Virus record (IMG/VR): IMGVR_UViG_3300025875_000003
Span: 1 to 64,000 of that record
DNA length: 64,000 nucleotides
Direction: 5' to 3' (one strand)
Source of the DNA: a virus
Below are positions 1 to 64,000 of this stretch, one piece after another (position 1 is the first letter of the stretch; each line of letters opens with the position of its first letter). The notes beneath the pieces were generated by a model that worked only from the letters and a program-made list of their open reading frames with translations, was not told the DNA's origin and ran no database searches. The translations under genes were made by a program, and so were the position numbers.

Positions 1-14
1 CCTTCGCCGACGAC

Positions 15-446
15 ATGCACCGCCAGCACCACGCCTTGGCTAAGGAATGGGTCGAGTACTTCAGACCGGACGCTGTTACGGCAGATGGTGTGTGGCCTCA
101 GGGTCGTGCCGCTATCCTGAGTGAACTGCGGCGCGGCAACGAGGTTCAGTACCTCACAGGACGCAGGCATGATCTTATCAAGATTACGAAGGGTTGGTTT
201 GTCCGCCACAACCTCTACGAGGCAACCACGCACGGGCGTCCTGCTGGTGTTCGCACTCCGCTGGCCATCTTCAAGGCAGACTTTCTGGAGAAGTACGAGC
301 GTGAGAACCCGGGCGTTCGTGTTCGTCTCTACGAGGACGATCCTGAGGTAGTGCGCGTGGTTCGTGCTAGGCTTAGAGACGAAGCCGCCGTGCACTGCAC
401 GTGGCACATCAAGCCCACAGCCATGGTCAAGAAAGCCACGGCGTAA
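15..446 (+). CDS. hypothetical protein (probably 5'-truncated; frame is open to the window edge)
   Basis: ORF track; no in-frame stop upstream of 15. Confidence 0.6.
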   Translation: MHRQHHALAKEWVEYFRPDAVTADGVWPQGRAAILSELRRGNEVQYLTGRRHDLIKITKGWFVRHNLYEATTHGRPAGVRTPLAIFKADFLEKYERENPGVRVRLYEDDPEVVRVVRARLRDEAAVHCTWHIKPTAMVKKATA

Positions 447-587
447 AGAGAAGTGTCCAGTTCGCATTTGCTGCGGTCATATGCTAAGATCTTTGGTGTC
501 TCCTCCTCAGGGACGGCTGTTGACCGCAGCAGGAATGGCGGGCTGGTTCACACTGGCCCGCCATTTCCATTTTCTCGGAGGATACAA

Positions 588-1226
588 ATGCCTGTCGCAA
601 CATCAGCGCCTCGCGGGAACTATGTCCCGCAGGACTATACGGATCTTTTCGAGAATTACTACACCTACGTGACTAGACTAGTATCCAAGAATGGAATTGA
701 CCCCCTCAATGCCGAGGATGTGGCCATGTCCATTCTATCTAAGTTCATCGAGAATGATGTTCTGGCCGACTTTGATCCGACATACGGCAATCGAGAAGCC
801 AAGTTCTCCACCTTTCTCGGCGGGTTCGTGAGTCTTTATGTGCGCCACCATCGTGAGCGCCAGATTGTCAGGCGGGTTCGTGAGCCCATCATTATGGATC
901 TGCCGGAAGCACAGGGTAAGAGTAAGCACGGCATGGGCACCTGGGGCGAATACCACAGCAAGCCCACTGTAGAGACATACGATGACCTGTACGGAGACGA
1001 TTTGGCTCAGGTCATCCGCAAGCACCTGCTGACTCTGCCGACCGGCTCTCGTGCGCGCAAGTTCACTCTTGTGGATCTGTTCGATGTGCTTGTCGAGCAG
1101 GTGAAGAATCTAGGGGAGCACAACTACCCTGCCGCCGCAGCCGCGCTGGGAGTGACGCCACCGGCTGTGCGCAATGCTCTTCCTGCGCTGAGGGCTGCTG
1201 TTCGTGTGGCTCTGGAGGAGTACTGA
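588..1226 (+). CDS. phage RNA polymerase sigma-70/ECF-like factor
   Basis: SD GGAGG before ATG 588; region-2-like DLFENYYTYVTRLV...AEDVAMSIL...FDPTY...KFSTFL; C-terminal HTH YPAAAAALGVTPPAVRNAL. Confidence 0.6.
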   Translation: MPVATSAPRGNYVPQDYTDLFENYYTYVTRLVSKNGIDPLNAEDVAMSILSKFIENDVLADFDPTYGNREAKFSTFLGGFVSLYVRHHRERQIVRRVREPIIMDLPEAQGKSKHGMGTWGEYHSKPTVETYDDLYGDDLAQVIRKHLLTLPTGSRARKFTLVDLFDVLVEQVKNLGEHNYPAAAAALGVTPPAVRNALPALRAAVRVALEEY

Positions 1227-2014
1227 TGACAGTCGTCGGGCACGAAGATGTGGTTACTGCGCTGACTGTCGAGTTCCCCCGAGTCGCGCTGTTGGCTGGT
1301 CCGGCGTCCGTGGGTAAGTGGACTACCGCCGAGCACGTGCGCCGACACCACAAGATCTTTGAGCCGGACGTGCTGAGGGTCAAGTTCCTGGACATGACAG
1401 CAGCACGCACTATCGCTTCCTACGTCTCTAGAGCCCCCTCAGGGGCCGCAGGGCGGGCTGTAATTGCTCGCTTGGACAACGCCCGCCCAGAGGCTCTAAA
1501 CGTCCTCCTGAAGCCTTTGGAGGAGTCTGGACCAGATGTCCATTTCCTGCTGGTTACGTCTCAGGCTGTACCGGTCACCATTGAGACCAGGGCGCGTAAG
1601 TACGACTTCAGTCTGCTGACCACCGACGAGATGATTCGGCTGCTGACCGAGGTCCGACACCTGTCGCCTGCGCTAGCCAAGAGGTTGGCAGAGATCTCGG
1701 GCGGACAGGTTCGCACGGCGCTAGCAGTGGCTAGTCTGTCCGACCAAAAAAATCTTGTTCTGCTGGCCGTGCGTTTCCTTCGAGACCGAGATCCTGTTGG
1801 GCTGGAGGCCTTGGCCGACCGTTGGCGAGACGAACACACCGAGTTGCTTGCGCGATGGGCACAGGAAGCCGTATCACATCGGTGGAGGCTGTTTAACGCC
1901 GAGGAGACTGGTGAAGTGGGCAGGCTTCCTCTGAGGGTGCTGGTGGCACTGCGTAGTGATGTAAGAGCGCGCCTGGTTGTCAGGTCGCTGCTTCCCGATC
2001 TAGTGAGGAACTGA
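1226..2014 (+). CDS. DNA polymerase III clamp-loader delta'/DnaX-like AAA+ subunit
   Basis: Walker A-like GPASVGKWTTA; ALNVLLKPLEE; HFLLVT; degenerate SRC motif TIETRA. Confidence 0.7.
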   Translation: MTVVGHEDVVTALTVEFPRVALLAGPASVGKWTTAEHVRRHHKIFEPDVLRVKFLDMTAARTIASYVSRAPSGAAGRAVIARLDNARPEALNVLLKPLEESGPDVHFLLVTSQAVPVTIETRARKYDFSLLTTDEMIRLLTEVRHLSPALAKRLAEISGGQVRTALAVASLSDQKNLVLLAVRFLRDRDPVGLEALADRWRDEHTELLARWAQEAVSHRWRLFNAEETGEVGRLPLRVLVALRSDVRARLVVRSLLPDLVRN

Positions 2015-2015
2015 T

Positions 2016-2315
2016 ATGGAACTGGTCAAGTATGAGGGCAGTGACGAGTGGTCTGCGCTATACGTGGATGGCAAGTTGGACACGGTGGGCGATCACTACC
2101 ACGCTACCGAACGCATCGAGCAGTTGGTGGGCGTGAAGGTCATTCAGAATGACGACTTCCTGCGGGGAGGCAACTATCGCGCTGACGTGGCTCCTACGCT
2201 GGAAGATCTGAATCTCTATGTGCGTGAGCGTGAGCGGCGGGAGGCCGAGGCGGCTCGCCTTCGTGCGCAGGCTGCTGAACTTCGGGCGCAGGCTGACGCT
2301 CTTGTGGGTGCTTGA
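2016..2315 (+). CDS. hypothetical protein
   Basis: ORF coupled to neighbours. Confidence 0.7.
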   Translation: MELVKYEGSDEWSALYVDGKLDTVGDHYHATERIEQLVGVKVIQNDDFLRGGNYRADVAPTLEDLNLYVRERERREAEAARLRAQAAELRAQADALVGA

Positions 2316-2491
2316 TGGGGCACAAGTCTTGTGTGTACTACACGTATCAGGATGACGGTGTGTGGATTGATTGCTCGTGCAGGGGGTTCGACGCCTGTCT
2401 GGGCAGTATGCCTTCTGTCGAAGACGTAGTGGCTGCGTGGAATATCCACCTAAAGCAAATGGGAGTCGAGGATGATACGAGCACTCGATGA
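2315..2491 (+). CDS. small Cys-containing hypothetical protein (58 aa)
   Basis: TGATG coupling; translated by hand (below track cutoff). Confidence 0.5.
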   Translation: MGHKSCVYYTYQDDGVWIDCSCRGFDACLGSMPSVEDVVAAWNIHLKQMGVEDDTSTR

Positions 2492-2678
2492 GTACGAGGC
2501 AGTAGGCAGGCCATTCGATGCTCAGTTTCCTGGCTATTGCGCGGTGAACTACGATCACAAGGTCAAGCGCGGCGAGCGCGTCACCAAGGTGCAGCGTGCT
2601 GACAATCCTCTAATCCCTGTAGGTGGCGTAGCCTGCGGTAAGTGCACCAAGATCATTCCGAAGGCGGCACGGTCCTAA
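2472..2678 (+). CDS. small Zn-finger-like hypothetical protein
   Basis: ORF track; Cys pairs. Confidence 0.6.
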   Translation: MIRALDEYEAVGRPFDAQFPGYCAVNYDHKVKRGERVTKVQRADNPLIPVGGVACGKCTKIIPKAARS

Positions 2679-2860
2679 TGCCACAACAGACGTGTACCAC
2701 TTGTGGAGATAAGGAAGAAGTTAAAACAGACGGACGAGGGTTTCCGCCCGACATTGCCAAGCGGAAACTGGTCAAGCGTTGCAAGGCCAAGGGCCATGAA
2801 AGCACGCCTCAGTACCGGCCCACGATTCTCTTTGGCCCTAGACCCCGCGGGATGTCTTAG
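2678..2860 (+). CDS. small Zn-finger-like hypothetical protein
   Basis: TAATG coupling; CxxC. Confidence 0.6.
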   Translation: MPQQTCTTCGDKEEVKTDGRGFPPDIAKRKLVKRCKAKGHESTPQYRPTILFGPRPRGMS

Positions 2861-3858
2861 TGTCTACTTTTTCTCAGTGGTGGCGCGGCTACCAGAAGAA
2901 GCCCGGCATCAAGCCTGTCACATGGGTATGTGGCTCTGAGCGCGTGCTGGTCGAGGACGTAGTGAGTACGCTGCGTCGAGCAGTGGACCCGCAGGTGTGG
3001 AACTATGTTCCTATAAGCGTAGGAGAAGATTCTGAGCGAGACATCTGGGCCGAGGTCTTTACGCTACCTACGGGCCTCAACCAGTCTCGCTTGGTTGTGA
3101 TCAGAGGCGCAGAGAGGCTGAAGCAGCCCGAGCGTCTGGGTCTCTTCCTGAAGCGTGCGGGTGCTCATCCTGATGTCTATGTCATCGCGGTCTCTGGAGA
3201 GTCCTCAGTGCCTCGCGTTGAACCAGACGAGGACCAGCGTAAGCGGGGCGCTAAGGGCGATGTAGCGCCTCACGTCGCTGCCTTGGCAGGGAAGGGCACG
3301 GTGGTGGAATGTAGGCCCTTCACGGGCGATACAGCGGCTGTGGCTGTCGATTGGGTCAAGTCCAAGACAGGCATGCGCGAGGCTGTGGCTGGACACCTGC
3401 TGAATCGAGCAGACGGCAACATGCGGTTGGTTCGAGATACGTGTGTGAAGTTGGCCGTGATGGGAGGAGAGGCCACCATCTCAGCCATCAACGACTTGCT
3501 GTCAGAGCAGCCACGAGACACGTTCGTTGATGCTCTGGTGGCGATGGATAAGAAGAGCGCTCTAGCGGCCTTGGAGAGGCTTCAGCCTGATGACTACTCC
3601 CGTGTGTTGGGTTTGCTGGACTCACAATTAGATCTTGCAGGCATGGTTCACGACATGCAGGCCGAGCGTCGGCCGCCGTACGAGATCATGAGACAGGCAG
3701 GGAACAAAAGTTTTCTGGTGAAGGAACTGATGTCTGTGTCTAGACATTATGATGTTAAGCGTCGAGTATCTATCCGTAAGACTATGGTGCTGGCTGATGA
3801 AGCGCTCCGAAGTGGAGCCCGCATAGGTGTCATGGAGAGCGTAGTTGCGCGGTGGTAA
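2860..3858 (+). CDS. DNA polymerase III clamp-loader delta (HolA)-like subunit
   Basis: N-terminal KPVTWVCGSERVLVE, RLVVIRGAE, GNMRLV..TCVKL, FVDALVAMDKKSAL follow the delta-subunit pattern; about 330 aa. Confidence 0.65.
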   Translation: MSTFSQWWRGYQKKPGIKPVTWVCGSERVLVEDVVSTLRRAVDPQVWNYVPISVGEDSERDIWAEVFTLPTGLNQSRLVVIRGAERLKQPERLGLFLKRAGAHPDVYVIAVSGESSVPRVEPDEDQRKRGAKGDVAPHVAALAGKGTVVECRPFTGDTAAVAVDWVKSKTGMREAVAGHLLNRADGNMRLVRDTCVKLAVMGGEATISAINDLLSEQPRDTFVDALVAMDKKSALAALERLQPDDYSRVLGLLDSQLDLAGMVHDMQAERRPPYEIMRQAGNKSFLVKELMSVSRHYDVKRRVSIRKTMVLADEALRSGARIGVMESVVARW

Positions 3859-3917
3859 GAGACAATTAGCCATGTGACCTGTATGATTGATAGAGCAACC
3901 TACGAGGAGAACCAGAC

Positions 3918-4163
3918 ATGAGCCTGCTGAATCACATTCAGACAGAGAAGTCGAACTCCGTGGCTTCGAAGTGTAAGACCTGCGCTACCTTGAAGAGACT
4001 TACCCCCGAGGATCGAGACGATTTTATTGAGGCAGTGTCTTCTGGCATCTTCGCCTCCTTGCTTTCACGGGCAATCAACACGCGACTGGGTGAACTAGAT
4101 ATAGATGACACCCTAAGTGAGTCGTCTGTAAAGGCGCACATTCGTAACGGACATGTCGTATGA
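3918..4163 (+). CDS. small CxxC/HTH-like protein
   Basis: CKTC; C-terminal SESSVKAHIRNGH. Confidence 0.6.
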   Translation: MSLLNHIQTEKSNSVASKCKTCATLKRLTPEDRDDFIEAVSSGIFASLLSRAINTRLGELDIDDTLSESSVKAHIRNGHVV

Positions 4164-5383
4164 GCCTTCGAGACAGCATTCCTGATACCACCCCTCCGTC
4201 TGGCGAGACTTTGAAGGTGGAGGCTTCTCCAAACGGAGGGGAATTCACAGGGATGGTGACCAGGAATCCCGTATCTCCAGGTGACTATGAAGGTGCTTTT
4301 GCCAAAGTTTATGAACTAGCGGGGTTGAACCCGGCCGATTACCGTATCGTCGGAGATACCGTCAAGTTTTCGGCCTGGGAGCAGTCTGCCAGATCTAGAT
4401 CCGGTGATAGAGATAGGGTCTGGCTCTACGCTTACCGGGCTAGGTTCGAGCGCATCAGTGCGGCAGATCGAGAGATCGAGGACATAGATGCACTCTTGGC
4501 CATCGCTAGGGCCAACGTCGCTGATCTTGCTCCGATAGAAGATTCTGCCCCGCGTACTCGCGTAGTGGTAATGTCTGACCCGCAAATAGGTAAGGTTGGT
4601 TCACGAGGAGGCACACCTGCGCTGCTGGAACGTATCTCAGACCTAACATCGCAGTTGGACGATATCATGATGGATGAGCCGTGTGAAGACGCCGTTGTGG
4701 TAGACCCTGGCGACCTATGCGAGGGCTTTGAGAACGTCGCTGCGCAGCAATTCACCAATGATCTATCTCACCCTGCTCAACTGCGAGTAGCGCGTGCTGT
4801 GCTGACCGATCTGGTGACTTTGGTGGCTTCCCGACACTATGACACCACGGTGGTTACCGTTCCTTCCAATCACACAGCCTGGCGTCGAGGAAAGGACGTG
4901 CTGGGCAAGCCGTCAGATGATTATGGCATCGACACGCACATGGCCGTTTCTGAGGCGCTGCACCGCGATGCTGACTTTGAGCACGTCGAGTGGGTATTTC
5001 CCAACGAGTGGGATGAGTCGGTAGCCTTTGGTGTACGAGGGGCTGTGTTGGGAGTAGTGCACGGTCATCAGTCTGGAAAATCTGACGGCATCCCCAATTG
5101 GTGGAAGGGACAGTCGCACGGAGGACAGGCAGTAGCCAAGGCCACTATCCTCTGCACGGGTCATTTCCATTTCTTTAGAGCACAGCCCTCAGGGTCTGTT
5201 GATGGATCTTCACGCTGGTGGTTTCAAGCACCTACGCTGGACAATGGCTCTGATTGGTACAGGAACAGCACCGGCTCCGACGATGAACCCGGTATTCTGA
5301 CATTCACCATTGATGACGCCGGGCGCTGGAATGATCTGAGGCTGATTACGCCGCGTGCAGAGCCTTATACGAGAGCCGAATAA
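4160..5383 (+). CDS. metallophosphoesterase (calcineurin-like)
   Basis: SDPQIGK, GDLCEG, PSNH, HGH, GHFH metal motifs. Confidence 0.8.
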   Translation: MSLRDSIPDTTPPSGETLKVEASPNGGEFTGMVTRNPVSPGDYEGAFAKVYELAGLNPADYRIVGDTVKFSAWEQSARSRSGDRDRVWLYAYRARFERISAADREIEDIDALLAIARANVADLAPIEDSAPRTRVVVMSDPQIGKVGSRGGTPALLERISDLTSQLDDIMMDEPCEDAVVVDPGDLCEGFENVAAQQFTNDLSHPAQLRVARAVLTDLVTLVASRHYDTTVVTVPSNHTAWRRGKDVLGKPSDDYGIDTHMAVSEALHRDADFEHVEWVFPNEWDESVAFGVRGAVLGVVHGHQSGKSDGIPNWWKGQSHGGQAVAKATILCTGHFHFFRAQPSGSVDGSSRWWFQAPTLDNGSDWYRNSTGSDDEPGILTFTIDDAGRWNDLRLITPRAEPYTRAE

Positions 5384-5489
5384 GGCTCTGGCCTTGTACA
5401 CAGAGATACAAGGCTAAAACCTTGTGACCCGCAGGCTTTTTCAGACGGGCTTCTGAGGCGTAACACCAAGCAGAACAAGGGAGAACATC

Positions 5490-5810
5490 ATGGAATGGAA
5501 TTTGTTCTGGGCTATCGCTGCTCAGACACTGATCGGTGCAGTAATTCTGGTCATTCTGGCAATGGCAGTGTCCCTCGTAGTGCACATGCTTCGGGGCACC
5601 GTCAAGGCTAAGGTCGAAGAGCGCCCCTACAATCCTCCGCGCTATCCCAAGATTCCGGAGGCAACGTGGTCCAAGAGCGAGCCGGTAGGAGTACCCGAAA
5701 TGCGTAAGCGGGGTGTAGATGTGGACGGTCCACAAGACATTGATGACGCAACGTCTGGGTATCCGGCTGCGTCAAGGCCTACTCCCGTGAGCAAGTCAGG
5801 GCGTCGTTGA
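5490..5810 (+). CDS. membrane protein
   Basis: SD; N-terminal hydrophobic helix. Confidence 0.7.
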   Translation: MEWNLFWAIAAQTLIGAVILVILAMAVSLVVHMLRGTVKAKVEERPYNPPRYPKIPEATWSKSEPVGVPEMRKRGVDVDGPQDIDDATSGYPAASRPTPVSKSGRR

Positions 5811-8218
5811 TGGCTGATCGTAATTACGGGGCCATCCGCTCTGCCGAGCAGTTTCAGGCCTTCGCTGAGCGCATCATCAAGGCCGACAAGAAGTTCGGCT
5901 TTGACATTGAATCGGGGTATACCGGTCCTGATCGTAAAGACACCGCCAAGCAGATGTTTCACCCGCGTTGGGTGTTCGGCGGGTTCTCATTCACCAATTC
6001 CACCGATTGGGCTCGGTACGTCCCTATCGGCCACGACAACGGCGACAACGTAGACGATCCGGTAGAGGTCGCTCGCTGGCTGTGGAAGATGTTGCGTACG
6101 GGCAACGCTGTGGCACACAACGCACCCTTTGAGTTGAAGGGCACCCGTCGCTGGTTTCTCGAAATGTTGTCTGACGACCCTGAGTTGGGTGAAGAGGTCA
6201 AGGCAGCCAACGGGCTGTGGCCCATCTTTTCGGACACCCAGATCGAGTGCTTCCTATCTGCCAAGTACCACCCTCTTGCGGTGGGACAGGACTTGAAGTC
6301 GCTGACCCTGCACGTGTTCGGGCACAGGATGATTCACTTTGATGAGTTGTTTCCTGACCTGAAGGTGAAGAACAAGGCCCGCTTCAATACTCTAGAACTG
6401 ACTCCTCAGGTCATCACGTATGCCTGCGAAGACTCCGTGTGGTGTCTTGCTTTGCACCAGCACCCGGACCACTATGAGGCGCTGAAGGACTCCATCGTCT
6501 ACAAGACTGAGACGGCTCTGATCCCCATCCTGGTGGACATGGAGATCGAGGCTCTAGCCATCGATTGGGCCGAGGTAGACCGGCGCGCAGATGAGTGCAA
6601 GATTCTTTCTCAGAAGATGGACGAGGAGATCCAGGCCGAACTGTCCGAGCGGCTGGGCGAGGTCGTAAACATCAACCTCAACTCCACCAAGCAGTTGGCT
6701 GACATGCTCTTCAATCGGCTGGGTCTGACCAGCACCATGAAGACTGATGGGGGAGCAGACAGCACGTCTGACAAGGCGCTGAGCAACATCGCCAAGGTTG
6801 ACCCTGTGGTGCAGCAGATTCTGAAGTACCGCACTGTCACCAAGTTGTATGGCTCCTACCTCAACAAGTACCGCACCGAACTGCGCTATGCGGACGACGA
6901 CCGCGCACACGCCAACCACAAGCAGACCGGCGCAGGCACGGGGCGCATGTCTGTCGATGGTGTGTCCTACCAGCAGTGGCCCAAGCCGTACCACTACGAA
7001 CTGAAGGACGGGACGACCTTCGACCTGAACTTCAGAAATCTTCTCATCTCGCCCGAGGGTTACCGCATCATCGGCTTCGACTACTCGCAGGTCGAACTTC
7101 GCGTGCTGGCTGGACAGGCTGGAGAGACCGCACTGCTGAAGGCTTTCGCTGACGGCATTGACATTCACAAGGCCACCGCATCGAACATGATGGGCATCCC
7201 GTTGGAGGATGTCACGAAGAAGGTCCGTGCCAAGGGCAAGACTCTCAACTTTGCTGTGGTCTACGGCTCCGGGGCTCAGAACATCGCAGACATGCTCACG
7301 TCTCCCGACGAGCCTGTGACGAAGGAAGATGCCGAGGAACTGCTGGCCAAGTACTTCGAGGCCTTCCCGCAGTTGAAGACGTGGATGGACGCGCGTGTTG
7401 TCGAGGGCCGCGAGCAGGGCTACGTGACGAACATGTTCGGACGTAAGTTCACCGTGTGGGAGTACCAGGATCACCGGGACTGGATTCGCAACAAGGGCGA
7501 CCGTCTGTGTGTGAACGCTCCGATTCAGGGTGGTGCTGCGGACTACTGCAAGATTGCCATGGTGCGCGCGGACAAGGCCATCAAGAAGGCTGAGGCAGAA
7601 GGCAAGATTCCGGCTGGTTCTGTGCGTATGGTCATGATGGTGCACGACGCACTGGAGTGGTACGTGCGCGAGGACGTGGACACTCAGACCGTGATTGACA
7701 TTCTTGGTCCGGCTGTGTCCTACAAGGTGGCAGGTCTGCCTGACATTCAGGCTGACTGGCACGAGGCCAAGCGTTGGGGGGAGCCGGTGGAGATCAAGCG
7801 TGACGCTGCTGGCCGCATTACGGGCTACGCTATCGAGGACGTGGATACTGAGTTCTCTTCGGTGCAAGCGGCCTACGACTACTACGTGGCACAGAGCCAG
7901 GTGGAGGAGTCCGTGAATGAGGCCATGGAGCACCTGGAAGAGGAGAAGATTCTTGTGACCGATCTGACTCCTACAGAGGCCGTGCTTACGCTGTCCGACA
8001 TGCCTGACGAAAATCAGTGGACTCTGTTCCAGCAGTTCAGAGAGAGGCGCAGAGGTCCCGGTGTACTGACTTTGAATACGCCTGAGGGATCTTTGTTGCT
8101 GGATGACATTCATCTTACTCCAGACGATCAGCCAAAGGTTTCTGCCCTATTGGGAGGCGCACACCTCACGTTCGTTCGAGGGGATGTCGGAAATGTTCTG
8201 GAGGGAATCGAACTGTGA
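5810..8218 (+). CDS. polA: family A DNA polymerase with 3'-5' exonuclease and C-terminal extension
   Basis: Exo I FDIES; motif A DYSQVELRVLA; motif B RAKGKTLNFAVVYG; motif C VHDAL. Confidence 0.95.
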   Translation: MADRNYGAIRSAEQFQAFAERIIKADKKFGFDIESGYTGPDRKDTAKQMFHPRWVFGGFSFTNSTDWARYVPIGHDNGDNVDDPVEVARWLWKMLRTGNAVAHNAPFELKGTRRWFLEMLSDDPELGEEVKAANGLWPIFSDTQIECFLSAKYHPLAVGQDLKSLTLHVFGHRMIHFDELFPDLKVKNKARFNTLELTPQVITYACEDSVWCLALHQHPDHYEALKDSIVYKTETALIPILVDMEIEALAIDWAEVDRRADECKILSQKMDEEIQAELSERLGEVVNINLNSTKQLADMLFNRLGLTSTMKTDGGADSTSDKALSNIAKVDPVVQQILKYRTVTKLYGSYLNKYRTELRYADDDRAHANHKQTGAGTGRMSVDGVSYQQWPKPYHYELKDGTTFDLNFRNLLISPEGYRIIGFDYSQVELRVLAGQAGETALLKAFADGIDIHKATASNMMGIPLEDVTKKVRAKGKTLNFAVVYGSGAQNIADMLTSPDEPVTKEDAEELLAKYFEAFPQLKTWMDARVVEGREQGYVTNMFGRKFTVWEYQDHRDWIRNKGDRLCVNAPIQGGAADYCKIAMVRADKAIKKAEAEGKIPAGSVRMVMMVHDALEWYVREDVDTQTVIDILGPAVSYKVAGLPDIQADWHEAKRWGEPVEIKRDAAGRITGYAIEDVDTEFSSVQAAYDYYVAQSQVEESVNEAMEHLEEEKILVTDLTPTEAVLTLSDMPDENQWTLFQQFRERRRGPGVLTLNTPEGSLLLDDIHLTPDDQPKVSALLGGAHLTFVRGDVGNVLEGIEL

Positions 8219-8442
8219 ACAAAGTTATGTTGAGTGATATTGAACTTCGTGGTTTCGAACTGCTTCTTTACTTTGAGCGGCTGCGGGGTGCTCTGGTCGC
8301 GCAAAGATTTCCTATTGACTCTCTCACTTTTGTCATGACAACTGAGCAGATCAAGAGCCTTCCTAACATTCCCGCTAATTTCGTCTCCTGCACGCGGGGC
8401 ACCGTGTTTGGATTTAATTTCGTTGTTTTGGACACGCTGTGA
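8215..8442 (+). CDS. hypothetical protein
   Basis: GTGA overlap. Confidence 0.55.
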   Translation: MNKVMLSDIELRGFELLLYFERLRGALVAQRFPIDSLTFVMTTEQIKSLPNIPANFVSCTRGTVFGFNFVVLDTL

Positions 8443-8984
8443 GCAGTGTCTACGATCTCGTGTCGGCCCATGACATTCCGTTTACCGAGATGGAAGAGCG
8501 TGTACTATCATGGGCCACTGAGGCACTAGATCTTCGTCACGGTGAGGCAGGTGACCCAGATGGCCGTTTGGGCGTCCCAGAGGACAATGCGGACGCCCAG
8601 GAGGTCATGTACTTCCTGAGGCGTGTAAGGCAGCGTTCTGACCGCGTGGATGCCCTTCTAGCGGCCACCACACAGGCTAAGGCGCGCGCCAAGCGTGCAC
8701 AGGAGCACGCTCAGTTCCAAGCGGACATAGCCTATGACACGGCCACGCAGGGAAACGCCGCGAGGCGCACGAGAGACTTCGTAACCCGAGAAGAGCGCAA
8801 GGCCGATGCGGCTCTAGATTCTTTGGAGCAGCGTCGCATCGCACACTTTGCCGCGCGGCTGGTCTCTGTCACTGCTGAGGCTCATGAGGTAGTCAATCAG
8901 GTCCACTGGCAGTTAGACGCTATCCGCAAGGATTCGCGCGCCACTCTGCACGCACTTCAGTTCGAGTCGAACCTGGAGCGTTAA
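8439..8984 (+). CDS. helical/coiled-coil hypothetical protein
   Basis: GTGA overlap; amphipathic helices. Confidence 0.7.
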   Translation: MSSVYDLVSAHDIPFTEMEERVLSWATEALDLRHGEAGDPDGRLGVPEDNADAQEVMYFLRRVRQRSDRVDALLAATTQAKARAKRAQEHAQFQADIAYDTATQGNAARRTRDFVTREERKADAALDSLEQRRIAHFAARLVSVTAEAHEVVNQVHWQLDAIRKDSRATLHALQFESNLER

Positions 8985-9132
8985 TTCAAGATTCTTGGCT
9001 AAGCCATGAGCAGAAGCCAAGAGGCTATCCGCATGTCAGTGCCATACGGTATGATGTACGGGTAACCAAATGTAGGGCGCGACCCGCCCTCCCGCTGTAA
9101 CCACCACAAAACACACAGAACAGGATTGCCAG

Positions 9133-10185
9133 ATGCCTCGCATCGAATTTGCACCGACTAACCGCGTGCAGACCACCAACTTTGACTACCCGAAGTTGAA
9201 GTTGAAGAACGGTGAGCGTGCCCGTGTTCTTGTCGGGCTGGAGTCTCCCGTTACGGAGTTCGTCCACAACCTGAACGTCCCGTCCATTGTTGACGGTATC
9301 CCGCAGACGGGAACCGAGAAGCGCAAGGATGGTACCGAGTACCAGGCTTACAAGAAGAACTTCATTTCTAAGCCGCTGTGTCTCGGTGAGTACGAGACCC
9401 TGGACAAGCAGGGTTCGGACGAGAAGAACTGCCCGATGTGTGCCTACGCCAAGCGATTCCCTGACCGGATCAAGGCTCCGCAGCGTCGGTACGCTATGCA
9501 CGTCATCCGCTACAAGACGCAGAGCGGTTCTTTCAAGCCCACCAAGCCGTTCTCGGTGGATCTCGTGGTGTGGGGCTTCACCGATAAGGTGTTCAACCAG
9601 ATCATCGACCTCTCGGAGGAGTGGAACCTGAAGACGCACGACCTGAATCTTGGTCCGTGCACGGGTGAGACCTTCCAGAAGTTTGACATCAACGTCGCTG
9701 CGGATGCCGCCTGGCAGACCTCCGAGGAGGCCAAGGCTCTGGTTCTGGAGACCTACAAGAACAACCAGATCCCGGACCTGACCATCGCCTGCGGTAACCG
9801 TAAGGAGCGCCGCTGGATTGACATCGACCTGGAGAAGATTCAGGAAGCCTGGACGCAGATCGAGGCGTGGGAGACCACGCACGGCAAGCCTGGCTCCACT
9901 GGTCCGTCTGTTGCCCCGAGTGCGTCTACTGCTGCGGCAGGAACCGCTGTTGCGGCCACAGGTGGTACGGATCTGAGCGAGGATCTTTCCAGCCTGCTGG
10001 ACTCTGGCGATCTCGAAGAGACCACGGTAGCGGCTGTTTCGTCTGGCGCTGCTGCGGATTCCACGGATGATCTGCTGGGAGGCTCCGATGAGCCTGCTGC
10101 GGTCGAGGCAGACAAGCCTGCCGAGGAGGAGAAGCCCGCAGACGCGGCGGACTTCGATGACCTTCTCGATGGCCTGGATGTCTGA
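9133..10185 (+). CDS. single-stranded DNA-binding protein (gp32-like) with acidic tail
   Basis: Cys cluster, position in the replication block, acidic C-terminus DFDDLLDGLDV. Confidence 0.65.
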   Translation: MPRIEFAPTNRVQTTNFDYPKLKLKNGERARVLVGLESPVTEFVHNLNVPSIVDGIPQTGTEKRKDGTEYQAYKKNFISKPLCLGEYETLDKQGSDEKNCPMCAYAKRFPDRIKAPQRRYAMHVIRYKTQSGSFKPTKPFSVDLVVWGFTDKVFNQIIDLSEEWNLKTHDLNLGPCTGETFQKFDINVAADAAWQTSEEAKALVLETYKNNQIPDLTIACGNRKERRWIDIDLEKIQEAWTQIEAWETTHGKPGSTGPSVAPSASTAAAGTAVAATGGTDLSEDLSSLLDSGDLEETTVAAVSSGAAADSTDDLLGGSDEPAAVEADKPAEEEKPADAADFDDLLDGLDV

Positions 10186-10199
10186 GCGGTAGTCGAAAC

Positions 10200-10808
10200 A
10201 TGATTCTGGACGGGTCTCGTGAGTGTACCGGGTGTCATGAGACCCGTCCAATCGCTGATTTCTCGCCCTTGTCTAGCGGACCCGGTGGACGCAACAGACG
10301 GTGCAGGGCATGTGTGCGAGAGTACTTCATCGCATATCGTGCCCGTCAGCGGGAGGGTCTTCCTGAGACGTTATTTCGGGGGGCGCAGGTTTCTAGGGAC
10401 GCCGGGGAGTTGACCCGTATCTGCGCATCCTGCGAGCGGGTGCTTCCTATGGAGGATTTCCGACAGAGACCGAACCGGAATGATTTCACTCTCCGGTGTA
10501 TCTCCTGCCGGTCGATGCCGAAGACTCCGGCACGTGCTTGGCTCTGGACAACATACCGGCTTCGAGAGTCGGACTATGAATCCATGCACGCTGCACAGGA
10601 GGGCGTGTGCGCCATCTGTCAGGAGGCACCCAAGGGACCTCTTGTAGTGGATCACGACCATTCCTGTTGTCCAGGTAAGAAGACATGTGGAAAATGTGTG
10701 CGGGGATTACTTTGTGATAACTGTAACCGAAGCCTTTCTGTAGTAGAAAAGTTTAGGGACCGCACGCTGGCGTATCTGGACAAGGGCACAATAGGAGGAG
10801 AAATGTGA
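10200..10808 (+). CDS. endonuclease VII-family HNH nuclease
   Basis: CAIC...VVDHDH...VRGLLCDNCN; N-terminal Zn fingers. Confidence 0.85.
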   Translation: MILDGSRECTGCHETRPIADFSPLSSGPGGRNRRCRACVREYFIAYRARQREGLPETLFRGAQVSRDAGELTRICASCERVLPMEDFRQRPNRNDFTLRCISCRSMPKTPARAWLWTTYRLRESDYESMHAAQEGVCAICQEAPKGPLVVDHDHSCCPGKKTCGKCVRGLLCDNCNRSLSVVEKFRDRTLAYLDKGTIGGEM

Positions 10809-11422
10809 AGATTCTAGCGGTCGATTTGGCAGCCAAGTTTTCGGCAGGCATTGCGCTAGACCGAGGCCGCGAGGTCCACCTTCAGTTCGACACGTGGGGT
10901 CGTACGCAGGTAGGCACAGCGCTGCTGATCGCTGACGTGGCAGCCACGCTCAGCCCTGACTTGATTCTGGTCGAGGATGTCCCCTACGGGATCTCTAAGC
11001 AGTTCATGATCAAGCCCGTGCTACGTCTTCAGGGCATGGTGATTCAGGAGTTGACGCGCAGTGGGTTCGAGGACCGCACGCTGTTCATCGCTCCGAACAC
11101 CTGGAAGTCAGGGCTTGGTCTACCCGTTCGGGGGGCCAAGCCCCCTGTCTTCGCTGAGGCCGCTGCCAAGGCTGGATACACCCCTCCGGACCTGCTAGAG
11201 GTCCATGCCGCTGATGTCCCCGCCAAGGGGCCAGAGCGAACCAAGATTCGCGGACTACTCCGTAAGGCTGCAACCGACTACGTGGATGCCTATCTCATCG
11301 GTGAGTGGGCGGTTGGGCGTAGTGAGGAGCAGATCCGCACTACACAGGGCGTACAGCCCATCGTGGAAGGCAATACAACATGGCTGGCAAGGCAAAGTCC
11401 GACCCCATCGCAGACATCCTGA
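10805..11422 (+). CDS. RuvC-like Holliday junction resolvase
   Basis: ILAVDLA, ILVED, DYVDAYLIG RNase H-fold acidic motifs. Confidence 0.7.
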   Translation: MKILAVDLAAKFSAGIALDRGREVHLQFDTWGRTQVGTALLIADVAATLSPDLILVEDVPYGISKQFMIKPVLRLQGMVIQELTRSGFEDRTLFIAPNTWKSGLGLPVRGAKPPVFAEAAAKAGYTPPDLLEVHAADVPAKGPERTKIRGLLRKAATDYVDAYLIGEWAVGRSEEQIRTTQGVQPIVEGNTTWLARQSPTPSQTS

Positions 11423-12648
11423 AGACTGCTGAGAAGAAGTACAACCTCACCGTTGGACCCATGAATGCTCTTGTTGAGGGCGTCAAGTTCATCACTACTG
11501 GAAACATTGCTATCGACTACGCCATCGGTGGAGGTATTCCGCTAGGCCGCTCCGTTGAGTTGTACGGTCCCCCTTCATGCGGAAAGACCACGACTGGTCT
11601 TCAGACAGCCGCTGAGTTGCAGAAGGTCATCAAGGCGGGTGGCGACGAGGCCCGTGGAATCTTCCCGGATGATCGTATTCTGTACCTGGACTATGAGCAG
11701 GCTATGGACAAGGACTATGCCAAGGCTCTAGGCCTGGACACCGATGATGAGTCATTCCTTTTCACGCAGCCGGATACACTAGAGGACGGGACCAACCTGA
11801 CTCTGGAACTGTTGAAGACTGGCAAGATTCGTCTGGTCATCTTCGACTCCCTGGCTGCTATGAATCCGTCCGTCAAGGCAGAGGCCGAGATCGGCAAGAG
11901 CCTCCCGGCTGTGCAGGCCAAGTTGATGAAGGACTTCGGTCTGAACCTCAACCCTGTGCTTCGCCACAACAACGCCACGGTAATCTTTCTGAACCACGAG
12001 ACCGAGGTCATGGATATGGGAGGCGCGCGCCGTCCTGGCATGCCTCCGGCTACCACCACCTCAGGCGGCAAGGCGACCAAGTACTTTGCTTCGGTGCGCG
12101 TGCAGTACCGGCAGATCAAGCAGATCAAGGGTGAGGTGCCTGATCCTCTCACTAACGAGAAGATTGAGCGCGTGATGTCTACGGACGTACGGGTGAAGGT
12201 CGAGAAGAACAAGGTCGCTCCCCCGTTCCGGACGGTATCCGTGCGTGTGCGCTTCGGGACCGGGTTTGACAACTACTGGACGGCCATGCAGATTCTTGTC
12301 GCTAACAAGAAGGTCATGTACCAGACCGGTCGGTACTACTTCCACAACATCGCAGAGCAGGGCTTTGCGCCCGAATGGATGAAGCGTGAGGACAAGGGCA
12401 CGCAGCGTCCCTACATCTGGGGGGAGAAGGCGCTGTTTGCTGCCGCCGACAATGACCCTGCGTGGAGGCTGGGCCTTATCCGGCTTGCTGAGGACGTAGT
12501 GGAGGAAAGTGTGGATGCGCTGTCCAAGGTCGCCCCTGTACGCTCTGAGGGTGCTTCTGTGGACGAGGATGACGAAGAGGCAGCGCGGGAGTTGGACGAG
12601 ATCTTGGAAGACGCCTCTGTGAGCGCTGGACGCCGCGTCGAGATCTGA
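11380..12648 (+). CDS. recA: RecA recombinase
   Basis: GRSVELYGPPSCGKTT, VIFDSLAAM, VIFLN, GGKATKYFASVR, VKVEKNKVAPPF. Confidence 0.95.
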   Translation: MAGKAKSDPIADILKTAEKKYNLTVGPMNALVEGVKFITTGNIAIDYAIGGGIPLGRSVELYGPPSCGKTTTGLQTAAELQKVIKAGGDEARGIFPDDRILYLDYEQAMDKDYAKALGLDTDDESFLFTQPDTLEDGTNLTLELLKTGKIRLVIFDSLAAMNPSVKAEAEIGKSLPAVQAKLMKDFGLNLNPVLRHNNATVIFLNHETEVMDMGGARRPGMPPATTTSGGKATKYFASVRVQYRQIKQIKGEVPDPLTNEKIERVMSTDVRVKVEKNKVAPPFRTVSVRVRFGTGFDNYWTAMQILVANKKVMYQTGRYYFHNIAEQGFAPEWMKREDKGTQRPYIWGEKALFAAADNDPAWRLGLIRLAEDVVEESVDALSKVAPVRSEGASVDEDDEEAARELDEILEDASVSAGRRVEI

Positions 12649-12650
12649 GA

Positions 12651-12680
12651 GTTGCACTAGCATCCTGACTGCGCTATGGT
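12651..12680 (+). promoter_or_regulatory. repeat promoter copy 1
   Basis: TTGCAC-17-TATGGT. Confidence 0.8.
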
Positions 12681-12717
12681 GGTCTCCTGAGCAAGCACGA
12701 GAACTGAGGAGACCACC

Positions 12718-12894
12718 ATGGTTGCTGACTTGATCGAGACACTGCTGGATCTCGCTGACGACCCGAGCGGTCGCAGAGAGACGGAGACCACCGAGGCGCT
12801 GCGCGAGGCTGCGGACGCTCTTCTGAAGGCACAGGTGCGGGAGACCAACCTGCGCGACGAGTACCAGCAGTACGCTGCACGTGCCGCGCGTTGA
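12718..12894 (+). CDS. hypothetical protein (58 aa)
   Basis: SD GAGGAG; first gene after promoter. Confidence 0.65.
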   Translation: MVADLIETLLDLADDPSGRRETETTEALREAADALLKAQVRETNLRDEYQQYAARAAR

Positions 12895-12962
12895 CTTTGG
12901 TTTCTTGATCCCATAGGCGTATCACTACTGACTGACCCACTGATCCCACGGAGGATGCACCA

Positions 12963-14120
12963 ATGAGCACTGTCACTCTTGACCAGATGCGCAGCAAGTT
13001 GCTGAGCGTCGATGATGTTCGTCAGCGTCTGGCGGTTACGGAGCCGCTGTCGCAGGAGCACGTCACGTCCGACTCGAACATTCGCTTCACGTTCCCGGAG
13101 GGCTGGAATGCTGATCTTGACGAGATCGGAGGCACCGACCGTACGGCTGTTCTGATGCGCGTCAACGGTGTCGAGAAGCCCATGACCAAGGATGCTGCTC
13201 TCATCGCCGCTTCCAATGTTGGCCTGCCGGGCGCATACGTGAAGAAGACGCCCGGCCCGCTGGTCGAGCAGCACATGAATTACTGGTACGGCGTGGGCAT
13301 GGGCGAGAAGGCATACAACGTCCTGACCGTGGGCGAGGACGTGGCCGCGTTCGTCAAGCCTACCATCGTCCCGTTCTCGAATCTTGCTCTGCTGGACTCC
13401 ACCATCGAGGGTATCCAGCGCCACTACGGAGCCGACACCGAGATCCTGGCTGACTACAAGATTCGCCACAACCTGGGGCGCACTGATGTGCGTCTCATCG
13501 TGCCAGAGCACCAGCGGACCATCACGGGTGGCGGCCTGAATGATGTTCCGAGTGGTGAGGCTGACCTGTGGAGCGCTGGGATCACCTTGACCAACTCCCT
13601 GATCGGTAAGTCTCAGACCGCCGTTGAGGGCAACCTGTTCCGGTGGTGGTGCACGAACGGAGCAACCACGACCAACGCCGAGGTAGGCACGTGGAGCCGC
13701 CGTAGCGGGGGCCAGGGCGAGGATGTGTACGTTTGGGCTGCTGAGGCCGTGGACGAGGTTCTGGGCGGCATGGAGCACCGTTTTGACGAGGTGCAGGCAC
13801 TGACTGGTCTCAACGTGGCAGGGAACACCGCTGATGTGCTGCGCGACATCTTCACGCAGTATCAGGTGCCCGTGAGCCAGCGTGAGGCTGTGACCAACGC
13901 GCTGCTGGAATCGGAAAACCTAACCATGTACGCCATTATGAACGCCATCACGCAGACGGCCAACGGCTCGGAGATCTCCGCCGACCGCGCGGACCGCATG
14001 ATGCGTATCGGTGGAGCCGTGCCGACCGCCGCGTTCGACACGCTGAAGGCTCGGGTCTGGGACGAGGGCCACACCGCGCCTGTCGAGGTTGCTAACCCGT
14101 ACGTCATCGCGGCTGCCTGA
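12963..14120 (+). CDS. DUF932-like protein with C-terminal WDEG...NPY motif
   Basis: AGITLTNSLIG...FRWWCTNG resembles DUF932; SD GGAGG. Confidence 0.6.
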   Translation: MSTVTLDQMRSKLLSVDDVRQRLAVTEPLSQEHVTSDSNIRFTFPEGWNADLDEIGGTDRTAVLMRVNGVEKPMTKDAALIAASNVGLPGAYVKKTPGPLVEQHMNYWYGVGMGEKAYNVLTVGEDVAAFVKPTIVPFSNLALLDSTIEGIQRHYGADTEILADYKIRHNLGRTDVRLIVPEHQRTITGGGLNDVPSGEADLWSAGITLTNSLIGKSQTAVEGNLFRWWCTNGATTTNAEVGTWSRRSGGQGEDVYVWAAEAVDEVLGGMEHRFDEVQALTGLNVAGNTADVLRDIFTQYQVPVSQREAVTNALLESENLTMYAIMNAITQTANGSEISADRADRMMRIGGAVPTAAFDTLKARVWDEGHTAPVEVANPYVIAAA

Positions 14121-14302
14121 TGGGTCCGTGCTTGGTCGAGGGCTGCGGCTGCCGCACACCTGAGGAGAAGATTGCTGCGGTACGGCGGGCAGTGGCCAGG
14201 AAGACCGCAGCACGCCTCCCGGCAGGGTTCTGGCTCTCTGAGGCAGCCATCGCTACGGGTACTCTGTTGGCCGTATTCTTGTCCTGACCAGCATGAACGC
14301 TC

Positions 14303-14342
14303 ACAGCGGCACGTCTCTTGAAACTGAGGGGCGTGCCGCTGT
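14303..14342 (+). terminator. hairpin abutting promoter copy 2
   Basis: ACAGCGGCACG / CGTGCCGCTGT 11-bp arms. Confidence 0.6.
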
Positions 14343-14370
14343 TGCATATGCTGCCTGTCTGCGCTAATGT
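14341..14370 (+). promoter_or_regulatory. repeat promoter copy 2
   Basis: TTGCAT-17-TAATGT. Confidence 0.8.
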
Positions 14371-14397
14371 GGTCTTACTGGACCTGAGGAGGACACC

Positions 14398-14712
14398 ATG
14401 AGTGAGACTCGAACTGACGATCTTCGCATAGGAGATTTTGTTCCCGGCTGTGGGACAGTGCTTGCGCTTGTCCCTCTCCCCGAGCAGGGGAGCACGGAGA
14501 TCACATGGAGTTCAAACTTCGGAGAAGTGGTTTCTTCGAACGACTCCACGTGGCTTGGCGTGATGGTTTCGGTCGATAGGCCGCTCACCGCCACGCTGGA
14601 TGACGCTGCCCGCGACCGCGCGGTGGCTGCGCTTGTGGCCAGTCGGGGTCTTTCCAAGGGCCAGGCCGAGGACGTACTGAACACCATCTTCGCTGCTCTG
14701 AAGGGAGCCTGA
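14398..14712 (+). CDS. hypothetical protein
   Basis: GAGGAGGACACC-ATG. Confidence 0.75.
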   Translation: MSETRTDDLRIGDFVPGCGTVLALVPLPEQGSTEITWSSNFGEVVSSNDSTWLGVMVSVDRPLTATLDDAARDRAVAALVASRGLSKGQAEDVLNTIFAALKGA

Positions 14713-14713
14713 C

Positions 14714-14983
14714 ATGAGCACCTGCCCGAACTGCGGCCACCAGATGGCCGATGTGTGCCCCGTAGAGCCGCCTGTAGGCTCGTGGATGATGGACCGCCTT
14801 GGCGGGACCACCATGCGACAGGAAGAGGGCTGGGGACAGCCTGGCATGTTTCCTTTCGGTCGCTGGGAGATGATGTGGGAGGCGCGTGGCCCGTACACGC
14901 CATGCTCTCCGTGGGGTAACAGCACCGAGGACGTGGCTGAGCGCAAGCGTCGGAACAAGAATCCTCTGGGGGCTGTGCGATGA
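14714..14983 (+). CDS. hypothetical protein
   Basis: TGACATG coupling. Confidence 0.7.
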   Translation: MSTCPNCGHQMADVCPVEPPVGSWMMDRLGGTTMRQEEGWGQPGMFPFGRWEMMWEARGPYTPCSPWGNSTEDVAERKRRNKNPLGAVR

Positions 14984-15183
14984 ACAAGGACACTGAGTTT
15001 GCTCTACTCACGGCGGCTCATGACAAGGCGTGGGAGTCTGTGGTCTTCGCTGACCGTCTGCGAACCAACTTCATGCACATAGCGGAGACACCTGAGATCT
15101 CGGCGCTCTTCATGAAGATGTGGGAGGCCGAGTCTGCCTACCGGGACGCGCTGTTTGACGCATGGCGGGGTGCCACCAAGTGA
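14980..15183 (+). CDS. hypothetical protein
   Basis: ATGA overlap. Confidence 0.65.
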   Translation: MNKDTEFALLTAAHDKAWESVVFADRLRTNFMHIAETPEISALFMKMWEAESAYRDALFDAWRGATK

Positions 15184-15488
15184 CTGAGACGATCAAGCGT
15201 TACATCCTGGTCGAGGTGACCGAAGAGAACCCAGACGGTATCCACACGGACTCAGGACGTGTCCGTAAGGCTATCCACAACGCCGCTGAGAGCCATGGGA
15301 TTCATGTCCGAGATATGATTTACCTGGACGACCGCAGAACGCTCATGGCGTCCTCCAAGGGCTTCTACCACACGCTAAGGCACGTCATGGACCACACTAT
15401 GAACGAGGCCTACCGACTGCGGGACCGTCAGCGCGTAGAGGGCGATGACCCGACCCGCGAGTGTCAGGTCTGTAGAGGACCGCACTGA
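15180..15488 (+). CDS. hypothetical protein
   Basis: GTGA overlap. Confidence 0.65.
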   Translation: MTETIKRYILVEVTEENPDGIHTDSGRVRKAIHNAAESHGIHVRDMIYLDDRRTLMASSKGFYHTLRHVMDHTMNEAYRLRDRQRVEGDDPTRECQVCRGPH

Positions 15489-15490
15489 GG

Positions 15491-15520
15491 GTTGCGTATG
15501 TCGCTTGGTTGCGCTAGGCT
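15491..15520 (+). promoter_or_regulatory. repeat promoter copy 3
   Basis: TTGCGT-17-TAGGCT. Confidence 0.8.
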
Positions 15521-15549
15521 GGTCTCAACGGCAACCGAGGAGGTACACC

Positions 15550-15708
15550 ATGGCGCGAGGACTGACCTGGAACCAGGACATCGATGACGTGGATAGCGCT
15601 GATCGTTACACCCCTGTGGCGCAGGTACGACCTCTTCTGCCCCCATCGTTCGACTGCGACCCGTGGGCCAACGACATCGGCCACAACGCCTACACCAAGG
15701 GAGACTGA
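15550..15708 (+). CDS. hypothetical protein
   Basis: SD GAGGAGG. Confidence 0.65.
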   Translation: MARGLTWNQDIDDVDSADRYTPVAQVRPLLPPSFDCDPWANDIGHNAYTKGD

Positions 15709-15709
15709 C

Positions 15710-15868
15710 ATGGAGACGACAACTTTCACCAAGCCCGCTTTCAGCACCGCTGAGGCTGAGCAGATCGCTGATCTGCTGGAGGCCCTGAAGTTGCTGCGCA
15801 ACAAGGGCATCATCACCAAGGCCGAGTACATGGACTATGCACTCAACGTGCTGCGTGGGGAGGGCTGA
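15710..15868 (+). CDS. SHOCT-like small protein
   Basis: LEALKLLRNKGIITKAEY. Confidence 0.55.
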   Translation: METTTFTKPAFSTAEAEQIADLLEALKLLRNKGIITKAEYMDYALNVLRGEG

Positions 15869-15871
15869 AAC

Positions 15872-16111
15872 ATGGAAATCAAGATTCCTGCCACCCTGAC
15901 TGCGCACATCGAGGAGATCTTGCACGACAGCCGACCTTGGGTGGAGGACTCCACGTACGAGGTCGTGGTCGAGTTTGGACACGTCGAGATCGCCCGCCTG
16001 ACGCCTGTCCGAGAGATCTGGTACGGTGTGGACGAAGACGACCGGGACACCATCGCGGCTGAGACTGTTGCACCTTACCTTGCCCGCATCTTCGCCACGG
16101 AGGCGCAGTGA
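15872..16111 (+). CDS. hypothetical protein
   Basis: ORF track, SD. Confidence 0.7.
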   Translation: MEIKIPATLTAHIEEILHDSRPWVEDSTYEVVVEFGHVEIARLTPVREIWYGVDEDDRDTIAAETVAPYLARIFATEAQ

Positions 16112-16446
16112 TCTCCATCGACAGTGGCGCGTTGGTCATGCTTGGAATCCTGGCCATGGTGTGTTTCGTGTTCTGGCTCTTGCTGCGTCACGCACCACAA
16201 GTCAAGACCCGAGAGCCCAATGACGTGTCCGACTACAGCGACCCTGAGGATCACGTCATCGAGTTGACTCTGCTGAATGATAGCCTTCCGGAGGAGTGGG
16301 AGTGTGGGTGCGGAGCCGAGGGGTCTTATCTGGCGAGCGCTAGAGAGCACGTGCGGTTTGTGCTGGAGGTTGCAGAGATGAACCACCGCATGAGCGGCTG
16401 GGCCACAGAGCCGATGCGGGTGCAGGATGGCAACTTCGAAGACTGA
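16108..16446 (+). CDS. membrane protein
   Basis: N-terminal TM helix. Confidence 0.7.
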   Translation: MISIDSGALVMLGILAMVCFVFWLLLRHAPQVKTREPNDVSDYSDPEDHVIELTLLNDSLPEEWECGCGAEGSYLASAREHVRFVLEVAEMNHRMSGWATEPMRVQDGNFED

Positions 16447-16447
16447 G

Positions 16448-16477
16448 GTTGCGCATGTTGCTTGGTTGCGCTAGGCT
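16448..16477 (+). promoter_or_regulatory. repeat promoter copy 4
   Basis: TTGCGC-17-TAGGCT. Confidence 0.8.
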
Positions 16478-16504
16478 CTAGGTACTGGACCTGAGGAGGA
16501 CATC

Positions 16505-16789
16505 ATGACCCACTACAGCCGCTCTGACATCCTGGACCGTCTTGTCGGACAGGACCGAGTGACCATCCTGCTGCGCGAGAGCGACACCGCCGAGGCTCTG
16601 GTGTCCTACCTGGACAAGTTCTCTGGTCCTGGCGCAGTCACCTTCCTTTCAGGTGTTGGTCCGGCTTGGGCATTCGACCCGCTGGCCGACGAGGACGAGT
16701 ACCGCTGCGAGCACGAGAACGCAGAGGGTGATCGCTGCATGCTGATCGATGGTGATCACGCTCAGGCACACTACTACGAGGAGGACTGA
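16505..16789 (+). CDS. hypothetical protein
   Basis: GAGGAGGACATC-ATG. Confidence 0.75.
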   Translation: MTHYSRSDILDRLVGQDRVTILLRESDTAEALVSYLDKFSGPGAVTFLSGVGPAWAFDPLADEDEYRCEHENAEGDRCMLIDGDHAQAHYYEED

Positions 16790-16790
16790 C

Positions 16791-16952
16791 ATGGAAAATT
16801 TTTGGCAGACTACAGCACGACTGTCGAGCGGTCGCAGTCAGACCTTCAGGGCAGTGGACGAGCCAACGGCCCGTGCAGAGGCACGCATCATCTTGGAGAC
16901 TTTCGGGTCTGCTATCGAGAGCATCTCTGTAACCCCTATCGAGGAGAACTGA
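16791..16952 (+). CDS. hypothetical protein
   Basis: TGACATG coupling. Confidence 0.65.
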   Translation: MENFWQTTARLSSGRSQTFRAVDEPTARAEARIILETFGSAIESISVTPIEEN

Positions 16953-16953
16953 C

Positions 16954-17127
16954 ATGGACATGGGCATCATCGGAATCATCTTTCTGGGCGTCGTGCTGCT
17001 GGCCGTCGTGCTGATCTGCATCGGTGCGGCACGTCTTTCGCGCGGAGACAGTGTGGCTCCCTATGACGAGTCCACCGGCGACGATCTCTACTACGAGCCG
17101 TCTGATTGGGAGACCAAGCCGCGCTGA
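16954..17127 (+). CDS. small membrane protein
   Basis: TGACATG coupling; TM helix. Confidence 0.6.
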   Translation: MDMGIIGIIFLGVVLLAVVLICIGAARLSRGDSVAPYDESTGDDLYYEPSDWETKPR

Positions 17128-17179
17128 TCCGGTATCCTGTACATGTAGCAGTTACCCGCCTACGAGGGATATCTGAATC

Positions 17180-17626
17180 ATGGCGCATAAGGCCCGAGGG
17201 TCCAGCAAGTACGTCTGCCACTACTGCGACGATGCTCCCGGAGACACCTCCGATCACATCGTTCCTCGCTCTCGGGGTGGCACAGACTTCGGCTGGAATC
17301 TAGTCCGAGCATGCCGCACCTGCAACGGAGCCAAGCGTAACGACTTGCCCCGGTGCAAGTGCACGCGCTGCATCAAGGCAGTGGAGAAGCACTGGCAGTA
17401 CGTGATGAGCCTGCGTCCCTCGCGCCGCTGGCCACTGCTGAAGCACGTGTCTGGGCTCTACTTTGACCGACAGCCACAGATCCAGGATGCCTGGAATTCT
17501 TACGTGGCCGCAGGACAGCCGAGCGTAGACATACGAGCCGAGCATCCCAAGGCCAAAAGCCGTCGCATGTCGGTGCGCGAGGCGCAAAGACAGAGAGCAA
17601 GGTCACTCACGATGGTGCAGCGCTAG
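17180..17626 (+). CDS. HNH endonuclease
   Basis: CHYC...DHIVPRSRGG...NLVRACRTCNGAK. Confidence 0.85.
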   Translation: MAHKARGSSKYVCHYCDDAPGDTSDHIVPRSRGGTDFGWNLVRACRTCNGAKRNDLPRCKCTRCIKAVEKHWQYVMSLRPSRRWPLLKHVSGLYFDRQPQIQDAWNSYVAAGQPSVDIRAEHPKAKSRRMSVREAQRQRARSLTMVQR

Positions 17627-17628
17627 AG

Positions 17629-17658
17629 GTTGCGCATGTTGCGTGACTGCGCTACTGT
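17629..17658 (+). promoter_or_regulatory. repeat promoter copy 5
   Basis: TTGCGC-17-TACTGT. Confidence 0.8.
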
Positions 17659-17685
17659 GGTCTTACTGGACCTGAGGAGGACACC

Positions 17686-17817
17686 ATGACCGAATGTCTC
17701 TGGGTACTAAGTGCCCGAAAGAAGATGACTAATCCCCTGCTGGCTGAGGTTGCCCGCTGTGTTAAGGGAAAGATTTGCTGTCGCGCGTGTTTCACTCGAT
17801 GGAAGGCTGAGGGCTGA
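17686..17817 (+). CDS. small Cys-rich protein (43 aa)
   Basis: GAGGAGGACACC-ATG. Confidence 0.6.
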   Translation: MTECLWVLSARKKMTNPLLAEVARCVKGKICCRACFTRWKAEG

Positions 17818-17820
17818 ATC

Positions 17821-18129
17821 ATGAACACTGACACATCTGAGCAGCGCGTTTGCCCCCGCTCTTTCGCGGGTAGCCCGCACTACATGTACCAGCCGGTTCC
17901 GGGCATCGATCTGTGGCTCTGCCCGCTGGAGGAGGACGCCAAGCGTGAAGCCGCAGCCAAGGCACGCAGGAAGGCCGATGAGTGGGCAGTCAAGCGCTTC
18001 AAGATCGCTGTTGCTCTTCACGCAGACAAGCCGCTGCTGCCCGGCATGTCCTGGGGCGACCTCTCCCCGGCGGGGCAGGCGCCGTACCTGCACAAGGCCG
18101 ATATCGCGCTCAACGCACTGGAGGGCTGA
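17821..18129 (+). CDS. hypothetical protein
   Basis: ORF track. Confidence 0.7.
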   Translation: MNTDTSEQRVCPRSFAGSPHYMYQPVPGIDLWLCPLEEDAKREAAAKARRKADEWAVKRFKIAVALHADKPLLPGMSWGDLSPAGQAPYLHKADIALNALEG

Positions 18130-18132
18130 GAC

Positions 18133-18408
18133 ATGGCAACGAACACCCATACCGGCGTGCCTCAGCCTGCCGACATCCGAGCCACCATCGTTTATGACAC
18201 CAAGGGCCATACCGAGACCTACGGCAAGACTTATCGCCACTACAAGATCGTCGTGCACCTCAACAACGTTGGCCACGATCTGCCAGTGCACATGCGTTCT
18301 GCTTCGGGCTACGCCTGGACCGAGGAGGGGGCCAAGAAGAAGGCCAAGCGTCTGGCTCATCGTCTGCGTGAGTACAAGCGCAAGCACACCATGTATGTCC
18401 CGGCCTGA
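18133..18408 (+). CDS. hypothetical protein
   Basis: ORF track. Confidence 0.7.
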   Translation: MATNTHTGVPQPADIRATIVYDTKGHTETYGKTYRHYKIVVHLNNVGHDLPVHMRSASGYAWTEEGAKKKAKRLAHRLREYKRKHTMYVPA

Positions 18409-18441
18409 GCCGGGCTGTTCCCCACCATTAGTAGGAGACAC

Positions 18442-18708
18442 ATGAAGAACAAGATTCGTACCTCTGCCCTGTCCGTCTTGGCCATCGGTGCGCTTATCGT
18501 CGGCGGAGCCCTTCCGGCTGAGGCCCATAAGCGAGGCACCGGCTGGACAGCATGGGAGGGGCTGTATCGCATCCAGTACGGAGTGGGTAACTTCGTGGGC
18601 GATGTCCCCGGGGCGTGTGATATCCACACGGTGCATCGGCGCATCCTCTTCGCCCCACCGTGGGACTGGCGCAGCACTCTCCCGTCGAAGAACATGACTA
18701 TCTGCTGA
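18442..18708 (+). CDS. small secreted protein with two Cys
   Basis: Sec signal MKNKIR-hydrophobic-PAEA; SD AGGAG. Confidence 0.7.
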   Translation: MKNKIRTSALSVLAIGALIVGGALPAEAHKRGTGWTAWEGLYRIQYGVGNFVGDVPGACDIHTVHRRILFAPPWDWRSTLPSKNMTIC

Positions 18709-18730
18709 TGCTCTGACCTGCAAGAACGCC

Positions 18731-18770
18731 GCGCGAGCGGGCTGCGAGAACATTCGTGGCCCGCTCGTGT
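18731..18770 (+). terminator. hairpin abutting promoter copy 6
   Basis: GCGAGCGGGC / GCCCGCTCGT arms. Confidence 0.55.
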
Positions 18771-18798
18771 TGCATCTGTCGCATGGTTGCTCTAGAGT
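18769..18798 (+). promoter_or_regulatory. repeat promoter copy 6
   Basis: TTGCAT-17-TAGAGT. Confidence 0.8.
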
Positions 18799-18828
18799 GG
18801 GAACTACCGACGAACCGAGGAGCACACC

Positions 18829-19026
18829 ATGGACATCACGAATCTTCCCACTGCTGAGGATCTGCGAGCATCGGTCAAAGACTTCCGAGACGGTGTGACC
18901 AACCAGCGCGAGCGCACCTACATCATGGCCTGGTGGGCGCAGTATGGCATCCTGAACCAGTTCGCCGCGATGACGCGAGCGGCTGAGATCGAGCGGGCCG
19001 CTGCGCTTCCCCGAGTCGAGAACTGA
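18829..19026 (+). CDS. hypothetical protein
   Basis: SD GAGGAG. Confidence 0.7.
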   Translation: MDITNLPTAEDLRASVKDFRDGVTNQRERTYIMAWWAQYGILNQFAAMTRAAEIERAAALPRVEN

Positions 19027-19036
19027 GGAGCACATC

Positions 19037-19405
19037 ATGGACACTAAGCATCCCGTACGGGTCCGAGAGGACGCCACTAACCACGAGGCGCGCTCTTACC
19101 GGGGCCTGCGCGGCAATGCCGTAGCGAGCACAGCCACGCAGGTCATGGTTGTGTTTCCTCACCTCAACTTTCCCGTGTGGCTGCCTGCCAACGCCATTCT
19201 GGGAGACGATGAGCCTGAGCAGAACGTCAGGCTCACTGCCGAGCAGATCAACGCTCTGAAGGCTCTGGTCAAGAATCTGGAGAGCCCTGACACGGCGTCT
19301 TACAACTATGATGACTACTCTGCTGGTGTGGCACAGGGCATAGAGCAGGCGAGCGACAACGCCGCTTACGAGTTGACCAACATCCTGCCGTTCCTGCGCG
19401 ACTGA
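19037..19405 (+). CDS. hypothetical protein
   Basis: SD GAGGAG. Confidence 0.75.
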   Translation: MDTKHPVRVREDATNHEARSYRGLRGNAVASTATQVMVVFPHLNFPVWLPANAILGDDEPEQNVRLTAEQINALKALVKNLESPDTASYNYDDYSAGVAQGIEQASDNAAYELTNILPFLRD

Positions 19406-19583
19406 GGGAGACCAAAACATGATTCGAGTCATCTGCTACATGATTGACGTGCTGGTGCTTGTCATCGGCTGGGCCATCGGGCTGACGCTGAGGCTTCTGC
19501 TGCTTCCCTTTCCCAAGGCGCGGAGCCTGACGTGCTCCGCGCTGACGTGGGTAGGAGCCCGACTGGACCAGTCTGCCAGATAG

Positions 19584-19613
19584 GTTGCACATGTCGCATG
19601 GCTGAGTTAGACT
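19584..19613 (+). promoter_or_regulatory. repeat promoter copy 7
   Basis: TTGCAC-17-TAGACT. Confidence 0.8.
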
Positions 19614-19619
19614 CAAAGC

Positions 19620-19748
19620 ATGACGACGAACCAAGCAGTCGAGATCGAGATGGTCCCTCGCTTGTGGACCGAGCAGCACATCACGGCGTACCTCATTCGG
19701 TACTACGTTCGTACCGCTCGCCGCGTCATCCGTAACCAGTACCGCTGA
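19620..19748 (+). CDS. 42-aa protein, probably leaderless mRNA
   Basis: ATG 7 nt after the -10 box, no SD. Confidence 0.55.
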   Translation: MTTNQAVEIEMVPRLWTEQHITAYLIRYYVRTARRVIRNQYR

Positions 19749-19759
19749 GGAGAAGAATC

Positions 19760-20074
19760 ATGGCTAAGAATAAGCACCCCTACGCCGTTCGCCAGCAGAG
19801 GTCCGGCTACACCGGCCAGGTGTCCTACATCGTCGTCCTGAACCCTGGCGGAAGACGCGTGTCCGTTCACGCCATGTCCCGCGAGCAGGCCCAGGCATCT
19901 GCTGACGGTCTGAACATTGGGGCCATGGTGAAGGACTACGCGGACGATCCCCGTCCGTACGCGGAGCGCCTGGCAGAGGCGCAGGCGTTGCATGCCCGGG
20001 AACAGGAGATTGAGCGTCTTGCCGCGTTCGTCCGTACGCGCAAGCCCGCCGAGGGCGGAGGAGAAGAATCGTGA
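19760..20074 (+). CDS. hypothetical protein
   Basis: GAGGAGAAGAATC-ATG. Confidence 0.75.
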   Translation: MAKNKHPYAVRQQRSGYTGQVSYIVVLNPGGRRVSVHAMSREQAQASADGLNIGAMVKDYADDPRPYAERLAEAQALHAREQEIERLAAFVRTRKPAEGGGEES

Positions 20075-20253
20075 CCGGCTGGCTGATCGCAGGACTGGTT
20101 ATCGGGCTGCTGTGCATCCCGTTCTGGGTAGAGGCCGACAAGAACCCCGAGACGTGGGGGAGAAGCCATCCTCTGGGCCACCTGTGGCATCTTTCTCATC
20201 GCTATGTGCGGCGGAGGACTGATCTTCGCGTAAGGGTTGCACATGTCGCTTGA
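20071..20253 (+). CDS. small membrane protein
   Basis: GAGGAGAAGAATC-GTG; TM helix. Confidence 0.6.
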   Translation: MTGWLIAGLVIGLLCIPFWVEADKNPETWGRSHPLGHLWHLSHRYVRRRTDLRVRVAHVA

Positions 20254-20265
20254 CTGCGCTAGAGT
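20236..20265 (+). promoter_or_regulatory. repeat promoter copy 8
   Basis: TTGCAC-17-TAGAGT. Confidence 0.8.
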
Positions 20266-20303
20266 TGAGCCAACAGCACGAACCGAACACACCGGAGGTC
20301 ACC

Positions 20304-20531
20304 ATGAGCAACTACGCGGCGCAAGCAACGGGCTTCTCCCTCACCTCTGAGGACGTGCAGAACCTGCGAGAGGACTTCCCCATCGAGCGCATCGAGCGTC
20401 AGATGAACATCCGCGAGCGCCAGGCGTACATGGCCGAGACGGGTCGCAGCCTCGCTGAGGTGGTCGAGGCATCGACGGCTCAGATCACCAAGTTCCTGTC
20501 GGACGCCAACTACTCCAGCAGCAACAAGTGA
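20304..20531 (+). CDS. hypothetical protein
   Basis: SD GGAGG. Confidence 0.7.
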   Translation: MSNYAAQATGFSLTSEDVQNLREDFPIERIERQMNIRERQAYMAETGRSLAEVVEASTAQITKFLSDANYSSSNK

Positions 20532-20779
20532 TCCAGGCAGGCGGGTACCAGCGCGAGGTGGACGCAGAGCGCATCATGACGCCGCAGCAGCGTCGAGCGC
20601 TCGCCCACTTCAAGATTCACGAAGCCATGCGCCGGATAGGCACTGCCACGGCTCTGCGTGACGAGCACACCGCAGAGCACGGAGCCACCATCGCGTGCAA
20701 GTACGAGAAGGAGCGCACCGCGTGGGTCAAGCACCTGAGCGCTCTGCGGATCTACCGCGACAGCATCCCCAACGTCTGA
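20528..20779 (+). CDS. hypothetical protein
   Basis: GTGA overlap. Confidence 0.65.
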   Translation: MIQAGGYQREVDAERIMTPQQRRALAHFKIHEAMRRIGTATALRDEHTAEHGATIACKYEKERTAWVKHLSALRIYRDSIPNV

Positions 20780-20790
20780 GGAGAAGAATC

Positions 20791-21126
20791 ATGCAGCGTC
20801 GTCACACAGAGAGGCCCGCGGGATACAGCGTGTCTCACCTGGAGCCTGAGGAGCGGATCGCGCAACTGGAGCGCATGCTGGAGCGTGAGCGTGCCAAGGC
20901 CAAGCGTCACCGCACACGGCTGGCTGACGTGACCACGCGCATGGCTACCGAATGGGCTTCCCTCATCAGGGAGGGCATGGAGCGGGCATGGGAAGAGGGC
21001 TGGCAGGAGGGTATCGCACACGCCTCTAGCGTTAATCAGTCACCGACCGACCCGAGCCTGTGGGTCATCCCCGAGAAGAACCCGTACGCCACTGAGGAGA
21101 AGAATCATGGTCACCTGGCCCACTGA
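20791..21126 (+). CDS. coiled-coil protein with AWEEGW...NPY motif
   Basis: linker RBS; motif. Confidence 0.7.
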   Translation: MQRRHTERPAGYSVSHLEPEERIAQLERMLERERAKAKRHRTRLADVTTRMATEWASLIREGMERAWEEGWQEGIAHASSVNQSPTDPSLWVIPEKNPYATEEKNHGHLAH

Positions 21127-21358
21127 GAGCACTGTCCCCGTGACGCGCAACGCTCTTGCCTCTGCATGGGCGGAAGCCAACGGCTGGGCTGAGCATGGCT
21201 ACACCGAGGTTTCACGATCTTACTGGCGAGGCATGAGAGACACACTGGGAGTGCTGCTGGGCTACACCACCGAGCGGCCCACAGTCACGGGTCCGGGGGC
21301 CGACATCGCCGCTGACGTACTGCTGCGGCACCAACACCTGAGGAGCAGAGAAGCATGA
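21107..21358 (+). CDS. hypothetical protein
   Basis: linker RBS. Confidence 0.7.
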   Translation: MVTWPTESTVPVTRNALASAWAEANGWAEHGYTEVSRSYWRGMRDTLGVLLGYTTERPTVTGPGADIAADVLLRHQHLRSREA

Positions 21359-21567
21359 ACGAGATCTTGCGCGTCTACATGTCACGCGAAGAGTTGGACT
21401 ACCGAGGCACCATCCTGCCGAGAGAGTACGCGGTGCAGAACCAACACGGCATGGTGGTCGAGCGTTCCGAAGACCTGGCTGAGATTCGAGCCTACGTCGA
21501 TGCGCGCAAGACCGCAGATCCCAAGATCGGCGTCATCGACTTCACACAGCCACAGAGCAAGAATTGA
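21355..21567 (+). CDS. hypothetical protein
   Basis: ATGA overlap. Confidence 0.7.
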   Translation: MNEILRVYMSREELDYRGTILPREYAVQNQHGMVVERSEDLAEIRAYVDARKTADPKIGVIDFTQPQSKN

Positions 21568-21576
21568 GGAGCCGAC

Positions 21577-21840
21577 ATGAACACTAACGAGCGCTCTGCT
21601 GTCCGTACCGCGCTGATCGCACAGGGCTTCGCCCGCACGCACTACACGCAAGACTTCGGGGACGGCATCTACTCCGAGACGTGGACCCGCTACGAGCCGT
21701 CTGATCGACCGGGACAGCGTAGGATCGCCGCGAGCATCGTGCTTCAGTGGGGACCCAAGACCCCGGACAAGGCTGTTGTCCGCAGTGACGAGGACGTGGC
21801 CGAGTACACGCGCATCGAGCGTCCCACGTGGGTCTGCTGA
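21577..21840 (+). CDS. hypothetical protein
   Basis: SD GAGGAG. Confidence 0.7.
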   Translation: MNTNERSAVRTALIAQGFARTHYTQDFGDGIYSETWTRYEPSDRPGQRRIAASIVLQWGPKTPDKAVVRSDEDVAEYTRIERPTWVC

Positions 21841-21898
21841 ACCACTTAGACTTCTAGGGCTGGATAGCCCTCTGTCCCTACTTCCCGAAAGAAGAATC

Positions 21899-22126
21899 AT
21901 GAGTCCCAACGTCGAGGATCTGGCCGTTCAGGGATGCCACCGTTGCCGCTTGCTGGTCGAGGACATCCGTCTGGGTCGCTACACCCTCATGAACGCCATC
22001 AACATCAGACAGCAGACCACGAGGGCTGCGAGCATCGCCAAGGCTGACGCGCGTCTGGCCAAGGCGAAGGAAGGTCTCGCACACAACCGCGAGTACCTGC
22101 TGACTCACCTGGACGAGTCTCACTAG
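21899..22126 (+). CDS. hypothetical protein
   Basis: AGAAGAATC-ATG. Confidence 0.65.
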   Translation: MSPNVEDLAVQGCHRCRLLVEDIRLGRYTLMNAINIRQQTTRAASIAKADARLAKAKEGLAHNREYLLTHLDESH

Positions 22127-22130
22127 ATCC

Positions 22131-22160
22131 GTTGCGCATGTCGCATGACTGCGCTAGGCT
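22131..22160 (+). promoter_or_regulatory. repeat promoter copy 9
   Basis: TTGCGC-17-TAGGCT. Confidence 0.8.
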
Positions 22161-22193
22161 GGCACTACCAAGCCAACAGCACCGGAGGTCATC

Positions 22194-22331
22194 ATGATCG
22201 TTTTCGTTCGTTGGACCACAGCCGAGGGCGACACAGACTTCGCTCACCTCCCTAGCCGGAGCGCGGCAGCGCTCCGGGTGCGGGATCTGTTGAACGAGGG
22301 CGCAACTGACATCACAATTCGTCAGGACTGA
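22194..22331 (+). CDS. hypothetical protein (45 aa) upstream of kinase
   Basis: SD GGAGG. Confidence 0.6.
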   Translation: MIVFVRWTTAEGDTDFAHLPSRSAAALRVRDLLNEGATDITIRQD

Positions 22332-22337
22332 GGACTC

Positions 22338-23153
22338 ATGCACAAGATTCGGCTCATCGAGGGCGACGACGTTGGCACGCATGACGTGTGGATTCTGCGC
22401 GACACTAAAGGCACGCGGTACGCCTTCAAGCCTGTGTCCCACGAGCACCGCTGGCGCGCTGAGGTAGAGGCAGGTGCCAACAATCTTGCTCGCCTCTGGG
22501 GCTACCGCACTCCCGCAGCGCGTGTGGCTACCATCGACGGCGAGGACGGGCTTCTCATGCAGTTCGTGGAGCACCGGACATCTTTCCGAGGCATGCCGTA
22601 CTTCTCGATGCTCAGCGACGAGCAGATCGGACAGGTTGCGGCAGAGCACGTGCTGGACTGGATCTTGGACAACGATGACACGCATGCGTCGAATCTTCTG
22701 CTGGCCAACGACGGCGCAGTGGTGGGGATCGACAAGGGCCGCGCGTTCTTCGTCTACGGGAACTGGAACGGGCTGAGCGCTGACCACCGAGCCAACTCCA
22801 ACGCGCTGTTGGTCTACACGCGGCTGTACGAGGAGATCCGCATGGGTCGCATGACCGAGGAGCAGACCATGGTGGCCTACCAGGCTGCGATGACTGCGGC
22901 CCGCGTGATTCAAGATTCTGACGATGATGAGGTCGAGGCTTTGGTTCGCCAGGCCACGGCCAATCGCCCCAAGTGGAGCCGTCCGGGTTACATGACGCAC
23001 TACACCGACGAGCAGGCCCCGATCTGCCAGGACGACCTGATCTGTGCTCTGCTGGCCCGCAAGGCGTGGATCGTGACGGACATCGAGGAGATGTGGTGCC
23101 GCATCTTCGCGCGGTCCCCGTACTCCAAGCCGCGAAAGATGGTCCGAATCTGA
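22338..23153 (+). CDS. HipA/PI3-PI4-kinase-like protein kinase
   Basis: YAFKP, helix-C Glu, DWILDNDDTHASN, IDKG. Confidence 0.75.
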   Translation: MHKIRLIEGDDVGTHDVWILRDTKGTRYAFKPVSHEHRWRAEVEAGANNLARLWGYRTPAARVATIDGEDGLLMQFVEHRTSFRGMPYFSMLSDEQIGQVAAEHVLDWILDNDDTHASNLLLANDGAVVGIDKGRAFFVYGNWNGLSADHRANSNALLVYTRLYEEIRMGRMTEEQTMVAYQAAMTAARVIQDSDDDEVEALVRQATANRPKWSRPGYMTHYTDEQAPICQDDLICALLARKAWIVTDIEEMWCRIFARSPYSKPRKMVRI

Positions 23154-23154
23154 G

Positions 23155-23184
23155 GTTGCACTTGCTGCATGGCTGCGCTATGGT
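23155..23184 (+). promoter_or_regulatory. repeat promoter copy 10
   Basis: TTGCAC-17-TATGGT. Confidence 0.8.
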
Positions 23185-23215
23185 TGTCTTACTAGCCCGA
23201 ACCGAGGAGGACACC

Positions 23216-23401
23216 ATGAACACTGGCAGCATCTTGGTTCGTACGGTCGCAGCACTCTCGCACAAGCGACTGTCTGTGCGGCGCAGCGTGGGCTACCCGG
23301 ACACCGTGTGGATCACCGCTTCTGACGGCACGGGGAAGAAGATAGACGTGCAAGTGTACCGCGCTGACCTGCTGGCCGCTCTTGCTGCCAGCACTGACTA
23401 A
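23216..23401 (+). CDS. hypothetical protein
   Basis: GAGGAGGACACC-ATG. Confidence 0.7.
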   Translation: MNTGSILVRTVAALSHKRLSVRRSVGYPDTVWITASDGTGKKIDVQVYRADLLAALAASTD

Positions 23402-23412
23402 GGAGAAGAATC

Positions 23413-23583
23413 ATGGCTACCACCATGCTGCCCACCGCAGACGACATCCGAGCACAGGTGGCCGAGGAGATCGCACAGGCCATCGAGAAGCGGGCCGAGG
23501 GTCTGCACGAGACCAGTGACCAGCGGTGGACCTATGAGGCTTCCGCCCGTATCGCGCGGTCGTTCGCTACCCCCAAGCACTGA
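23413..23583 (+). CDS. hypothetical protein
   Basis: linker RBS. Confidence 0.65.
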   Translation: MATTMLPTADDIRAQVAEEIAQAIEKRAEGLHETSDQRWTYEASARIARSFATPKH

Positions 23584-23594
23584 GGAGAAGAATC

Positions 23595-23729
23595 ATGTTG
23601 GACGAACGAGCCATCTCCCTGCCTCCGTACATGCGCTGCGACTGCGGCAAGATCCACACCCGAGCCTTCATCAGCACGCTCTCGTTGTGCACGTGTGGTC
23701 GCAGACTCTGGGACATCATGTGGCGCTAG
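23595..23729 (+). CDS. small Zn-ribbon-like protein
   Basis: linker RBS; CDCG/CTCG. Confidence 0.6.
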   Translation: MLDERAISLPPYMRCDCGKIHTRAFISTLSLCTCGRRLWDIMWR

Positions 23730-23731
23730 GT

Positions 23732-23761
23732 GTTGCACATGCTGCATGACTGCGCTAGGCT
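23732..23761 (+). promoter_or_regulatory. repeat promoter copy 11
   Basis: TTGCAC-17-TAGGCT. Confidence 0.8.
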
Positions 23762-23792
23762 GTAGTCACTAGCCCGAACCGAGGAGGACACC

Positions 23793-24020
23793 ATGAGCGC
23801 ATACCGCACGCTGACCCGGACCCTGACCAACATGCATGCGTCCGAGCGAACGGCTTTCGATGCTTCCGACTCTTACAACTACACTCTGTCGCTCGTGAGC
23901 GCGGGTCGGGACGCCGAGGCCATTGCGATGGCACAGCAGTTTCGCACCTCTGAGGGTGACGACTGGCGCGCACGCGCCTTTGACGCTGGTCTCATTTCAA
24001 CCGCCGACTTCGTGAACTGA
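23793..24020 (+). CDS. hypothetical protein
   Basis: GAGGAGGACACC-ATG. Confidence 0.7.
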   Translation: MSAYRTLTRTLTNMHASERTAFDASDSYNYTLSLVSAGRDAEAIAMAQQFRTSEGDDWRARAFDAGLISTADFVN

Positions 24021-24031
24021 GGAGAAGAATC

Positions 24032-24238
24032 ATGGCTACTATCGAGACCGTTCCCGCGCAGTACACCGTCGTCCTGGACCAGACCGAGCGCGATGCTCTG
24101 GAGAGCGTGGTCATGCGAGCCGCCGTCCGAGACGGAGACTACAGCGAGGCCATGCGCCTGGCCGAGGCTCTGTTCTACGACAACAACCCTGAGGGTTTTT
24201 GGACCATGGTGGAGCGCTACCGTTCCTACAAGCACTGA
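24032..24238 (+). CDS. hypothetical protein
   Basis: linker RBS. Confidence 0.7.
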   Translation: MATIETVPAQYTVVLDQTERDALESVVMRAAVRDGDYSEAMRLAEALFYDNNPEGFWTMVERYRSYKH

Positions 24239-24250
24239 GGAGAAGAATCA

Positions 24251-24499
24251 ATGATCGGATTGCTCATTCTTGTCACGGTCTATCTTATCGTTATGGTTCT
24301 GACCTTCCGTCAGGGTGTGCGTTGGTATGACGCGGATGAAAGACGCCACGGTCGTCCGGGCGTTCAGGGATCGGACATGCCATACATCGCATTTCTTGCG
24401 CTGATCTGGCCCGGGGGTTTCTTCGCTCTAGGTCTGTGCTGCCATGCATGGAAGGGAGATCGATTCGTGAACGCAATCAAGCGCTGGTCGGGGGTCTGA
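24251..24499 (+). CDS. membrane protein (2 TM)
   Basis: linker RBS; two hydrophobic segments. Confidence 0.7.
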   Translation: MIGLLILVTVYLIVMVLTFRQGVRWYDADERRHGRPGVQGSDMPYIAFLALIWPGGFFALGLCCHAWKGDRFVNAIKRWSGV

Positions 24500-24699
24500 G
24501 AATCATGGCTGAGCACGTCAAGGGCTGCAATCGACGGCTGCTGGTCAAGTGGTCCGGCATGGCGTGCCGGTGTGGTGCTCGCTGGATCTGCCACTAATTC
24601 AAGAACCGGATCAACCGGACCCTCCACTATTAACAGAAATAACTAACTTCCTCTGTATGCGCTATGATGTAGTGACCCCATTACATCGGAGGCTGCTAA

Positions 24700-24921
24700 A
24701 TGTCGATTCGACTCTCTGTGTCCATGGCACTGGACGCTCTCGGTGACCAAGTGGTTGCGCTATCCGAGGCTGAGTCTGTGGTGGAGCAAGAGCGCGCACT
24801 GCGCGATGACATGATTCGTGACGCTAGAGAGTCTGGCATCGGTTACCGCACACTGACCAAGATCACAGGACTGTCCCGTGATCGCCTTTACACCATCGTC
24901 AACTCACCGAGCGGAGACTAA
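24700..24921 (+). CDS. HTH DNA-binding protein
   Basis: MIRDARESGIGYRTLTKITGLSRDRLYTIV. Confidence 0.7.
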   Translation: MSIRLSVSMALDALGDQVVALSEAESVVEQERALRDDMIRDARESGIGYRTLTKITGLSRDRLYTIVNSPSGD

Positions 24922-24923
24922 TC

Positions 24924-25109
24924 ATGAAGATTCACCTGACTGAGCCTATCGACCTTGATGACGAGCGCGTAGTTCAGGACGTACGCGGCAATGAGTTCTG
25001 CCGGGGTACGGATGAGGTGTGGTACTGGACCGCTTCGCGCATTGGCACGTTGTTAAGTCCTGAGCGCGCTATCGACATCGCTGATCACTACTACGCTATC
25101 GAGGACTGA
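24924..25109 (+). CDS. hypothetical protein, paralog of next gene
   Basis: N-terminus MKIHLTEPIDLD. Confidence 0.7.
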   Translation: MKIHLTEPIDLDDERVVQDVRGNEFCRGTDEVWYWTASRIGTLLSPERAIDIADHYYAIED

Positions 25110-25112
25110 CAC

Positions 25113-25247
25113 ATGGAGATTCACCTGACTGAGCCTATCGACCTGGACACCATCACGCCCGACGACGTTCTCACGGACGTGGACGGCTTTGAGTGGTTCC
25201 GCGATGCTGGCGGTACGTGGCAGATCATCCGACACGTGGAGGACTGA
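25113..25247 (+). CDS. hypothetical protein (44 aa), paralog of previous gene
   Basis: N-terminus MEIHLTEPIDLD. Confidence 0.65.
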   Translation: MEIHLTEPIDLDTITPDDVLTDVDGFEWFRDAGGTWQIIRHVED

Positions 25248-25248
25248 G

Positions 25249-25440
25249 ATGGACATCAAGCGCACTCCCGCCGAGTGGGAGCAGGTCACAGGTATTCGCA
25301 TCCTTGACCCTGACGGCTGGGACAGGAAGAATTTCGAGGTGGATTGGGCTATCCCGCTCACTGAGAAGGAATTCATCGCCAAGGCTTTCACGAGCACCAT
25401 CATCGACCGTTCGGGATACTTTGCGAGGAACGGATTGTGA
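25249..25440 (+). CDS. hypothetical protein
   Basis: SD GGAGG. Confidence 0.7.
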   Translation: MDIKRTPAEWEQVTGIRILDPDGWDRKNFEVDWAIPLTEKEFIAKAFTSTIIDRSGYFARNGL

Positions 25441-25604
25441 GCATGCATAGTCACGGCGTGCAGGGCAGGGTAGGTAAGTGGCTTGTCTGTCATTGTGGTG
25501 CAACTTTCCGTACCTTACGGGAACTGGTGGATCATATTCATGGTTCCGAGGAGGACACTCCTACTGTGCCTGCGTGGCTCGCTTCAGATCATTTCGAGGA
25601 CTAA

Positions 25605-26669
25605 GTGCTGACTTATCTTTCGATCCGCAATTATCAGTCACTGCATCACGTGGACCTCACCCTGTCCCCGTTCACTGTGATCGTCGGTCCCTCATCGAGT
25701 GGCAAGTCTGCGCTCACCCGTGCGCTGCGCACACTGGCCAACAACACACGAGGATCATCTTTTGTCTCTACGTGGGCTAAGCGCTCGGTCATCGAGGCAT
25801 CCTTTGCGCACCGTGGCACAGTCACGCTCACGCGCGGGGCAAAGACGGATGACAATTCCTACGTGCTCACTACTGAGCCTGACCTGCCCTCGCCCATGTT
25901 CACCAAGTTGGGTGGGGAGGTTCCCGAGGAGGTCTCAGCATTCTTGGGCATTGATTCTTCTATCACGTTCGCTGACCAGTTCGACAGGCCCTACCTGCTG
26001 GCTGACTCAGCGTCTGAGGTAGCACGCACCTTCGCTGCACTGACCAACGTGCACACGGTCTTCGCTGCGGCACGTGAGGCCAATAGGACACGCCTGGAGC
26101 GCTCAGGACGGCACAAGATCCGTCTAGCGGACCTGGAGGGCATCAAGGCACAGAGAGAGGCTTTCAAGGCCCTTGGTGTGCGTCTGGCTAAGCAGCGTGA
26201 GGCTGAGATCCGGCTGGGTCGTGCACAGTCTCTGAATGAGCAGACAGACAGGCTGATCCTGTGGGCTCAGCAGTTGAGTAGAGCCAATGAGTTCATCGAG
26301 GCAACATTAAGAATCTTGTCCAAGCCTGTGCCATCCCTAGATCGTGTCGAGGATCTGGACTCACAGTCCCGCTACATCCGGCATCATCTGGGTCTCATCG
26401 AGGCCTATGACGAGATCATTGAGCGCACCCTGTGGGATCGAGATGTACCTAGTCTCACAGCAGCAGAGCAGGCACACACAGCGCTGACTAACTATCGCGC
26501 TGCACTAGTGCGTATCAAGAAAAGCAAGACTGCGCTTATCGATGCTACTGTGATCCTGGAAGAAGAAACGTACGCACTACAGGCAGCACAGGAGCATTAT
26601 CAAGAGGAACTGTCTGCGCTAGGTCACTGCCCTACATGCGGTCAAGACACTACACACATTCACGCCTGA
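25605..26669 (+). CDS. Rad50/SbcC-like ATPase, N-terminal half ending at the zinc hook
   Basis: IRNYQS, GPSSSGKS, coiled coil, C-terminal CPTCG. Confidence 0.8.
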   Translation: MLTYLSIRNYQSLHHVDLTLSPFTVIVGPSSSGKSALTRALRTLANNTRGSSFVSTWAKRSVIEASFAHRGTVTLTRGAKTDDNSYVLTTEPDLPSPMFTKLGGEVPEEVSAFLGIDSSITFADQFDRPYLLADSASEVARTFAALTNVHTVFAAAREANRTRLERSGRHKIRLADLEGIKAQREAFKALGVRLAKQREAEIRLGRAQSLNEQTDRLILWAQQLSRANEFIEATLRILSKPVPSLDRVEDLDSQSRYIRHHLGLIEAYDEIIERTLWDRDVPSLTAAEQAHTALTNYRAALVRIKKSKTALIDATVILEEETYALQAAQEHYQEELSALGHCPTCGQDTTHIHA

Positions 26670-26694
26670 CGGCGACTACGCACTGAGGAGAATT

Positions 26695-26844
26695 ATGAGT
26701 GACAACTCTAATGTTCTGAACGATGTCATCGCTGAGATTAAGCGTAAGTCTCAGAACGGTTGGGTAACTGTGAGAACGGATGATCTGATCGGTGCGCTTC
26801 GTCAGGTTCAGGCTCACCTTCGTAACGAGGAAAATCATGACTGA
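26695..26844 (+). CDS. hypothetical protein (49 aa)
   Basis: SD GAGGAG. Confidence 0.55.
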   Translation: MSDNSNVLNDVIAEIKRKSQNGWVTVRTDDLIGALRQVQAHLRNEENHD

Positions 26845-27112
26845 GATCACTCGTGCAGAGCAAAGGGCTGCGCTGGAGTCCATGCAAGATTACGTACAGG
26901 CCCAGATCAACGCCACGTTGGAGCACGCTGACAAGGATGGCTACGTGGCCATTAGCGCACAGACAGTAGCGGACACACTGAGCCGTCTGGCCAACATGCT
27001 GACCAACGTGGCTTATGACCTATGGGACGCACAGGACACCATTTCGGATCTGCGTGCACAGATCGAGTCTTTGGATGTGGACGGCACAGACCACTACTAT
27101 GAGGATGACTGA
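26837..27112 (+). CDS. hypothetical protein
   Basis: SD GAGG. Confidence 0.7.
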   Translation: MTEITRAEQRAALESMQDYVQAQINATLEHADKDGYVAISAQTVADTLSRLANMLTNVAYDLWDAQDTISDLRAQIESLDVDGTDHYYEDD

Positions 27113-27115
27113 CAC

Positions 27116-27385
27116 ATGAGCGCATCTAGCCAAGCGGTCCCGACTACGGTCGAGATGATCGATGGAATCATTAGTGACATCATGTTTCGAGGTCTGCCTA
27201 GCGATAACGCCGATCTGGTCATCGGGCTGCTAGGATCACTGTGCGATGGGATGAAGGTGCTAGCCGCTGAGGTGAATACGCTGGAATCTTCCCTGTCTTC
27301 GCTCTCGCAGGCATGGGACGAGGGCTATACCGCATCTGCGCAGGACGCTATCGACGGCACAGGAGGAGTGAATCCCTATGCCTGA
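27116..27385 (+). CDS. protein with AWDEGY...NPY motif
   Basis: TGACACATG coupling; motif. Confidence 0.7.
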   Translation: MSASSQAVPTTVEMIDGIISDIMFRGLPSDNADLVIGLLGSLCDGMKVLAAEVNTLESSLSSLSQAWDEGYTASAQDAIDGTGGVNPYA

Positions 27386-27641
27386 CAAGAACCCGGTAGT
27401 GGTGCAGAAGACCGCTTATAGGGCAAAGCAGGCATGGATCTTGATTCTTATGCTCTCTGGGGCGCTAGAAGCATATGGCGTAATCCATCCAGATAAGGAT
27501 GACACGCTCTCTGAGGTCACCCGGTGGGTATGGAACACTGACACCAAGACGGGAAAGTGGCTGTTCGGATCATTCTGGGTTGCTTTCGCTATTTGGTTCC
27601 TGCCACACATCGTCAAGATTGAGAGGGCCAAGCATGGCTGA
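27378..27641 (+). CDS. membrane protein (2 TM)
   Basis: hydrophobic segments. Confidence 0.7.
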   Translation: MPDKNPVVVQKTAYRAKQAWILILMLSGALEAYGVIHPDKDDTLSEVTRWVWNTDTKTGKWLFGSFWVAFAIWFLPHIVKIERAKHG

Positions 27642-27852
27642 CACGAGGCAATCACTACAGGTGGCCATAGAGGACGCTTTGATGGCTCAGTGGGCCGATG
27701 GGGCACGGGCAGGCGTTGGGGCGCTTACAGGTGCCGTAGAAGCCGTCCTGAGGGCACAGGAGCAGGCACTGCACTACAGCATCCCTACTGACGTAGTGAG
27801 AGCAGCGCTGCGGGAAGTATCCGAGGGCTTGATTCAAGAAATGGAGCGCTGA
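27634..27852 (+). CDS. hypothetical protein
   Basis: overlap with upstream stop. Confidence 0.65.
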   Translation: MADTRQSLQVAIEDALMAQWADGARAGVGALTGAVEAVLRAQEQALHYSIPTDVVRAALREVSEGLIQEMER

Positions 27853-27855
27853 CAC

Positions 27856-28101
27856 ATGGAATGGCTTCTGGGTTGCTTTGCGCTATTCGCTATCATCTTC
27901 GGCACCGGGTGCATCGCTATGTCTCATAGTTTCGAGCCGCCTGGGTATGAACAAGAGACGTATTCCATAGATAATGAAACCATGGCCAAGATCATCACAG
28001 CCGTGAGGGCAGATGCGTGGAACGAGGGTTATGCCGCATCGCAGAGCACTCTAGGCAAGCGTCCTGACTACCCTCCGGTCAATCCCTATCGTCAAGGGTA
28101 G
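27856..28101 (+). CDS. membrane protein with AWNEGY...NPY motif
   Basis: N-terminal TM; motif. Confidence 0.7.
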   Translation: MEWLLGCFALFAIIFGTGCIAMSHSFEPPGYEQETYSIDNETMAKIITAVRADAWNEGYAASQSTLGKRPDYPPVNPYRQG

Positions 28102-28771
28102 AGTTAGGCGTATCACTAGTAGAACCCGACAAGAATCGAGAAGAACATGGTTGGACTAGTGGGCGTGGTAGTGGCTTTCGCAAGCCTGGCTATGCTCTTC
28201 GCCACAGGGACAGTGTTCCCATGGCTGTTTGCCTGGTTGGTGGGTGTGACGATGCTGATTGCCGATGATTCTTTAGGAAGGAAGTAAGATGACCACGTAT
28301 GAGGTTCCGTTTTCGCTATTCGGCACTGCCACCGTCGAGGCTGATTCCCCCGAGGAGGCGCAAACTCTTGTTCTGGATGGGGCCATGGACTGGTCTGGGG
28401 ACATCGATTGGGATCACCTTGCTGTCGGTGGGGCTGACGTGTACGCGCCTGAGGAGATCTGATGGACAAGATTGACGTAGCCGAGTTTCTTGCTCTGCAC
28501 CTGGACGAAGACGTCATCGAGGATCTAGGTCACGTACTCGCTGCGGTAGACGCCCATGATTACGCTAGTGTGATTCTTGAAACCGACCATGGCGACTTCC
28601 GCTTGAAGGTCACGAGACTGAGGGAATTCTGATGGACAACATTTACGCTAGTGACCTGTTCAAGTACTCCGAGTGGCTAGACTCTCAGAGCCTCATGGTG
28701 GGAACAGATGAGAGCGCAGACAAGCGCACACATGAGGAATTGGTCCGAGACTTCCTGAGGGGAAGAGACGA

Positions 28772-29440
28772 GTGAGCAAGAGCACGCTACCTCTGCTGAT
28801 CGGCATGGGAGGGCTAAAGACATCCGGCAAGGATGCCGCTAGCGACTTCCTGGTGCAGCACAGAGGCTTTGTCAAGATCGGCATGTCTGCGGGGCTGCAT
28901 GAGTGCCTGATGGCTCTGAACCCGTGGGTGCGGGTCACACCCACAGACGTGCAGAACCTCGCCGCTGCAGGTATCCGCGTACCTGCGGACATGCTGGACA
29001 TTCACACCATCTGGCGTAGGTATGCCGACCTGGAGCGTGCTCTGGGCTACACCGACATGAAGATTATTGCTGAGGTGCGCTCGCTTCAGCAGCGCATGGG
29101 TACCGAGGTAGGCCGGGATCTGATCGATCAGAACATCTGGACCGACATGACTGCCCGCACGGTGCAGCGGCTACGCGAGGACGGTCACCCCGTAGTGGTC
29201 ACGGGCATCCGGTACAGCAACGAATTGAAGATGATTCGTAGGCTGGACGGCAGGAGCATCTGGGTAGATCGTCCTAGCGTGCGCCTGGCACAGGGGCAGC
29301 ATCCGACGCTGGACACGCACAGCAGCGAGACGAGCCTGGATCATCACTCGTTCGACCGGCTGCTGAGCAACGACGGGACGCTGGACTGTCTGCGGGAGCG
29401 CGTGCTGGATCTGGTGGAAGACATGGGTCTGACTGCGTAA
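28772..29440 (+). CDS. deoxynucleoside monophosphate kinase
   Basis: GLKTSGKD, RSLQQRMGTEVGR, VVTGIRYSNE, H-SE motif. Confidence 0.85.
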   Translation: MSKSTLPLLIGMGGLKTSGKDAASDFLVQHRGFVKIGMSAGLHECLMALNPWVRVTPTDVQNLAAAGIRVPADMLDIHTIWRRYADLERALGYTDMKIIAEVRSLQQRMGTEVGRDLIDQNIWTDMTARTVQRLREDGHPVVVTGIRYSNELKMIRRLDGRSIWVDRPSVRLAQGQHPTLDTHSSETSLDHHSFDRLLSNDGTLDCLRERVLDLVEDMGLTA

Positions 29441-29481
29441 CCGCAGGTCATAGGCCAGTTTCAAGATTCTTGCTCTCTGGT

Positions 29482-29510
29482 GTTGACATCGTGCAGGAGT
29501 GCGCTATGGT
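29482..29510 (+). promoter_or_regulatory. variant promoter
   Basis: TTGACA-16-TATGGT with spacer ending TGCGC. Confidence 0.6.
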
Positions 29511-29546
29511 TGAGACATGAACACGACGCAGACACCGGAGGTCATC

Positions 29547-29660
29547 ATGGACAAGATCGCACAGGCACAGGCCATCCTCACCGCGCAGTTCATCTCCGAG
29601 TTCCAGCGGGCGCGGATCATCGAGGAGTTCCTGAAGGCAGGAATCATCACCAAGGACTGA
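29547..29660 (+). CDS. small protein ending KAGIITKD (alternative leaderless start 29517)
   Basis: SD GGAGG at 29547; in-frame ATG 7 nt after the -10 box. Confidence 0.55.
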   Translation: MDKIAQAQAILTAQFISEFQRARIIEEFLKAGIITKD

Positions 29661-29762
29661 TGACAGCATCCGTTACTGAGCAACACCTAGCAAGACAACC
29701 TGTGCCCCGGGACCGGACGTAAGAGCCTCCCGGGGCACAGTCAAGAGCAGAGGAGAAGAATC

Positions 29763-29969
29763 ATGGACACCACTGAAGCCGCCCTAGCGCTCGCAGAGCG
29801 AGTCGCACAGACGAAGGCGGATCTAGCCGCTCCACAGGCCGACGTGGAGTCTCTGGGATCTTTCCTTGGGGCTTTCCACGCCGTGAACGGGCTGAGGCAG
29901 GCGCAGACGGACGTGAACGACTGCCTGTGGCGGCTACATGCCCTCTCAGAGGCACAGAACCGGGCCTAG
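29763..29969 (+). CDS. hypothetical protein
   Basis: linker RBS. Confidence 0.7.
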   Translation: MDTTEAALALAERVAQTKADLAAPQADVESLGSFLGAFHAVNGLRQAQTDVNDCLWRLHALSEAQNRA

Positions 29970-30045
29970 CAGGCCCGTGGAGCGCTCGCGGCTACGTCCG
30001 GACCTCTGAGGCTGTTACAGGGCGCTACAGAGGCGAAAACTCGGT

Positions 30046-30075
30046 GTTGCGAATGTCGCTTGTTTGCGCTAGGCT
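30046..30075 (+). promoter_or_regulatory. repeat promoter copy 12
   Basis: TTGCGA-17-TAGGCT. Confidence 0.8.
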
Positions 30076-30103
30076 GAGGACTAGTCGAACAAAGGAGCCC
30101 AAC

Positions 30104-30298
30104 ATGATCAAGACGCTGACGAGCAAGGTGTCGCCAGGATGGCGAACGCTGGAGGTGGACCCAGCAGTCGAGGAGGGCTTGGTCTTCCTGCGGATCTCTG
30201 ACCTCATCGAGGGCGGAAACCGACGAATCATCGTGAGCCGCGCAGAACTGCTGGCCGCTTTGGCAATCGAAGACATCGAGGAGGAATCATGGACCTGA
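30104..30298 (+). CDS. hypothetical protein
   Basis: SD AAGGAG. Confidence 0.7.
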   Translation: MIKTLTSKVSPGWRTLEVDPAVEEGLVFLRISDLIEGGNRRIIVSRAELLAALAIEDIEEESWT

Positions 30299-30724
30299 CG
30301 CCCAACGTCTATACGCGGGCACAAGACCTGATTTCACAGGCAGACCCGGACCACCCGGCCGATACGCGAATCGCCCGATGCGCCTCCTGCGCGTACCCTA
30401 ATGGACACCACGAGGACGGCTGCACTGACATCGCCCGCCCCACCCCGGCCGGTGACGACCGGGAAGCACTCGCGGCGGCATGGAACGAAGGATTCTCGAC
30501 GGCCGTGGAAGCCGCGCCGGGTGACCTGTGGGTGTCCGCGTGGGACGACATCGTCAACCCCTACGGCGCTGCTGCCCGCCCGTCTGCGCCGACCGTCACC
30601 ACCGAGCGGCTACGGGCTGCCATTCGGGGACGTGCTCGGCTGGGATGACATTCCGGAGGACGTAGCCGAGATGGTCAGGTTCCTATTAACCGCCTTGGGG
30701 ATCGTGGTCACTGAGAGGGCTTGA
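30289..30724 (+). CDS. AWNEGF...NPY-motif protein, apparently frameshifted at the G4 run 30626-30629 (uncorrected stop at 30648)
   Basis: removing one G fuses two protein-like frames. Confidence 0.55.
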
Positions 30725-30733
30725 CAGCATATG

Positions 30734-30906
30734 CTATGATTGATCTAAATCAATCATAGAAACCGGGTCCCGGAAACCTATCGCCCGGTTCGTGAGAGGA
30801 AAGAGAAGGCCTGATACAAGACCTCTCACACAAAGGCTCAGATGCGGTTGGATTACACCTACTGAACGGGCGTTCTCCCGAACAGCAAGGTCCGCATCTG
30901 AGCCTT
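30734..30906 (+). ncRNA. candidate structured non-coding RNA
   Basis: four consecutive inverted repeats in a gene-free gap; upstream TGCTATGAT extended -10. Confidence 0.4.
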
Positions 30907-30920
30907 CGTCGTATCTACGT

Positions 30921-30950
30921 ATTGCACTTGTCTCTTGTTTGCACTAGGCT
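30921..30950 (+). promoter_or_regulatory. repeat promoter copy 13
   Basis: TTGCAC-17-TAGGCT. Confidence 0.8.
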
Positions 30951-30980
30951 GAGGACTAGTCGAGACAGAGGAGAAGAATC

Positions 30981-31151
30981 ATGGCTAGACTGACACATGC
31001 ACTGGACGAGATCTGGCTGCGCCTGATGGAAGACCTGGAGCGCTCGCAGCAGCACACTGAGACTGATCTGGATACCTTTCTGCTCCACGTGGAAGACCGA
31101 TTCGGTGAGGCCACGTGCAATCAATACCAGCGTTGGCTCAACGAGAACTGA
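30981..31151 (+). CDS. hypothetical protein (56 aa)
   Basis: linker RBS. Confidence 0.65.
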   Translation: MARLTHALDEIWLRLMEDLERSQQHTETDLDTFLLHVEDRFGEATCNQYQRWLNEN

Positions 31152-31162
31152 GGAGAAGAATC

Positions 31163-31405
31163 ATGACTGACTATGAGCCGCTGTGGGAGATCAAGGACGC
31201 AGATGGAGACAGCGCGTCCCTGGAGCACGACGAGCATATGCCCGGATTGGTGCTGCTGTCGTGCCTGCATCCCGAGTCAGCGAATTGGGTCATGGACGAG
31301 CAGACAGCAGGGGTCTACCTGCACCCACGCGCTGCGCGGGAACTGGCGCATGCTCTGCTGACATGGGCCGAGGACGAGGAGAAGAATCATGCAACTGGAC
31401 CATGA
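31163..31405 (+). CDS. hypothetical protein
   Basis: linker RBS. Confidence 0.7.
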   Translation: MTDYEPLWEIKDADGDSASLEHDEHMPGLVLLSCLHPESANWVMDEQTAGVYLHPRAARELAHALLTWAEDEEKNHATGP

Positions 31406-31592
31406 CGGGGACTGCTATACGGTAGTCGATGGCGGGTTCTGCACCTGCGGGTTCGATTCCGTAGACAAGCGTGATCTGCTGTCCGATGTTCTGGTAGAGA
31501 TTCTGGGCCAGGAGCGAGGCGTACGCGCATATGGCGTCCTGATGGACACTGGAGTGCTGCTGGACTGGCCTACGCCTACACTGAGAGCCTGA
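31389..31592 (+). CDS. hypothetical protein
   Basis: linker RBS. Confidence 0.65.
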   Translation: MQLDHDGDCYTVVDGGFCTCGFDSVDKRDLLSDVLVEILGQERGVRAYGVLMDTGVLLDWPTPTLRA

Positions 31593-31603
31593 GGAGAAGA
31601 ATC

Positions 31604-31828
31604 ATGACTCTAACAGCGAACCAGCGTGAGATCCTGCGCGTGCTGACAGAACTGCCTGTAGGGACCGCCGCATTGCCTTCCTACGTGTGGTGGAACGTGC
31701 ACGTTGAAATGGACCACACGCAGATCGTGAAGGAATTCGAGGCCATGCTTCCCACGGGTCTGGTCCGCCATGACGCCCCGTACTGGACCCTGACTAACGA
31801 GGGCCGACAGATTGGACAAGAATCATGA
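31604..31828 (+). CDS. small winged-helix-like protein
   Basis: LTANQREIL...GLV...WTLTNEG. Confidence 0.6.
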   Translation: MTLTANQREILRVLTELPVGTAALPSYVWWNVHVEMDHTQIVKEFEAMLPTGLVRHDAPYWTLTNEGRQIGQES

Positions 31829-32088
31829 TCCGCGTAACCATGACTGATGGCCGCTCCATAGAGGGCACCATTGCCAAGATCGAGGAAGTCACTGCGGCAG
31901 GCGTATGCGTAGGTGACCGCGTGCGTATCATCAAGGGAGCGTCCTGGCTAGGCCGCGCACACAGCGGGTATCCCCTTGGTTCGACAGGCACCATCTACGG
32001 GATCGACACCGGAGACGCTGACCCGTATCACGTGGAACTGGACGATAGCGGCTGGTTAGAGTGGGCGCAGGAGGTGGAGCCGGTATGA
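31825..32088 (+). CDS. hypothetical protein (SH3/KOW-like)
   Basis: VGDRVRII...GTIYGID...YHVELD. Confidence 0.65.
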   Translation: MIRVTMTDGRSIEGTIAKIEEVTAAGVCVGDRVRIIKGASWLGRAHSGYPLGSTGTIYGIDTGDADPYHVELDDSGWLEWAQEVEPV

Positions 32089-32393
32089 CCGATCCTGCAT
32101 CCCTGAGAGCCGCTAGGGCGGGCGAACCGGCCGAGGTGGTCTATCTACTCATGCTTAGAGAGATCTACGCTCTGAGGGCCGCTGGTGAGTCTGAGCAGGT
32201 ACTTGCAGAGATCAAGCGCTCTGCGGATACCCTAGTCCCCATGTTCGGGCAGTATCGACGCAAATTTGAGGCTCTGCCGTGGTGGAAGCGCTGGTACAGG
32301 GAACCGGTCATGCCCGACTACCTCGCCATTGCAGACACTTACCGAGAGACCCCTGACTTCGCCATCAATCTGCAGGAGAAGAATCATGACTGA
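32085..32393 (+). CDS. hypothetical protein
   Basis: ATGA overlap. Confidence 0.65.
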   Translation: MTDPASLRAARAGEPAEVVYLLMLREIYALRAAGESEQVLAEIKRSADTLVPMFGQYRRKFEALPWWKRWYREPVMPDYLAIADTYRETPDFAINLQEKNHD

Positions 32394-32550
32394 GGACGAG
32401 GCAATAGAAGCACTCGCGGCCATAGACACCTCTGACGGGGAAGTTGCGCACGCGCAGGTAGACGGCATCCTGCGAGGCCTGTTGTCAGACCGGGTGAACG
32501 ACGCTGTGGATGCTGTCATTGAGGCAGCGCCATTCTGGGCGTGCGCCTAG
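32386..32550 (+). CDS. hypothetical protein
   Basis: linker RBS. Confidence 0.7.
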   Translation: MTEDEAIEALAAIDTSDGEVAHAQVDGILRGLLSDRVNDAVDAVIEAAPFWACA

Positions 32551-32552
32551 GT

Positions 32553-32582
32553 GTTGCACATGTTGCTTGACTGCGCTACAGT
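32553..32582 (+). promoter_or_regulatory. repeat promoter copy 14
   Basis: TTGCAC-17-TACAGT. Confidence 0.8.
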
Positions 32583-32616
32583 GGTCTTAGATGAGCCGAC
32601 CACCTAGGAGGACACC

Positions 32617-32790
32617 ATGTGCGAGAACCCCGAGACGACAGCAAGCATCAAGCGAGGCCTGGAGCAGAGCGCTCGCGGCGAGACCGTGGACCTGGGTGAC
32701 TTCACGCAGTATGCCGACGAAGGCGCTGATATCGAAGGCCCCGACGACGAGGACGAGCCGGGGTTTCTCGGTGACGCCTACAACCTCTGA
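32617..32790 (+). CDS. small acidic protein
   Basis: GGAGGACACC-ATG. Confidence 0.65.
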   Translation: MCENPETTASIKRGLEQSARGETVDLGDFTQYADEGADIEGPDDEDEPGFLGDAYNL

Positions 32791-32801
32791 GGAGGACTGA
32801 C

Positions 32802-32996
32802 ATGGACAAGATTCCGTACCCCTACATGGTCGCTGTGGAGTACCCGCACTCGTACCGCCAGGATTGGTCAGTCACGTTCGACACCGAGGACGAGCAGCGC
32901 AAGTACGCGCAGGTCATCGTTGCCAAAAGCAGCCCCTGGGGCACTGAGGGCTACGCCAAGGTCACGCTGGCCACGATCACGGAGGAGTTGAACTGA
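32802..32996 (+). CDS. hypothetical protein
   Basis: SD; coupling. Confidence 0.7.
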   Translation: MDKIPYPYMVAVEYPHSYRQDWSVTFDTEDEQRKYAQVIVAKSSPWGTEGYAKVTLATITEELN

Positions 32997-33271
32997 TGAA
33001 GATTCTGAAGCGCATACTGCGTGAGCCTACAAAGGCGCTGCTGTGGCACACGGCCCGTCTGGACAACGTAGAGACGTACTGGTGGAACTGGCTCAATCAC
33101 CGAGTTCTGGGAGGCCCCGCGCCTGACCGCGCCACTGTCACCCTGGACGAGGTGTGGGAGGCCGAAGCCATTGCAGACGCCCGCGCCCGAGGTAACTTGG
33201 AAGAGGGGCCATCCTCCTGGACCGTGGAATTCTTGAAGGCACTAAGAATCGGGGTAAGTGACAATGGCTGA
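32996..33271 (+). CDS. hypothetical protein
   Basis: TGATG coupling. Confidence 0.65.
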   Translation: MKILKRILREPTKALLWHTARLDNVETYWWNWLNHRVLGGPAPDRATVTLDEVWEAEAIADARARGNLEEGPSSWTVEFLKALRIGVSDNG

Positions 33272-33557
33272 CACGATAGTCGAAGGCGCACGTGCTCTGT
33301 GGGAGCATGATCAAGGCTACGATGCTCCAACGTTTCCGACAGGGGACTACTACGTGGACGATCCTTACCTGTGCCGGGCCGATGACGTTCTGTCTGCGGT
33401 GTCTGTGGCGCCCAACAGGGTGCTGGCTACGGCTCTGACGGGCCTAGCGCGCCGACAGGGGCAGTTTTCCCATGGTCTAGTAGCCCTGGCCGAGATCATC
33501 CGTTCTGGAGCCGCTACGGACCAGCAGTACCGCACAGCGGCTGCCATCTTGCGATAG
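33264..33557 (+). CDS. hypothetical protein
   Basis: ORF track. Confidence 0.65.
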   Translation: MADTIVEGARALWEHDQGYDAPTFPTGDYYVDDPYLCRADDVLSAVSVAPNRVLATALTGLARRQGQFSHGLVALAEIIRSGAATDQQYRTAAAILR

Positions 33558-33574
33558 GAGAAGAATTATGGATC

Positions 33575-33901
33575 GTGAGCACCAAGGACAAGCGCTCTTT
33601 GATGATCCTGCTGATGGAAGACCTTCGCGGGGCATTCTTTCCTGTGAGCCCGCGTACAGAAGTAGTGCGTGACCTGGCAGGAAATCTGGATTATACGCAG
33701 GTGGCCCTTCGTGCACAGATGCACCTGGAAGACGACTACCAGGACGGCCTCTTCTTCCGTACAAGTTTCGAAAATGGGGGCTATGAAGACCCACCTTTTC
33801 ACGTCATTCGTGACCGCGACGAGGCAAGTCCGGCACTGGTTGCAGCCGTAGAAGCGCTGTGCGAATACCCGGAATATCGTCTGACCTTCGGAGAAGAATA
33901 A
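33575..33901 (+). CDS. hypothetical protein
   Basis: ORF track; start ambiguous. Confidence 0.65.
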   Translation: MSTKDKRSLMILLMEDLRGAFFPVSPRTEVVRDLAGNLDYTQVALRAQMHLEDDYQDGLFFRTSFENGGYEDPPFHVIRDRDEASPALVAAVEALCEYPEYRLTFGEE

Positions 33902-33953
33902 TGAATGATCTGACTACTCAACTTCGTGCGTGGACCGCTGGGAGTGATGACTG

Positions 33954-34385
33954 ATGGGCTGGTCAGTAGGCTTTGACAGCAAATGGGGCAGGGACATCGG
34001 TTACGGCGTTCCTGCTACGTGCGACCATCCCGTATGTGAGACAAAGATCGACCGTGGTCTTGCTTACGTGTGTGGGGGTCAGCCGTTTGGAGGCGAGGAA
34101 GGTTGTGGCCTTTATTTCTGTGGTGCTCATCAGTGGTTCAAGGACGTGGGGAACGGAGAACGTGTGTTCGTCTGCGAGCGGTGCCTGGAGGACAAGCCAC
34201 CGTTCGACCCGACCCCTGACGTAGCCGAGTGGATCAACCACAAGGCCACCGATCCTTCGTGGGCTCAGTGGCGGGCTGAGCGGTGTCAGCACAGATCTGT
34301 CACGTGGTTTGGCATACCCGCGCAGGGCAAGTGCGATGAGTGCGGCACTGTGGGCAAGGATGGGCTACGTCCCGCAGTCGTGTAG
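33954..34385 (+). CDS. Cys/His-rich Zn-binding protein
   Basis: multiple CxxC/CxH motifs. Confidence 0.7.
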   Translation: MGWSVGFDSKWGRDIGYGVPATCDHPVCETKIDRGLAYVCGGQPFGGEEGCGLYFCGAHQWFKDVGNGERVFVCERCLEDKPPFDPTPDVAEWINHKATDPSWAQWRAERCQHRSVTWFGIPAQGKCDECGTVGKDGLRPAVV

Positions 34386-34446
34386 TAGAAATCTTCCGGG
34401 CGGGTTGATCGCCCCCGGCGTCTGGTCCCACGAAACGGGCCACCCG

Positions 34447-34486
34447 ATGGCCCGCATGTCTTCCGGAATCCGGTGGAGCGGGCCAT
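34447..34486 (+). terminator. hairpin upstream of promoter copy 15
   Basis: ATGGCCCGC / GCGGGCCAT arms. Confidence 0.45.
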
Positions 34487-34500
34487 TGGCATATCTGGGT

Positions 34501-34530
34501 GTTGCATCCGTCGCATGGTTGCGCTACTGT
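34501..34530 (+). promoter_or_regulatory. repeat promoter copy 15
   Basis: TTGCAT-17-TACTGT. Confidence 0.8.
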
Positions 34531-34561
34531 GGAGTCAACGACGAACCACACGGAGGACACC

Positions 34562-34738
34562 ATGGACAAGTTTGCAACTCGCCTGGGCTGGACGATTATC
34601 GTAATTGGCGCATCCTTGGCCATGGTCTTTGTTCTCTTTTCCATCTTCCACGGAATTAACGTTCTGGCTGACTGCGGTCCTGGCTTCTTTTTCAGCGGCA
34701 GCGCCGAAATCCAGACGTGCACTATTGACCAAAACTGA
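34562..34738 (+). CDS. small membrane protein
   Basis: GGAGGACACC-ATG; TM. Confidence 0.65.
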   Translation: MDKFATRLGWTIIVIGASLAMVFVLFSIFHGINVLADCGPGFFFSGSAEIQTCTIDQN

Positions 34739-34751
34739 AGGAGGAGAAATC

Positions 34752-35045
34752 ATGACTGAGAAGATCGACCCCATCTCCCTGTGGGAGGACACCGTTGGCG
34801 ACAGCGGGAAGGCCCCCACAGACGATGAACTGACCGCTTACGCCACGGCGGTGCAGAGCGCCGTTCTGAAGGCCGTGGCGAGCGTCCTGGACAGCCACGT
34901 ACGCATTGCGCGCTCCGTGTCCCTAATGAACTTTGCGTTTATGCGCTTTGGAGACGGCATGGAGCGCTCTGCCGATGTGGTTCGTGAACTGGAGCACATC
35001 TGGACCGATGACGAGGGACAGCCCGCATTCCTGACGGCTGAGTGA
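34752..35045 (+). CDS. hypothetical protein
   Basis: SD GGAGGAG. Confidence 0.7.
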   Translation: MTEKIDPISLWEDTVGDSGKAPTDDELTAYATAVQSAVLKAVASVLDSHVRIARSVSLMNFAFMRFGDGMERSADVVRELEHIWTDDEGQPAFLTAE

Positions 35046-35056
35046 GGAGAAGAACC

Positions 35057-35278
35057 ATGCCATTTTCATACGAAGAGCCTCCGCGATACCATGTTGAGAT
35101 CGAGGGGCAACATGGACAACGCGAAACGGTACTGCGTACAGATAACCACATGAAGGCCATTGACATGGCAGATTTCTGGGATCTCCGGGTGAACACCTAC
35201 CTGGCCGAAGAGCCGCAAGACTGGCGCTCAGTGATGGATCGCAAGTGGCGCGCATTGGAGCGCTACGTCCGTGCTTGA
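35057..35278 (+). CDS. hypothetical protein
   Basis: linker RBS variant. Confidence 0.7.
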   Translation: MPFSYEEPPRYHVEIEGQHGQRETVLRTDNHMKAIDMADFWDLRVNTYLAEEPQDWRSVMDRKWRALERYVRA

Positions 35279-35362
35279 CATGATGATGCCTGTCGGAATC
35301 TTCGGGGGCCTTCTTGTCGCTGGCTCCATCTGGGCCATCTCAGAACTGTAGGAGGAGCGATT

Positions 35363-35698
35363 ATGGGTGTAGGCCAGGTCGGGCGTGTGGTGTGTGTTCC
35401 CTGTCGGCTGGTCTCAGTGACAGGCCGTCTCGATTCTGAGGGCTTCAGTCACTGTCTAATCTGCGATGGTCCGGTGATTCGTGTTGGTCCGCGCTGGCGT
35501 GCACCCAGGAAGCACAACAAGGGGGCGTGGAAGCGTGTAGAGGCGGGGGAACTACTCTGGGACCACAAGGCTGTTGAGAGGCCGCTACGGAGGCGTATCA
35601 CTGCTGAGCAGTGGCAGCGGGACAGAGAGCGCCGACAGAAGATGAAGGCCAAGCAAAAGGAACTTCAAGCACGGCGACGAGAAACGGAGAAGTCATGA
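35363..35698 (+). CDS. basic Zn-finger-like protein
   Basis: two CxxC. Confidence 0.65.
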   Translation: MGVGQVGRVVCVPCRLVSVTGRLDSEGFSHCLICDGPVIRVGPRWRAPRKHNKGAWKRVEAGELLWDHKAVERPLRRRITAEQWQRDRERRQKMKAKQKELQARRRETEKS

Positions 35699-36060
35699 GC
35701 GCTGACAACGGATATATCATCCGGCAGAACAAGGACGGTAAGTTCGTCCTCCAGATGTACTTCATGAGCGACGACGAGTACCCTCCCATCGAAAATGCGC
35801 ACCCCTCGCGTGTGTTCGACTTACTCGAAGAGGCTGAGGACGAATACGACCGCATGGAGGACGAGGTTGGCTACTTGTGTGAGTATGGCCTGACCATCGC
35901 AGTGCCGTTGGAGGACTCCCTGGCACTGTCCGAGAACAAGATTTCGATCACCAGAGACACCGCTGAGGCGTGCTTGCGGCTGGTCGAGCAGTATCCACTG
36001 CTGCGTGGTCTGAGCGTTCACACTGAACTGCGCAAGGCTCTAGGGCTGGAGGAAGCATGA
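35695..36060 (+). CDS. hypothetical protein
   Basis: ATGA overlap. Confidence 0.7.
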   Translation: MSADNGYIIRQNKDGKFVLQMYFMSDDEYPPIENAHPSRVFDLLEEAEDEYDRMEDEVGYLCEYGLTIAVPLEDSLALSENKISITRDTAEACLRLVEQYPLLRGLSVHTELRKALGLEEA

Positions 36061-36080
36061 GCGAGAGCAGCATGCCCCCA

Positions 36081-36109
36081 TGGCTGGCAGCAGTCATTGC
36101 TGCCAGCCA
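36081..36109. repeat. perfect 12-bp inverted repeat just upstream of an SD
   Basis: TGGCTGGCAGCA-GTCAT-TGCTGCCAGCCA. Confidence 0.8.
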
Positions 36110-36120
36110 GGAGGTGAGTC

Positions 36121-36459
36121 ATGAGCAATCGAAGGATTGATCGGAACACCACAGTTCACACCGAACTGCCCGATCTCTGTATCTGGCTGCCTGCCTCAAA
36201 TGCACCCTCAGGTTTGGTGTTCGAGCCCACGTCAGTCTCCGAATACCTGAGCCAAGGGTGGCCTAGGTGGGGATACCGCGTAGTGTTCACAGGCAGTCTA
36301 GAGGATTCCTACACGGACACTGTGGGCTCTGCTATCTACGGGGACCGTGGCTGGCCACTAGACCGGATTCCCGAGGCTCTGAGGCCCTTCCTGGCAGGCG
36401 AGGATCGTCTTGCAGGACCATACGAGGATATCGGTACACTGGGTACACCAGCCCGATAG
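36121..36459 (+). CDS. hypothetical protein
   Basis: SD GGAGG. Confidence 0.65.
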   Translation: MSNRRIDRNTTVHTELPDLCIWLPASNAPSGLVFEPTSVSEYLSQGWPRWGYRVVFTGSLEDSYTDTVGSAIYGDRGWPLDRIPEALRPFLAGEDRLAGPYEDIGTLGTPAR

Positions 36460-36644
36460 ACCCTATGTCAACACCATACTGAGTCCCGTAGGGACGAAGA
36501 GGAGGAGCACGGGATGAGCAAGGAATCAGATAGGCTGGAGCGTATGCTGGCCGAGATTCAGAACATTCGTGAGAAGATCACCTACTACGACGGCGAAATC
36601 GGAAAGTACAAGATTCTTCGTTGGCTAGATGACGTGGAGGGAGC

Positions 36645-36860
36645 GTGATCGTGGCTACTCCTGGCCAGCGGCGTGCCTTGTCGCTCATGGCTGAACGTGA
36701 AGATGGAACTGTGCCAACCATGACCATGGTTGAGCACTACGGCTATGAGTGGTCTATTTTGAATTCTCTCATTCAGGCAGGCTGGGTAAAGTATGACGGC
36801 TGGCACGGACAATGGAAGATCACAGACGAAGGACGACGAGAGATGAGTAAGGAAGCGTGA
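36645..36860 (+). CDS. small winged-helix-like protein
   Basis: TPGQRRAL...LIQAGWV...WKITDEG. Confidence 0.6.
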   Translation: MIVATPGQRRALSLMAEREDGTVPTMTMVEHYGYEWSILNSLIQAGWVKYDGWHGQWKITDEGRREMSKEA

Positions 36861-37060
36861 ACGTTGGAAACGTAGAAGAGGAACTCTGGGATGCCCTCTA
36901 CGTGGCAGAGATGGCCCATAGAAGAGCCTTGGAGACGCTGGCGGTAGTCCGCAGCGATCCACGGCTTCACACGCCCGCGTACACGCGCAGGACAGAGCGC
37001 AAGGCGAGCAGCACCAGAGCCAAGAGGAACGTGGCTAGGTATGAAGTGTTGCATCCGTAG
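36857..37060 (+). CDS. hypothetical protein
   Basis: GTGA overlap. Confidence 0.65.
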   Translation: MNVGNVEEELWDALYVAEMAHRRALETLAVVRSDPRLHTPAYTRRTERKASSTRAKRNVARYEVLHP

Positions 37061-37077
37061 CCTGACTGCACTACTGT
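37048..37077 (+). promoter_or_regulatory. repeat promoter copy 16
   Basis: TTGCAT-17-TACTGT. Confidence 0.8.
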
Positions 37078-37107
37078 CCTGGTAAGAACCTACTAAGGAG
37101 GTCCATC

Positions 37108-37341
37108 ACGGCTAGTACTTGGTGGGAGATCAAGAATGAGATCCGTCCCACACGCAGGGACATGCCCTGCGACTGTATACTCAACGAGGGCTATCCCTAC
37201 GGGGATGCTCATCTTCGAAGAGAGCATGACGAAGAGCCTTGTAGCGGTTCGTGGGGCTGGGAACCTCCCTGCGGAGGTTGTATCAACTGCCTTGCTGCAC
37301 AGGCTTACTATTATCTCGGACTGGAGAACAAGAATGTCTGA
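37108..37341 (+). CDS. Cys-rich 77-aa protein with ACG at the start position
   Basis: strong SD AAGGAGG followed by ACG and a 78-codon open frame. Confidence 0.5.
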   Translation, partial: TASTWWEIKNEIRPTRRDMPCDCILNEGYPYGDAHLRREHDEEPCSGSWGWEPPCGGCINCLAAQAYYYLGLENKNV

Positions 37342-37573
37342 AGTTCCAACTGTCATTGCCAATCGAGCACATCTACCTGGACTCAACCTGCCTGGTGAGT
37401 ATGATGTGGAGTTTGACACCGAGACCGAAGAGGTTACAGTGTTGAGCGGTCCCCAGAGGGGTAAGATCTTCAAGCCCCATGCTGAGGTAATTGACGCCAT
37501 GAGACGCGCAGCCCGCAGCGGTCAGACCATCAACGAATCCGTAGAATCGTACACCGAGATCGAGGAGAAGTAA
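37334..37573 (+). CDS. hypothetical protein
   Basis: SD GGAG; the track's 37136 start is probably an overcall. Confidence 0.65.
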   Translation: MSEVPTVIANRAHLPGLNLPGEYDVEFDTETEEVTVLSGPQRGKIFKPHAEVIDAMRRAARSGQTINESVESYTEIEEK

Positions 37574-37574
37574 C

Positions 37575-37838
37575 ATGAAGAGGAAGATCATGGGCACTAT
37601 GGCTGTACTAGTGCTTGCGGTGCCTGTGGGAGTAGCCGCAGATGTGTCTATTAGTGATCAAGTGGCCCCCGCTCAGGCAAGTACGTACTACTGGTATCCA
37701 GCACCGAACAATGATCCCTGGGTATGCTACTGGCGTGGACAGCGATCCCGCTGGGTGCAGGTTTTCAGTTACGTCGGTCACATTTGGCAGGCACAGTGTC
37801 GCAAGGTTATTACCTATACCCCGCCGCGTTTGGTTTGA
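37575..37838 (+). CDS. small secreted protein with two Cys
   Basis: MKRK-hydrophobic...PAQA signal; Trp/Tyr-rich. Confidence 0.65.
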   Translation: MKRKIMGTMAVLVLAVPVGVAADVSISDQVAPAQASTYYWYPAPNNDPWVCYWRGQRSRWVQVFSYVGHIWQAQCRKVITYTPPRLV

Positions 37839-37976
37839 GGAGAAGAACATGTGGAGATATACGTGGTGGACCCGCAATAAGAACTCTTGCGTATTCCATC
37901 CTGGAGGAATGTGGACCAAGATCTACTACAGTTCTCCGGTGTCGGGCATCCTCTACCTGTGCGGGGTGAAGCACTG

Positions 37977-38168
37977 ATGTCCCACTATGCGCAGGTAGAT
38001 AGAGTTGAGATCGACACGGACAGCGAATCAGACCTGAAGGCTACTATTACGATTAGTCATCATTCTCATTTTTACTTCAACAATACATCTCCTAGTGTCA
38101 CTGACGTACCTGAAGACATTCGCAAGGCACTGCTGAGTTGGCTGACTAAGGGAGAGGAACCCTCATGA
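37977..38168 (+). CDS. hypothetical protein
   Basis: TGATG coupling. Confidence 0.6.
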   Translation: MSHYAQVDRVEIDTDSESDLKATITISHHSHFYFNNTSPSVTDVPEDIRKALLSWLTKGEEPS

Positions 38169-38455
38169 ATCTCGCTGACTGGCTGGACCAGCAGACGAAC
38201 GTGAACACGAATGACCCTCGTGTAATTCGTGTCATTCGAGCCATCGAAGAGGCTGGTTGGTCTCCGCCTGGTGCAGACGCTCTCGCAGTACGCGAGGCTC
38301 TGGCTGATGCATGGGACGAAGGATTCGAGCAGGGAACCACATGGCCTGAGCAGGTCAAGGGAATTCTTATCGATCCTCCGACGAATCCCTACCGCAAGCC
38401 TGCGCGACCCACCGCAACTGAAATGATCTACCGTCGTCCCAACGAGAAGGACTGA
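38165..38455 (+). CDS. protein with AWDEGF...NPY motif
   Basis: SD; motif. Confidence 0.7.
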   Translation: MNLADWLDQQTNVNTNDPRVIRVIRAIEEAGWSPPGADALAVREALADAWDEGFEQGTTWPEQVKGILIDPPTNPYRKPARPTATEMIYRRPNEKD

Positions 38456-38460
38456 ATACC

Positions 38461-38661
38461 ATGGCAAATACGCGCACTGACGTTGACGAGTCCGTTGTTG
38501 TCCGCTTCGACCAGAAGATTCAGTATCACCTGGATGAACTGTTCGAGACGCTGGACGATTTTGCTCACCGCAATCGTCTGAGCACCGAGCAGGTCGTGGC
38601 TCTCCTCAGTGAGCGCTACGCCGAAGTGCCGGATGCCTACCAGGAGTGGATTGATGGCTGA
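38461..38661 (+). CDS. hypothetical protein
   Basis: ORF track. Confidence 0.7.
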   Translation: MANTRTDVDESVVVRFDQKIQYHLDELFETLDDFAHRNRLSTEQVVALLSERYAEVPDAYQEWIDG

Positions 38662-39277
38662 CATCGATCCCGATCTGGTGGAATTTCATGAAGTGGACGA
38701 GCCGGTCGTCTTGAAGCAAGGTGGTCCGGTTTTCCACGGCAAGCCGCGCTACGGCATTCTTTGGTCTGAGCCTCCGCAGTCAGTTGACGCCATTCCGTTC
38801 CCCACTCCGGTGCAGAACGCTATGCGTAAGTTCATGGACGCAGAGCCTGCTGTCAAGCGTCCGTCTTGGGATGAGTGGGCGCTGAATCTTGCTGCGGCTG
38901 TGGGTACTCGCGCCGACTGTACACGTCGTCAGGTTGGTGCGGTGATTCTAGATCCTGAGCACCGCGTAGTGGCCACGGGCTACAACGGCTACCCCGCAGG
39001 TAGGCCAGGATGCGCTTCTGCGGGGGCATGTCCGCGCGGTCAGAAGTCCAAGGCAGAGATTCCGCCCATGGCCTCTTACACAGCCCCTGAAAGCCGTTGT
39101 GATGCTCTCCACGCTGAAGAGAATGCGATCCTTTATGCGCGCCGGGATCTGCGCGGCTGCACGATCTACGTCAACCACGAGCCGTGTCCGAACTGCCGCC
39201 GTGTGATTGCAGGCACTGGCATAGCGCGCATGGTGTGGACGCTGCCCGGCGGCGGCTACTCGGGAGAGATGGTCTAA
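38654..39277 (+). CDS. dCMP deaminase
   Basis: CTRRQVGAVI, TGYNG, HAEENA, PCPNC. Confidence 0.9.
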   Translation: MADIDPDLVEFHEVDEPVVLKQGGPVFHGKPRYGILWSEPPQSVDAIPFPTPVQNAMRKFMDAEPAVKRPSWDEWALNLAAAVGTRADCTRRQVGAVILDPEHRVVATGYNGYPAGRPGCASAGACPRGQKSKAEIPPMASYTAPESRCDALHAEENAILYARRDLRGCTIYVNHEPCPNCRRVIAGTGIARMVWTLPGGGYSGEMV

Positions 39278-39441
39278 TGAAAAATACAGAACTAGAAATC
39301 TCTAGACTCTGGCACGAGTCTGAGTGGACCACATTCATGGCCGAAGACGGATGCATGAGTATTGCCATGAACACGGAGGAGGATCGAGTTCTAGACTTCG
39401 CTAGAGCGTTAGGCGTTGAGGTAGTTGCACCTGTAGCCTGA
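39277..39441 (+). CDS. hypothetical protein
   Basis: TAATG coupling. Confidence 0.6.
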   Translation: MKNTELEISRLWHESEWTTFMAEDGCMSIAMNTEEDRVLDFARALGVEVVAPVA

Positions 39442-39453
39442 TTGCGCTATGCT
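39424..39453 (+). promoter_or_regulatory. repeat promoter copy 17
   Basis: TTGCAC-17-TATGCT. Confidence 0.8.
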
Positions 39454-39485
39454 GAAGGCATTAGAAACGCAGAGTAGGAGAAATC

Positions 39486-39737
39486 GTGGGAACTAGGGTG
39501 GTTCGCATTCGGGTGGAGCACCTGAACTTCCCTCAGAATGTCGTCGCCGGGTGTAACTATCTGGTCATCGCCTCTCTGACGTACCTGATGCGCGGTAGCA
39601 ACGAAGATCCTCCACCCGTACCTGTGCGCGACGAGGGAGGTGGAAGGTACAGCATCTCGGATGGCAGACACCGAGTCATTGCCGCCATCATCGCAGGACG
39701 CCCTGACGTGCTTTGTGAAATCGAGGAGACGCCATGA
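39486..39737 (+). CDS. small ParB/Srx-like domain protein
   Basis: PVPVR...YSISDGRHRVIAA. Confidence 0.65.
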   Translation: MGTRVVRIRVEHLNFPQNVVAGCNYLVIASLTYLMRGSNEDPPPVPVRDEGGGRYSISDGRHRVIAAIIAGRPDVLCEIEETP

Positions 39738-39985
39738 CACACAAGATCGAAGTTAGAGGTCCCATTCGCTACCCCGGAGGTAGGGATGGGTGGTATGTCT
39801 TCGAGTGCTCTGAGGGAGACTATGTTTCGTATGGACCTCGCCCGGACTCCAAGAACGCACGTATGGCGTCCAAGGCACACGCTGAGGCCAAGAACGCCAA
39901 CGAGACTCGTTACGCGGCTGAGCGTGCTACTCTGAGCGAGAACGCTATTGATGACCCTCCCAACACCGCTATCGAAGGAAACTGA
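39734..39985 (+). CDS. hypothetical protein
   Basis: ATGA overlap. Confidence 0.65.
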   Translation: MTHKIEVRGPIRYPGGRDGWYVFECSEGDYVSYGPRPDSKNARMASKAHAEAKNANETRYAAERATLSENAIDDPPNTAIEGN

Positions 39986-39986
39986 C

Positions 39987-40211
39987 ATGAAGAGAGCATG
40001 CCCCGAGTCCTGGCCTACGGGCATCACGTCTCTGCTGCACCAAGACATCCCATGCGACAAGGACGCCAAGCACCGTGGATGGCACGTCAGCGCCTCGGGA
40101 GATGTCAAGTGGACAGGTAAGTTGACGGACGAAGAGCGCGCCGAGCGCGACAGGATGCGTGCCCACCACGACGCCGTGATTCTGTCCGCAACGATGTACG
40201 GAGGCAACTGA
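39987..40211 (+). CDS. hypothetical protein
   Basis: TGACATG coupling. Confidence 0.65.
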   Translation: MKRACPESWPTGITSLLHQDIPCDKDAKHRGWHVSASGDVKWTGKLTDEERAERDRMRAHHDAVILSATMYGGN

Positions 40212-40550
40212 CATGCAGGTAGAAGTTCGAGTCATCATGGACGATGGTCGATATGTTCTTGACTACAAGGAAGTCCAGACGCTCACCAGCGACTCTCTGA
40301 GCATTGCAGCGGCGCAACTCGGATTCGGTCTGGCTGAGGCTGCCTATGGTCTACTTCCTGAGGAGGACTGATGCGGCGAAACGGAGACCCCAAGCACCCC
40401 CTTCACGTGTGGGAAAAGGTTTCTCAGAAGGGCCATCTGGTGCGCTGGAAGTGTGCAGCCGGAACGCTGTGCAACGCGACGAAGATGACGTTCGATGGCA
40501 AGTCCAGAGAAGCCTGACTTCGCCACCCGGCTAGGAATCTTCTTCACGTA

Positions 40551-40586
40551 CGCCGCTGCCGCTTGGTCGGTAGCGGCGACTTTTTT
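40551..40586 (+). terminator. intrinsic terminator
   Basis: CGCCGCTGCC / GGTAGCGGCG stem followed by T6. Confidence 0.75.
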
Positions 40587-40595
40587 CCTCATCTG

Positions 40596-40625
40596 GTTGC
40601 ATATGTAGCCTGACTGCACTAGGAT
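40596..40625 (+). promoter_or_regulatory. repeat promoter copy 18
   Basis: TTGCAT-17-TAGGAT. Confidence 0.8.
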
Positions 40626-40653
40626 GTGAGCAACAGAGCCTGAGGAGGCAGAT

Positions 40654-40968
40654 ATGGGTAGACACATCATCAAGGTAGCGCCCGACCTGGATTTGTACGT
40701 GGAGTGGTCTTCTATTGTCGATAGTCCAGTTTGTTGGGGTACCCGCGCGGAAATGCTTGAAGAGGGCACCGACGCTGTGAGGCTGGACCGGGCCGACAAG
40801 TTCGGAACCTCCTCTCTTCCGGGGTTCGATAACTGGGAAACCGATAGTCTCATTTATGAGCAGCAGGGCCTTCTCCCGCGCACAAAAATTCCAGAGGCGC
40901 TGCGTAGATTTGAGAACGACGAAGATGCCGACATCACCGATTTGCTTATCCCATTCGAAGAGGACTAG
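40654..40968 (+). CDS. hypothetical protein
   Basis: SD GAGGAGG. Confidence 0.75.
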   Translation: MGRHIIKVAPDLDLYVEWSSIVDSPVCWGTRAEMLEEGTDAVRLDRADKFGTSSLPGFDNWETDSLIYEQQGLLPRTKIPEALRRFENDEDADITDLLIPFEED

Positions 40969-40970
40969 AA

Positions 40971-41327
40971 ATGACTACGCTGTTTCGAGTTGAGAACCCA
41001 CTGACCAATCTTGGTTTGTGGTACGCAGGTACGGGTGAATTTACCGAGTTCATAAAGACCATCGACAACGCTCAGTGCCGAGACTTGCCTATGGACTACG
41101 ATCCGACCATGAAGGACGGGGGGAACTGGATCAGCGCCTGCGATAATCTGGACGACATGCAGAACTGGTTCTCTCCATCTGACTTGCATCAGTTGCAGCA
41201 GGTGGGATATGGTCTCTACACCTTTGAGGTGCCTAACTACCGCCAGGCCAACGGCCACGCAATTTTCTTGCGCGAATCTGTGATTGAAAGCCGTCTGGTT
41301 TCGATCTCTCTTCTTGAAAGGATGTAA
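40971..41327 (+). CDS. hypothetical protein
   Basis: SD GAGG. Confidence 0.75.
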   Translation: MTTLFRVENPLTNLGLWYAGTGEFTEFIKTIDNAQCRDLPMDYDPTMKDGGNWISACDNLDDMQNWFSPSDLHQLQQVGYGLYTFEVPNYRQANGHAIFLRESVIESRLVSISLLERM

Positions 41328-41328
41328 G

Positions 41329-41598
41329 GTGACTAAGGAAATTCCGGCTGAGGCTGACCCGACCGGCGAGAACGCACGCTGGAACGCTCTGCTTGACGCA
41401 CTAAGGGCCATCGCTGATGACCCCACAGAGACGCCTGCGCGGCGCGCTAAGGCTCGCGGGGCGTGGGAGAAGGCTGTATCGGGCAGCGGCCCTGCTGCGG
41501 CTATCCTGGTGACACCCCCGGTATCCGCCAGACACACGCGCGGTGGAGGCCAGTTCCTTCGTACACGGTCAGAGGAGGAAGGAGGGGGTAAGCCCTGA
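41329..41598 (+). CDS. hypothetical protein
   Basis: GTG start after upstream stop. Confidence 0.55.
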   Translation: MTKEIPAEADPTGENARWNALLDALRAIADDPTETPARRAKARGAWEKAVSGSGPAAAILVTPPVSARHTRGGGQFLRTRSEEEGGGKP

Positions 41599-42143
41599 TG
41601 TCTACGAATCCATATTCTATTAACTTCGAGGAAATATACGAGAACAAAGTTGCTGGAAAGACCTCTTACTTCGCTCTGATGTATGGGGCAACACCTGTGG
41701 TTCTCGGCACTTCTAACCACTCCAAGTTTCCGAGTGGTGACGTCCTTTGGATTAATGACGTGCCTACAAAGAAGAAGCCCCTTTCTCGCGGCGACCAGTA
41801 TAAGGAAACCTCTGTCACAACTGTCAGAGTTCCTAAGAAGGGCCAGGGCAAGTGTGTGAAGTGTTTTGGAATCATGGACATTTCCACAGATGCCATCAAT
41901 GAGGACGAAAGTACTCTAGAGTACGTAGCCGATCCCTACCTGAAGGCCACAGAAGATAAGATTGTCATGGGTTACTGGTGTCCGAATTGCTACAGCAAAA
42001 GAAAGAAGGAAATTCCGGCTCCGCCCCAGACCGATTCAGGACCATGGCCCGTCAAGTCTTTTATTGTCTCGGAGAATAACGACCAACTGTGGTTTAACTC
42101 CAACAACACGTGGCACACCTCTTACAACGCCAAGCCCTTTTAA
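41598..42143 (+). CDS. hypothetical protein with CxxC pairs
   Basis: TGATG coupling. Confidence 0.7.
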   Translation: MSTNPYSINFEEIYENKVAGKTSYFALMYGATPVVLGTSNHSKFPSGDVLWINDVPTKKKPLSRGDQYKETSVTTVRVPKKGQGKCVKCFGIMDISTDAINEDESTLEYVADPYLKATEDKIVMGYWCPNCYSKRKKEIPAPPQTDSGPWPVKSFIVSENNDQLWFNSNNTWHTSYNAKPF

Positions 42144-42152
42144 GGAGCACCC

Positions 42153-42734
42153 ATGGCTGTTTATTTCACGTCTGATCCGCATTGGGGCCATCGTTTCGTC
42201 TCTACGCTGCGTGGGTTCGAGTCCACGGCAGAGCACGATAGCGCTCTGTTGGACAACTTTCACGACACTCTGACTGAGGCAGATCAGACGTGGTGGCTCG
42301 GTGACCTTGCGATGCACAAGCCGGATTATGCGTTGGCTCAGATTGGCACAATTCCCGGTAAGCACCACCTGATTCTCGGCAACCACGACCGCGCACACCC
42401 CATGCACCGCGACTCTCACAAGCATCAGCGCATGTACTTTGAGGTCTTCGAGTCGGTTCAGGCTTTCGCGCGTCGTCGCATCAATGGCACCGAGGTTCTG
42501 CTTTCTCACTTCCCGTACGTGGGACTGGGAGACGACCACACGCCAGAAGCACGCAACGTTCAGTACCGTTTTCCTGATCTAGGAACATGGCTTCTTCACG
42601 GACACACGCACAACAGCGAGCAGCGCGTTCACGGTCACCAGATTCATGTTGGTCTGGACGCCTGGCACATGAAGCCCGTACCACTTTCCTACCTAGAGAG
42701 CATCATTCCTACTACCCTGAAGGCGGATCGATGA
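42153..42734 (+). CDS. metallophosphoesterase
   Basis: TSDPHWGH, LGDLA, GNHD, SHFP, HGHTH. Confidence 0.9.
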   Translation: MAVYFTSDPHWGHRFVSTLRGFESTAEHDSALLDNFHDTLTEADQTWWLGDLAMHKPDYALAQIGTIPGKHHLILGNHDRAHPMHRDSHKHQRMYFEVFESVQAFARRRINGTEVLLSHFPYVGLGDDHTPEARNVQYRFPDLGTWLLHGHTHNSEQRVHGHQIHVGLDAWHMKPVPLSYLESIIPTTLKADR

Positions 42735-42979
42735 CCGCACTAAATAAGGTTCAACTTCGACATGTCGTCACGTCAGACAGTCTGAAGAATTCTACATTTC
42801 CTCCTGACCGCGTAAGGTTGGAGATTGACAACGCCCTACGTGAATTCTTTACCTCTCCCGATGTGGAGGGTGCAGACATTGATTACGACACATTCAAGGT
42901 CACCTTTTCCAAGGCTCCAGACGACTTTGTTTTTCATGACTACCACGTGGTACATGTCGAGGCTGAAGTCAGTCTGTGA
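42731..42979 (+). CDS. hypothetical protein
   Basis: ATGA overlap. Confidence 0.65.
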   Translation: MTALNKVQLRHVVTSDSLKNSTFPPDRVRLEIDNALREFFTSPDVEGADIDYDTFKVTFSKAPDDFVFHDYHVVHVEAEVSL

Positions 42980-43040
42980 CTTTCCCACCAACACAAACAG
43001 AGCGTACTACTAGTAGTGGCTATTTCTAAGGAGAACATCT

Positions 43041-43361
43041 ATGCCAATGCCCGGAAGTGTAGTTAATGACGATTTTCTAGAAGATGTGGAGACAACGCCA
43101 GAGCAGAAGCGCCTTGCTGCCCTCTTTGCGGCGCGCCATGTGCCCCGTGACAGCCTTGTTGGGGTGCTGGGCATGCTAGGAGTGCTGGAGGCTCTTCGAC
43201 CCGCTCCTGAGCCAGTTTCTGTGGCTGTAGAAAGCATCGCTGTCCCCGAGCCTGTGGATAGTGCGCCAGAGCCTGCCGTTGCACGGTTTCCATGGGCGGT
43301 GGCTCCGTCGTGGAATCGTAAGTTCCCGTGGGCTCGGCGCAGGGGATCGACTGATGATTGA
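43041..43361 (+). CDS. hypothetical protein
   Basis: SD AAGGAG. Confidence 0.65.
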   Translation: MPMPGSVVNDDFLEDVETTPEQKRLAALFAARHVPRDSLVGVLGMLGVLEALRPAPEPVSVAVESIAVPEPVDSAPEPAVARFPWAVAPSWNRKFPWARRRGSTDD

Positions 43362-43524
43362 AGTATTTTCAATTGCTCTTGCCCTTCCTTCGATCCCCAC
43401 GATTATTGCTTTTGTTTTATGTCTTTATCGCATTGTGCGCCTGGAGCATAAGACACAAGAACTAGCACGCCGCATCGACAGACATCACCCAACTCCGAAG
43501 AGGGAGAATAATGCCTCGGGGTAA
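43354..43524 (+). CDS. small membrane protein
   Basis: TM helix. Confidence 0.6.
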   Translation: MIEVFSIALALPSIPTIIAFVLCLYRIVRLEHKTQELARRIDRHHPTPKRENNASG

Positions 43525-43906
43525 TAACTACCGACAAAATCCTCATCAGTTGACTGACAGGCAGATTGAGATTTTTCGTTTGGCGAGTCAGGGCCTTTCC
43601 AACAGAGAGATTGGTGAAAAGATCTATGTGGTGGAAAATACCGTAGACACCCATCTTCGCTTGGGATATAAGAAACTGGGTACCAGCAGTAGGGCAGGAG
43701 CCATTGCACTAGGTATTCGAGAGGGTTGGATTCCTCTACATACGGGTGACGATCTGCTAGAAGATGCTGCTATCCGTCTTTACTGCCACATCTACTTCAA
43801 TGGCAGTGACGCAGGAGCCGATGACTTCGGCATGGAACCCGAAGATTTGAAGGAACAGATGCGTGGATTGGCTCGTGCGGCCCTAAACATCAAGGAAAAC
43901 TCATGA
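43511..43906 (+). CDS. LuxR/GerE-type HTH transcription regulator
   Basis: LTDRQIEIFRLASQGLSNREIGEKIYVVENTVDTHLRLGYKKLG..SRAGA. Confidence 0.85.
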   Translation: MPRGNNYRQNPHQLTDRQIEIFRLASQGLSNREIGEKIYVVENTVDTHLRLGYKKLGTSSRAGAIALGIREGWIPLHTGDDLLEDAAIRLYCHIYFNGSDAGADDFGMEPEDLKEQMRGLARAALNIKENS

Positions 43907-44334
43907 TTCAGGCACCACAACCCAAGCCGACCCCCAAGTTCTGTACGCAGATTGCCGGACGCCATCCGTTCGAGAAGTTCCACCAGAACATTGGCCAGGC
44001 CAAGAATGCCGTAGGGTACGGTGGCGGTCGGTGGCGCGGTGTTCGTGGAGGTAAGATCTTCGAGTGGAAGGATTCCTCAGGCACGTGGGAACTCATTCAT
44101 GACATTGCTCCAGGCACTTTGGGTAGAGACCTTCCCTGGCACGTAGACGCAGCCAAGCGTGAGGAAGAACGCCAGTGGGCTGCCGAGAAGGCGCGGGAAG
44201 CCAAGCGCATTAAGTCACTCTCTTACTTTTTGGTGGATTCTGGTATCTCTCTGACCGGACCACGCATCGGAGAGGATGCACGCAAGATCTGGGAATACCT
44301 AGAAGAGCGCTATGACATCCGGGAGAAGAATTGA
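43903..44334 (+). CDS. hypothetical protein
   Basis: ATGA overlap. Confidence 0.7.
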   Translation: MIQAPQPKPTPKFCTQIAGRHPFEKFHQNIGQAKNAVGYGGGRWRGVRGGKIFEWKDSSGTWELIHDIAPGTLGRDLPWHVDAAKREEERQWAAEKAREAKRIKSLSYFLVDSGISLTGPRIGEDARKIWEYLEERYDIREKN

Positions 44335-45350
44335 CAAAGGTTATGATCTGTGGGGATATTCACGTCAGAGACCGCGCACCCTCAAATTGCCACGATTCCT
44401 ATACCGATGACATCATTGACATCTTGAAGTGGACTGCGGATTATTGCGCTTCTGAAGGAATCAAGCACGCCATATGGGCAGGGGATGTGTTTGACTTTAA
44501 GAGTCCCAGCAAGAATTCTCATGCTCTTGTCTTGAAGATGATCGGTGTGGTGCGACACTACATCGAGCAGGGTGTCGAACTGTCCATCGTGCCCGGCAAC
44601 CACGACCTCAGCAACGATGTGCTGGACACGATCCACACGAAGCAGCCGCTGGGCGTGCTGTACGCCGCAGGAGCGCACGAACTCAAAGGCTGGCACCCCG
44701 ATCTTCCGGTGTACGGCGTTCCCTGGCAGCAGACGTGGACTACCGATCCAGAATTGGCTCTGCTCTCTTTCGAAGACTATCGCTTGGCTTTTGAAAGCCT
44801 AAATGACACTGCTAGGGTTCCGCAGTGGTCCTATGACCAGCCATGCCTTGTCGTCACACACGCACCTATTTATCCACCTGCTCAGGTTGAACGCGGCGTA
44901 CCTTTTGATCTGGTGGACACTAAGAGGCTTGCCGACGCCATGCACGGCCACGGCTATCTGTACTACGGCCACATTCACGAAGACCACGGAATCTTCACGG
45001 ACGGCGGAGTGACCTTCGCCAACATGGGTGCCATCTCTCGTGGGTCTCTGCATGAGTACAATCTGGAGCGCACGGTCAAGGTTTCTGTGTGGACAGACGA
45101 ACCGGGAGAAGAGGGCTTCACGGAGGTCATTGTGCCGCAGAAGCCAGCCTCTGAGGTCTTCAAGATCGAGTCAGCATCCTTGGCTAAGGCCGAGAAGATG
45201 AATCTGAACCAGTTTCTCACCAGCGTCGGCTCTGCTTCCCTAGATATCTCGACTACGGCATCCGTCGTCGCCCACCTTCGGGAACTCAACGATGTGCCCG
45301 AAGAAGTCATTACACGCGCAGTTGATTTCTTGGAGGCTGTCGATGCCTGA
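44331..45350 (+). CDS. Mre11/SbcD-like nuclease
   Basis: GDIH, AGDVFD, PGNHD, THA, GHIH, NMGAISR. Confidence 0.85.
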   Translation: MTKVMICGDIHVRDRAPSNCHDSYTDDIIDILKWTADYCASEGIKHAIWAGDVFDFKSPSKNSHALVLKMIGVVRHYIEQGVELSIVPGNHDLSNDVLDTIHTKQPLGVLYAAGAHELKGWHPDLPVYGVPWQQTWTTDPELALLSFEDYRLAFESLNDTARVPQWSYDQPCLVVTHAPIYPPAQVERGVPFDLVDTKRLADAMHGHGYLYYGHIHEDHGIFTDGGVTFANMGAISRGSLHEYNLERTVKVSVWTDEPGEEGFTEVIVPQKPASEVFKIESASLAKAEKMNLNQFLTSVGSASLDISTTASVVAHLRELNDVPEEVITRAVDFLEAVDA

Positions 45351-45433
45351 CAATGGGTGCTGGTGCGGGATGGACCACTCCAAAATGGATTGGGACGAAG
45401 AACTTGGTTGGTACGAAGTCTGGGAGGACGAAG

Positions 45434-46003
45434 ATGACTGAAAACGAAGAGTGGGTTCGCGGAAGTTGGATGCAGACCTACACCGGAAAGCAGTTCTGGC
45501 CTATGTCCCCGCGCGTAGAGGACGTGGACCCTGTGGACATTGCGCATGCCCTGTCTCTGCTGTGCCGCTACAACGGCCACGTGCAACGCTTCTACAGCGT
45601 GGCTGAGCACTGCGTGCTCATGTCCTACGCTGTACCCGAGGAGTATGCTCTGTGGGCTCTTCTGCACGACGCCACTGAGGCCTATGTAGGGGACATGATT
45701 CGTCCCCTGAAGCAGTTCATGCCTGAGTATGTAGCAGCAGAAGCGCTAGTGGCTCTCGCCATTGCTCAGAGGTTTGATCTTCGTACTGCCGATGGCCTCT
45801 TTACCCACAAACTGCCCGCTCCGGTGAAGGAGGCGGACAACCGTATTCTTCTCACCGAGCGTGCTGCTCTCATGCCCAACACCACGCACGCTTGGGCTGT
45901 GGAAGATCTAGAGCCGCTTCCTGTGTCAATTTCTGGGTGGCTTCCGGAGACCGCTGAGCGTGCATATCTTGTTCGCTTGCACGAACTTTGGACGGACTCC
46001 TAA
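45434..46003 (+). CDS. HD-domain 5'-deoxynucleotidase (YfbR/YfdR-like)
   Basis: DIAHALS..CRYNGH..FYSVAEH, LLHDATEAYVGD, VKEAD. Confidence 0.85.
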   Translation: MTENEEWVRGSWMQTYTGKQFWPMSPRVEDVDPVDIAHALSLLCRYNGHVQRFYSVAEHCVLMSYAVPEEYALWALLHDATEAYVGDMIRPLKQFMPEYVAAEALVALAIAQRFDLRTADGLFTHKLPAPVKEADNRILLTERAALMPNTTHAWAVEDLEPLPVSISGWLPETAERAYLVRLHELWTDS

Positions 46004-46341
46004 TGTCTCACGACCATGAAGCAGAGTATTGGGAGTGGTTTAACCGCTTCTTCTACCAACCAACTCCTGAGATCAACCAAATTCTGTCTGACGCTCTCGA
46101 CATCCACAACTCGGGTCTCGGTGCTTCCCTGTCTACTCCTACGAAGTCTATTATTGAGGTGATCCGTTCCCACATCAGTTGGGATGAGGCCACGTCCGAA
46201 CAAATACTTGCGGATCTCAGATACTATGCCCGCTGGCGTCCGTCTGTGCGGTATGATGGACCCGTGCGTTCATTCGAAGATCAACAGATCATCGATAGGT
46301 TGAACGAAAGTCTGAGGAGCGGACAGTGGATGAAGCGGTAG
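46003..46341 (+). CDS. hypothetical protein
   Basis: TAATG coupling. Confidence 0.65.
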   Translation: MSHDHEAEYWEWFNRFFYQPTPEINQILSDALDIHNSGLGASLSTPTKSIIEVIRSHISWDEATSEQILADLRYYARWRPSVRYDGPVRSFEDQQIIDRLNESLRSGQWMKR

Positions 46342-46592
46342 CAACTACCTACCGGTGCCAGCACATTGGCGGGCCGTACGACGGGCTCACCGAGGACCGG
46401 GAATTCAAGCCCGAGCAACAACAGTTCATGTGGGCACAGGCTGTGCAAGTCAAGCAGGGCACCGACGCCAAGCCTTGGCTCATGCACCGGTACGAGATCG
46501 AGATCGATGGCATCCGCGCTCGCCTGAACTACAGAGGTTATCGCGCACTTAGCAATAATCCACTCGCTAAGTTGGGTGACACATCTTCCTAA
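46326..46592 (+). CDS. hypothetical protein
   Basis: SD GAGGAG. Confidence 0.6.
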   Translation: MDEAVATTYRCQHIGGPYDGLTEDREFKPEQQQFMWAQAVQVKQGTDAKPWLMHRYEIEIDGIRARLNYRGYRALSNNPLAKLGDTSS

Positions 46593-46655
46593 CATCAGCA
46601 CCTGACTAGCCGATGAGATAGGTGTACCGCTCAACAACCACAGTTAGGAATCACC

Positions 46656-46901
46656 ATGAAGAACATCTCTCGTCGTTTTACCTCTATTGTCCTGGGTCTT
46701 GGTCTCGTCGTCGCTGGCGCGGGCGCTGCTGAGGCCGCTACGTGGACTTACAAGTATGCAGGTCCGGGATATACCGAGGCAACCTGCGAGGCGCTGTACT
46801 ACTCCCCCTGGGGCAAGAACGGCGTGAACCTTGTTTATGTGGGCAACCCGTACTATGTGGGGTCTGGCTCTACGCTGAAGTGTGCGGTGCGCGTCGGCTG
46901 A
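46656..46901 (+). CDS. small secreted protein with two Cys
   Basis: MKNISRR-hydrophobic-AAEA signal; Tyr-rich. Confidence 0.7.
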   Translation: MKNISRRFTSIVLGLGLVVAGAGAAEAATWTYKYAGPGYTEATCEALYYSPWGKNGVNLVYVGNPYYVGSGSTLKCAVRVG

Positions 46902-46916
46902 GTTAAGCCGAGTGCT

Positions 46917-46948
46917 CAGGCCCTTCATCCTTCGGGGTGGAGGGCCTG
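46917..46948 (+). terminator. UUCG-loop hairpin abutting promoter copy 19
   Basis: CAGGCCCTTCATCC-TTCG-GGGTGGAGGGCCTG. Confidence 0.7.
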
Positions 46949-46977
46949 TTGCATATGTAGCATGACTACGCTACTGT
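46948..46977 (+). promoter_or_regulatory. repeat promoter copy 19
   Basis: TTGCAT-17-TACTGT. Confidence 0.8.
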
Positions 46978-47005
46978 GTACTTAAGAGATCCTGAGGAGG
47001 ACACC

Positions 47006-47452
47006 ATGGACATCAAGAGCATCAAGCCTGTGCGCAAGGTTCGTACCGAGGTCGGCATTGAACTTCCGTACCGCATCGAGCACGGCAAGTGGAACTTCAA
47101 GGTGGACCCTGCCGTACGGGAGGTCACCAAGGTGGACGAGGGCACGGTCTTCATCTCTTGGAGCCTCATCGAGGAACTGTCCGGTGTCACCACAGACAGT
47201 CTCGGCATGGGTGGATCTCTCATCATTGGGCACCGCGAAGGATACGCACTGGAGCAAGCCGGGTTTGCAGTACAGGAGACACGGGGCGGATATCACGGAA
47301 CTGAGGCTACTAAGGAACTGGAGGCTCACTTGGCTAAGACATACACCGAGGCTGTCGATCCTCTGCGGGCAGAAGCAGTGGAAGAGTTGATTTCCAAGCA
47401 CTCCTACTCAGCGCAGGCTATTCGGTCCTGGTTTGACAGGCTGCTTCGATGA
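47006..47452 (+). CDS. hypothetical protein
   Basis: GAGGAGGACACC-ATG. Confidence 0.75.
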   Translation: MDIKSIKPVRKVRTEVGIELPYRIEHGKWNFKVDPAVREVTKVDEGTVFISWSLIEELSGVTTDSLGMGGSLIIGHREGYALEQAGFAVQETRGGYHGTEATKELEAHLAKTYTEAVDPLRAEAVEELISKHSYSAQAIRSWFDRLLR

Positions 47453-47560
47453 GACGACACGCACAGCGAGGCTTCCAGCCCGCCGAACTGCCGCCTGAGA
47501 CGCAGGCCAAAATCGACGCCATGTGGGCTAAGATCAGAGCCTCTGATGAGGAGGATGAAG

Positions 47561-47752
47561 ATGGAGCGAACGAGTAACCCGCTAGTTCAGATGGACGCCA
47601 TCTCAGCCGTTCAATCTGTGCTTCTGGAAGAGATGAGCAATCAGGCACGTCTTGCCTACATCGGCACCGAGGGTGTCTATGGGATCGCAGTACACCGAGA
47701 GCAGTATCGACTTCTCAGCCTCGCGCTAGAGGCCATCACGAACGGAGACTGA
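47561..47752 (+). CDS. hypothetical protein
   Basis: SD GAGGAGG. Confidence 0.6.
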   Translation: MERTSNPLVQMDAISAVQSVLLEEMSNQARLAYIGTEGVYGIAVHREQYRLLSLALEAITNGD

Positions 47753-47753
47753 C

Positions 47754-48044
47754 ATGAGCACATACTTCAACATGGGCGACTACATTCAGGTAACCACGAA
47801 GGACGGCGAGATCGTCAACGGGTGGGCGCTCAGTACGCTGGGGACCATAGGTTACGCGACCTACACCGTTCGCACTCGTACCGGAGACCGTGACTTCAAC
47901 CACAACTTCGACAAGACCACTGTACTGGTCCCCAAGGGTCTGACTGAGCAGGAGGCTCAGGAGCAGATCCATCGTCTGCGTCAGGCTCTCCGCGCCACTG
48001 GTCTTCCCGAGCACTTCATCGACTCGGTTCAGGCCGGGGCATGA
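47754..48044 (+). CDS. hypothetical protein
   Basis: TGACATG coupling. Confidence 0.7.
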   Translation: MSTYFNMGDYIQVTTKDGEIVNGWALSTLGTIGYATYTVRTRTGDRDFNHNFDKTTVLVPKGLTEQEAQEQIHRLRQALRATGLPEHFIDSVQAGA

Positions 48045-48308
48045 CGTGTCTGCGACTCGGTGCACTTGCGTGCGAGATGTTCGCCTGGTCGTAATTCTTC
48101 CTGACCCTCTGTGTCCTGCCTGGACACTTCACGTCATTCACCCAGAGAGGGAGCGAGAAGATGCCTGACCGTTTCAAGAATGCCCCTGGTGTGAAGTGGG
48201 CCAGCGATTACTACTACACCACACGCAAGAAGCACAAGAACCGGCGAGAGGCACGTCTGCGCATGAAGCGCGCTACCCGCCGAGAAGCCCTGGATTGGAG
48301 TAACGACA

Positions 48309-48854
48309 ATGACTGATGAATCGGTTGCCAAGTACCTTCATAGTCTCGCCACGCACTTTGACCGCAAGGACTGGGAGTGGACCCGCAAGCACGACATCAA
48401 GCACATCCGGCGTGAGGGTGACTACTCGGGATACGACCATCCCGTTCGTCGTGTTCAGCGCCTGATTAAGCGTCATCTGCCTGGCAATGCCTGGAGGCGG
48501 GATCGAGGGATTTGGGGCATGCTCTCAGGAACCGAGGAAAAGACTTCTTTCTGGAAGAAAATCCAGTTGAAGGTTTGGGGCTTGAAGGCCGAGGTCTACG
48601 TGACGCTGCGTACTGACAAGCACCTGCCCGATGGAGTGCTGGAGAATGCGGCTATTATTGCTTATTGGGAAGAGGATGGCGAGTACTTGCAGATGGTTCA
48701 GCCGTCTGTGGGTGAACTGCTGGCCAACTTCCTGCTAGAAGACCCCGAGCACCCTCACGCACAGAAGATTTTGGCCGAACTGACCCGCCTTTCCGAGCGC
48801 TACAGCGCCCGCATCAAGGCCGGAGAAGTGGACGGCGAGGTACACGAGGACTGA
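48309..48854 (+). CDS. hypothetical protein
   Basis: SD GGAG. Confidence 0.75.
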   Translation: MTDESVAKYLHSLATHFDRKDWEWTRKHDIKHIRREGDYSGYDHPVRRVQRLIKRHLPGNAWRRDRGIWGMLSGTEEKTSFWKKIQLKVWGLKAEVYVTLRTDKHLPDGVLENAAIIAYWEEDGEYLQMVQPSVGELLANFLLEDPEHPHAQKILAELTRLSERYSARIKAGEVDGEVHED

Positions 48855-48855
48855 G

Positions 48856-48885
48856 GTTGCGTATGACGCTTGACTGCACTAGGCT
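48856..48885 (+). promoter_or_regulatory. repeat promoter copy 20
   Basis: TTGCGT-17-TAGGCT. Confidence 0.8.
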
Positions 48886-48916
48886 GTAGCCAACATCAAG
48901 AAACGAGGTGGTCTCC

Positions 48917-49345
48917 ATGTCCGTGATGAGTAGCCCGCGCAACCGCTGCCGCTTGGGAGTGGACAACCCGATTGACGACGACGGGTTCTGGGAGTTCCGC
49001 AAGTTCAAGGCCAACCGCAAGGGTGGCGGTCCGACCGGAGGCCGTCTGTGGCGGCGCACGATCCGTACCCGTGAGCAGCGGCTGGTTCGGGCCGAGATCG
49101 ATCAGTACTACGCCGATCTGGAAGAGGAGCGCCACGAAGCCCTGCTGGAGGAAATCTGGGAGGTCAACGAACCCTTGGCTTACATGGGTGAGGCATACTG
49201 GCCTGCCAACCAGGAGGAGTCTATCTTCACTTCGTGGCCGGACGAGGATGACTTCGTGGGCTGCAACGACGACTGCCCTTCCTGCCTCGCTGCTGACGAT
49301 GAACTTACTGACCTGGACCGCATGCTATTTGGATGGGACGGCTGA
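48917..49345 (+). CDS. hypothetical protein (basic N-terminus, acidic C-terminus)
   Basis: SD GAGG. Confidence 0.7.
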   Translation: MSVMSSPRNRCRLGVDNPIDDDGFWEFRKFKANRKGGGPTGGRLWRRTIRTREQRLVRAEIDQYYADLEEERHEALLEEIWEVNEPLAYMGEAYWPANQEESIFTSWPDEDDFVGCNDDCPSCLAADDELTDLDRMLFGWDG

Positions 49346-49530
49346 TGACCACACAGACGCACGAGAAGGCCGCTCTGAGCGCACGGGAGGCCGAGGTAGT
49401 CAATATGTACCGACAGGCTCTTTCCAAGCCCTCTCGTGGGCAACGTCCGCGCACCCATCTCAACGCTCCGGCAGGTACTCTGGTCGAACTTCTGGACATC
49501 ATTGACCGACTTACTGAGGAGAAGCCATGA
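49345..49530 (+). CDS. hypothetical protein
   Basis: TGATG coupling. Confidence 0.6.
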   Translation: MTTQTHEKAALSAREAEVVNMYRQALSKPSRGQRPRTHLNAPAGTLVELLDIIDRLTEEKP

Positions 49531-49587
49531 CGGCTATTGGAAACTTCGCACTTCTCACCCACGATGACCTTCAGGTAGAGGAGATCA

Positions 49588-49785
49588 ATGATGACCGAGC
49601 CAGTTCCTGATCCCGCCTATGACAATTTTCTAAGCGTTGGTGGCAATGTCATTCGCTGCGATAACCACCGTCTAGTGCAGCACCGCGATGGGCGTGTTCC
49701 TTGGTGTAATCGGTGCAGGAAGACCGCACATGGTCTGCACAAGGACGACATACAGCCCTTCTGGGACAAGAAGAGACTTAACTAA
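49588..49785 (+). CDS. small Cys/His protein
   Basis: SD GAGGAG. Confidence 0.6.
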   Translation: MMTEPVPDPAYDNFLSVGGNVIRCDNHRLVQHRDGRVPWCNRCRKTAHGLHKDDIQPFWDKKRLN

Positions 49786-49855
49786 GTTGCACTACTTGCG
49801 CTAGGGCATGCTCATACGGAATGATAGTGAGCAACTTGTCCGGAAAGGACGTATA

Positions 49856-50083
49856 ATGCCCAAGCCGTGGATAAATCTTGTCGTGGCGTGTGTTGTGGTC
49901 CTAGTTGCCAGTCAGGTAGTTGACCACAGTGGGTGGCCCGGCTGGATTGAGTTCCCTCTGGTGGCTCTCATAGGGGCCGTTGCCTACATGATCTCAGCGC
50001 GCGTCCTTATTTATTTTTCCTCTCGTAGAAATAATCCAGCGTTTTTGCGAGAGCCTAGCCGCATCCCTCGCCACAGAAACTAG
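49856..50083 (+). CDS. membrane protein (2 TM)
   Basis: SD AAGGA; hydrophobic segments. Confidence 0.65.
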   Translation: MPKPWINLVVACVVVLVASQVVDHSGWPGWIEFPLVALIGAVAYMISARVLIYFSSRRNNPAFLREPSRIPRHRN

Positions 50084-50097
50084 TTGATAGTAAACTG

Positions 50098-50901
50098 ATG
50101 AGTATGGTTAACAAGTATGCAGTAGCAGTAGGTATCAACAACTACCCAGGCACTGGTTCTGACCTTCGAGGTTGCGTTAACGACGCCATCGATTGGACAG
50201 ACCATCTCTCGTCTTTGGGATACAAGGTGCTGACCCTTACAGATGAGCAGGCTACCAAGACAGCAGTCACTAGCGCTCTGCGTGAAATGATGGCCATGGC
50301 CCGGTATCGAGATAAGGTCGTGTTCACCTACTCTGGCCACGGCTCCTGGGTTCCTGACAGGGGAGGCGATGAGGCTGACAGCCGAGATGAGGTCTTGGTT
50401 CTTCATGATTTCGACCGTGGAGGGCTACTTTCGGACGACGAGATGAATACGATTTTTTCCAATCGTCGTTTTGGTGTTAAGCCCACTGTTATCTCGGATT
50501 CTTGTCATTCGGGTACCCTGACAGATGTTCGTGGACTAGAGGCTGTGCGAACTTTGAAGCATTCTGTGGTGGACGCTGCTCCTCGCTTTCTCTCTCCGTC
50601 TCACTTCCTTGCGTCAGAGGACGTTCCTGCGGCACTAGAAGTCGAATCTAAGGCTCCCAGGGGGGCATCTAGACCTACCACCGCTCTTTTGTCGGGCTGT
50701 GACGACCCTGAATTTTCTTACGATGCATACATCGATGGCCGTTATCGAGGAGCATTCACAGCAGCCGCTTTGAAGACGTGGGTTCCTGGCATTACTTTGA
50801 GAAAGTGGCATGAAGCGATTAGGCTTTACCTACCTTCTAACCAGTACCCACAAAGCCCCCAGATTGGTGCAACGTACCCCCAGCGGTTCTGGACTCTCTA
50901 A
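50098..50901 (+). CDS. metacaspase-like cysteine protease (peptidase C14)
   Basis: AVGINNY, LRGCVND, catalytic SGHG and DSCHSG, GAFT. Confidence 0.9.
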   Translation: MSMVNKYAVAVGINNYPGTGSDLRGCVNDAIDWTDHLSSLGYKVLTLTDEQATKTAVTSALREMMAMARYRDKVVFTYSGHGSWVPDRGGDEADSRDEVLVLHDFDRGGLLSDDEMNTIFSNRRFGVKPTVISDSCHSGTLTDVRGLEAVRTLKHSVVDAAPRFLSPSHFLASEDVPAALEVESKAPRGASRPTTALLSGCDDPEFSYDAYIDGRYRGAFTAAALKTWVPGITLRKWHEAIRLYLPSNQYPQSPQIGATYPQRFWTL

Positions 50902-50931
50902 GTTGCACATGTAGCATGGTTGCGCTATCCT
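50902..50931 (+). promoter_or_regulatory. repeat promoter copy 21
   Basis: TTGCAC-17-TATCCT. Confidence 0.8.
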
Positions 50932-50963
50932 GAAAGTCAAAGACGATCTTCAGGAGGACAACC

Positions 50964-51602
50964 ATGAGCACTGTCAAGGCACGCCGCTGGATGTGGATTG
51001 ATTTTGAAGCAACGGGACTGTCCGAGGGCAACGACTTCTCTAGGGTTCACCCGATGGAGGTCGGAATCATTCTGACGGACTTCAACCTCAATCGACTCGC
51101 GGGGTACACCGAGGTAGTCAAGATGCACCCGGCCATGGCTGAGCAGATCAGGGCAAACAAGTTCGTGCGAGAGATGCACACCAAGAGTGGCCTGATTCGA
51201 GATTCAGTGAAGAACGCCACTCTAAGCCTGCCTGAGATCGAAAACGAGATCATTGACATGCTTCAAGAGTTTGGGGAGCCCGGAGAGTTTCAAATCGCAG
51301 GCTCTGGCGTGGCTGCCTATGACTTCCCTCTGATCAAGCAGTGGATGCCCAATCTCGCTGTCTGGCTGGACTACTCACCTGCTGACATCGGCATCATGCG
51401 GCGCATGGCGTCTCGCCTGGTGGGTAAGGAAATCGTCACCCATACGCCTGCGTCCTACGGTGCGGAGAAGTTGCATCGGGCTATGCAGGATGTTGAGGGA
51501 CATCTGGAAGAGACGCAGAAGTATCAGGAAGTGCTGCGGGCCGCGTTCCTAACCGAGTCGCAGGTGGATGACCGGATTCAAGACGTGGAGGAGATCTTGT
51601 GA
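50964..51602 (+). CDS. orn: oligoribonuclease (DEDDh)
   Basis: WIDFEATGL, EVGIILTD, MHTKSGL, AGSGVAAYD, HRAMQD. Confidence 0.8.
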   Translation: MSTVKARRWMWIDFEATGLSEGNDFSRVHPMEVGIILTDFNLNRLAGYTEVVKMHPAMAEQIRANKFVREMHTKSGLIRDSVKNATLSLPEIENEIIDMLQEFGEPGEFQIAGSGVAAYDFPLIKQWMPNLAVWLDYSPADIGIMRRMASRLVGKEIVTHTPASYGAEKLHRAMQDVEGHLEETQKYQEVLRAAFLTESQVDDRIQDVEEIL

Positions 51603-51871
51603 GCAGAGAAGATTTTGTCAGTACGCGGGCCAAGGTGACGGTCATCTTTGATCTGCCTACCGGAGAGAAGTACACGCTGACGGTTCCCGATGTGGTGGAC
51701 GTGAAGGTGACACAGCAGTGGCGTTACGGCAATCCCTTCACGTCACTAGGCGTCGAGAGTCTGGCGTTCGTGGCCGAGACTCTGGAAGGCATGGCTATCC
51801 AGTTTCTGCCCCTTCCTGATGCTAGGGGAGGTGGGTACTTCAGCCTGGTCAAGGATCTGCGCCCTCGCTGA
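51599..51871 (+). CDS. hypothetical protein
   Basis: GTGA overlap. Confidence 0.65.
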   Translation: MSREDFVSTRAKVTVIFDLPTGEKYTLTVPDVVDVKVTQQWRYGNPFTSLGVESLAFVAETLEGMAIQFLPLPDARGGGYFSLVKDLRPR

Positions 51872-51872
51872 G

Positions 51873-51902
51873 GTTGCACATGTCGCTTGACTACGCTACT
51901 GT
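51873..51902 (+). promoter_or_regulatory. repeat promoter copy 22
   Basis: TTGCAC-17-TACTGT. Confidence 0.8.
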
Positions 51903-51925
51903 TGACTTAGACGCACGAACCGACG

Positions 51926-52873
51926 ATGAAAGACAAGGTGATTGATATGTGGATCTTCATGCCGGGCGGACTCCTGATGCCCGCCGCTGTGCCTATGGAC
52001 AAGGTTGACGCCAAGTGGACGAACGGCGGTGAGTGGAACCTTCAGGTCCGGGCGCGCACTCTCAGTCACCTCACAAACTTCATCCGGGACTACATGACCG
52101 AGGGTGACTACTCTGAGATCCAGAGCACTCCGGAGATGGACTACAACTACCGCTTCTACACCTCCAAGAAGGCGTTCGCCACGGGCATGGCCATGGCTAT
52201 GCTGGAGATCGATTACTATAAGTTCAAGCCCACGGCTGAGGACACGTACGAAGATGGCACGCTGAAGTACATGGATGGCAAGGAGTACCACAGCGTGCTG
52301 AACAGCATCTGGGGCACGGTCTGCCGTCTGGGTCTTCCCGGAGGCAAGTGGGCCAAGGGTGGGTCTGCTTGGGACGATGCAATTTCCAAGTACTCAGGCA
52401 AGCGCTATGGTGAAGCGCGTTCCAACCGCGACTGGCTGGATGCCTACAACGACATGCTGGACAGCCGGGGTCGTTGGGAAGACTCCACCGAGGAGGGCAC
52501 GTCCCAGGTTCCTCTCGGGGACGACTCTGTGTGGCAGGAGGAGACCGAGCATCACGGCATGACGGAGTTCGCGGCTCGCTGGCTGGAGGATGACGACTAT
52601 GAGCCGGACAGCCACACTCGCAAGGAAATGATTCTGGCCAAGGTAGAGGATCTTCCTGCCTCTCAGTGGGATGACTGGCTGTACCCCGATGAGATGGAGA
52701 TCGTCTCTTACGAGTACCAGAAGGCTCTGGTAAACGAGCGTGAGCGTGCTCGTCGGTTCCGTGAGAGCGTGCAGGAGTCGGTCAAGACGGTCGGCAAGGA
52801 TCGCAAGAAGAACCGCAAGCCGAGTAAGGCTAGCCGCCAGACGGTACGCCGGACCAGGCACGCGGCACGCTGA
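51926..52873 (+). CDS. hypothetical protein (LQVRAR...DYNYR...IDYYKFK N-terminal domain)
   Basis: long ORF with native codon bias; start uncertain. Confidence 0.75.
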   Translation: MKDKVIDMWIFMPGGLLMPAAVPMDKVDAKWTNGGEWNLQVRARTLSHLTNFIRDYMTEGDYSEIQSTPEMDYNYRFYTSKKAFATGMAMAMLEIDYYKFKPTAEDTYEDGTLKYMDGKEYHSVLNSIWGTVCRLGLPGGKWAKGGSAWDDAISKYSGKRYGEARSNRDWLDAYNDMLDSRGRWEDSTEEGTSQVPLGDDSVWQEETEHHGMTEFAARWLEDDDYEPDSHTRKEMILAKVEDLPASQWDDWLYPDEMEIVSYEYQKALVNERERARRFRESVQESVKTVGKDRKKNRKPSKASRQTVRRTRHAAR

Positions 52874-52895
52874 GTGAAGTTGCCTAGCGCAGTTG

Positions 52896-52925
52896 GTTGC
52901 ACATGTTGCCTGACTGCGCTAGGCT
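52896..52925 (+). promoter_or_regulatory. repeat promoter copy 23
   Basis: TTGCAC-17-TAGGCT. Confidence 0.8.
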
Positions 52926-52960
52926 CTTCCTGACAGGTCAACAGCACTGAGGAGGACACC

Positions 52961-53545
52961 ATGGGAAACAAGCGAGCAATCATCGTTGTGGACTGCCAAA
53001 ATGATTTCACTGAGGGCGGCGCTCTCGCTGTCGAAGGCGGGGACCGGGTGGCCCGCAACATCTCGAATCACTTGACCACATACGGCACTGACTACGATCT
53101 GGTCATCGCCACGCGGGACTGGCACAATCCCCTGCCCGACACCAACTCGGGCCACTTCGACCGCTGGCCGGTCCACTGCGTGGCAGGCACTAAGGGTGCA
53201 GAGTACGACACAAATCTTCTACTGCCTTTTCGCACGATCCATGTCATCAAGGGCATGGGCCGTGAGGACTACTCGGGCTTCGATGGTGTGGTCTCAGATC
53301 TCAGGGGCACTCGTTGGAACGATGAGACGCTGCTTCAGGTACTGCTCTCCAACGGGGTTCAGTATGTCGATGTCGTCGGACTGGCTTTCGACCACTGTGT
53401 AAAGGCTACGGCTCTCGATGCCGTTGCCAAGGGAGATTTCGTCGTACAGGTGCTGACCGACCTCACGGCAGGCGTGGCTGTCGATACCACCATCGAGGCG
53501 GCTAGGCTTCTGACAGTCAATGATGTCGTTCTGGAACTGTCCTGA
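52961..53545 (+). CDS. pncA: nicotinamidase/pyrazinamidase
   Basis: VVDCQNDF..GGAL, DWH, WPVHC, KG...YSGF, GLAFDHCV. Confidence 0.9.
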   Translation: MGNKRAIIVVDCQNDFTEGGALAVEGGDRVARNISNHLTTYGTDYDLVIATRDWHNPLPDTNSGHFDRWPVHCVAGTKGAEYDTNLLLPFRTIHVIKGMGREDYSGFDGVVSDLRGTRWNDETLLQVLLSNGVQYVDVVGLAFDHCVKATALDAVAKGDFVVQVLTDLTAGVAVDTTIEAARLLTVNDVVLELS

Positions 53546-53582
53546 CCCCCAAATTTCAACCACCAACCGAAAGGCAACACCC

Positions 53583-53999
53583 ATGAAGAAGAAGATTTTT
53601 GCTGCAACGGCTGCGGCCATGCTCCTGCTCGCTGGCTGTGAGTCCGCAGCCGACACCGCTGACCGCAACCTTTCCAAGGCTGCCGAGAACTTCGAAGTGC
53701 CTCGTCGCATCGTCGGCATCAATGGAATCACTGATGAGGTGCTGTTCTCGGTCGAAGGGTTTTGCTCCTACGAGATCGCTTCAGGCACCTATGAGGTCAT
53801 TTGTCTCGTTGATCGTGCGAGTGGGGAGGTCACCCGCACCACGCTCGCTCGCTCGGACAACGTGACGATGCTGGTCACACAGACAGGCGGCACCGAGGTG
53901 GACCTGTTCCAGCCTCGCGTGATCTTCCGGCCGGAGACCATCGTGCCCGACTTCGATCTCTCAACCTCTGCTCGCCTTCAGGGCAACGGTAACGGCTGA
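53583..53999 (+). CDS. lipoprotein
   Basis: MKKK-hydrophobic-LAG/C lipobox. Confidence 0.75.
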   Translation: MKKKIFAATAAAMLLLAGCESAADTADRNLSKAAENFEVPRRIVGINGITDEVLFSVEGFCSYEIASGTYEVICLVDRASGEVTRTTLARSDNVTMLVTQTGGTEVDLFQPRVIFRPETIVPDFDLSTSARLQGNGNG

Positions 54000-54016
54000 T
54001 CTAGGCAGTTACCTTG

Positions 54017-54042
54017 GGGCGGTGTCGGGCCCGACACCGCCC
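54017..54042. terminator. perfect 26-bp palindrome after the lipoprotein gene
   Basis: GGGCGGTGTCGGG|CCCGACACCGCCC. Confidence 0.6.
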
Positions 54043-54070
54043 TTCGGTCTAATAGAAAGAAGAATTTAGC

Positions 54071-54301
54071 GTGTTCTTTGTGATTAGCGATACCTATCAA
54101 GTAGGCGCTTATTGGTGCAGACAGAATGGCCTCAACCCGCACTCGCGTAATGTGCGAATCTGTACGTGGGCTTCCGATCTTCAGGGAACGCGCTTTCAAG
54201 AGGGAGACCACCTGAAGGTGGTTGACTCACTAGATTACCGAGCACAGCGAAGTTTTTGTGATCTGCTAGAGGTACTTGACATGAACAAGGCCTTGTACTG
54301 A
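54071..54301 (+). CDS. hypothetical protein
   Basis: ORF track. Confidence 0.55.
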   Translation: MFFVISDTYQVGAYWCRQNGLNPHSRNVRICTWASDLQGTRFQEGDHLKVVDSLDYRAQRSFCDLLEVLDMNKALY

Positions 54302-54331
54302 GTAGCATTCTTGGCCTAATTGCTCTATGAT
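54302..54331 (+). promoter_or_regulatory. degenerate promoter copy
   Basis: TAGCAT-17-TATGAT, spacer ends GCCTAATTGCTC. Confidence 0.45.
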
Positions 54332-54366
54332 AGAGAGTAAGTTCTATAGACTCTTTAAGGAGCATC

Positions 54367-54942
54367 ATGCGTTTGGTCATGTTGACCGACCCGGTACAGT
54401 GGACTGTGCAGCATCAAGGCAAGTCTGTCGCCATCGGAGGCACCACATTCTTCTCTCATCGAGAAGATGCAGTTCAAGAGATCTCTAAGCGCGGACTAAC
54501 TGTGCGCGAGACTGGTGAGATCGTGCGTACCCCGGAGCCTGTGATCACAGAATCGGTCCCTGAAGCGCCTGTAGAGACCGAGGTGGTCCAGGAGGCCCCG
54601 GTAGAGTCTGGAGACGTTCCTGACGCTCCTGTGGAATCTGCGGAGGCCACAGAGAGCAAGCGCCGGGGACGCCCGCGTACCTTCTCTGAGGAGGAGGCTG
54701 CTGAGCGCCGCAGGCAGCAGAATCGTGAGTACTACCGACAGAGACCGCCTGAGCGCAAGAATGCGGTCAGAGAGCGCTCCAAGGACTGGCGAGAGAGCAA
54801 CCCTGACAAGGTGAAGGAATACCGACAGCGGGCCAACGAAAAGCGCCGTGAGCGGTATCGCACTGACCCGGAGTATCGTGCTAAGGTAGATGCCTCAAAC
54901 AAGGCATATCAGGAACGCAAGAAGACAAACAAGGAGAACTGA
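54367..54942 (+). CDS. hypothetical protein with charged helical C-terminus
   Basis: SD AAGGAG; R/E/Y-rich repeats like those in phage endonuclease arms, no nuclease motif. Confidence 0.7.
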   Translation: MRLVMLTDPVQWTVQHQGKSVAIGGTTFFSHREDAVQEISKRGLTVRETGEIVRTPEPVITESVPEAPVETEVVQEAPVESGDVPDAPVESAEATESKRRGRPRTFSEEEAAERRRQQNREYYRQRPPERKNAVRERSKDWRESNPDKVKEYRQRANEKRRERYRTDPEYRAKVDASNKAYQERKKTNKEN

Positions 54943-54943
54943 G

Positions 54944-55177
54944 ATGGCCAGAGCCAAGATCGTCCTCAATGAGCCTACGCTAAAGTGGATTCTTGGGCTG
55001 ACTAGTGATGTAGACATTCGAGCACTCGATATCATGCAAGACCCTATACACCTCGAAATAGTCATCTCACACAACTCTATTAAGGATGACTGGCATTACC
55101 CCGAAGGGGTTGGTGCTGAATCTAGAATTTATGACCTAAACACTATTCCTGCATCGATCAAGGAACACAACCTGTGA
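54944..55177 (+). CDS. hypothetical protein
   Basis: SD AAGGAG. Confidence 0.65.
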   Translation: MARAKIVLNEPTLKWILGLTSDVDIRALDIMQDPIHLEIVISHNSIKDDWHYPEGVGAESRIYDLNTIPASIKEHNL

Positions 55178-55325
55178 ACGTCAATCATTTCATGTTCCCA
55201 AAGGGCGTTCCGATCTGCGGGGAGCCAGTGTTCGCAGAAGAGACTCCCTTGTCTCAGACACAAAATCCAAATCTTGTTTCCTGTCGCAGTTGCTGGAAGC
55301 ACATGCCGTGATCTAGCGGCAGTTA

Positions 55326-55398
55326 GCCCCCTTAGCCCAACGGCAGAGGCGTCCGACTCAAAATCGGTACAGTGTGGGTTCGAATCCCACAGGGGGTA
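55326..55398 (+). tRNA. tRNA-Leu(CAA), short variable loop, CCA not encoded
   Basis: acceptor GCCCCCT/AGGGGGT, anticodon loop CTCAAAA, T-loop GTTCGAATC. Confidence 0.9.
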
Positions 55399-55406
55399 CC
55401 TCACCC

Positions 55407-55468
55407 AGCACCTTCTGGTCGATAGTGTGTAAAGAGAGCCACACATCGACTAGGAAGGTGCTTTTTTT
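55407..55468 (+). terminator. long hairpin plus T7 terminator overlapping the next RBS
   Basis: AGCACCTTC...GTCGAT / ATCGAC...GAAGGTGCT then TTTTTTT. Confidence 0.75.
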
Positions 55469-55867
55469 ATGGCTAACGCCACCCTTCCGCAAAACTTCAC
55501 GCTTGATCTCTATCGCGGCGATGACTATGTTGTTGCTTTTGTTTACGGAGTCCGTGAAGCAGATACTAATGTATCTATGATTACCTCTACCGAGGGGTGG
55601 ACAGCGCGGGCTCAGATTAGGTCTGACTACGGCAGAGATCTTTGGATTGATTTGACCGAAGAAAATGGTCTCCGTCTTGAAGTCATTGATGGAAATCTAG
55701 TTGTTTACATGCATATTTCTGCCTCGGCCACATCCGGCGTGGAGTGGAATCGCAGAGACTGGGGTGTGTGGGATCTTGAAATAGTTGATCCCACTGGTAT
55801 GAGAACAACAATCTTTGCTGGAGAAGTGAATATTAATGCTGATGTGACTCAGGAGGTCTTCTCGTGA
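55469..55867 (+). CDS. virion tail-associated protein (BppU/LtfC-like)
   Basis: LYRGDDY...GWTARAQIR...WDLEIVDP pattern. Confidence 0.65.
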   Translation: MANATLPQNFTLDLYRGDDYVVAFVYGVREADTNVSMITSTEGWTARAQIRSDYGRDLWIDLTEENGLRLEVIDGNLVVYMHISASATSGVEWNRRDWGVWDLEIVDPTGMRTTIFAGEVNINADVTQEVFS

Positions 55868-56118
55868 ATATCGAGCATGCTTCCGTAAGCACTCCTCTAG
55901 TACGTGTGGTCGGAGTTACTAAGGTTGTGGGGCCAACCGGTCCTGCTGGTCCACAAGGTGATGCAGGAGATCCCGAGCATGTGGGGGCTGCTGTTACCGC
56001 GTATATGCAGGAACATTCTGATGCTGTTCTTGCTCCTCATGTGAATGATCCGGAACCCCACCCTGCGTATGACGACATTCCGTCGTTGACCCTACTTTTC
56101 GAGAACGGACTGACCTGA
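55864..56118 (+). CDS. minor tail protein with short collagen-like stretch
   Basis: GPTGPAGPQGDAG; HVNDPEPHPAY. Confidence 0.65.
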   Translation: MNIEHASVSTPLVRVVGVTKVVGPTGPAGPQGDAGDPEHVGAAVTAYMQEHSDAVLAPHVNDPEPHPAYDDIPSLTLLFENGLT

Positions 56119-56119
56119 C

Positions 56120-56926
56120 ATGTCTCTGGCAACTAACGTTCAGAACCTCGCTACTCGTATTGCCACCGAGATCAAGGCAATCCGTACGGCCGAGGGTGAC
56201 CTGACTGCTCTTACCACTACCGCTAAGGCGAACCTTGTAGCGGCCATCAATGAACTGCAGACTGAGGTCAGTGCTGCCGTAGCAGGCAGCGGCAACGCCT
56301 CCATCGATGATGCCAGCACGACAGGTGCCGCTACGTGGTCTTCACAGAAGATTTCAGACACCGTTGCTGCTGCTGTTCAGAGCATCTTGGGAGGCACACC
56401 CCAGGCTGCTTATGACACACTGACTGAGATTGCCGCAGCGATGGCGGCGGACGACACGCAGGCTGCTGATCTGTTGACTCAGATTGGTAACCGCGTTAGG
56501 TTCGACGCCGTGCAGACCCTCACAGCCCCGCAGCAGGCCCAGGCACGCACGAACATTGGTGCAGCGGCACTTGCGGACGTAGCAGCCGCAACAGAGGGCG
56601 CACGAGGCACTGTTGAGTTGGCCACGACGACTGAAGCAACTACCGGTACGGACACTGCTCGTGCAGTTACCCCGGCTGGGTTGAAGGCTGTCGCGGACAC
56701 TAAGGCAGCGACGAGCCACACGCACACCGAACTGGCTCAGGCCACCGAGGCTGCACGCGGAACCTTGGAACTGGCTACGGCTGTTGAAGTAACCGCAGGT
56801 ACAGACGCCGTTCGAGCAATCACGCCTGTCCGCTTGAAGGAACGCACTGATATTCTTGCTACCAAGGCAGACGTAGGCGACACCAACACCAATTTCGTTA
56901 CTACCTTTGAGGCCGGTCTGGCATGA
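56120..56926 (+). CDS. tail fibre protein
   Basis: two ATE.ARGT.ELAT...A.TP..LK fibre repeats; LTTTAKANLVAAINEL. Confidence 0.75.
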   Translation: MSLATNVQNLATRIATEIKAIRTAEGDLTALTTTAKANLVAAINELQTEVSAAVAGSGNASIDDASTTGAATWSSQKISDTVAAAVQSILGGTPQAAYDTLTEIAAAMAADDTQAADLLTQIGNRVRFDAVQTLTAPQQAQARTNIGAAALADVAAATEGARGTVELATTTEATTGTDTARAVTPAGLKAVADTKAATSHTHTELAQATEAARGTLELATAVEVTAGTDAVRAITPVRLKERTDILATKADVGDTNTNFVTTFEAGLA

Positions 56927-59298
56927 GCCTAGCAGAGCAGACAAATAATCTTGCTGCTCGCATCGGGCAGGAAATCAAGGCACTGAGATCGTCCAAGGAT
57001 ACTGTTCTTGGAATCACCCGAGTAAATCTCATTACTCATCCGATCATCACGACTACTCCCGATCAAACGGCGGGCTGGCGTGCGCAGATCCCGGACGCGC
57101 TTACTTTTGTAACTGACGAGGATGGGTTGCCCTCCCTTCAGGCTGCTGAATCTATCGTCAACAACGGTGTTTACCTCGACCCGAATCAAAGTTTTCCGGT
57201 TAAGGTAGGCGACCGTGTGCGGTTTACTGTCATGGTGCGCGCAAGCACGGAATCTCTTGCTTCTTCCATGAGACTGAGAATTGCGGGTTACGGTGGTGCA
57301 GTCGTTACAGGAGGCACTACTGCGCAGGCAGTGACTACCACAGGCTATACGAGATTGTTTGTCAGCGCTGTCGTTACCGAAGCCCCTGTAGGTGCCTACG
57401 TACGTACTCTTGTTTGGCCGTCGTCCACAGTTACCGCAGTAGGAGACTGGGTTCGTATTCGAAAGGCTCTCACTGAAGTGGGGACAGATGTCCCCACTGA
57501 CAACTCTTACTGGGATGTCACCTCACCTGAGACCACCGGATTGTTCTACTTCTGGAACGGTCTACCGGGCGCTTCCTCGTCTACGCGAATTGAACGCACG
57601 CTGGCTTATGATTCTCTAGATAAGTTTACCGGAAGTGGAGTCGCGGCTACTGCATTCGGCGTAACGGCAGACAACTCTACCATGGATGATGCCGCACTAA
57701 TGGTAGCGGCTAACTTGGCTGTTCGTCGCAACGTGCCTTTAATTCTACCCGCCAATCGATCTATTAGACTCAATAGCAGATTCAACTTTCCTGCGAATCT
57801 TCAGATCATCGCTAACAATGCCGAACTTGTCGGGGCATACCAGACCGGAGACTTTGTAGCGTCTATTCAATCGAATACAAGAATTATCGGCCGTCTGAGG
57901 ATTACACCAGCAAACCAGACTAATGTCAGGGGCTTTCTGCTTCTAGACGGATCAGACAGCGTTGCCATCGATGAAATTAGAGTGACCGCGCCGTCCGCAG
58001 GTACGGGTATTGGCGACCCCAACGACGTGGGCTTGTCTATTCGTACGTGCACTAACGTAAACATCGGCCGTGCGGTTGTTCGAAACTTCGATTATGCAAT
58101 GGATATTCGAGGCTCGGACAACGTTTATGCTGATGTTCGAATTAGAGGCTATGTACGTGGTCTCTACGTATCTGACTCTAAGAATGTAGATGTCTCTGGA
58201 ATGATGTACGAGGCATCTCCCAATGCTTCTATTACGGCTGGTCACAATGGAGTCTTGATCGATGCTACGGTTGATGACGGCACGATAAACGTCAACCTCC
58301 ACCGCTTGAAGGTTGCTGACGCGGGAGAACATGGTTTTCGAGTAGGAGGAACTAAGCGAGTTCGAGCGATCCGTTTCATTGCCTGCTCATCCATCAACGT
58401 CGGCGGGTGCGGATTCAAGGTTTTGGGAGGGACTACCGCTGCCCCCTACTATCATGAAGACATCTTTATCACTGATCCCTTTGTGGAGGATGCAGGGCAA
58501 ACACTGCAGAATGCGGCTGGCGTCATGGTGCAGTTCGCCCGACGTGTGCAGATCACTAACCCCGTCATTCGCAAGCGCCTGAAGACCTACTCCGCCGGGT
58601 TTGGCGTGGAATTGCAGGCATGCGAGGATGCCGTAACGGTGAATCCCACAATCAGAGACACCTTGGTTGCTGGATATGCTGTGCAAGGCACCCTGGGAGA
58701 CTCAACCAATGTTTCCCTGAACGGTGGGCACATTACTTCAGCCACCGGCCATGGTGTGGTTCTAGATTACACGGGAAGAACTTTCCGCCGTGTATCGGTA
58801 GAGGGGCACCCTCAGATCGAAATCAGCGGCTCTGGAACCAGCGTATCGATCCAGAACACCAGTGGACAGGGGTCTGTAATTGGTGGTTCCTGGATCACGT
58901 GGCAATCAGTAAGCGCTGCTGATCGACAGGTCAGCGGACTGCTTGCGGGCTGGTTCTGTGATGTCCGTGCGCCGTTCACAGGCACGCCCAACTTCAAGGC
59001 TGGTTCTACATGGCGAGATAACACCACTGGAGAACTTCGTGTCCGGCAGGGTGCAGAAGGTGTCTGGGTCTTGGATGTGCCCGGCGCTGGGGGCGGCAGC
59101 GCTCCAACTTACGACAACATTCCTGCGGGTTCGACCATTACGGTACACAAGAATTCAGACGGCACGTGGCCTGCTAGACCAACTTCGCGGACCGACGTAA
59201 CAGTATTCTGGGCAGGCCCTGCACCCAGTCCGGTGGTTGTCGCATCTGGCACTGGAGGAATGCTAGATAACGTCGATAAGCGTTTGGTGACTCCGTGA
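56923..59298 (+). CDS. tailspike/depolymerase-like receptor-binding protein (beta-helix)
   Basis: N-terminus like the preceding fibre; GVTADNSTMDDAAL start of a pectate-lyase-like region; C-terminal WPARP..V.W.GP motif. Confidence 0.75.
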   Translation: MSLAEQTNNLAARIGQEIKALRSSKDTVLGITRVNLITHPIITTTPDQTAGWRAQIPDALTFVTDEDGLPSLQAAESIVNNGVYLDPNQSFPVKVGDRVRFTVMVRASTESLASSMRLRIAGYGGAVVTGGTTAQAVTTTGYTRLFVSAVVTEAPVGAYVRTLVWPSSTVTAVGDWVRIRKALTEVGTDVPTDNSYWDVTSPETTGLFYFWNGLPGASSSTRIERTLAYDSLDKFTGSGVAATAFGVTADNSTMDDAALMVAANLAVRRNVPLILPANRSIRLNSRFNFPANLQIIANNAELVGAYQTGDFVASIQSNTRIIGRLRITPANQTNVRGFLLLDGSDSVAIDEIRVTAPSAGTGIGDPNDVGLSIRTCTNVNIGRAVVRNFDYAMDIRGSDNVYADVRIRGYVRGLYVSDSKNVDVSGMMYEASPNASITAGHNGVLIDATVDDGTINVNLHRLKVADAGEHGFRVGGTKRVRAIRFIACSSINVGGCGFKVLGGTTAAPYYHEDIFITDPFVEDAGQTLQNAAGVMVQFARRVQITNPVIRKRLKTYSAGFGVELQACEDAVTVNPTIRDTLVAGYAVQGTLGDSTNVSLNGGHITSATGHGVVLDYTGRTFRRVSVEGHPQIEISGSGTSVSIQNTSGQGSVIGGSWITWQSVSAADRQVSGLLAGWFCDVRAPFTGTPNFKAGSTWRDNTTGELRVRQGAEGVWVLDVPGAGGGSAPTYDNIPAGSTITVHKNSDGTWPARPTSRTDVTVFWAGPAPSPVVVASGTGGMLDNVDKRLVTP

Positions 59299-60329
59299 CT
59301 ATCGAAGTCTTTCACGCCATAAATGGCGAACTAAGCAGATATGTAGGTACACCTTCTTCTGAGCCCACGAGCCCAAATCCAACCCCTGCCGCGTTTACTC
59401 TACGCTATACAGAACCTGACTTCAGCAACTCAGGGGTAGGGTTCGACACAGATGCTTTTGGTTTCTTGGTACCTGCTCCTACTGAGGTTCTGGCTGCACC
59501 GTCTAACGGAATCTTGAATGTCGTATCTGGTCAAACTGTACGCGATAAAATCATCAACTGCTACGTTGATATAGAAATCGGCGCATTTTTGATCAACTGC
59601 GAGGTGAGGGGACCTGCCAACCCGACAGTTGCGCGTCCTTTGGTTCGTGTGACAGGCGCAGCCCCCACGGCTGGAGGCCCCCGCGCCAATATTCGATTCT
59701 GCACGGTGAAGCCGCAGACACCATCGGCCTACAACGACGGTATTGGCTACAAGGGCTACCACGCTTTCCGCTGTCTAGTGCAAGACTGTACAGATTCTTT
59801 TGCTGCGTTCTCGACATCAGCAGATGGAATTTGCAATATCCTCATTCAGGGGTGTTTCTCCCCCAACATGGTGCAGTGGCGTCCTGACTATGCTTATCCA
59901 GGGGGTAGACCACATACACACAACGACACTATTCAACTTCAGGGCAACAAGGGCGGTCCAGGCGATATCCTCGTAGAGGGTTCTTCTTTCAACGCCAGAT
60001 TCGTCACCTACGCCGGTACACAGCCCCTAGAAACCCCACCGGTGCAGGTTGCGGCTATTATGATTACACCAAATACTGGAAGCCCTGAACACGGAGCAAG
60101 CGCAACTTTCATATACAATTGGCTCAGAGGCGGCCAACACTGTGTAAATCATGGTGCGACTAACGAACCAGGAAGCATGGTTATTTTCCGGTACAATAGA
60201 TTTGAACGACCAGGCACAGATCCCCGTGCGCCCATTGTGGCTCTTAATCTCTCGGGGGCTGTGGGGTACGAATCTATTGGAAATACGTATATTGACAATG
60301 GCGCAACAGTTTCTGAGTGGGGTGTGTAA
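59295..60329 (+). CDS. second beta-helix-like tail/polysaccharide-binding protein
   Basis: HND.IQ.QG motif, beta-helix-like repeats. Confidence 0.6.
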   Translation: MTIEVFHAINGELSRYVGTPSSEPTSPNPTPAAFTLRYTEPDFSNSGVGFDTDAFGFLVPAPTEVLAAPSNGILNVVSGQTVRDKIINCYVDIEIGAFLINCEVRGPANPTVARPLVRVTGAAPTAGGPRANIRFCTVKPQTPSAYNDGIGYKGYHAFRCLVQDCTDSFAAFSTSADGICNILIQGCFSPNMVQWRPDYAYPGGRPHTHNDTIQLQGNKGGPGDILVEGSSFNARFVTYAGTQPLETPPVQVAAIMITPNTGSPEHGASATFIYNWLRGGQHCVNHGATNEPGSMVIFRYNRFERPGTDPRAPIVALNLSGAVGYESIGNTYIDNGATVSEWGV

Positions 60330-60331
60330 CT

Positions 60332-63300
60332 ATGACTGAGGTCATCAATAGGTTTGCGGGCGCCCCGGGTACTAACATTACGGCGGCGAATTCAGACGAT
60401 GCTGCTGAAGCAGGTAACGCACTGAGTGTGGTCAACCCTTCAGGTACTGCTGCCATCACTTACTCGGATGCCGTGATTAATCCGCTCACGGGCGGAACTG
60501 TCATGAAGATCTCAGCCGATGCTGCGGGAAGCACCCTTGGCGAGGTGCGATTTACGCGCCCAAGCAACACCAAGGGAGCAAGTCAATACTGTTTGAGACT
60601 GACAGGATTTCCTGATGCACTGTCGGTATTTTCGCAAACACGTGGCACTATGCAAAACGCTGACCTTCGTCTTGGGACGGACGGCAGTGCGTCTGGCGTT
60701 ACGGCAGGTGCTACGGGAGCGGGAGGCCCCTCTGGTGCCCTCACTGCAGGCAAGTGGTGGCTCTTCGATGAGTGGATAGAAGAAGGCACTACTACGTCAA
60801 ACGGTAAGAGATCTTGGCGTGTTCGAGAAGTTATCGAAAACAACGGTTCTTTCTCTATCGGGAATGTGCTCTATGAATACACCTCTTCTGCTAGAAATAC
60901 GGGTGTGGTTGGCACTCACGTAATCACAGACTTTCGTATTGGTGACTTCACCACCACGGGAAGTGTCCTACCCACTACGTATTGGGCCTTTTTCCGCGCT
61001 GATGATGGTGCATCTGGTTACCTGTCTGACCCCACATTGTTCACCAGCACGGCCAACACCGCTCCCGTAGCCAATGCTGGCGTAGATCAGTTGAACCTAA
61101 ATCCGTGGGCTAAGAATCCTGTTGTTCTGACGGGTTCTTACACAGATGCAGAAGGCGGCACAGTAAACCATAACTGGACTCAACTAACTGGACCCGCAGT
61201 TACTCTCTCCGGTGTGGGATCAACAGTCACCTTCTCTAGACCCATGATGCTTGATGGTTCGTCCATGACTTTTCAGTACGCGGTCACTGATTCCAACGGA
61301 GCAACAGGCACAGATACGGTCACAGTCTCTGTACAGGCTATTGCAGAGCGTGCTGTGGTCAACGGCATTGAAGTTCCCATGAAACTCATGGATGTCAAGA
61401 AGACACTTCTGGTGCCTGGGTCTGAAATTTTTGCTGACGACTTCAACCGAGCCGACACGGCTGCCGGGATCTTGGGTACTACGTCCACGGGTGGACTTCC
61501 CTGGAGTGGTACAGGTGAGTTGAGTATTAGAAACAATACGGCGAGCGCCGCACTCGCTACCGCAGCGAAGCCTAACTTTATCGATATCGGGCTGTCGGTA
61601 GACTATCGGGTTGAAACGACCCTCGCTACTGTAGGTGCCTCGGTAGCAGAAATGTGGGGCGGCATTGCTGTACACATTTCTGGTGACGACATGATTTGTC
61701 TAGTTACTCGGAGATCTTCGTCCTCGGGCGGGTTGCGCTTTTGGAAGAGAGAGGGCGGCAACGAAAGTGCACTTACGGCAGGTACTGATACAGCACCAGT
61801 TGCTGGTGACAAGATTGCTGTTGAAGTCTTTCGAGATGTAGTTTTTGAAACTGGAGAAGAGATTGAAACAATTGTCGGCTACCACAAGCCCGTAGGGAGC
61901 GACACGTGGCTAGAAGTGGGTCGAGTCATAAATGAGCAGTTCAATCAAAACTCTACCCTCGTAGGGCTTCTTGGTTCCAGTTCTGGTACTGGAATGTCCT
62001 ACGACAACTTCATTGGTCACGAACTGGTAGTCCTGGAGCCTCCTGAGCCAGTTATTGAAGTGCAACAACTTGCAAGCATGGTGCTCGATTCACTTGCTGA
62101 GTCGGCCCCCGTGAGTTCTGTGCCTTTTGGTGTGTCTAGTCTCACACTAAACCAATCGACAGTAACTAGGCAGCCACTTTTCGAAACAATCGAAGGGCGC
62201 AGAGGCCTAACTTTTTCGGGTGGTCAGTGGTTGATCGCTGGAAACAACTCTTTCATGTCCAACCGCATTGGACTAACAGCCTATATCGTAACGAATGTGG
62301 CCGTGGATAATACGGGTACGAGACAACTTCTATCGCTGTCTAACGCAGACTCTCCCGGTAATATCTGGCTGGGCATTCGTTTGATTGACGGCCTTGTATC
62401 TGTAACGGGTCGTCGTGCAAATAACGATAGTCTCCAGACTGTCTCTGGCACAATTGATGTACGCGGCGGCTACCATCACATTGTTGTTGTAATGGATTAT
62501 GCTGCGGGCCGCTGCCGCAGTTTCGTTGACGGCACAGCAGATCTAGATGTCGCTTTTCAGACACCTGGAGTCACTTCTACGGCCACGAGTCGCGCTGTGG
62601 CTATTGGTGCACACAGTTCAGATAGCGGTGGTGGTGCGTTCACAGGACGCATTCTGGCCTGTGACCTCTACAACGGAGCGCACACAAACATTCAGCGTAA
62701 CTACGTAGTTGAGCAACTGATGTCTACGGCCCCGCCGCCCCCAGTAGAACCCGAACCTGATCCCGAGCCTGATCCAGAGCCTGATCCCGAGCCTGATCCA
62801 GAGCCTGATCCCGAGCCTGATCCGGGAACTACTCCCATTTTCACTATCCCGGTGGGTCTGTCAAACGGGCAAGAAGACATTGACACCTACGTACGCTATG
62901 CTCGGGAACACTTCTATCCGGACGGTACTGGCGAGTATTCGCACTTGCCGCCATGGTGGGAATGGAAGACGGGCTGGTGGCTGCCTTCTGGTGCAGGTAC
63001 ACCTGCTTACATCCCCTCTGGGGACCTAATCATTAGAGGTTCGCGTGCTCGCGGTGACACGTCTGCCGTAGATTCCTATACTAGCGGTACTCGTTGCATT
63101 AGACTCCGTTGTCCCATTCCTTTCAAGAATGCGGAGTCTGGACGTTGGAATGAACTTGACCTGTGGCGTGGTGCCATTCTCCAGGGAATGCAGATGGAAA
63201 ATGACTCACTTCTAGGAGACCGCACACAGTATGTCTCTTATAGGTCTCTGGCAGACCTACAAGCAGGAACTGCTGCAAATAACTACCAAGACGGACGAAA

Positions 63301-64000
63301 CCCAATTTCTTGGCCGCATCGCGTGGGTAAGATGTACTACTGGCCGTGGGGTCAAGGTCTTACGGGCGACCAAGACACCATTGACTACCGGGGAACTTCT
63401 ATTACTAGTATTCCTCGCACTGGTCGATTGCATGAGCGATCTATGCTTATTCGTACTACTACTAGCACTACGGGTAAGACCTTCTATGCCGCCGAAGGTA
63501 TGTACTTGAAGGGCGACAACATTGTCGAAGGTCTTAATGTCACAGGATATGAGAACAGCCGTCTAGTCGTCGTTGGATATCGACACGACCGCGCTTCAGT
63601 GTTCTTTCGTCCGACTGAATCAAATATCAACAACTGGGGAAATAAGTGGCCCGGAGGTGATTCAATTCATCTCTTCAACTACTTGAAGGACATTATCCTA
63701 ATCGGCGGATCGTCCGGTACACACTATCAAGGCATCTTCAAGCAGCACGGTGGAGAGTTCTTCTTCGCCCACAACTGGAACATCTTCGATCCTAAGAGTA
63801 CCGATCCAAACAATCCGGATGATCTATCTTACAACGGTGGATCAACCGGACAACAAATTACGATTGGGTCTCGTACCAATTATTACAGCAAGGGCGTTTA
63901 TCTGAAGAACGTAAACACTCGACGCCACGGAGGAGCATCTGTTAACGATCATGGATCATATCCTGAAATCACTGGTCTCGATCTAGGATTCGATTACGTA
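60332..64000 (+). CDS. large multidomain virion/adhesin protein (PKD/Ig-like, LamG-like, PEPD linker); 3'-truncated by the window
   Basis: ATG 60332 with no in-frame stop to 64000 (1223 codons); APVANAGVDQ PKD-like start; YHHIVVV/FVDG LamG-like. Confidence 0.85.
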   Translation, partial: MTEVINRFAGAPGTNITAANSDDAAEAGNALSVVNPSGTAAITYSDAVINPLTGGTVMKISADAAGSTLGEVRFTRPSNTKGASQYCLRLTGFPDALSVFSQTRGTMQNADLRLGTDGSASGVTAGATGAGGPSGALTAGKWWLFDEWIEEGTTTSNGKRSWRVREVIENNGSFSIGNVLYEYTSSARNTGVVGTHVITDFRIGDFTTTGSVLPTTYWAFFRADDGASGYLSDPTLFTSTANTAPVANAGVDQLNLNPWAKNPVVLTGSYTDAEGGTVNHNWTQLTGPAVTLSGVGSTVTFSRPMMLDGSSMTFQYAVTDSNGATGTDTVTVSVQAIAERAVVNGIEVPMKLMDVKKTLLVPGSEIFADDFNRADTAAGILGTTSTGGLPWSGTGELSIRNNTASAALATAAKPNFIDIGLSVDYRVETTLATVGASVAEMWGGIAVHISGDDMICLVTRRSSSSGGLRFWKREGGNESALTAGTDTAPVAGDKIAVEVFRDVVFETGEEIETIVGYHKPVGSDTWLEVGRVINEQFNQNSTLVGLLGSSSGTGMSYDNFIGHELVVLEPPEPVIEVQQLASMVLDSLAESAPVSSVPFGVSSLTLNQSTVTRQPLFETIEGRRGLTFSGGQWLIAGNNSFMSNRIGLTAYIVTNVAVDNTGTRQLLSLSNADSPGNIWLGIRLIDGLVSVTGRRANNDSLQTVSGTIDVRGGYHHIVVVMDYAAGRCRSFVDGTADLDVAFQTPGVTSTATSRAVAIGAHSSDSGGGAFTGRILACDLYNGAHTNIQRNYVVEQLMSTAPPPPVEPEPDPEPDPEPDPEPDPEPDPEPDPGTTPIFTIPVGLSNGQEDIDTYVRYAREHFYPDGTGEYSHLPPWWEWKTGWWLPSGAGTPAYIPSGDLIIRGSRARGDTSAVDSYTSGTRCIRLRCPIPFKNAESGRWNELDLWRGAILQGMQMENDSLLGDRTQYVSYRSLADLQAGTAANNYQDGRNPISWPHRVGKMYYWPWGQGLTGDQDTIDYRGTSITSIPRTGRLHERSMLIRTTTSTTGKTFYAAEGMYLKGDNIVEGLNVTGYENSRLVVVGYRHDRASVFFRPTESNINNWGNKWPGGDSIHLFNYLKDIILIGGSSGTHYQGIFKQHGGEFFFAHNWNIFDPKSTDPNNPDDLSYNGGSTGQQITIGSRTNYYSKGVYLKNVNTRRHGGASVNDHGSYPEITGLDLGFDYV
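62750..62821 (+). repeat. 6 x 12-bp tandem repeat encoding (PEPD)6
   Basis: CCM-GAR-CCT-GAT units. Confidence 0.95.

Follow-up and report, generated by a model that had tools for sequence, protein, structure and literature searches.

The stretch analysed here (the window) covers positions 1 to 64,000 of the 124,313-bp genome of an uncultured phage related to Microbacterium phage Magritte (IMG/VR record IMGVR_UViG_3300025875_000003). It carries 23 copies of a 30-bp promoter-like block, which we call class E, together with sites of two other motif classes (M and L), a sigma factor gene and a gene for a helix-turn-helix (HTH) protein. Their positions in the window are as follows.

588 to 1226, + strand: ECF-like-fold phage sigma factor, 212 aa; may read the second promoter class rather than class E
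12651 to 12680, + strand: class E copy 1; TTGCAC, 17-bp spacer, TATGGT; most divergent spacer, 35.0 bits
12894 to 12926, + strand: class M promoter-like site ACTTTG-N18-CGTATCACT, inside the class E region; 5 full copies genome-wide
14341 to 14370, + strand: class E copy 2; strong hairpin adjoining the -35, -29.8 kcal/mol
15491 to 15520, + strand: class E copy 3; pattern and weight-matrix match
16448 to 16477, + strand: class E copy 4; pattern and weight-matrix match
17629 to 17658, + strand: class E copy 5; 27-nt leader identical to that of copy 2
18769 to 18798, + strand: class E copy 6; strong hairpin adjoining the -35, -31.3 kcal/mol
19584 to 19613, + strand: class E copy 7; ATG at 19620 on the predicted +1, leaderless 42-aa ORF
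20236 to 20265, + strand: class E copy 8; pattern and weight-matrix match
22131 to 22160, + strand: class E copy 9; top score, 46.7 bits; a 45-aa ORF and a PI3/PI4-kinase-like gene follow it
23155 to 23184, + strand: class E copy 10; pattern and weight-matrix match
23732 to 23761, + strand: class E copy 11; its unit is the longest, with about 21 genes on crude gene calls
30046 to 30075, + strand: class E copy 12; pattern and weight-matrix match
30921 to 30950, + strand: class E copy 13; A replaces G before the -35
32553 to 32582, + strand: class E copy 14; pattern and weight-matrix match
34501 to 34530, + strand: class E copy 15; pattern and weight-matrix match
37048 to 37077, + strand: class E copy 16; pattern and weight-matrix match
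39424 to 39453, + strand: class E copy 17; pattern and weight-matrix match
40551 to 40625, + strand: intrinsic terminator (40551-40584; 11-bp stem, T run) and class E copy 18 (promoter 40596-40625)
43511 to 43906, + strand: LuxR/GerE-type HTH protein (GerE 47.4 bits), inside the class E region; candidate spacer-binding regulator
46948 to 46977, + strand: class E copy 19; strong hairpin adjoining the -35, -27.2 kcal/mol
48856 to 48885, + strand: class E copy 20; pattern and weight-matrix match
50902 to 50931, + strand: class E copy 21; follows a caspase-domain gene, heads an RNase T-like exonuclease gene
51873 to 51902, + strand: class E copy 22; pattern and weight-matrix match
52896 to 52925, + strand: class E copy 23; heads an isochorismatase-family gene
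55416 to 55426, + strand: class L (late-type) motif TGGTCGATAGT, first of 6 exact copies

Both strands of the 64-kb window were searched with the spacer-blind pattern TTGCR-N18-TANNNT, and the result was compared with 100 shuffles. The pattern matched 24 times against 1.82 expected, with a shuffle maximum of 5 (n = 100). All 23 matches on the + strand had a common spacer, and the single - strand match (17297) was without it. These 23 are exactly the sites that the initial annotation had listed, each by the base preceding its -35. Its tallies of the -35 (TTGCAC x11, TTGCAT x6, TTGCGC x3, TTGCGT x2, TTGCGA x1) and the -10 (TAGGCT x8, TACTGT x5) were correct, as were its statements that the spacer is always 17 bp with a conserved sequence and that every site precedes a gene start. 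The G that it placed before the -35 is present in 22 of the 23 sites, the one at 30921 having A. The whole-genome motif scan that it had proposed, which we ran over all 124,313 bp with a weight matrix, returned 25 discrete class E sites at 35 to 47 bits, the next best scoring 13.9, and none on the - strand. The two that fall beyond the window are at genome positions 119268 and 120582.

All 25 copies fall in accessory regions and on the coding strand, and the same whole-genome scan found the replication block (1-12.6 kb) and the virion block free of them; the initial annotation had said as much of the replication and tail blocks. Genes with homologues in four relatives make up 8% of the genes in the class E region, 60% of those in the replication block and 75% of those in the virion block. 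About 110 small, mostly unique genes in the class E region are headed by these 25 near-identical putative promoters, and because the genes downstream of the copies are not paralogues of each other, the repeat appears to be regulatory and not part of duplicated genes. The earlier description of the regulon as phage-wide was too broad, since class E does not extend beyond the variable accessory region, and the replication and virion genes have two promoter classes of their own.

The cassette has five parts: a G (-36), a -35 hexamer TTGCAY (-35 to -30), the 17-bp spacer, a -10 hexamer TANNNT (-12 to -7), and a start and leader, in which a pyrimidine (-1) and an A (+1) precede a 21-32-nt leader with GAGGAGG and ATG. 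Every copy (25/25) has the TTGC.., exactly 17 bp and TA...T of a SigA promoter. A distance of 27-38 nt separates the end of the -10 from a start codon with SD in 21 of the 25 sites, and 14 of the 25 have an upstream stop codon just 1-5 nt ahead of the G. A pyrimidine occupies position 34 in 25/25 copies, and an A position 35 in 19/25; these positions are 6 and 7 nt past the -10, where the pair fits a transcription start site. The motif holds 37.9 bits, about 20.7 of them in the spacer, and GTTGC, GTCGC and ACTGC units spaced 9 and 8 bp can be read in its consensus. The hexamers match TTGACA/TATAAT, the E. coli consensus, at 6 of 12 positions, and a consensus-based promoter scanner called none of the class E sites. 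Actinobacterial SigA sites commonly retain TAnnnT alone (PMC8635444).

An extended -10 (TGn at -15/-14) was considered and rejected, with C at -15 in 24/25 copies and G at -14 in 20/25; T-17 and G-16 are conserved in place of the extended -10 T-15, a partial resemblance only. Alternative-sigma -10 elements (the ECF CGT type and the sigma-28 GCCGATAA type) were rejected as well, class E having TAnnnT; it is classes M and L that show these types. A strong hairpin adjoins the -35 in 6/25 copies, with a T run in one, and copy 18 is the only one with a classical terminator. CTGAGG occurs on both flanks of several copies.

We then counted non-consensus bases at spacer positions 6-22 across the 23 sites, obtaining 7, 3, 0, 5, 13, 2, 0, 15, 0, 0, 10, 8, 0, 2, 1, 5 and 1. 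G8, C12, T14, G15 and T18 were invariant in these sites, which had been picked without regard to the spacer (P<1e-5), and variation was near saturation at positions 10, 13 and 16 and at 25-27, the interior of the -10. Because variation is confined to a few positions and five never change, the substitution pattern indicates purifying selection at specific spacer positions, not recent copying alone. Similarity of the core among copies was independent of genomic neighbourhood (Mantel r about 0); the leaders of neighbouring copies were more alike (P=0.025), with one pair identical, and the -10 interior and discriminator fell into haplotypes.

The spacer is likely a regulator site, and its T-17, G-16 and G-14 may make an extended -10-like contact with RNA polymerase. 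We found no stand-alone copies of the spacer anywhere in the genome, no clear dyad or regular repeat within it, and no protein among the candidate regulators that could be tied to class E. Anatomy and comparison fit the SigA-type accessory regulon that the initial annotation had described, and the spacer is conserved, position by position, more than such promoters require. The annotation's description of the promoters as strong goes beyond this evidence, and its idea of an operator or activator site for one phage protein lacks a stand-alone copy, a convincing dyad and a tied regulator. Among the regulators it had put forward, the product of 43511-43906 is a LuxR/GerE-type HTH protein, that of 588-1226 is a sigma factor and more likely the reader of another class, and no family could usefully be assigned to those at 24700, 31604 and 36645.

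Each of the four relatives has a promoter family of its own, with the same SigA-type geometry and a different spacer. The family of G002 is TTGACA-18-TAAGCT, that of G008 is ..-17-TAACGT, and Magritte has TTGTGC-17-aATAAT and TTGCnC-18-TATnAT; only TTGnnn/TAnnnT is common to these. Such lineage-specific spacers could also be obtained by founder effects. No relative close enough for indel mapping was found.

Besides class E, the phage genome has two sigma factors and two promoter classes, which serve replication and virion genes. Class M has CGT at -12 to -10 and a -10 of type CGTATCAC. The class L motif, GTCGATAG, matches the FliA/WhiG-like sigma type. As TGGTCGATAGT it occurs at virion or lysis blocks only, six times exactly and once with one base mismatched; the virion genes of Magritte have the motif gg[CT]CGATATCC. 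The ECF-like sigma (588-1226) is more likely the reader of class M than of class E. ECF-like sigmas of the relatives are 33-39% identical, and in G002 and Magritte their genes are located behind SigA-type promoters; therefore, something read by the host must come first. Neither a T7-type polymerase nor a WYL-domain protein, repressor or integrase was identified in the phage. Since the phage encodes two sigmas and has two other promoter classes, class E probably forms the opening tier, read by the host, of a programme in three steps. Large lytic phages run such sigma cascades (SPO1 gp28 and gp33/34; T4 AsiA/MotA and gp55), in which early promoters read by the host sigma are followed by middle and late classes with motifs of their own, read by phage sigmas. 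The phage resembles these in its three motif classes and two sigma genes; it differs in being an actinophage with ECF-like and FliA/WhiG-like sigmas, which are paired with their motifs by motif resemblance only.

The reading that we favour, with moderate confidence, is that class E consists of early cassettes read by SigA, that the spacer block is probably a lineage-specific factor site, and that the cassette spreads. The words promoter, early and SigA are applied to it on the logic of the sequence. Host RNA polymerase would most likely fire class E straight after injection, because TTGnnn, 17-18 bp and TAnnnT, the parts it has in common with the families of the four relatives, are those read by SigA. 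Transcription of the early part of a lytic-type programme, in which the host is taken over, would start from the 25 cassettes, and roughly 110 accessory genes would be transcribed as nested, overlapping transcripts, because the cassettes directly follow the preceding stop codon and mostly lack a terminator. The -28 to -20 block (TG..GC.TG) would most likely bind a lineage-specific factor that either shuts off the whole early set or adapts the polymerase when the phage sigmas take over. The ECF-like sigma would then read the class M replication promoters and the FliA-like sigma the class L virion promoters, while the class E cassette would also spread by recombination and duplication in its fast-changing region. 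Against this model, about 38 bits is far more than an ordinary SigA promoter carries; such a figure is more often seen in promoters of alternative sigmas or phage polymerases.

It is possible, though clearly less probable, that the spacer has no dedicated reader, and that a founder promoter spread and was kept uniform by concerted evolution and polymerase contacts, leaving ordinary SigA early promoters. Those contacts would be intrinsic ones, an extended -10-like TGCGC and the shape and twist of the spacer. Extended -10/-16 contacts do fall where T-17, G-16 and G-14 lie, and the common leaders of neighbouring cassettes, the haplotypes, the separate spacer in each relative (as founder effects predict) and the want of a stand-alone site or dyad all suit this account. 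Gene conversion, however, would even out all positions, whereas 10, 13, 16 and 25-27 are near saturation while the five invariant ones never vary; core similarity is not tied to neighbourhood, and -28 to -20 is outside any known SigA contact. We consider it improbable that class E is instead a middle class read by the ECF-like sigma (588-1226) or another phage-modified polymerase. In favour of it, alternative-sigma regulons typically show such an information content and spacing as strict as the 17 bp here; the phage also has two sigma factor genes, and the hexamers resemble the E. coli consensus poorly. However, conservation of T, A and the final T alone in the -10 is the signature of group 1-type sigmas and not of ECF sigmas. 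Moreover, the relatives' families retain TTGnnn/TAnnnT despite the divergence of their ECF-like sigmas, the two phage sigmas are already fitted by the other two classes, and in G002 and Magritte the genes for the ECF-like sigmas themselves sit behind SigA-type promoters.

PafBC offers a possible working analogy for class E, not a membership: in PafBC promoters a helix-turn-helix factor, inserted between the DNA and sigma domain 4, recognises an element at -28 to -23, where the spacer would otherwise be (PMC8635444). The published motif is tGTCgg(N10)tA(N3)T, the 5' portion of which occupies -28 to -23 (PMC8635444); it has the same geometry and SigA TAnnnT context as the class E consensus, TGTCGC at -28 to -23, N10 and TANNNT. 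That the spacer is itself such a host-factor 'sigma adaptation' site, wiring the early genes to a host stress activator, seems very unlikely, even though the phage is without a WYL-domain protein of its own. GTC, strictly conserved in PafBC promoters, occurs in just 12/25 class E copies, the invariant bases of class E (G-24, C-23, T-21, G-20) differ from the PafBC determinants, the -35 that PafBC promoters do without is present in class E as an invariant TTGC, and the full motif was absent from 185,579 species (one genome each). Least probable of all, by a little, is that the sites are not promoters but recombination or cassette-insertion sites, 'stoperator'-type roadblocks or RNA processing signals. 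They do lie at gene junctions in a region of rapid gene turnover, with CTGAGG around several, and one-orientation asymmetric repressor sites are known in Cluster A mycobacteriophages (PMC9283540). TTG, 17 bp, TAnnnT and a pyrimidine-A 7 nt on, all at canonical distances, would be unexpected on that account, as would the fixed distance from ribosome-binding sites in a pure recombination or roadblock site, and class E has no conserved RNA structure (-0.31 kcal/mol, no covariation). The Cluster A stoperators, which let one phage protein control many transcription units, resemble class E as dozens of one-orientation asymmetric sites spread over an actinophage genome (PMC9283540, PMC6550527). They differ in being repressor sites of 13-14 bp, at which elongation is blocked in a temperate phage, and in lying mostly outside promoters (PMC9283540, PMC6550527), whereas the conserved bases of class E are inside promoters.

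Because repeated early-promoter families are already known in phages, only the conserved spacer of class E is unusual. The PeSL cassettes of T4-type phages, each of which combines a promoter with a stem-loop terminator and is AT-rich in its upstream part, are likewise many near-identical early promoters of host-sigma type on one strand, with signs of moving or duplicating with genes (PMC2839356, PMC4122927). Like class E, they concentrate in hyperplastic regions full of ORFans and are missing from the core modules for replication and the virion. Class E differs in having no general terminating stem-loop (the six hairpins include one T run), in that most copies abut the preceding stop codon without an AT-rich upstream element, in its Gram-positive, high G+C host, and in the position-specific selection demonstrated in its spacer. 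Short conserved blocks upstream of genes are also found as repeated intergenic motifs in Gordonia phages CaiB (cluster DR, PMC9302106) and Vardy (cluster DJ, PMC9671010) and as promoter-carrying intergenic repeats in halovirus HF2 (PMC8707807), at fixed distances before several genes and with a regulatory role proposed or shown. The CaiB blocks, at -4 to -40 from the start codon, are not described as -35/-10 pairs (PMC9302106). These families number 5-9 copies, compared with 25 in class E, which has the full SigA geometry and the start-site dinucleotide.

The initial annotation had described 23 copies of a SigA-type promoter whose 17-bp spacer was also conserved. We searched with the pattern TTGCR-N18-TANNNT, which leaves the spacer free so that spacer sharing is not built in, and obtained 24 matches against 1.8 expected; the 23 on the + strand were the annotated sites, and all 23 had a common spacer. 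Two further copies of the family (class E) were located at genome positions 119268 and 120582. In a weight-matrix scan the 25 sites scored 35-47 bits, the next best sequence reached 13.9 bits, and the - strand held none. The spacer carried ~20.7 of the 37.9 motif bits. Class E is a discrete family without decayed copies, and the original observation is confirmed and extended.

With -35 assigned to the first T of TTGC, the -10 spans -12 to -7. It is followed at 6 nt by a pyrimidine in 25/25 copies and at 7 nt by an A in 19/25, and pyrimidine-A is the usual -1/+1 pair. GAGGAGG and a start codon lie 27-38 nt downstream of the -10 in 21/25 copies, and in 14/25 the upstream gene's stop codon ends 1-5 nt before G-36. 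At site 19585 the predicted +1 coincides with the A of the ATG opening a 42-aa frame, and the transcript would therefore be leaderless. Only one copy is preceded by a classical terminator (40551-40584), and a strong hairpin adjoins the -35 in 6. This anatomy fits promoters and little else, and class E sites are, as judged from their sequence, very likely promoters. An RNA element was rejected, as the consensus fold of 23 copies was -0.31 kcal/mol with no covariation, and so were duplicated genes as the source of the repeats, the first genes after the copies having no mutual similarity at E<=1e-3. An 18-tRNA array (genome 68100-70731) lies downstream of a diverged class E-like promoter (TTGCACATCGAGCAGCACTGCACTATGAT, 13.9 bits); one of its tRNAs, at genome 70393-70476, has a CUA anticodon, with which it would decode TAG stop codons.

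The full IMG/VR virus record, of which the window covers bases 1-64000, is 124,313 bp long, and its two ends overlap by ~120 bp, so the assembly is circular. The genome is of siphovirus type, with genes for portal, major capsid, tape measure, family A DNA polymerase and a RecA/UvsX-like recombinase. Microbacterium phage Magritte (OR553905, 133 kb), the nearest cultured relative, has the same gene order, with amino-acid identities of 74% in the major capsid and 46% in the DNA polymerase. A related capsid gene was present at 168 IMG/VR loci, including several contigs of 125-141 kb. Given this cultured relative and the related-capsid contigs, the host is probably an actinobacterium. Tandem repeats with a period of 57 bp lie within the tape-measure gene (genome 101070-101480). 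The tetranucleotide AGCT occurs once in the whole genome (at genome 81494, outside the window) against ~456 expected, and 0 times against 359 expected in the related genome G008; counts are normal in Magritte and in two other relatives, G001 and G002. The two lineages seem to avoid an AluI-type restriction system of their hosts. The palindromes within the class E motif, TGCA, CATG and GCGC, showed no genome-wide avoidance, and a restriction-site reading of them was dropped.

In the region 12.6-53.5 kb, crude + strand gene calls gave 112 genes averaging 100 aa. Homologues in Magritte, G001, G002 or G008 were found for 9/112 class E-region genes, 18/30 replication-block genes and 24/32 virion-block genes. 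Transcription units comprised 1-21 genes (median 3). Their cargo includes a PI3/PI4-kinase-like protein (window 22338-23153), a caspase-domain (peptidase C14) protein (window 50098-50901), a dNMP kinase, a dCMP deaminase, a metallophosphoesterase, SbcC- and SbcD-like proteins, an RNase T-like exonuclease, an isochorismatase-family protein, an HNH nuclease and a LuxR/GerE HTH protein. In annotation, the class E motif serves as a marker of transcription-unit boundaries and of the start codons of many ORFan genes. A second repeat, CTGAGGAGAAGAATCATG, consists of a stop codon, a ribosome-binding site, a fixed 7-nt gap and ATG, and joins 12-18 small genes within class E transcription units (window 19745-32390); promoter-proximal genes use GAGGAGGACACCATG instead.

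Examples of the CTGAGGAGAAGAATCATG gene junction, by window position.
19745
20776
21092
23580
24017
24235
31148
31589

The class E motif was absent from the phage collection (megablast), from IMG/VR, from Magritte and five related contigs, and from one genome each of 185,579 species; among the matches listed, a metagenome scan yielded nothing beyond single hits at chance level. A RecA neighbour search for a relative close enough for orthologous-promoter footprinting returned one locus, 61% identical, with tRNAs where the promoters would stand. Analogous families were found in the relatives: ~10 copies of TTGACA-18-TAAGCT in G002, ~12 copies of ..CACCGTGAC..GTG-TAACGT in G008, and ~11 copies in Magritte of the forms cTTGTGC-GTTAGCGCGTgACGTGc-aATAAT and TTGCnC-N9-CGGTTAGCGCG-TATnAT. 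Only TTGnnn, the spacing and TAnnnT are common to these and class E; the conserved spacer differs per family. A separate 30-bp SigA-type promoter, TTGCAnATGTCACCCCTC...GCTATGnTC, occurs at genome 66843-66871 (- strand) and at 56571-56599 in G002, where it lies upstream of an ECF-like sigma gene. Its 5' half is the 5' half of class E, and 25/30 of its bases are common to this phage, G002 and another relative, G003, with unrelated flanks and downstream genes.

We then asked what keeps the class E spacer constant, using the 23 sites picked without reference to it. Non-consensus counts over its 17 positions were 7, 3, 0, 5, 13, 2, 0, 15, 0, 0, 10, 8, 0, 2, 1, 5 and 1, and variation as uneven as this arose in 0 of 100,000 random placements. 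Positions -25, -22 and the -10 interior are near-random, while G-27, C-23, T-21, G-20 and T-17 are invariant. Selection acts on the spacer at specific positions; so uneven a pattern is not what copying or gene conversion would produce by themselves. Local gene conversion was rejected as the sole cause, as core similarity had no link to neighbourhood and only the leaders had one, weakly: they are more alike between neighbouring than distant copies (P=0.025), and those of copies 14342 and 17630 are identical. Haplotypes are also present in the -10 interior and discriminator, and together with the likeness of leaders they are evidence of cassette spread.

The main rival explanation is that copying, combined with intrinsic polymerase contacts, keeps the spacer without a separate reader. 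T-17, G-16 and G-14 are imperfectly like the extended -10/-16 region of Gram-positive promoters; no polymerase contact is known for the -28 to -20 block. Stand-alone operators were rejected, since a spacer-only matrix run over the whole genome outside the 25 sites found nothing above shuffle level. Our best guess is that the spacer is read by a putative lineage-specific factor. More broadly, and only as a tentative and rather doubtful proposal, each lineage of 125-140-kb actinophages might have a protein that reads a lineage-specific spacer element of host-SigA early promoters, through phage sigma adaptation or as a spacer-bound shut-off repressor. Under that proposal one protein would switch ~110 early genes at once, and its co-evolution with the spacer would keep the early programmes of related lineages isolated from one another; should the spacer be nothing more than a relic of copying, the finding is an ordinary one. 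A factor reading the spacer would be a compact master switch of phage early genes in Actinobacteria, where spacer-internal control (sigma adaptation) has been described only recently. The 25 natural variants, which differ at few free positions and share the invariant spacer bases, form a clean, testable set.

Among known systems, the PafBC -26 element, tGTCgg(N10)tA(N3)T at -28 to -23, shows that spacer-internal reading of SigA promoters occurs in Actinobacteria (PMC8635444). The class E consensus TGTCGC-N10-TAnnnT has the geometry of that element. However, GTC, which is strictly required there, is present in only 12/25 class E copies, the invariant bases differ, class E has a -35, and the phage encodes no WYL protein. 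Class E thus falls outside the PafBC promoters. Closest among known kinds is the promoter-early stem-loop (PeSL) cassette of T4-type phages (PMC2839356, PMC4122927), whose placement class E shares, as it likely does the role in gene turnover, although the stem-loop that defines a PeSL is absent from most class E copies.

Host SigA likely reads class E as an early class. The host housekeeping sigma is favoured because T, A and the final T are all that the -10 conserves, the SigA signature in Actinobacteria (PMC8635444), because the relatives' analogous families share with class E just TTGnnn, the spacing and TAnnnT, and because the phage sigmas are better matched to other motifs. PF00940, for a phage RNA polymerase, had no match in this phage; the control genomes likewise had none, so this is a weak test. 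The ORF at 588-1226 had been offered as a candidate regulator acting at the class E spacer. It does resemble a sigma factor, of ECF type, and is a candidate reader of another promoter-like class (class M); it is not tied to the class E spacer. It has 289 homologue clusters, and Sigma70_r2 matched 13/72 aligned members; its homologue in Magritte is gp60. ECF RpoE ranked first when its profile was compared with the PDB, and its model (pLDDT 92) had only sigma factors as structural matches, ECF types first. The ECF-like sigma genes of G002 and Magritte sit behind SigA-type promoters. A second ORF (genome 112982-113716), directly 3' of a helicase gene, aligned over its whole length to FliA/WhiG models (E 9e-16) and passed the sigma-70 superfamily cut-off; its syntenic homologue, Magritte gp47 (39% identical), carries no annotation beyond 'DNA binding protein'.

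Class M, ACTTTC-N18/19-(G)GCGTATCACTAGT-ATG, is mostly leaderless and has CGT at -12 to -10. It stands before replication and regulator genes, in front of the clamp-loader block, the helicase/FliA-like sigma block and the primase-helicase block, with one further site at 12918. Its CGTATCAC part is common to Magritte, which has sites of the form GCGTATCAC-N4-ATG. The late-type class L motif, TGGTCGATAGT, occurs in 6 exact copies and one with a single mismatch, all upstream of virion/lysis blocks. It resembles the sigma-28 -10, GCCGATAA, and some copies are leaderless (..acgagtATG). Magritte has a counterpart, gg[CT]CGATATCC, at matching places, and gg[CT]CGATATCCCTGa at places equivalent to class L.

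Copies of the class M (ACTTTC-N18/19-GGCGTATCACTAGT-ATG) and class L (TGGTCGATAGT) motifs.
Window 12894-12926: class M
Genome 67415-67450, - strand: class M
Genome 70730-70765: class M
Genome 111253-111285: class M
Genome 113716-113751: class M
Window 28109: class M, partial
Window 35594: class M, partial
Window 55416: class L
Genome 73403: class L
Genome 80284: class L
Genome 89381: class L
Genome 96235: class L
Genome 108077: class L
Genome 109149: class L

In the simplest scheme, each arrow of which we infer from motifs, host SigA would read class E and a few single promoters, the ECF-like sigma would then read class M, and the FliA-like sigma would then read class L. The two phage sigmas and the motifs give a full predicted three-tier transcription programme from the genome. 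The predicted order in Magritte would be the TTGTGC/GTTAGCGCG family, the CGTATCAC class and then the CCGATATCC class. This cultured member of the group grows on M. foliorum, which makes the model open to bench testing.

No integrase was recognised in the genome. A divergent pair of HTH proteins (genome 66800-67414, - strand, and 67869-68078, + strand) adjoins the sole block of - strand genes (64063-67414), and the two are possible switch or regulator proteins. In the 141-bp region upstream of the ECF-like sigma gene (447-587), a weak SigA-like pair, TTCGCA-18-TAAGAT, precedes a GC-rich hairpin and T-rich run (540-580). The hairpin and run lie immediately upstream of the ribosome-binding site and could be an attenuator.
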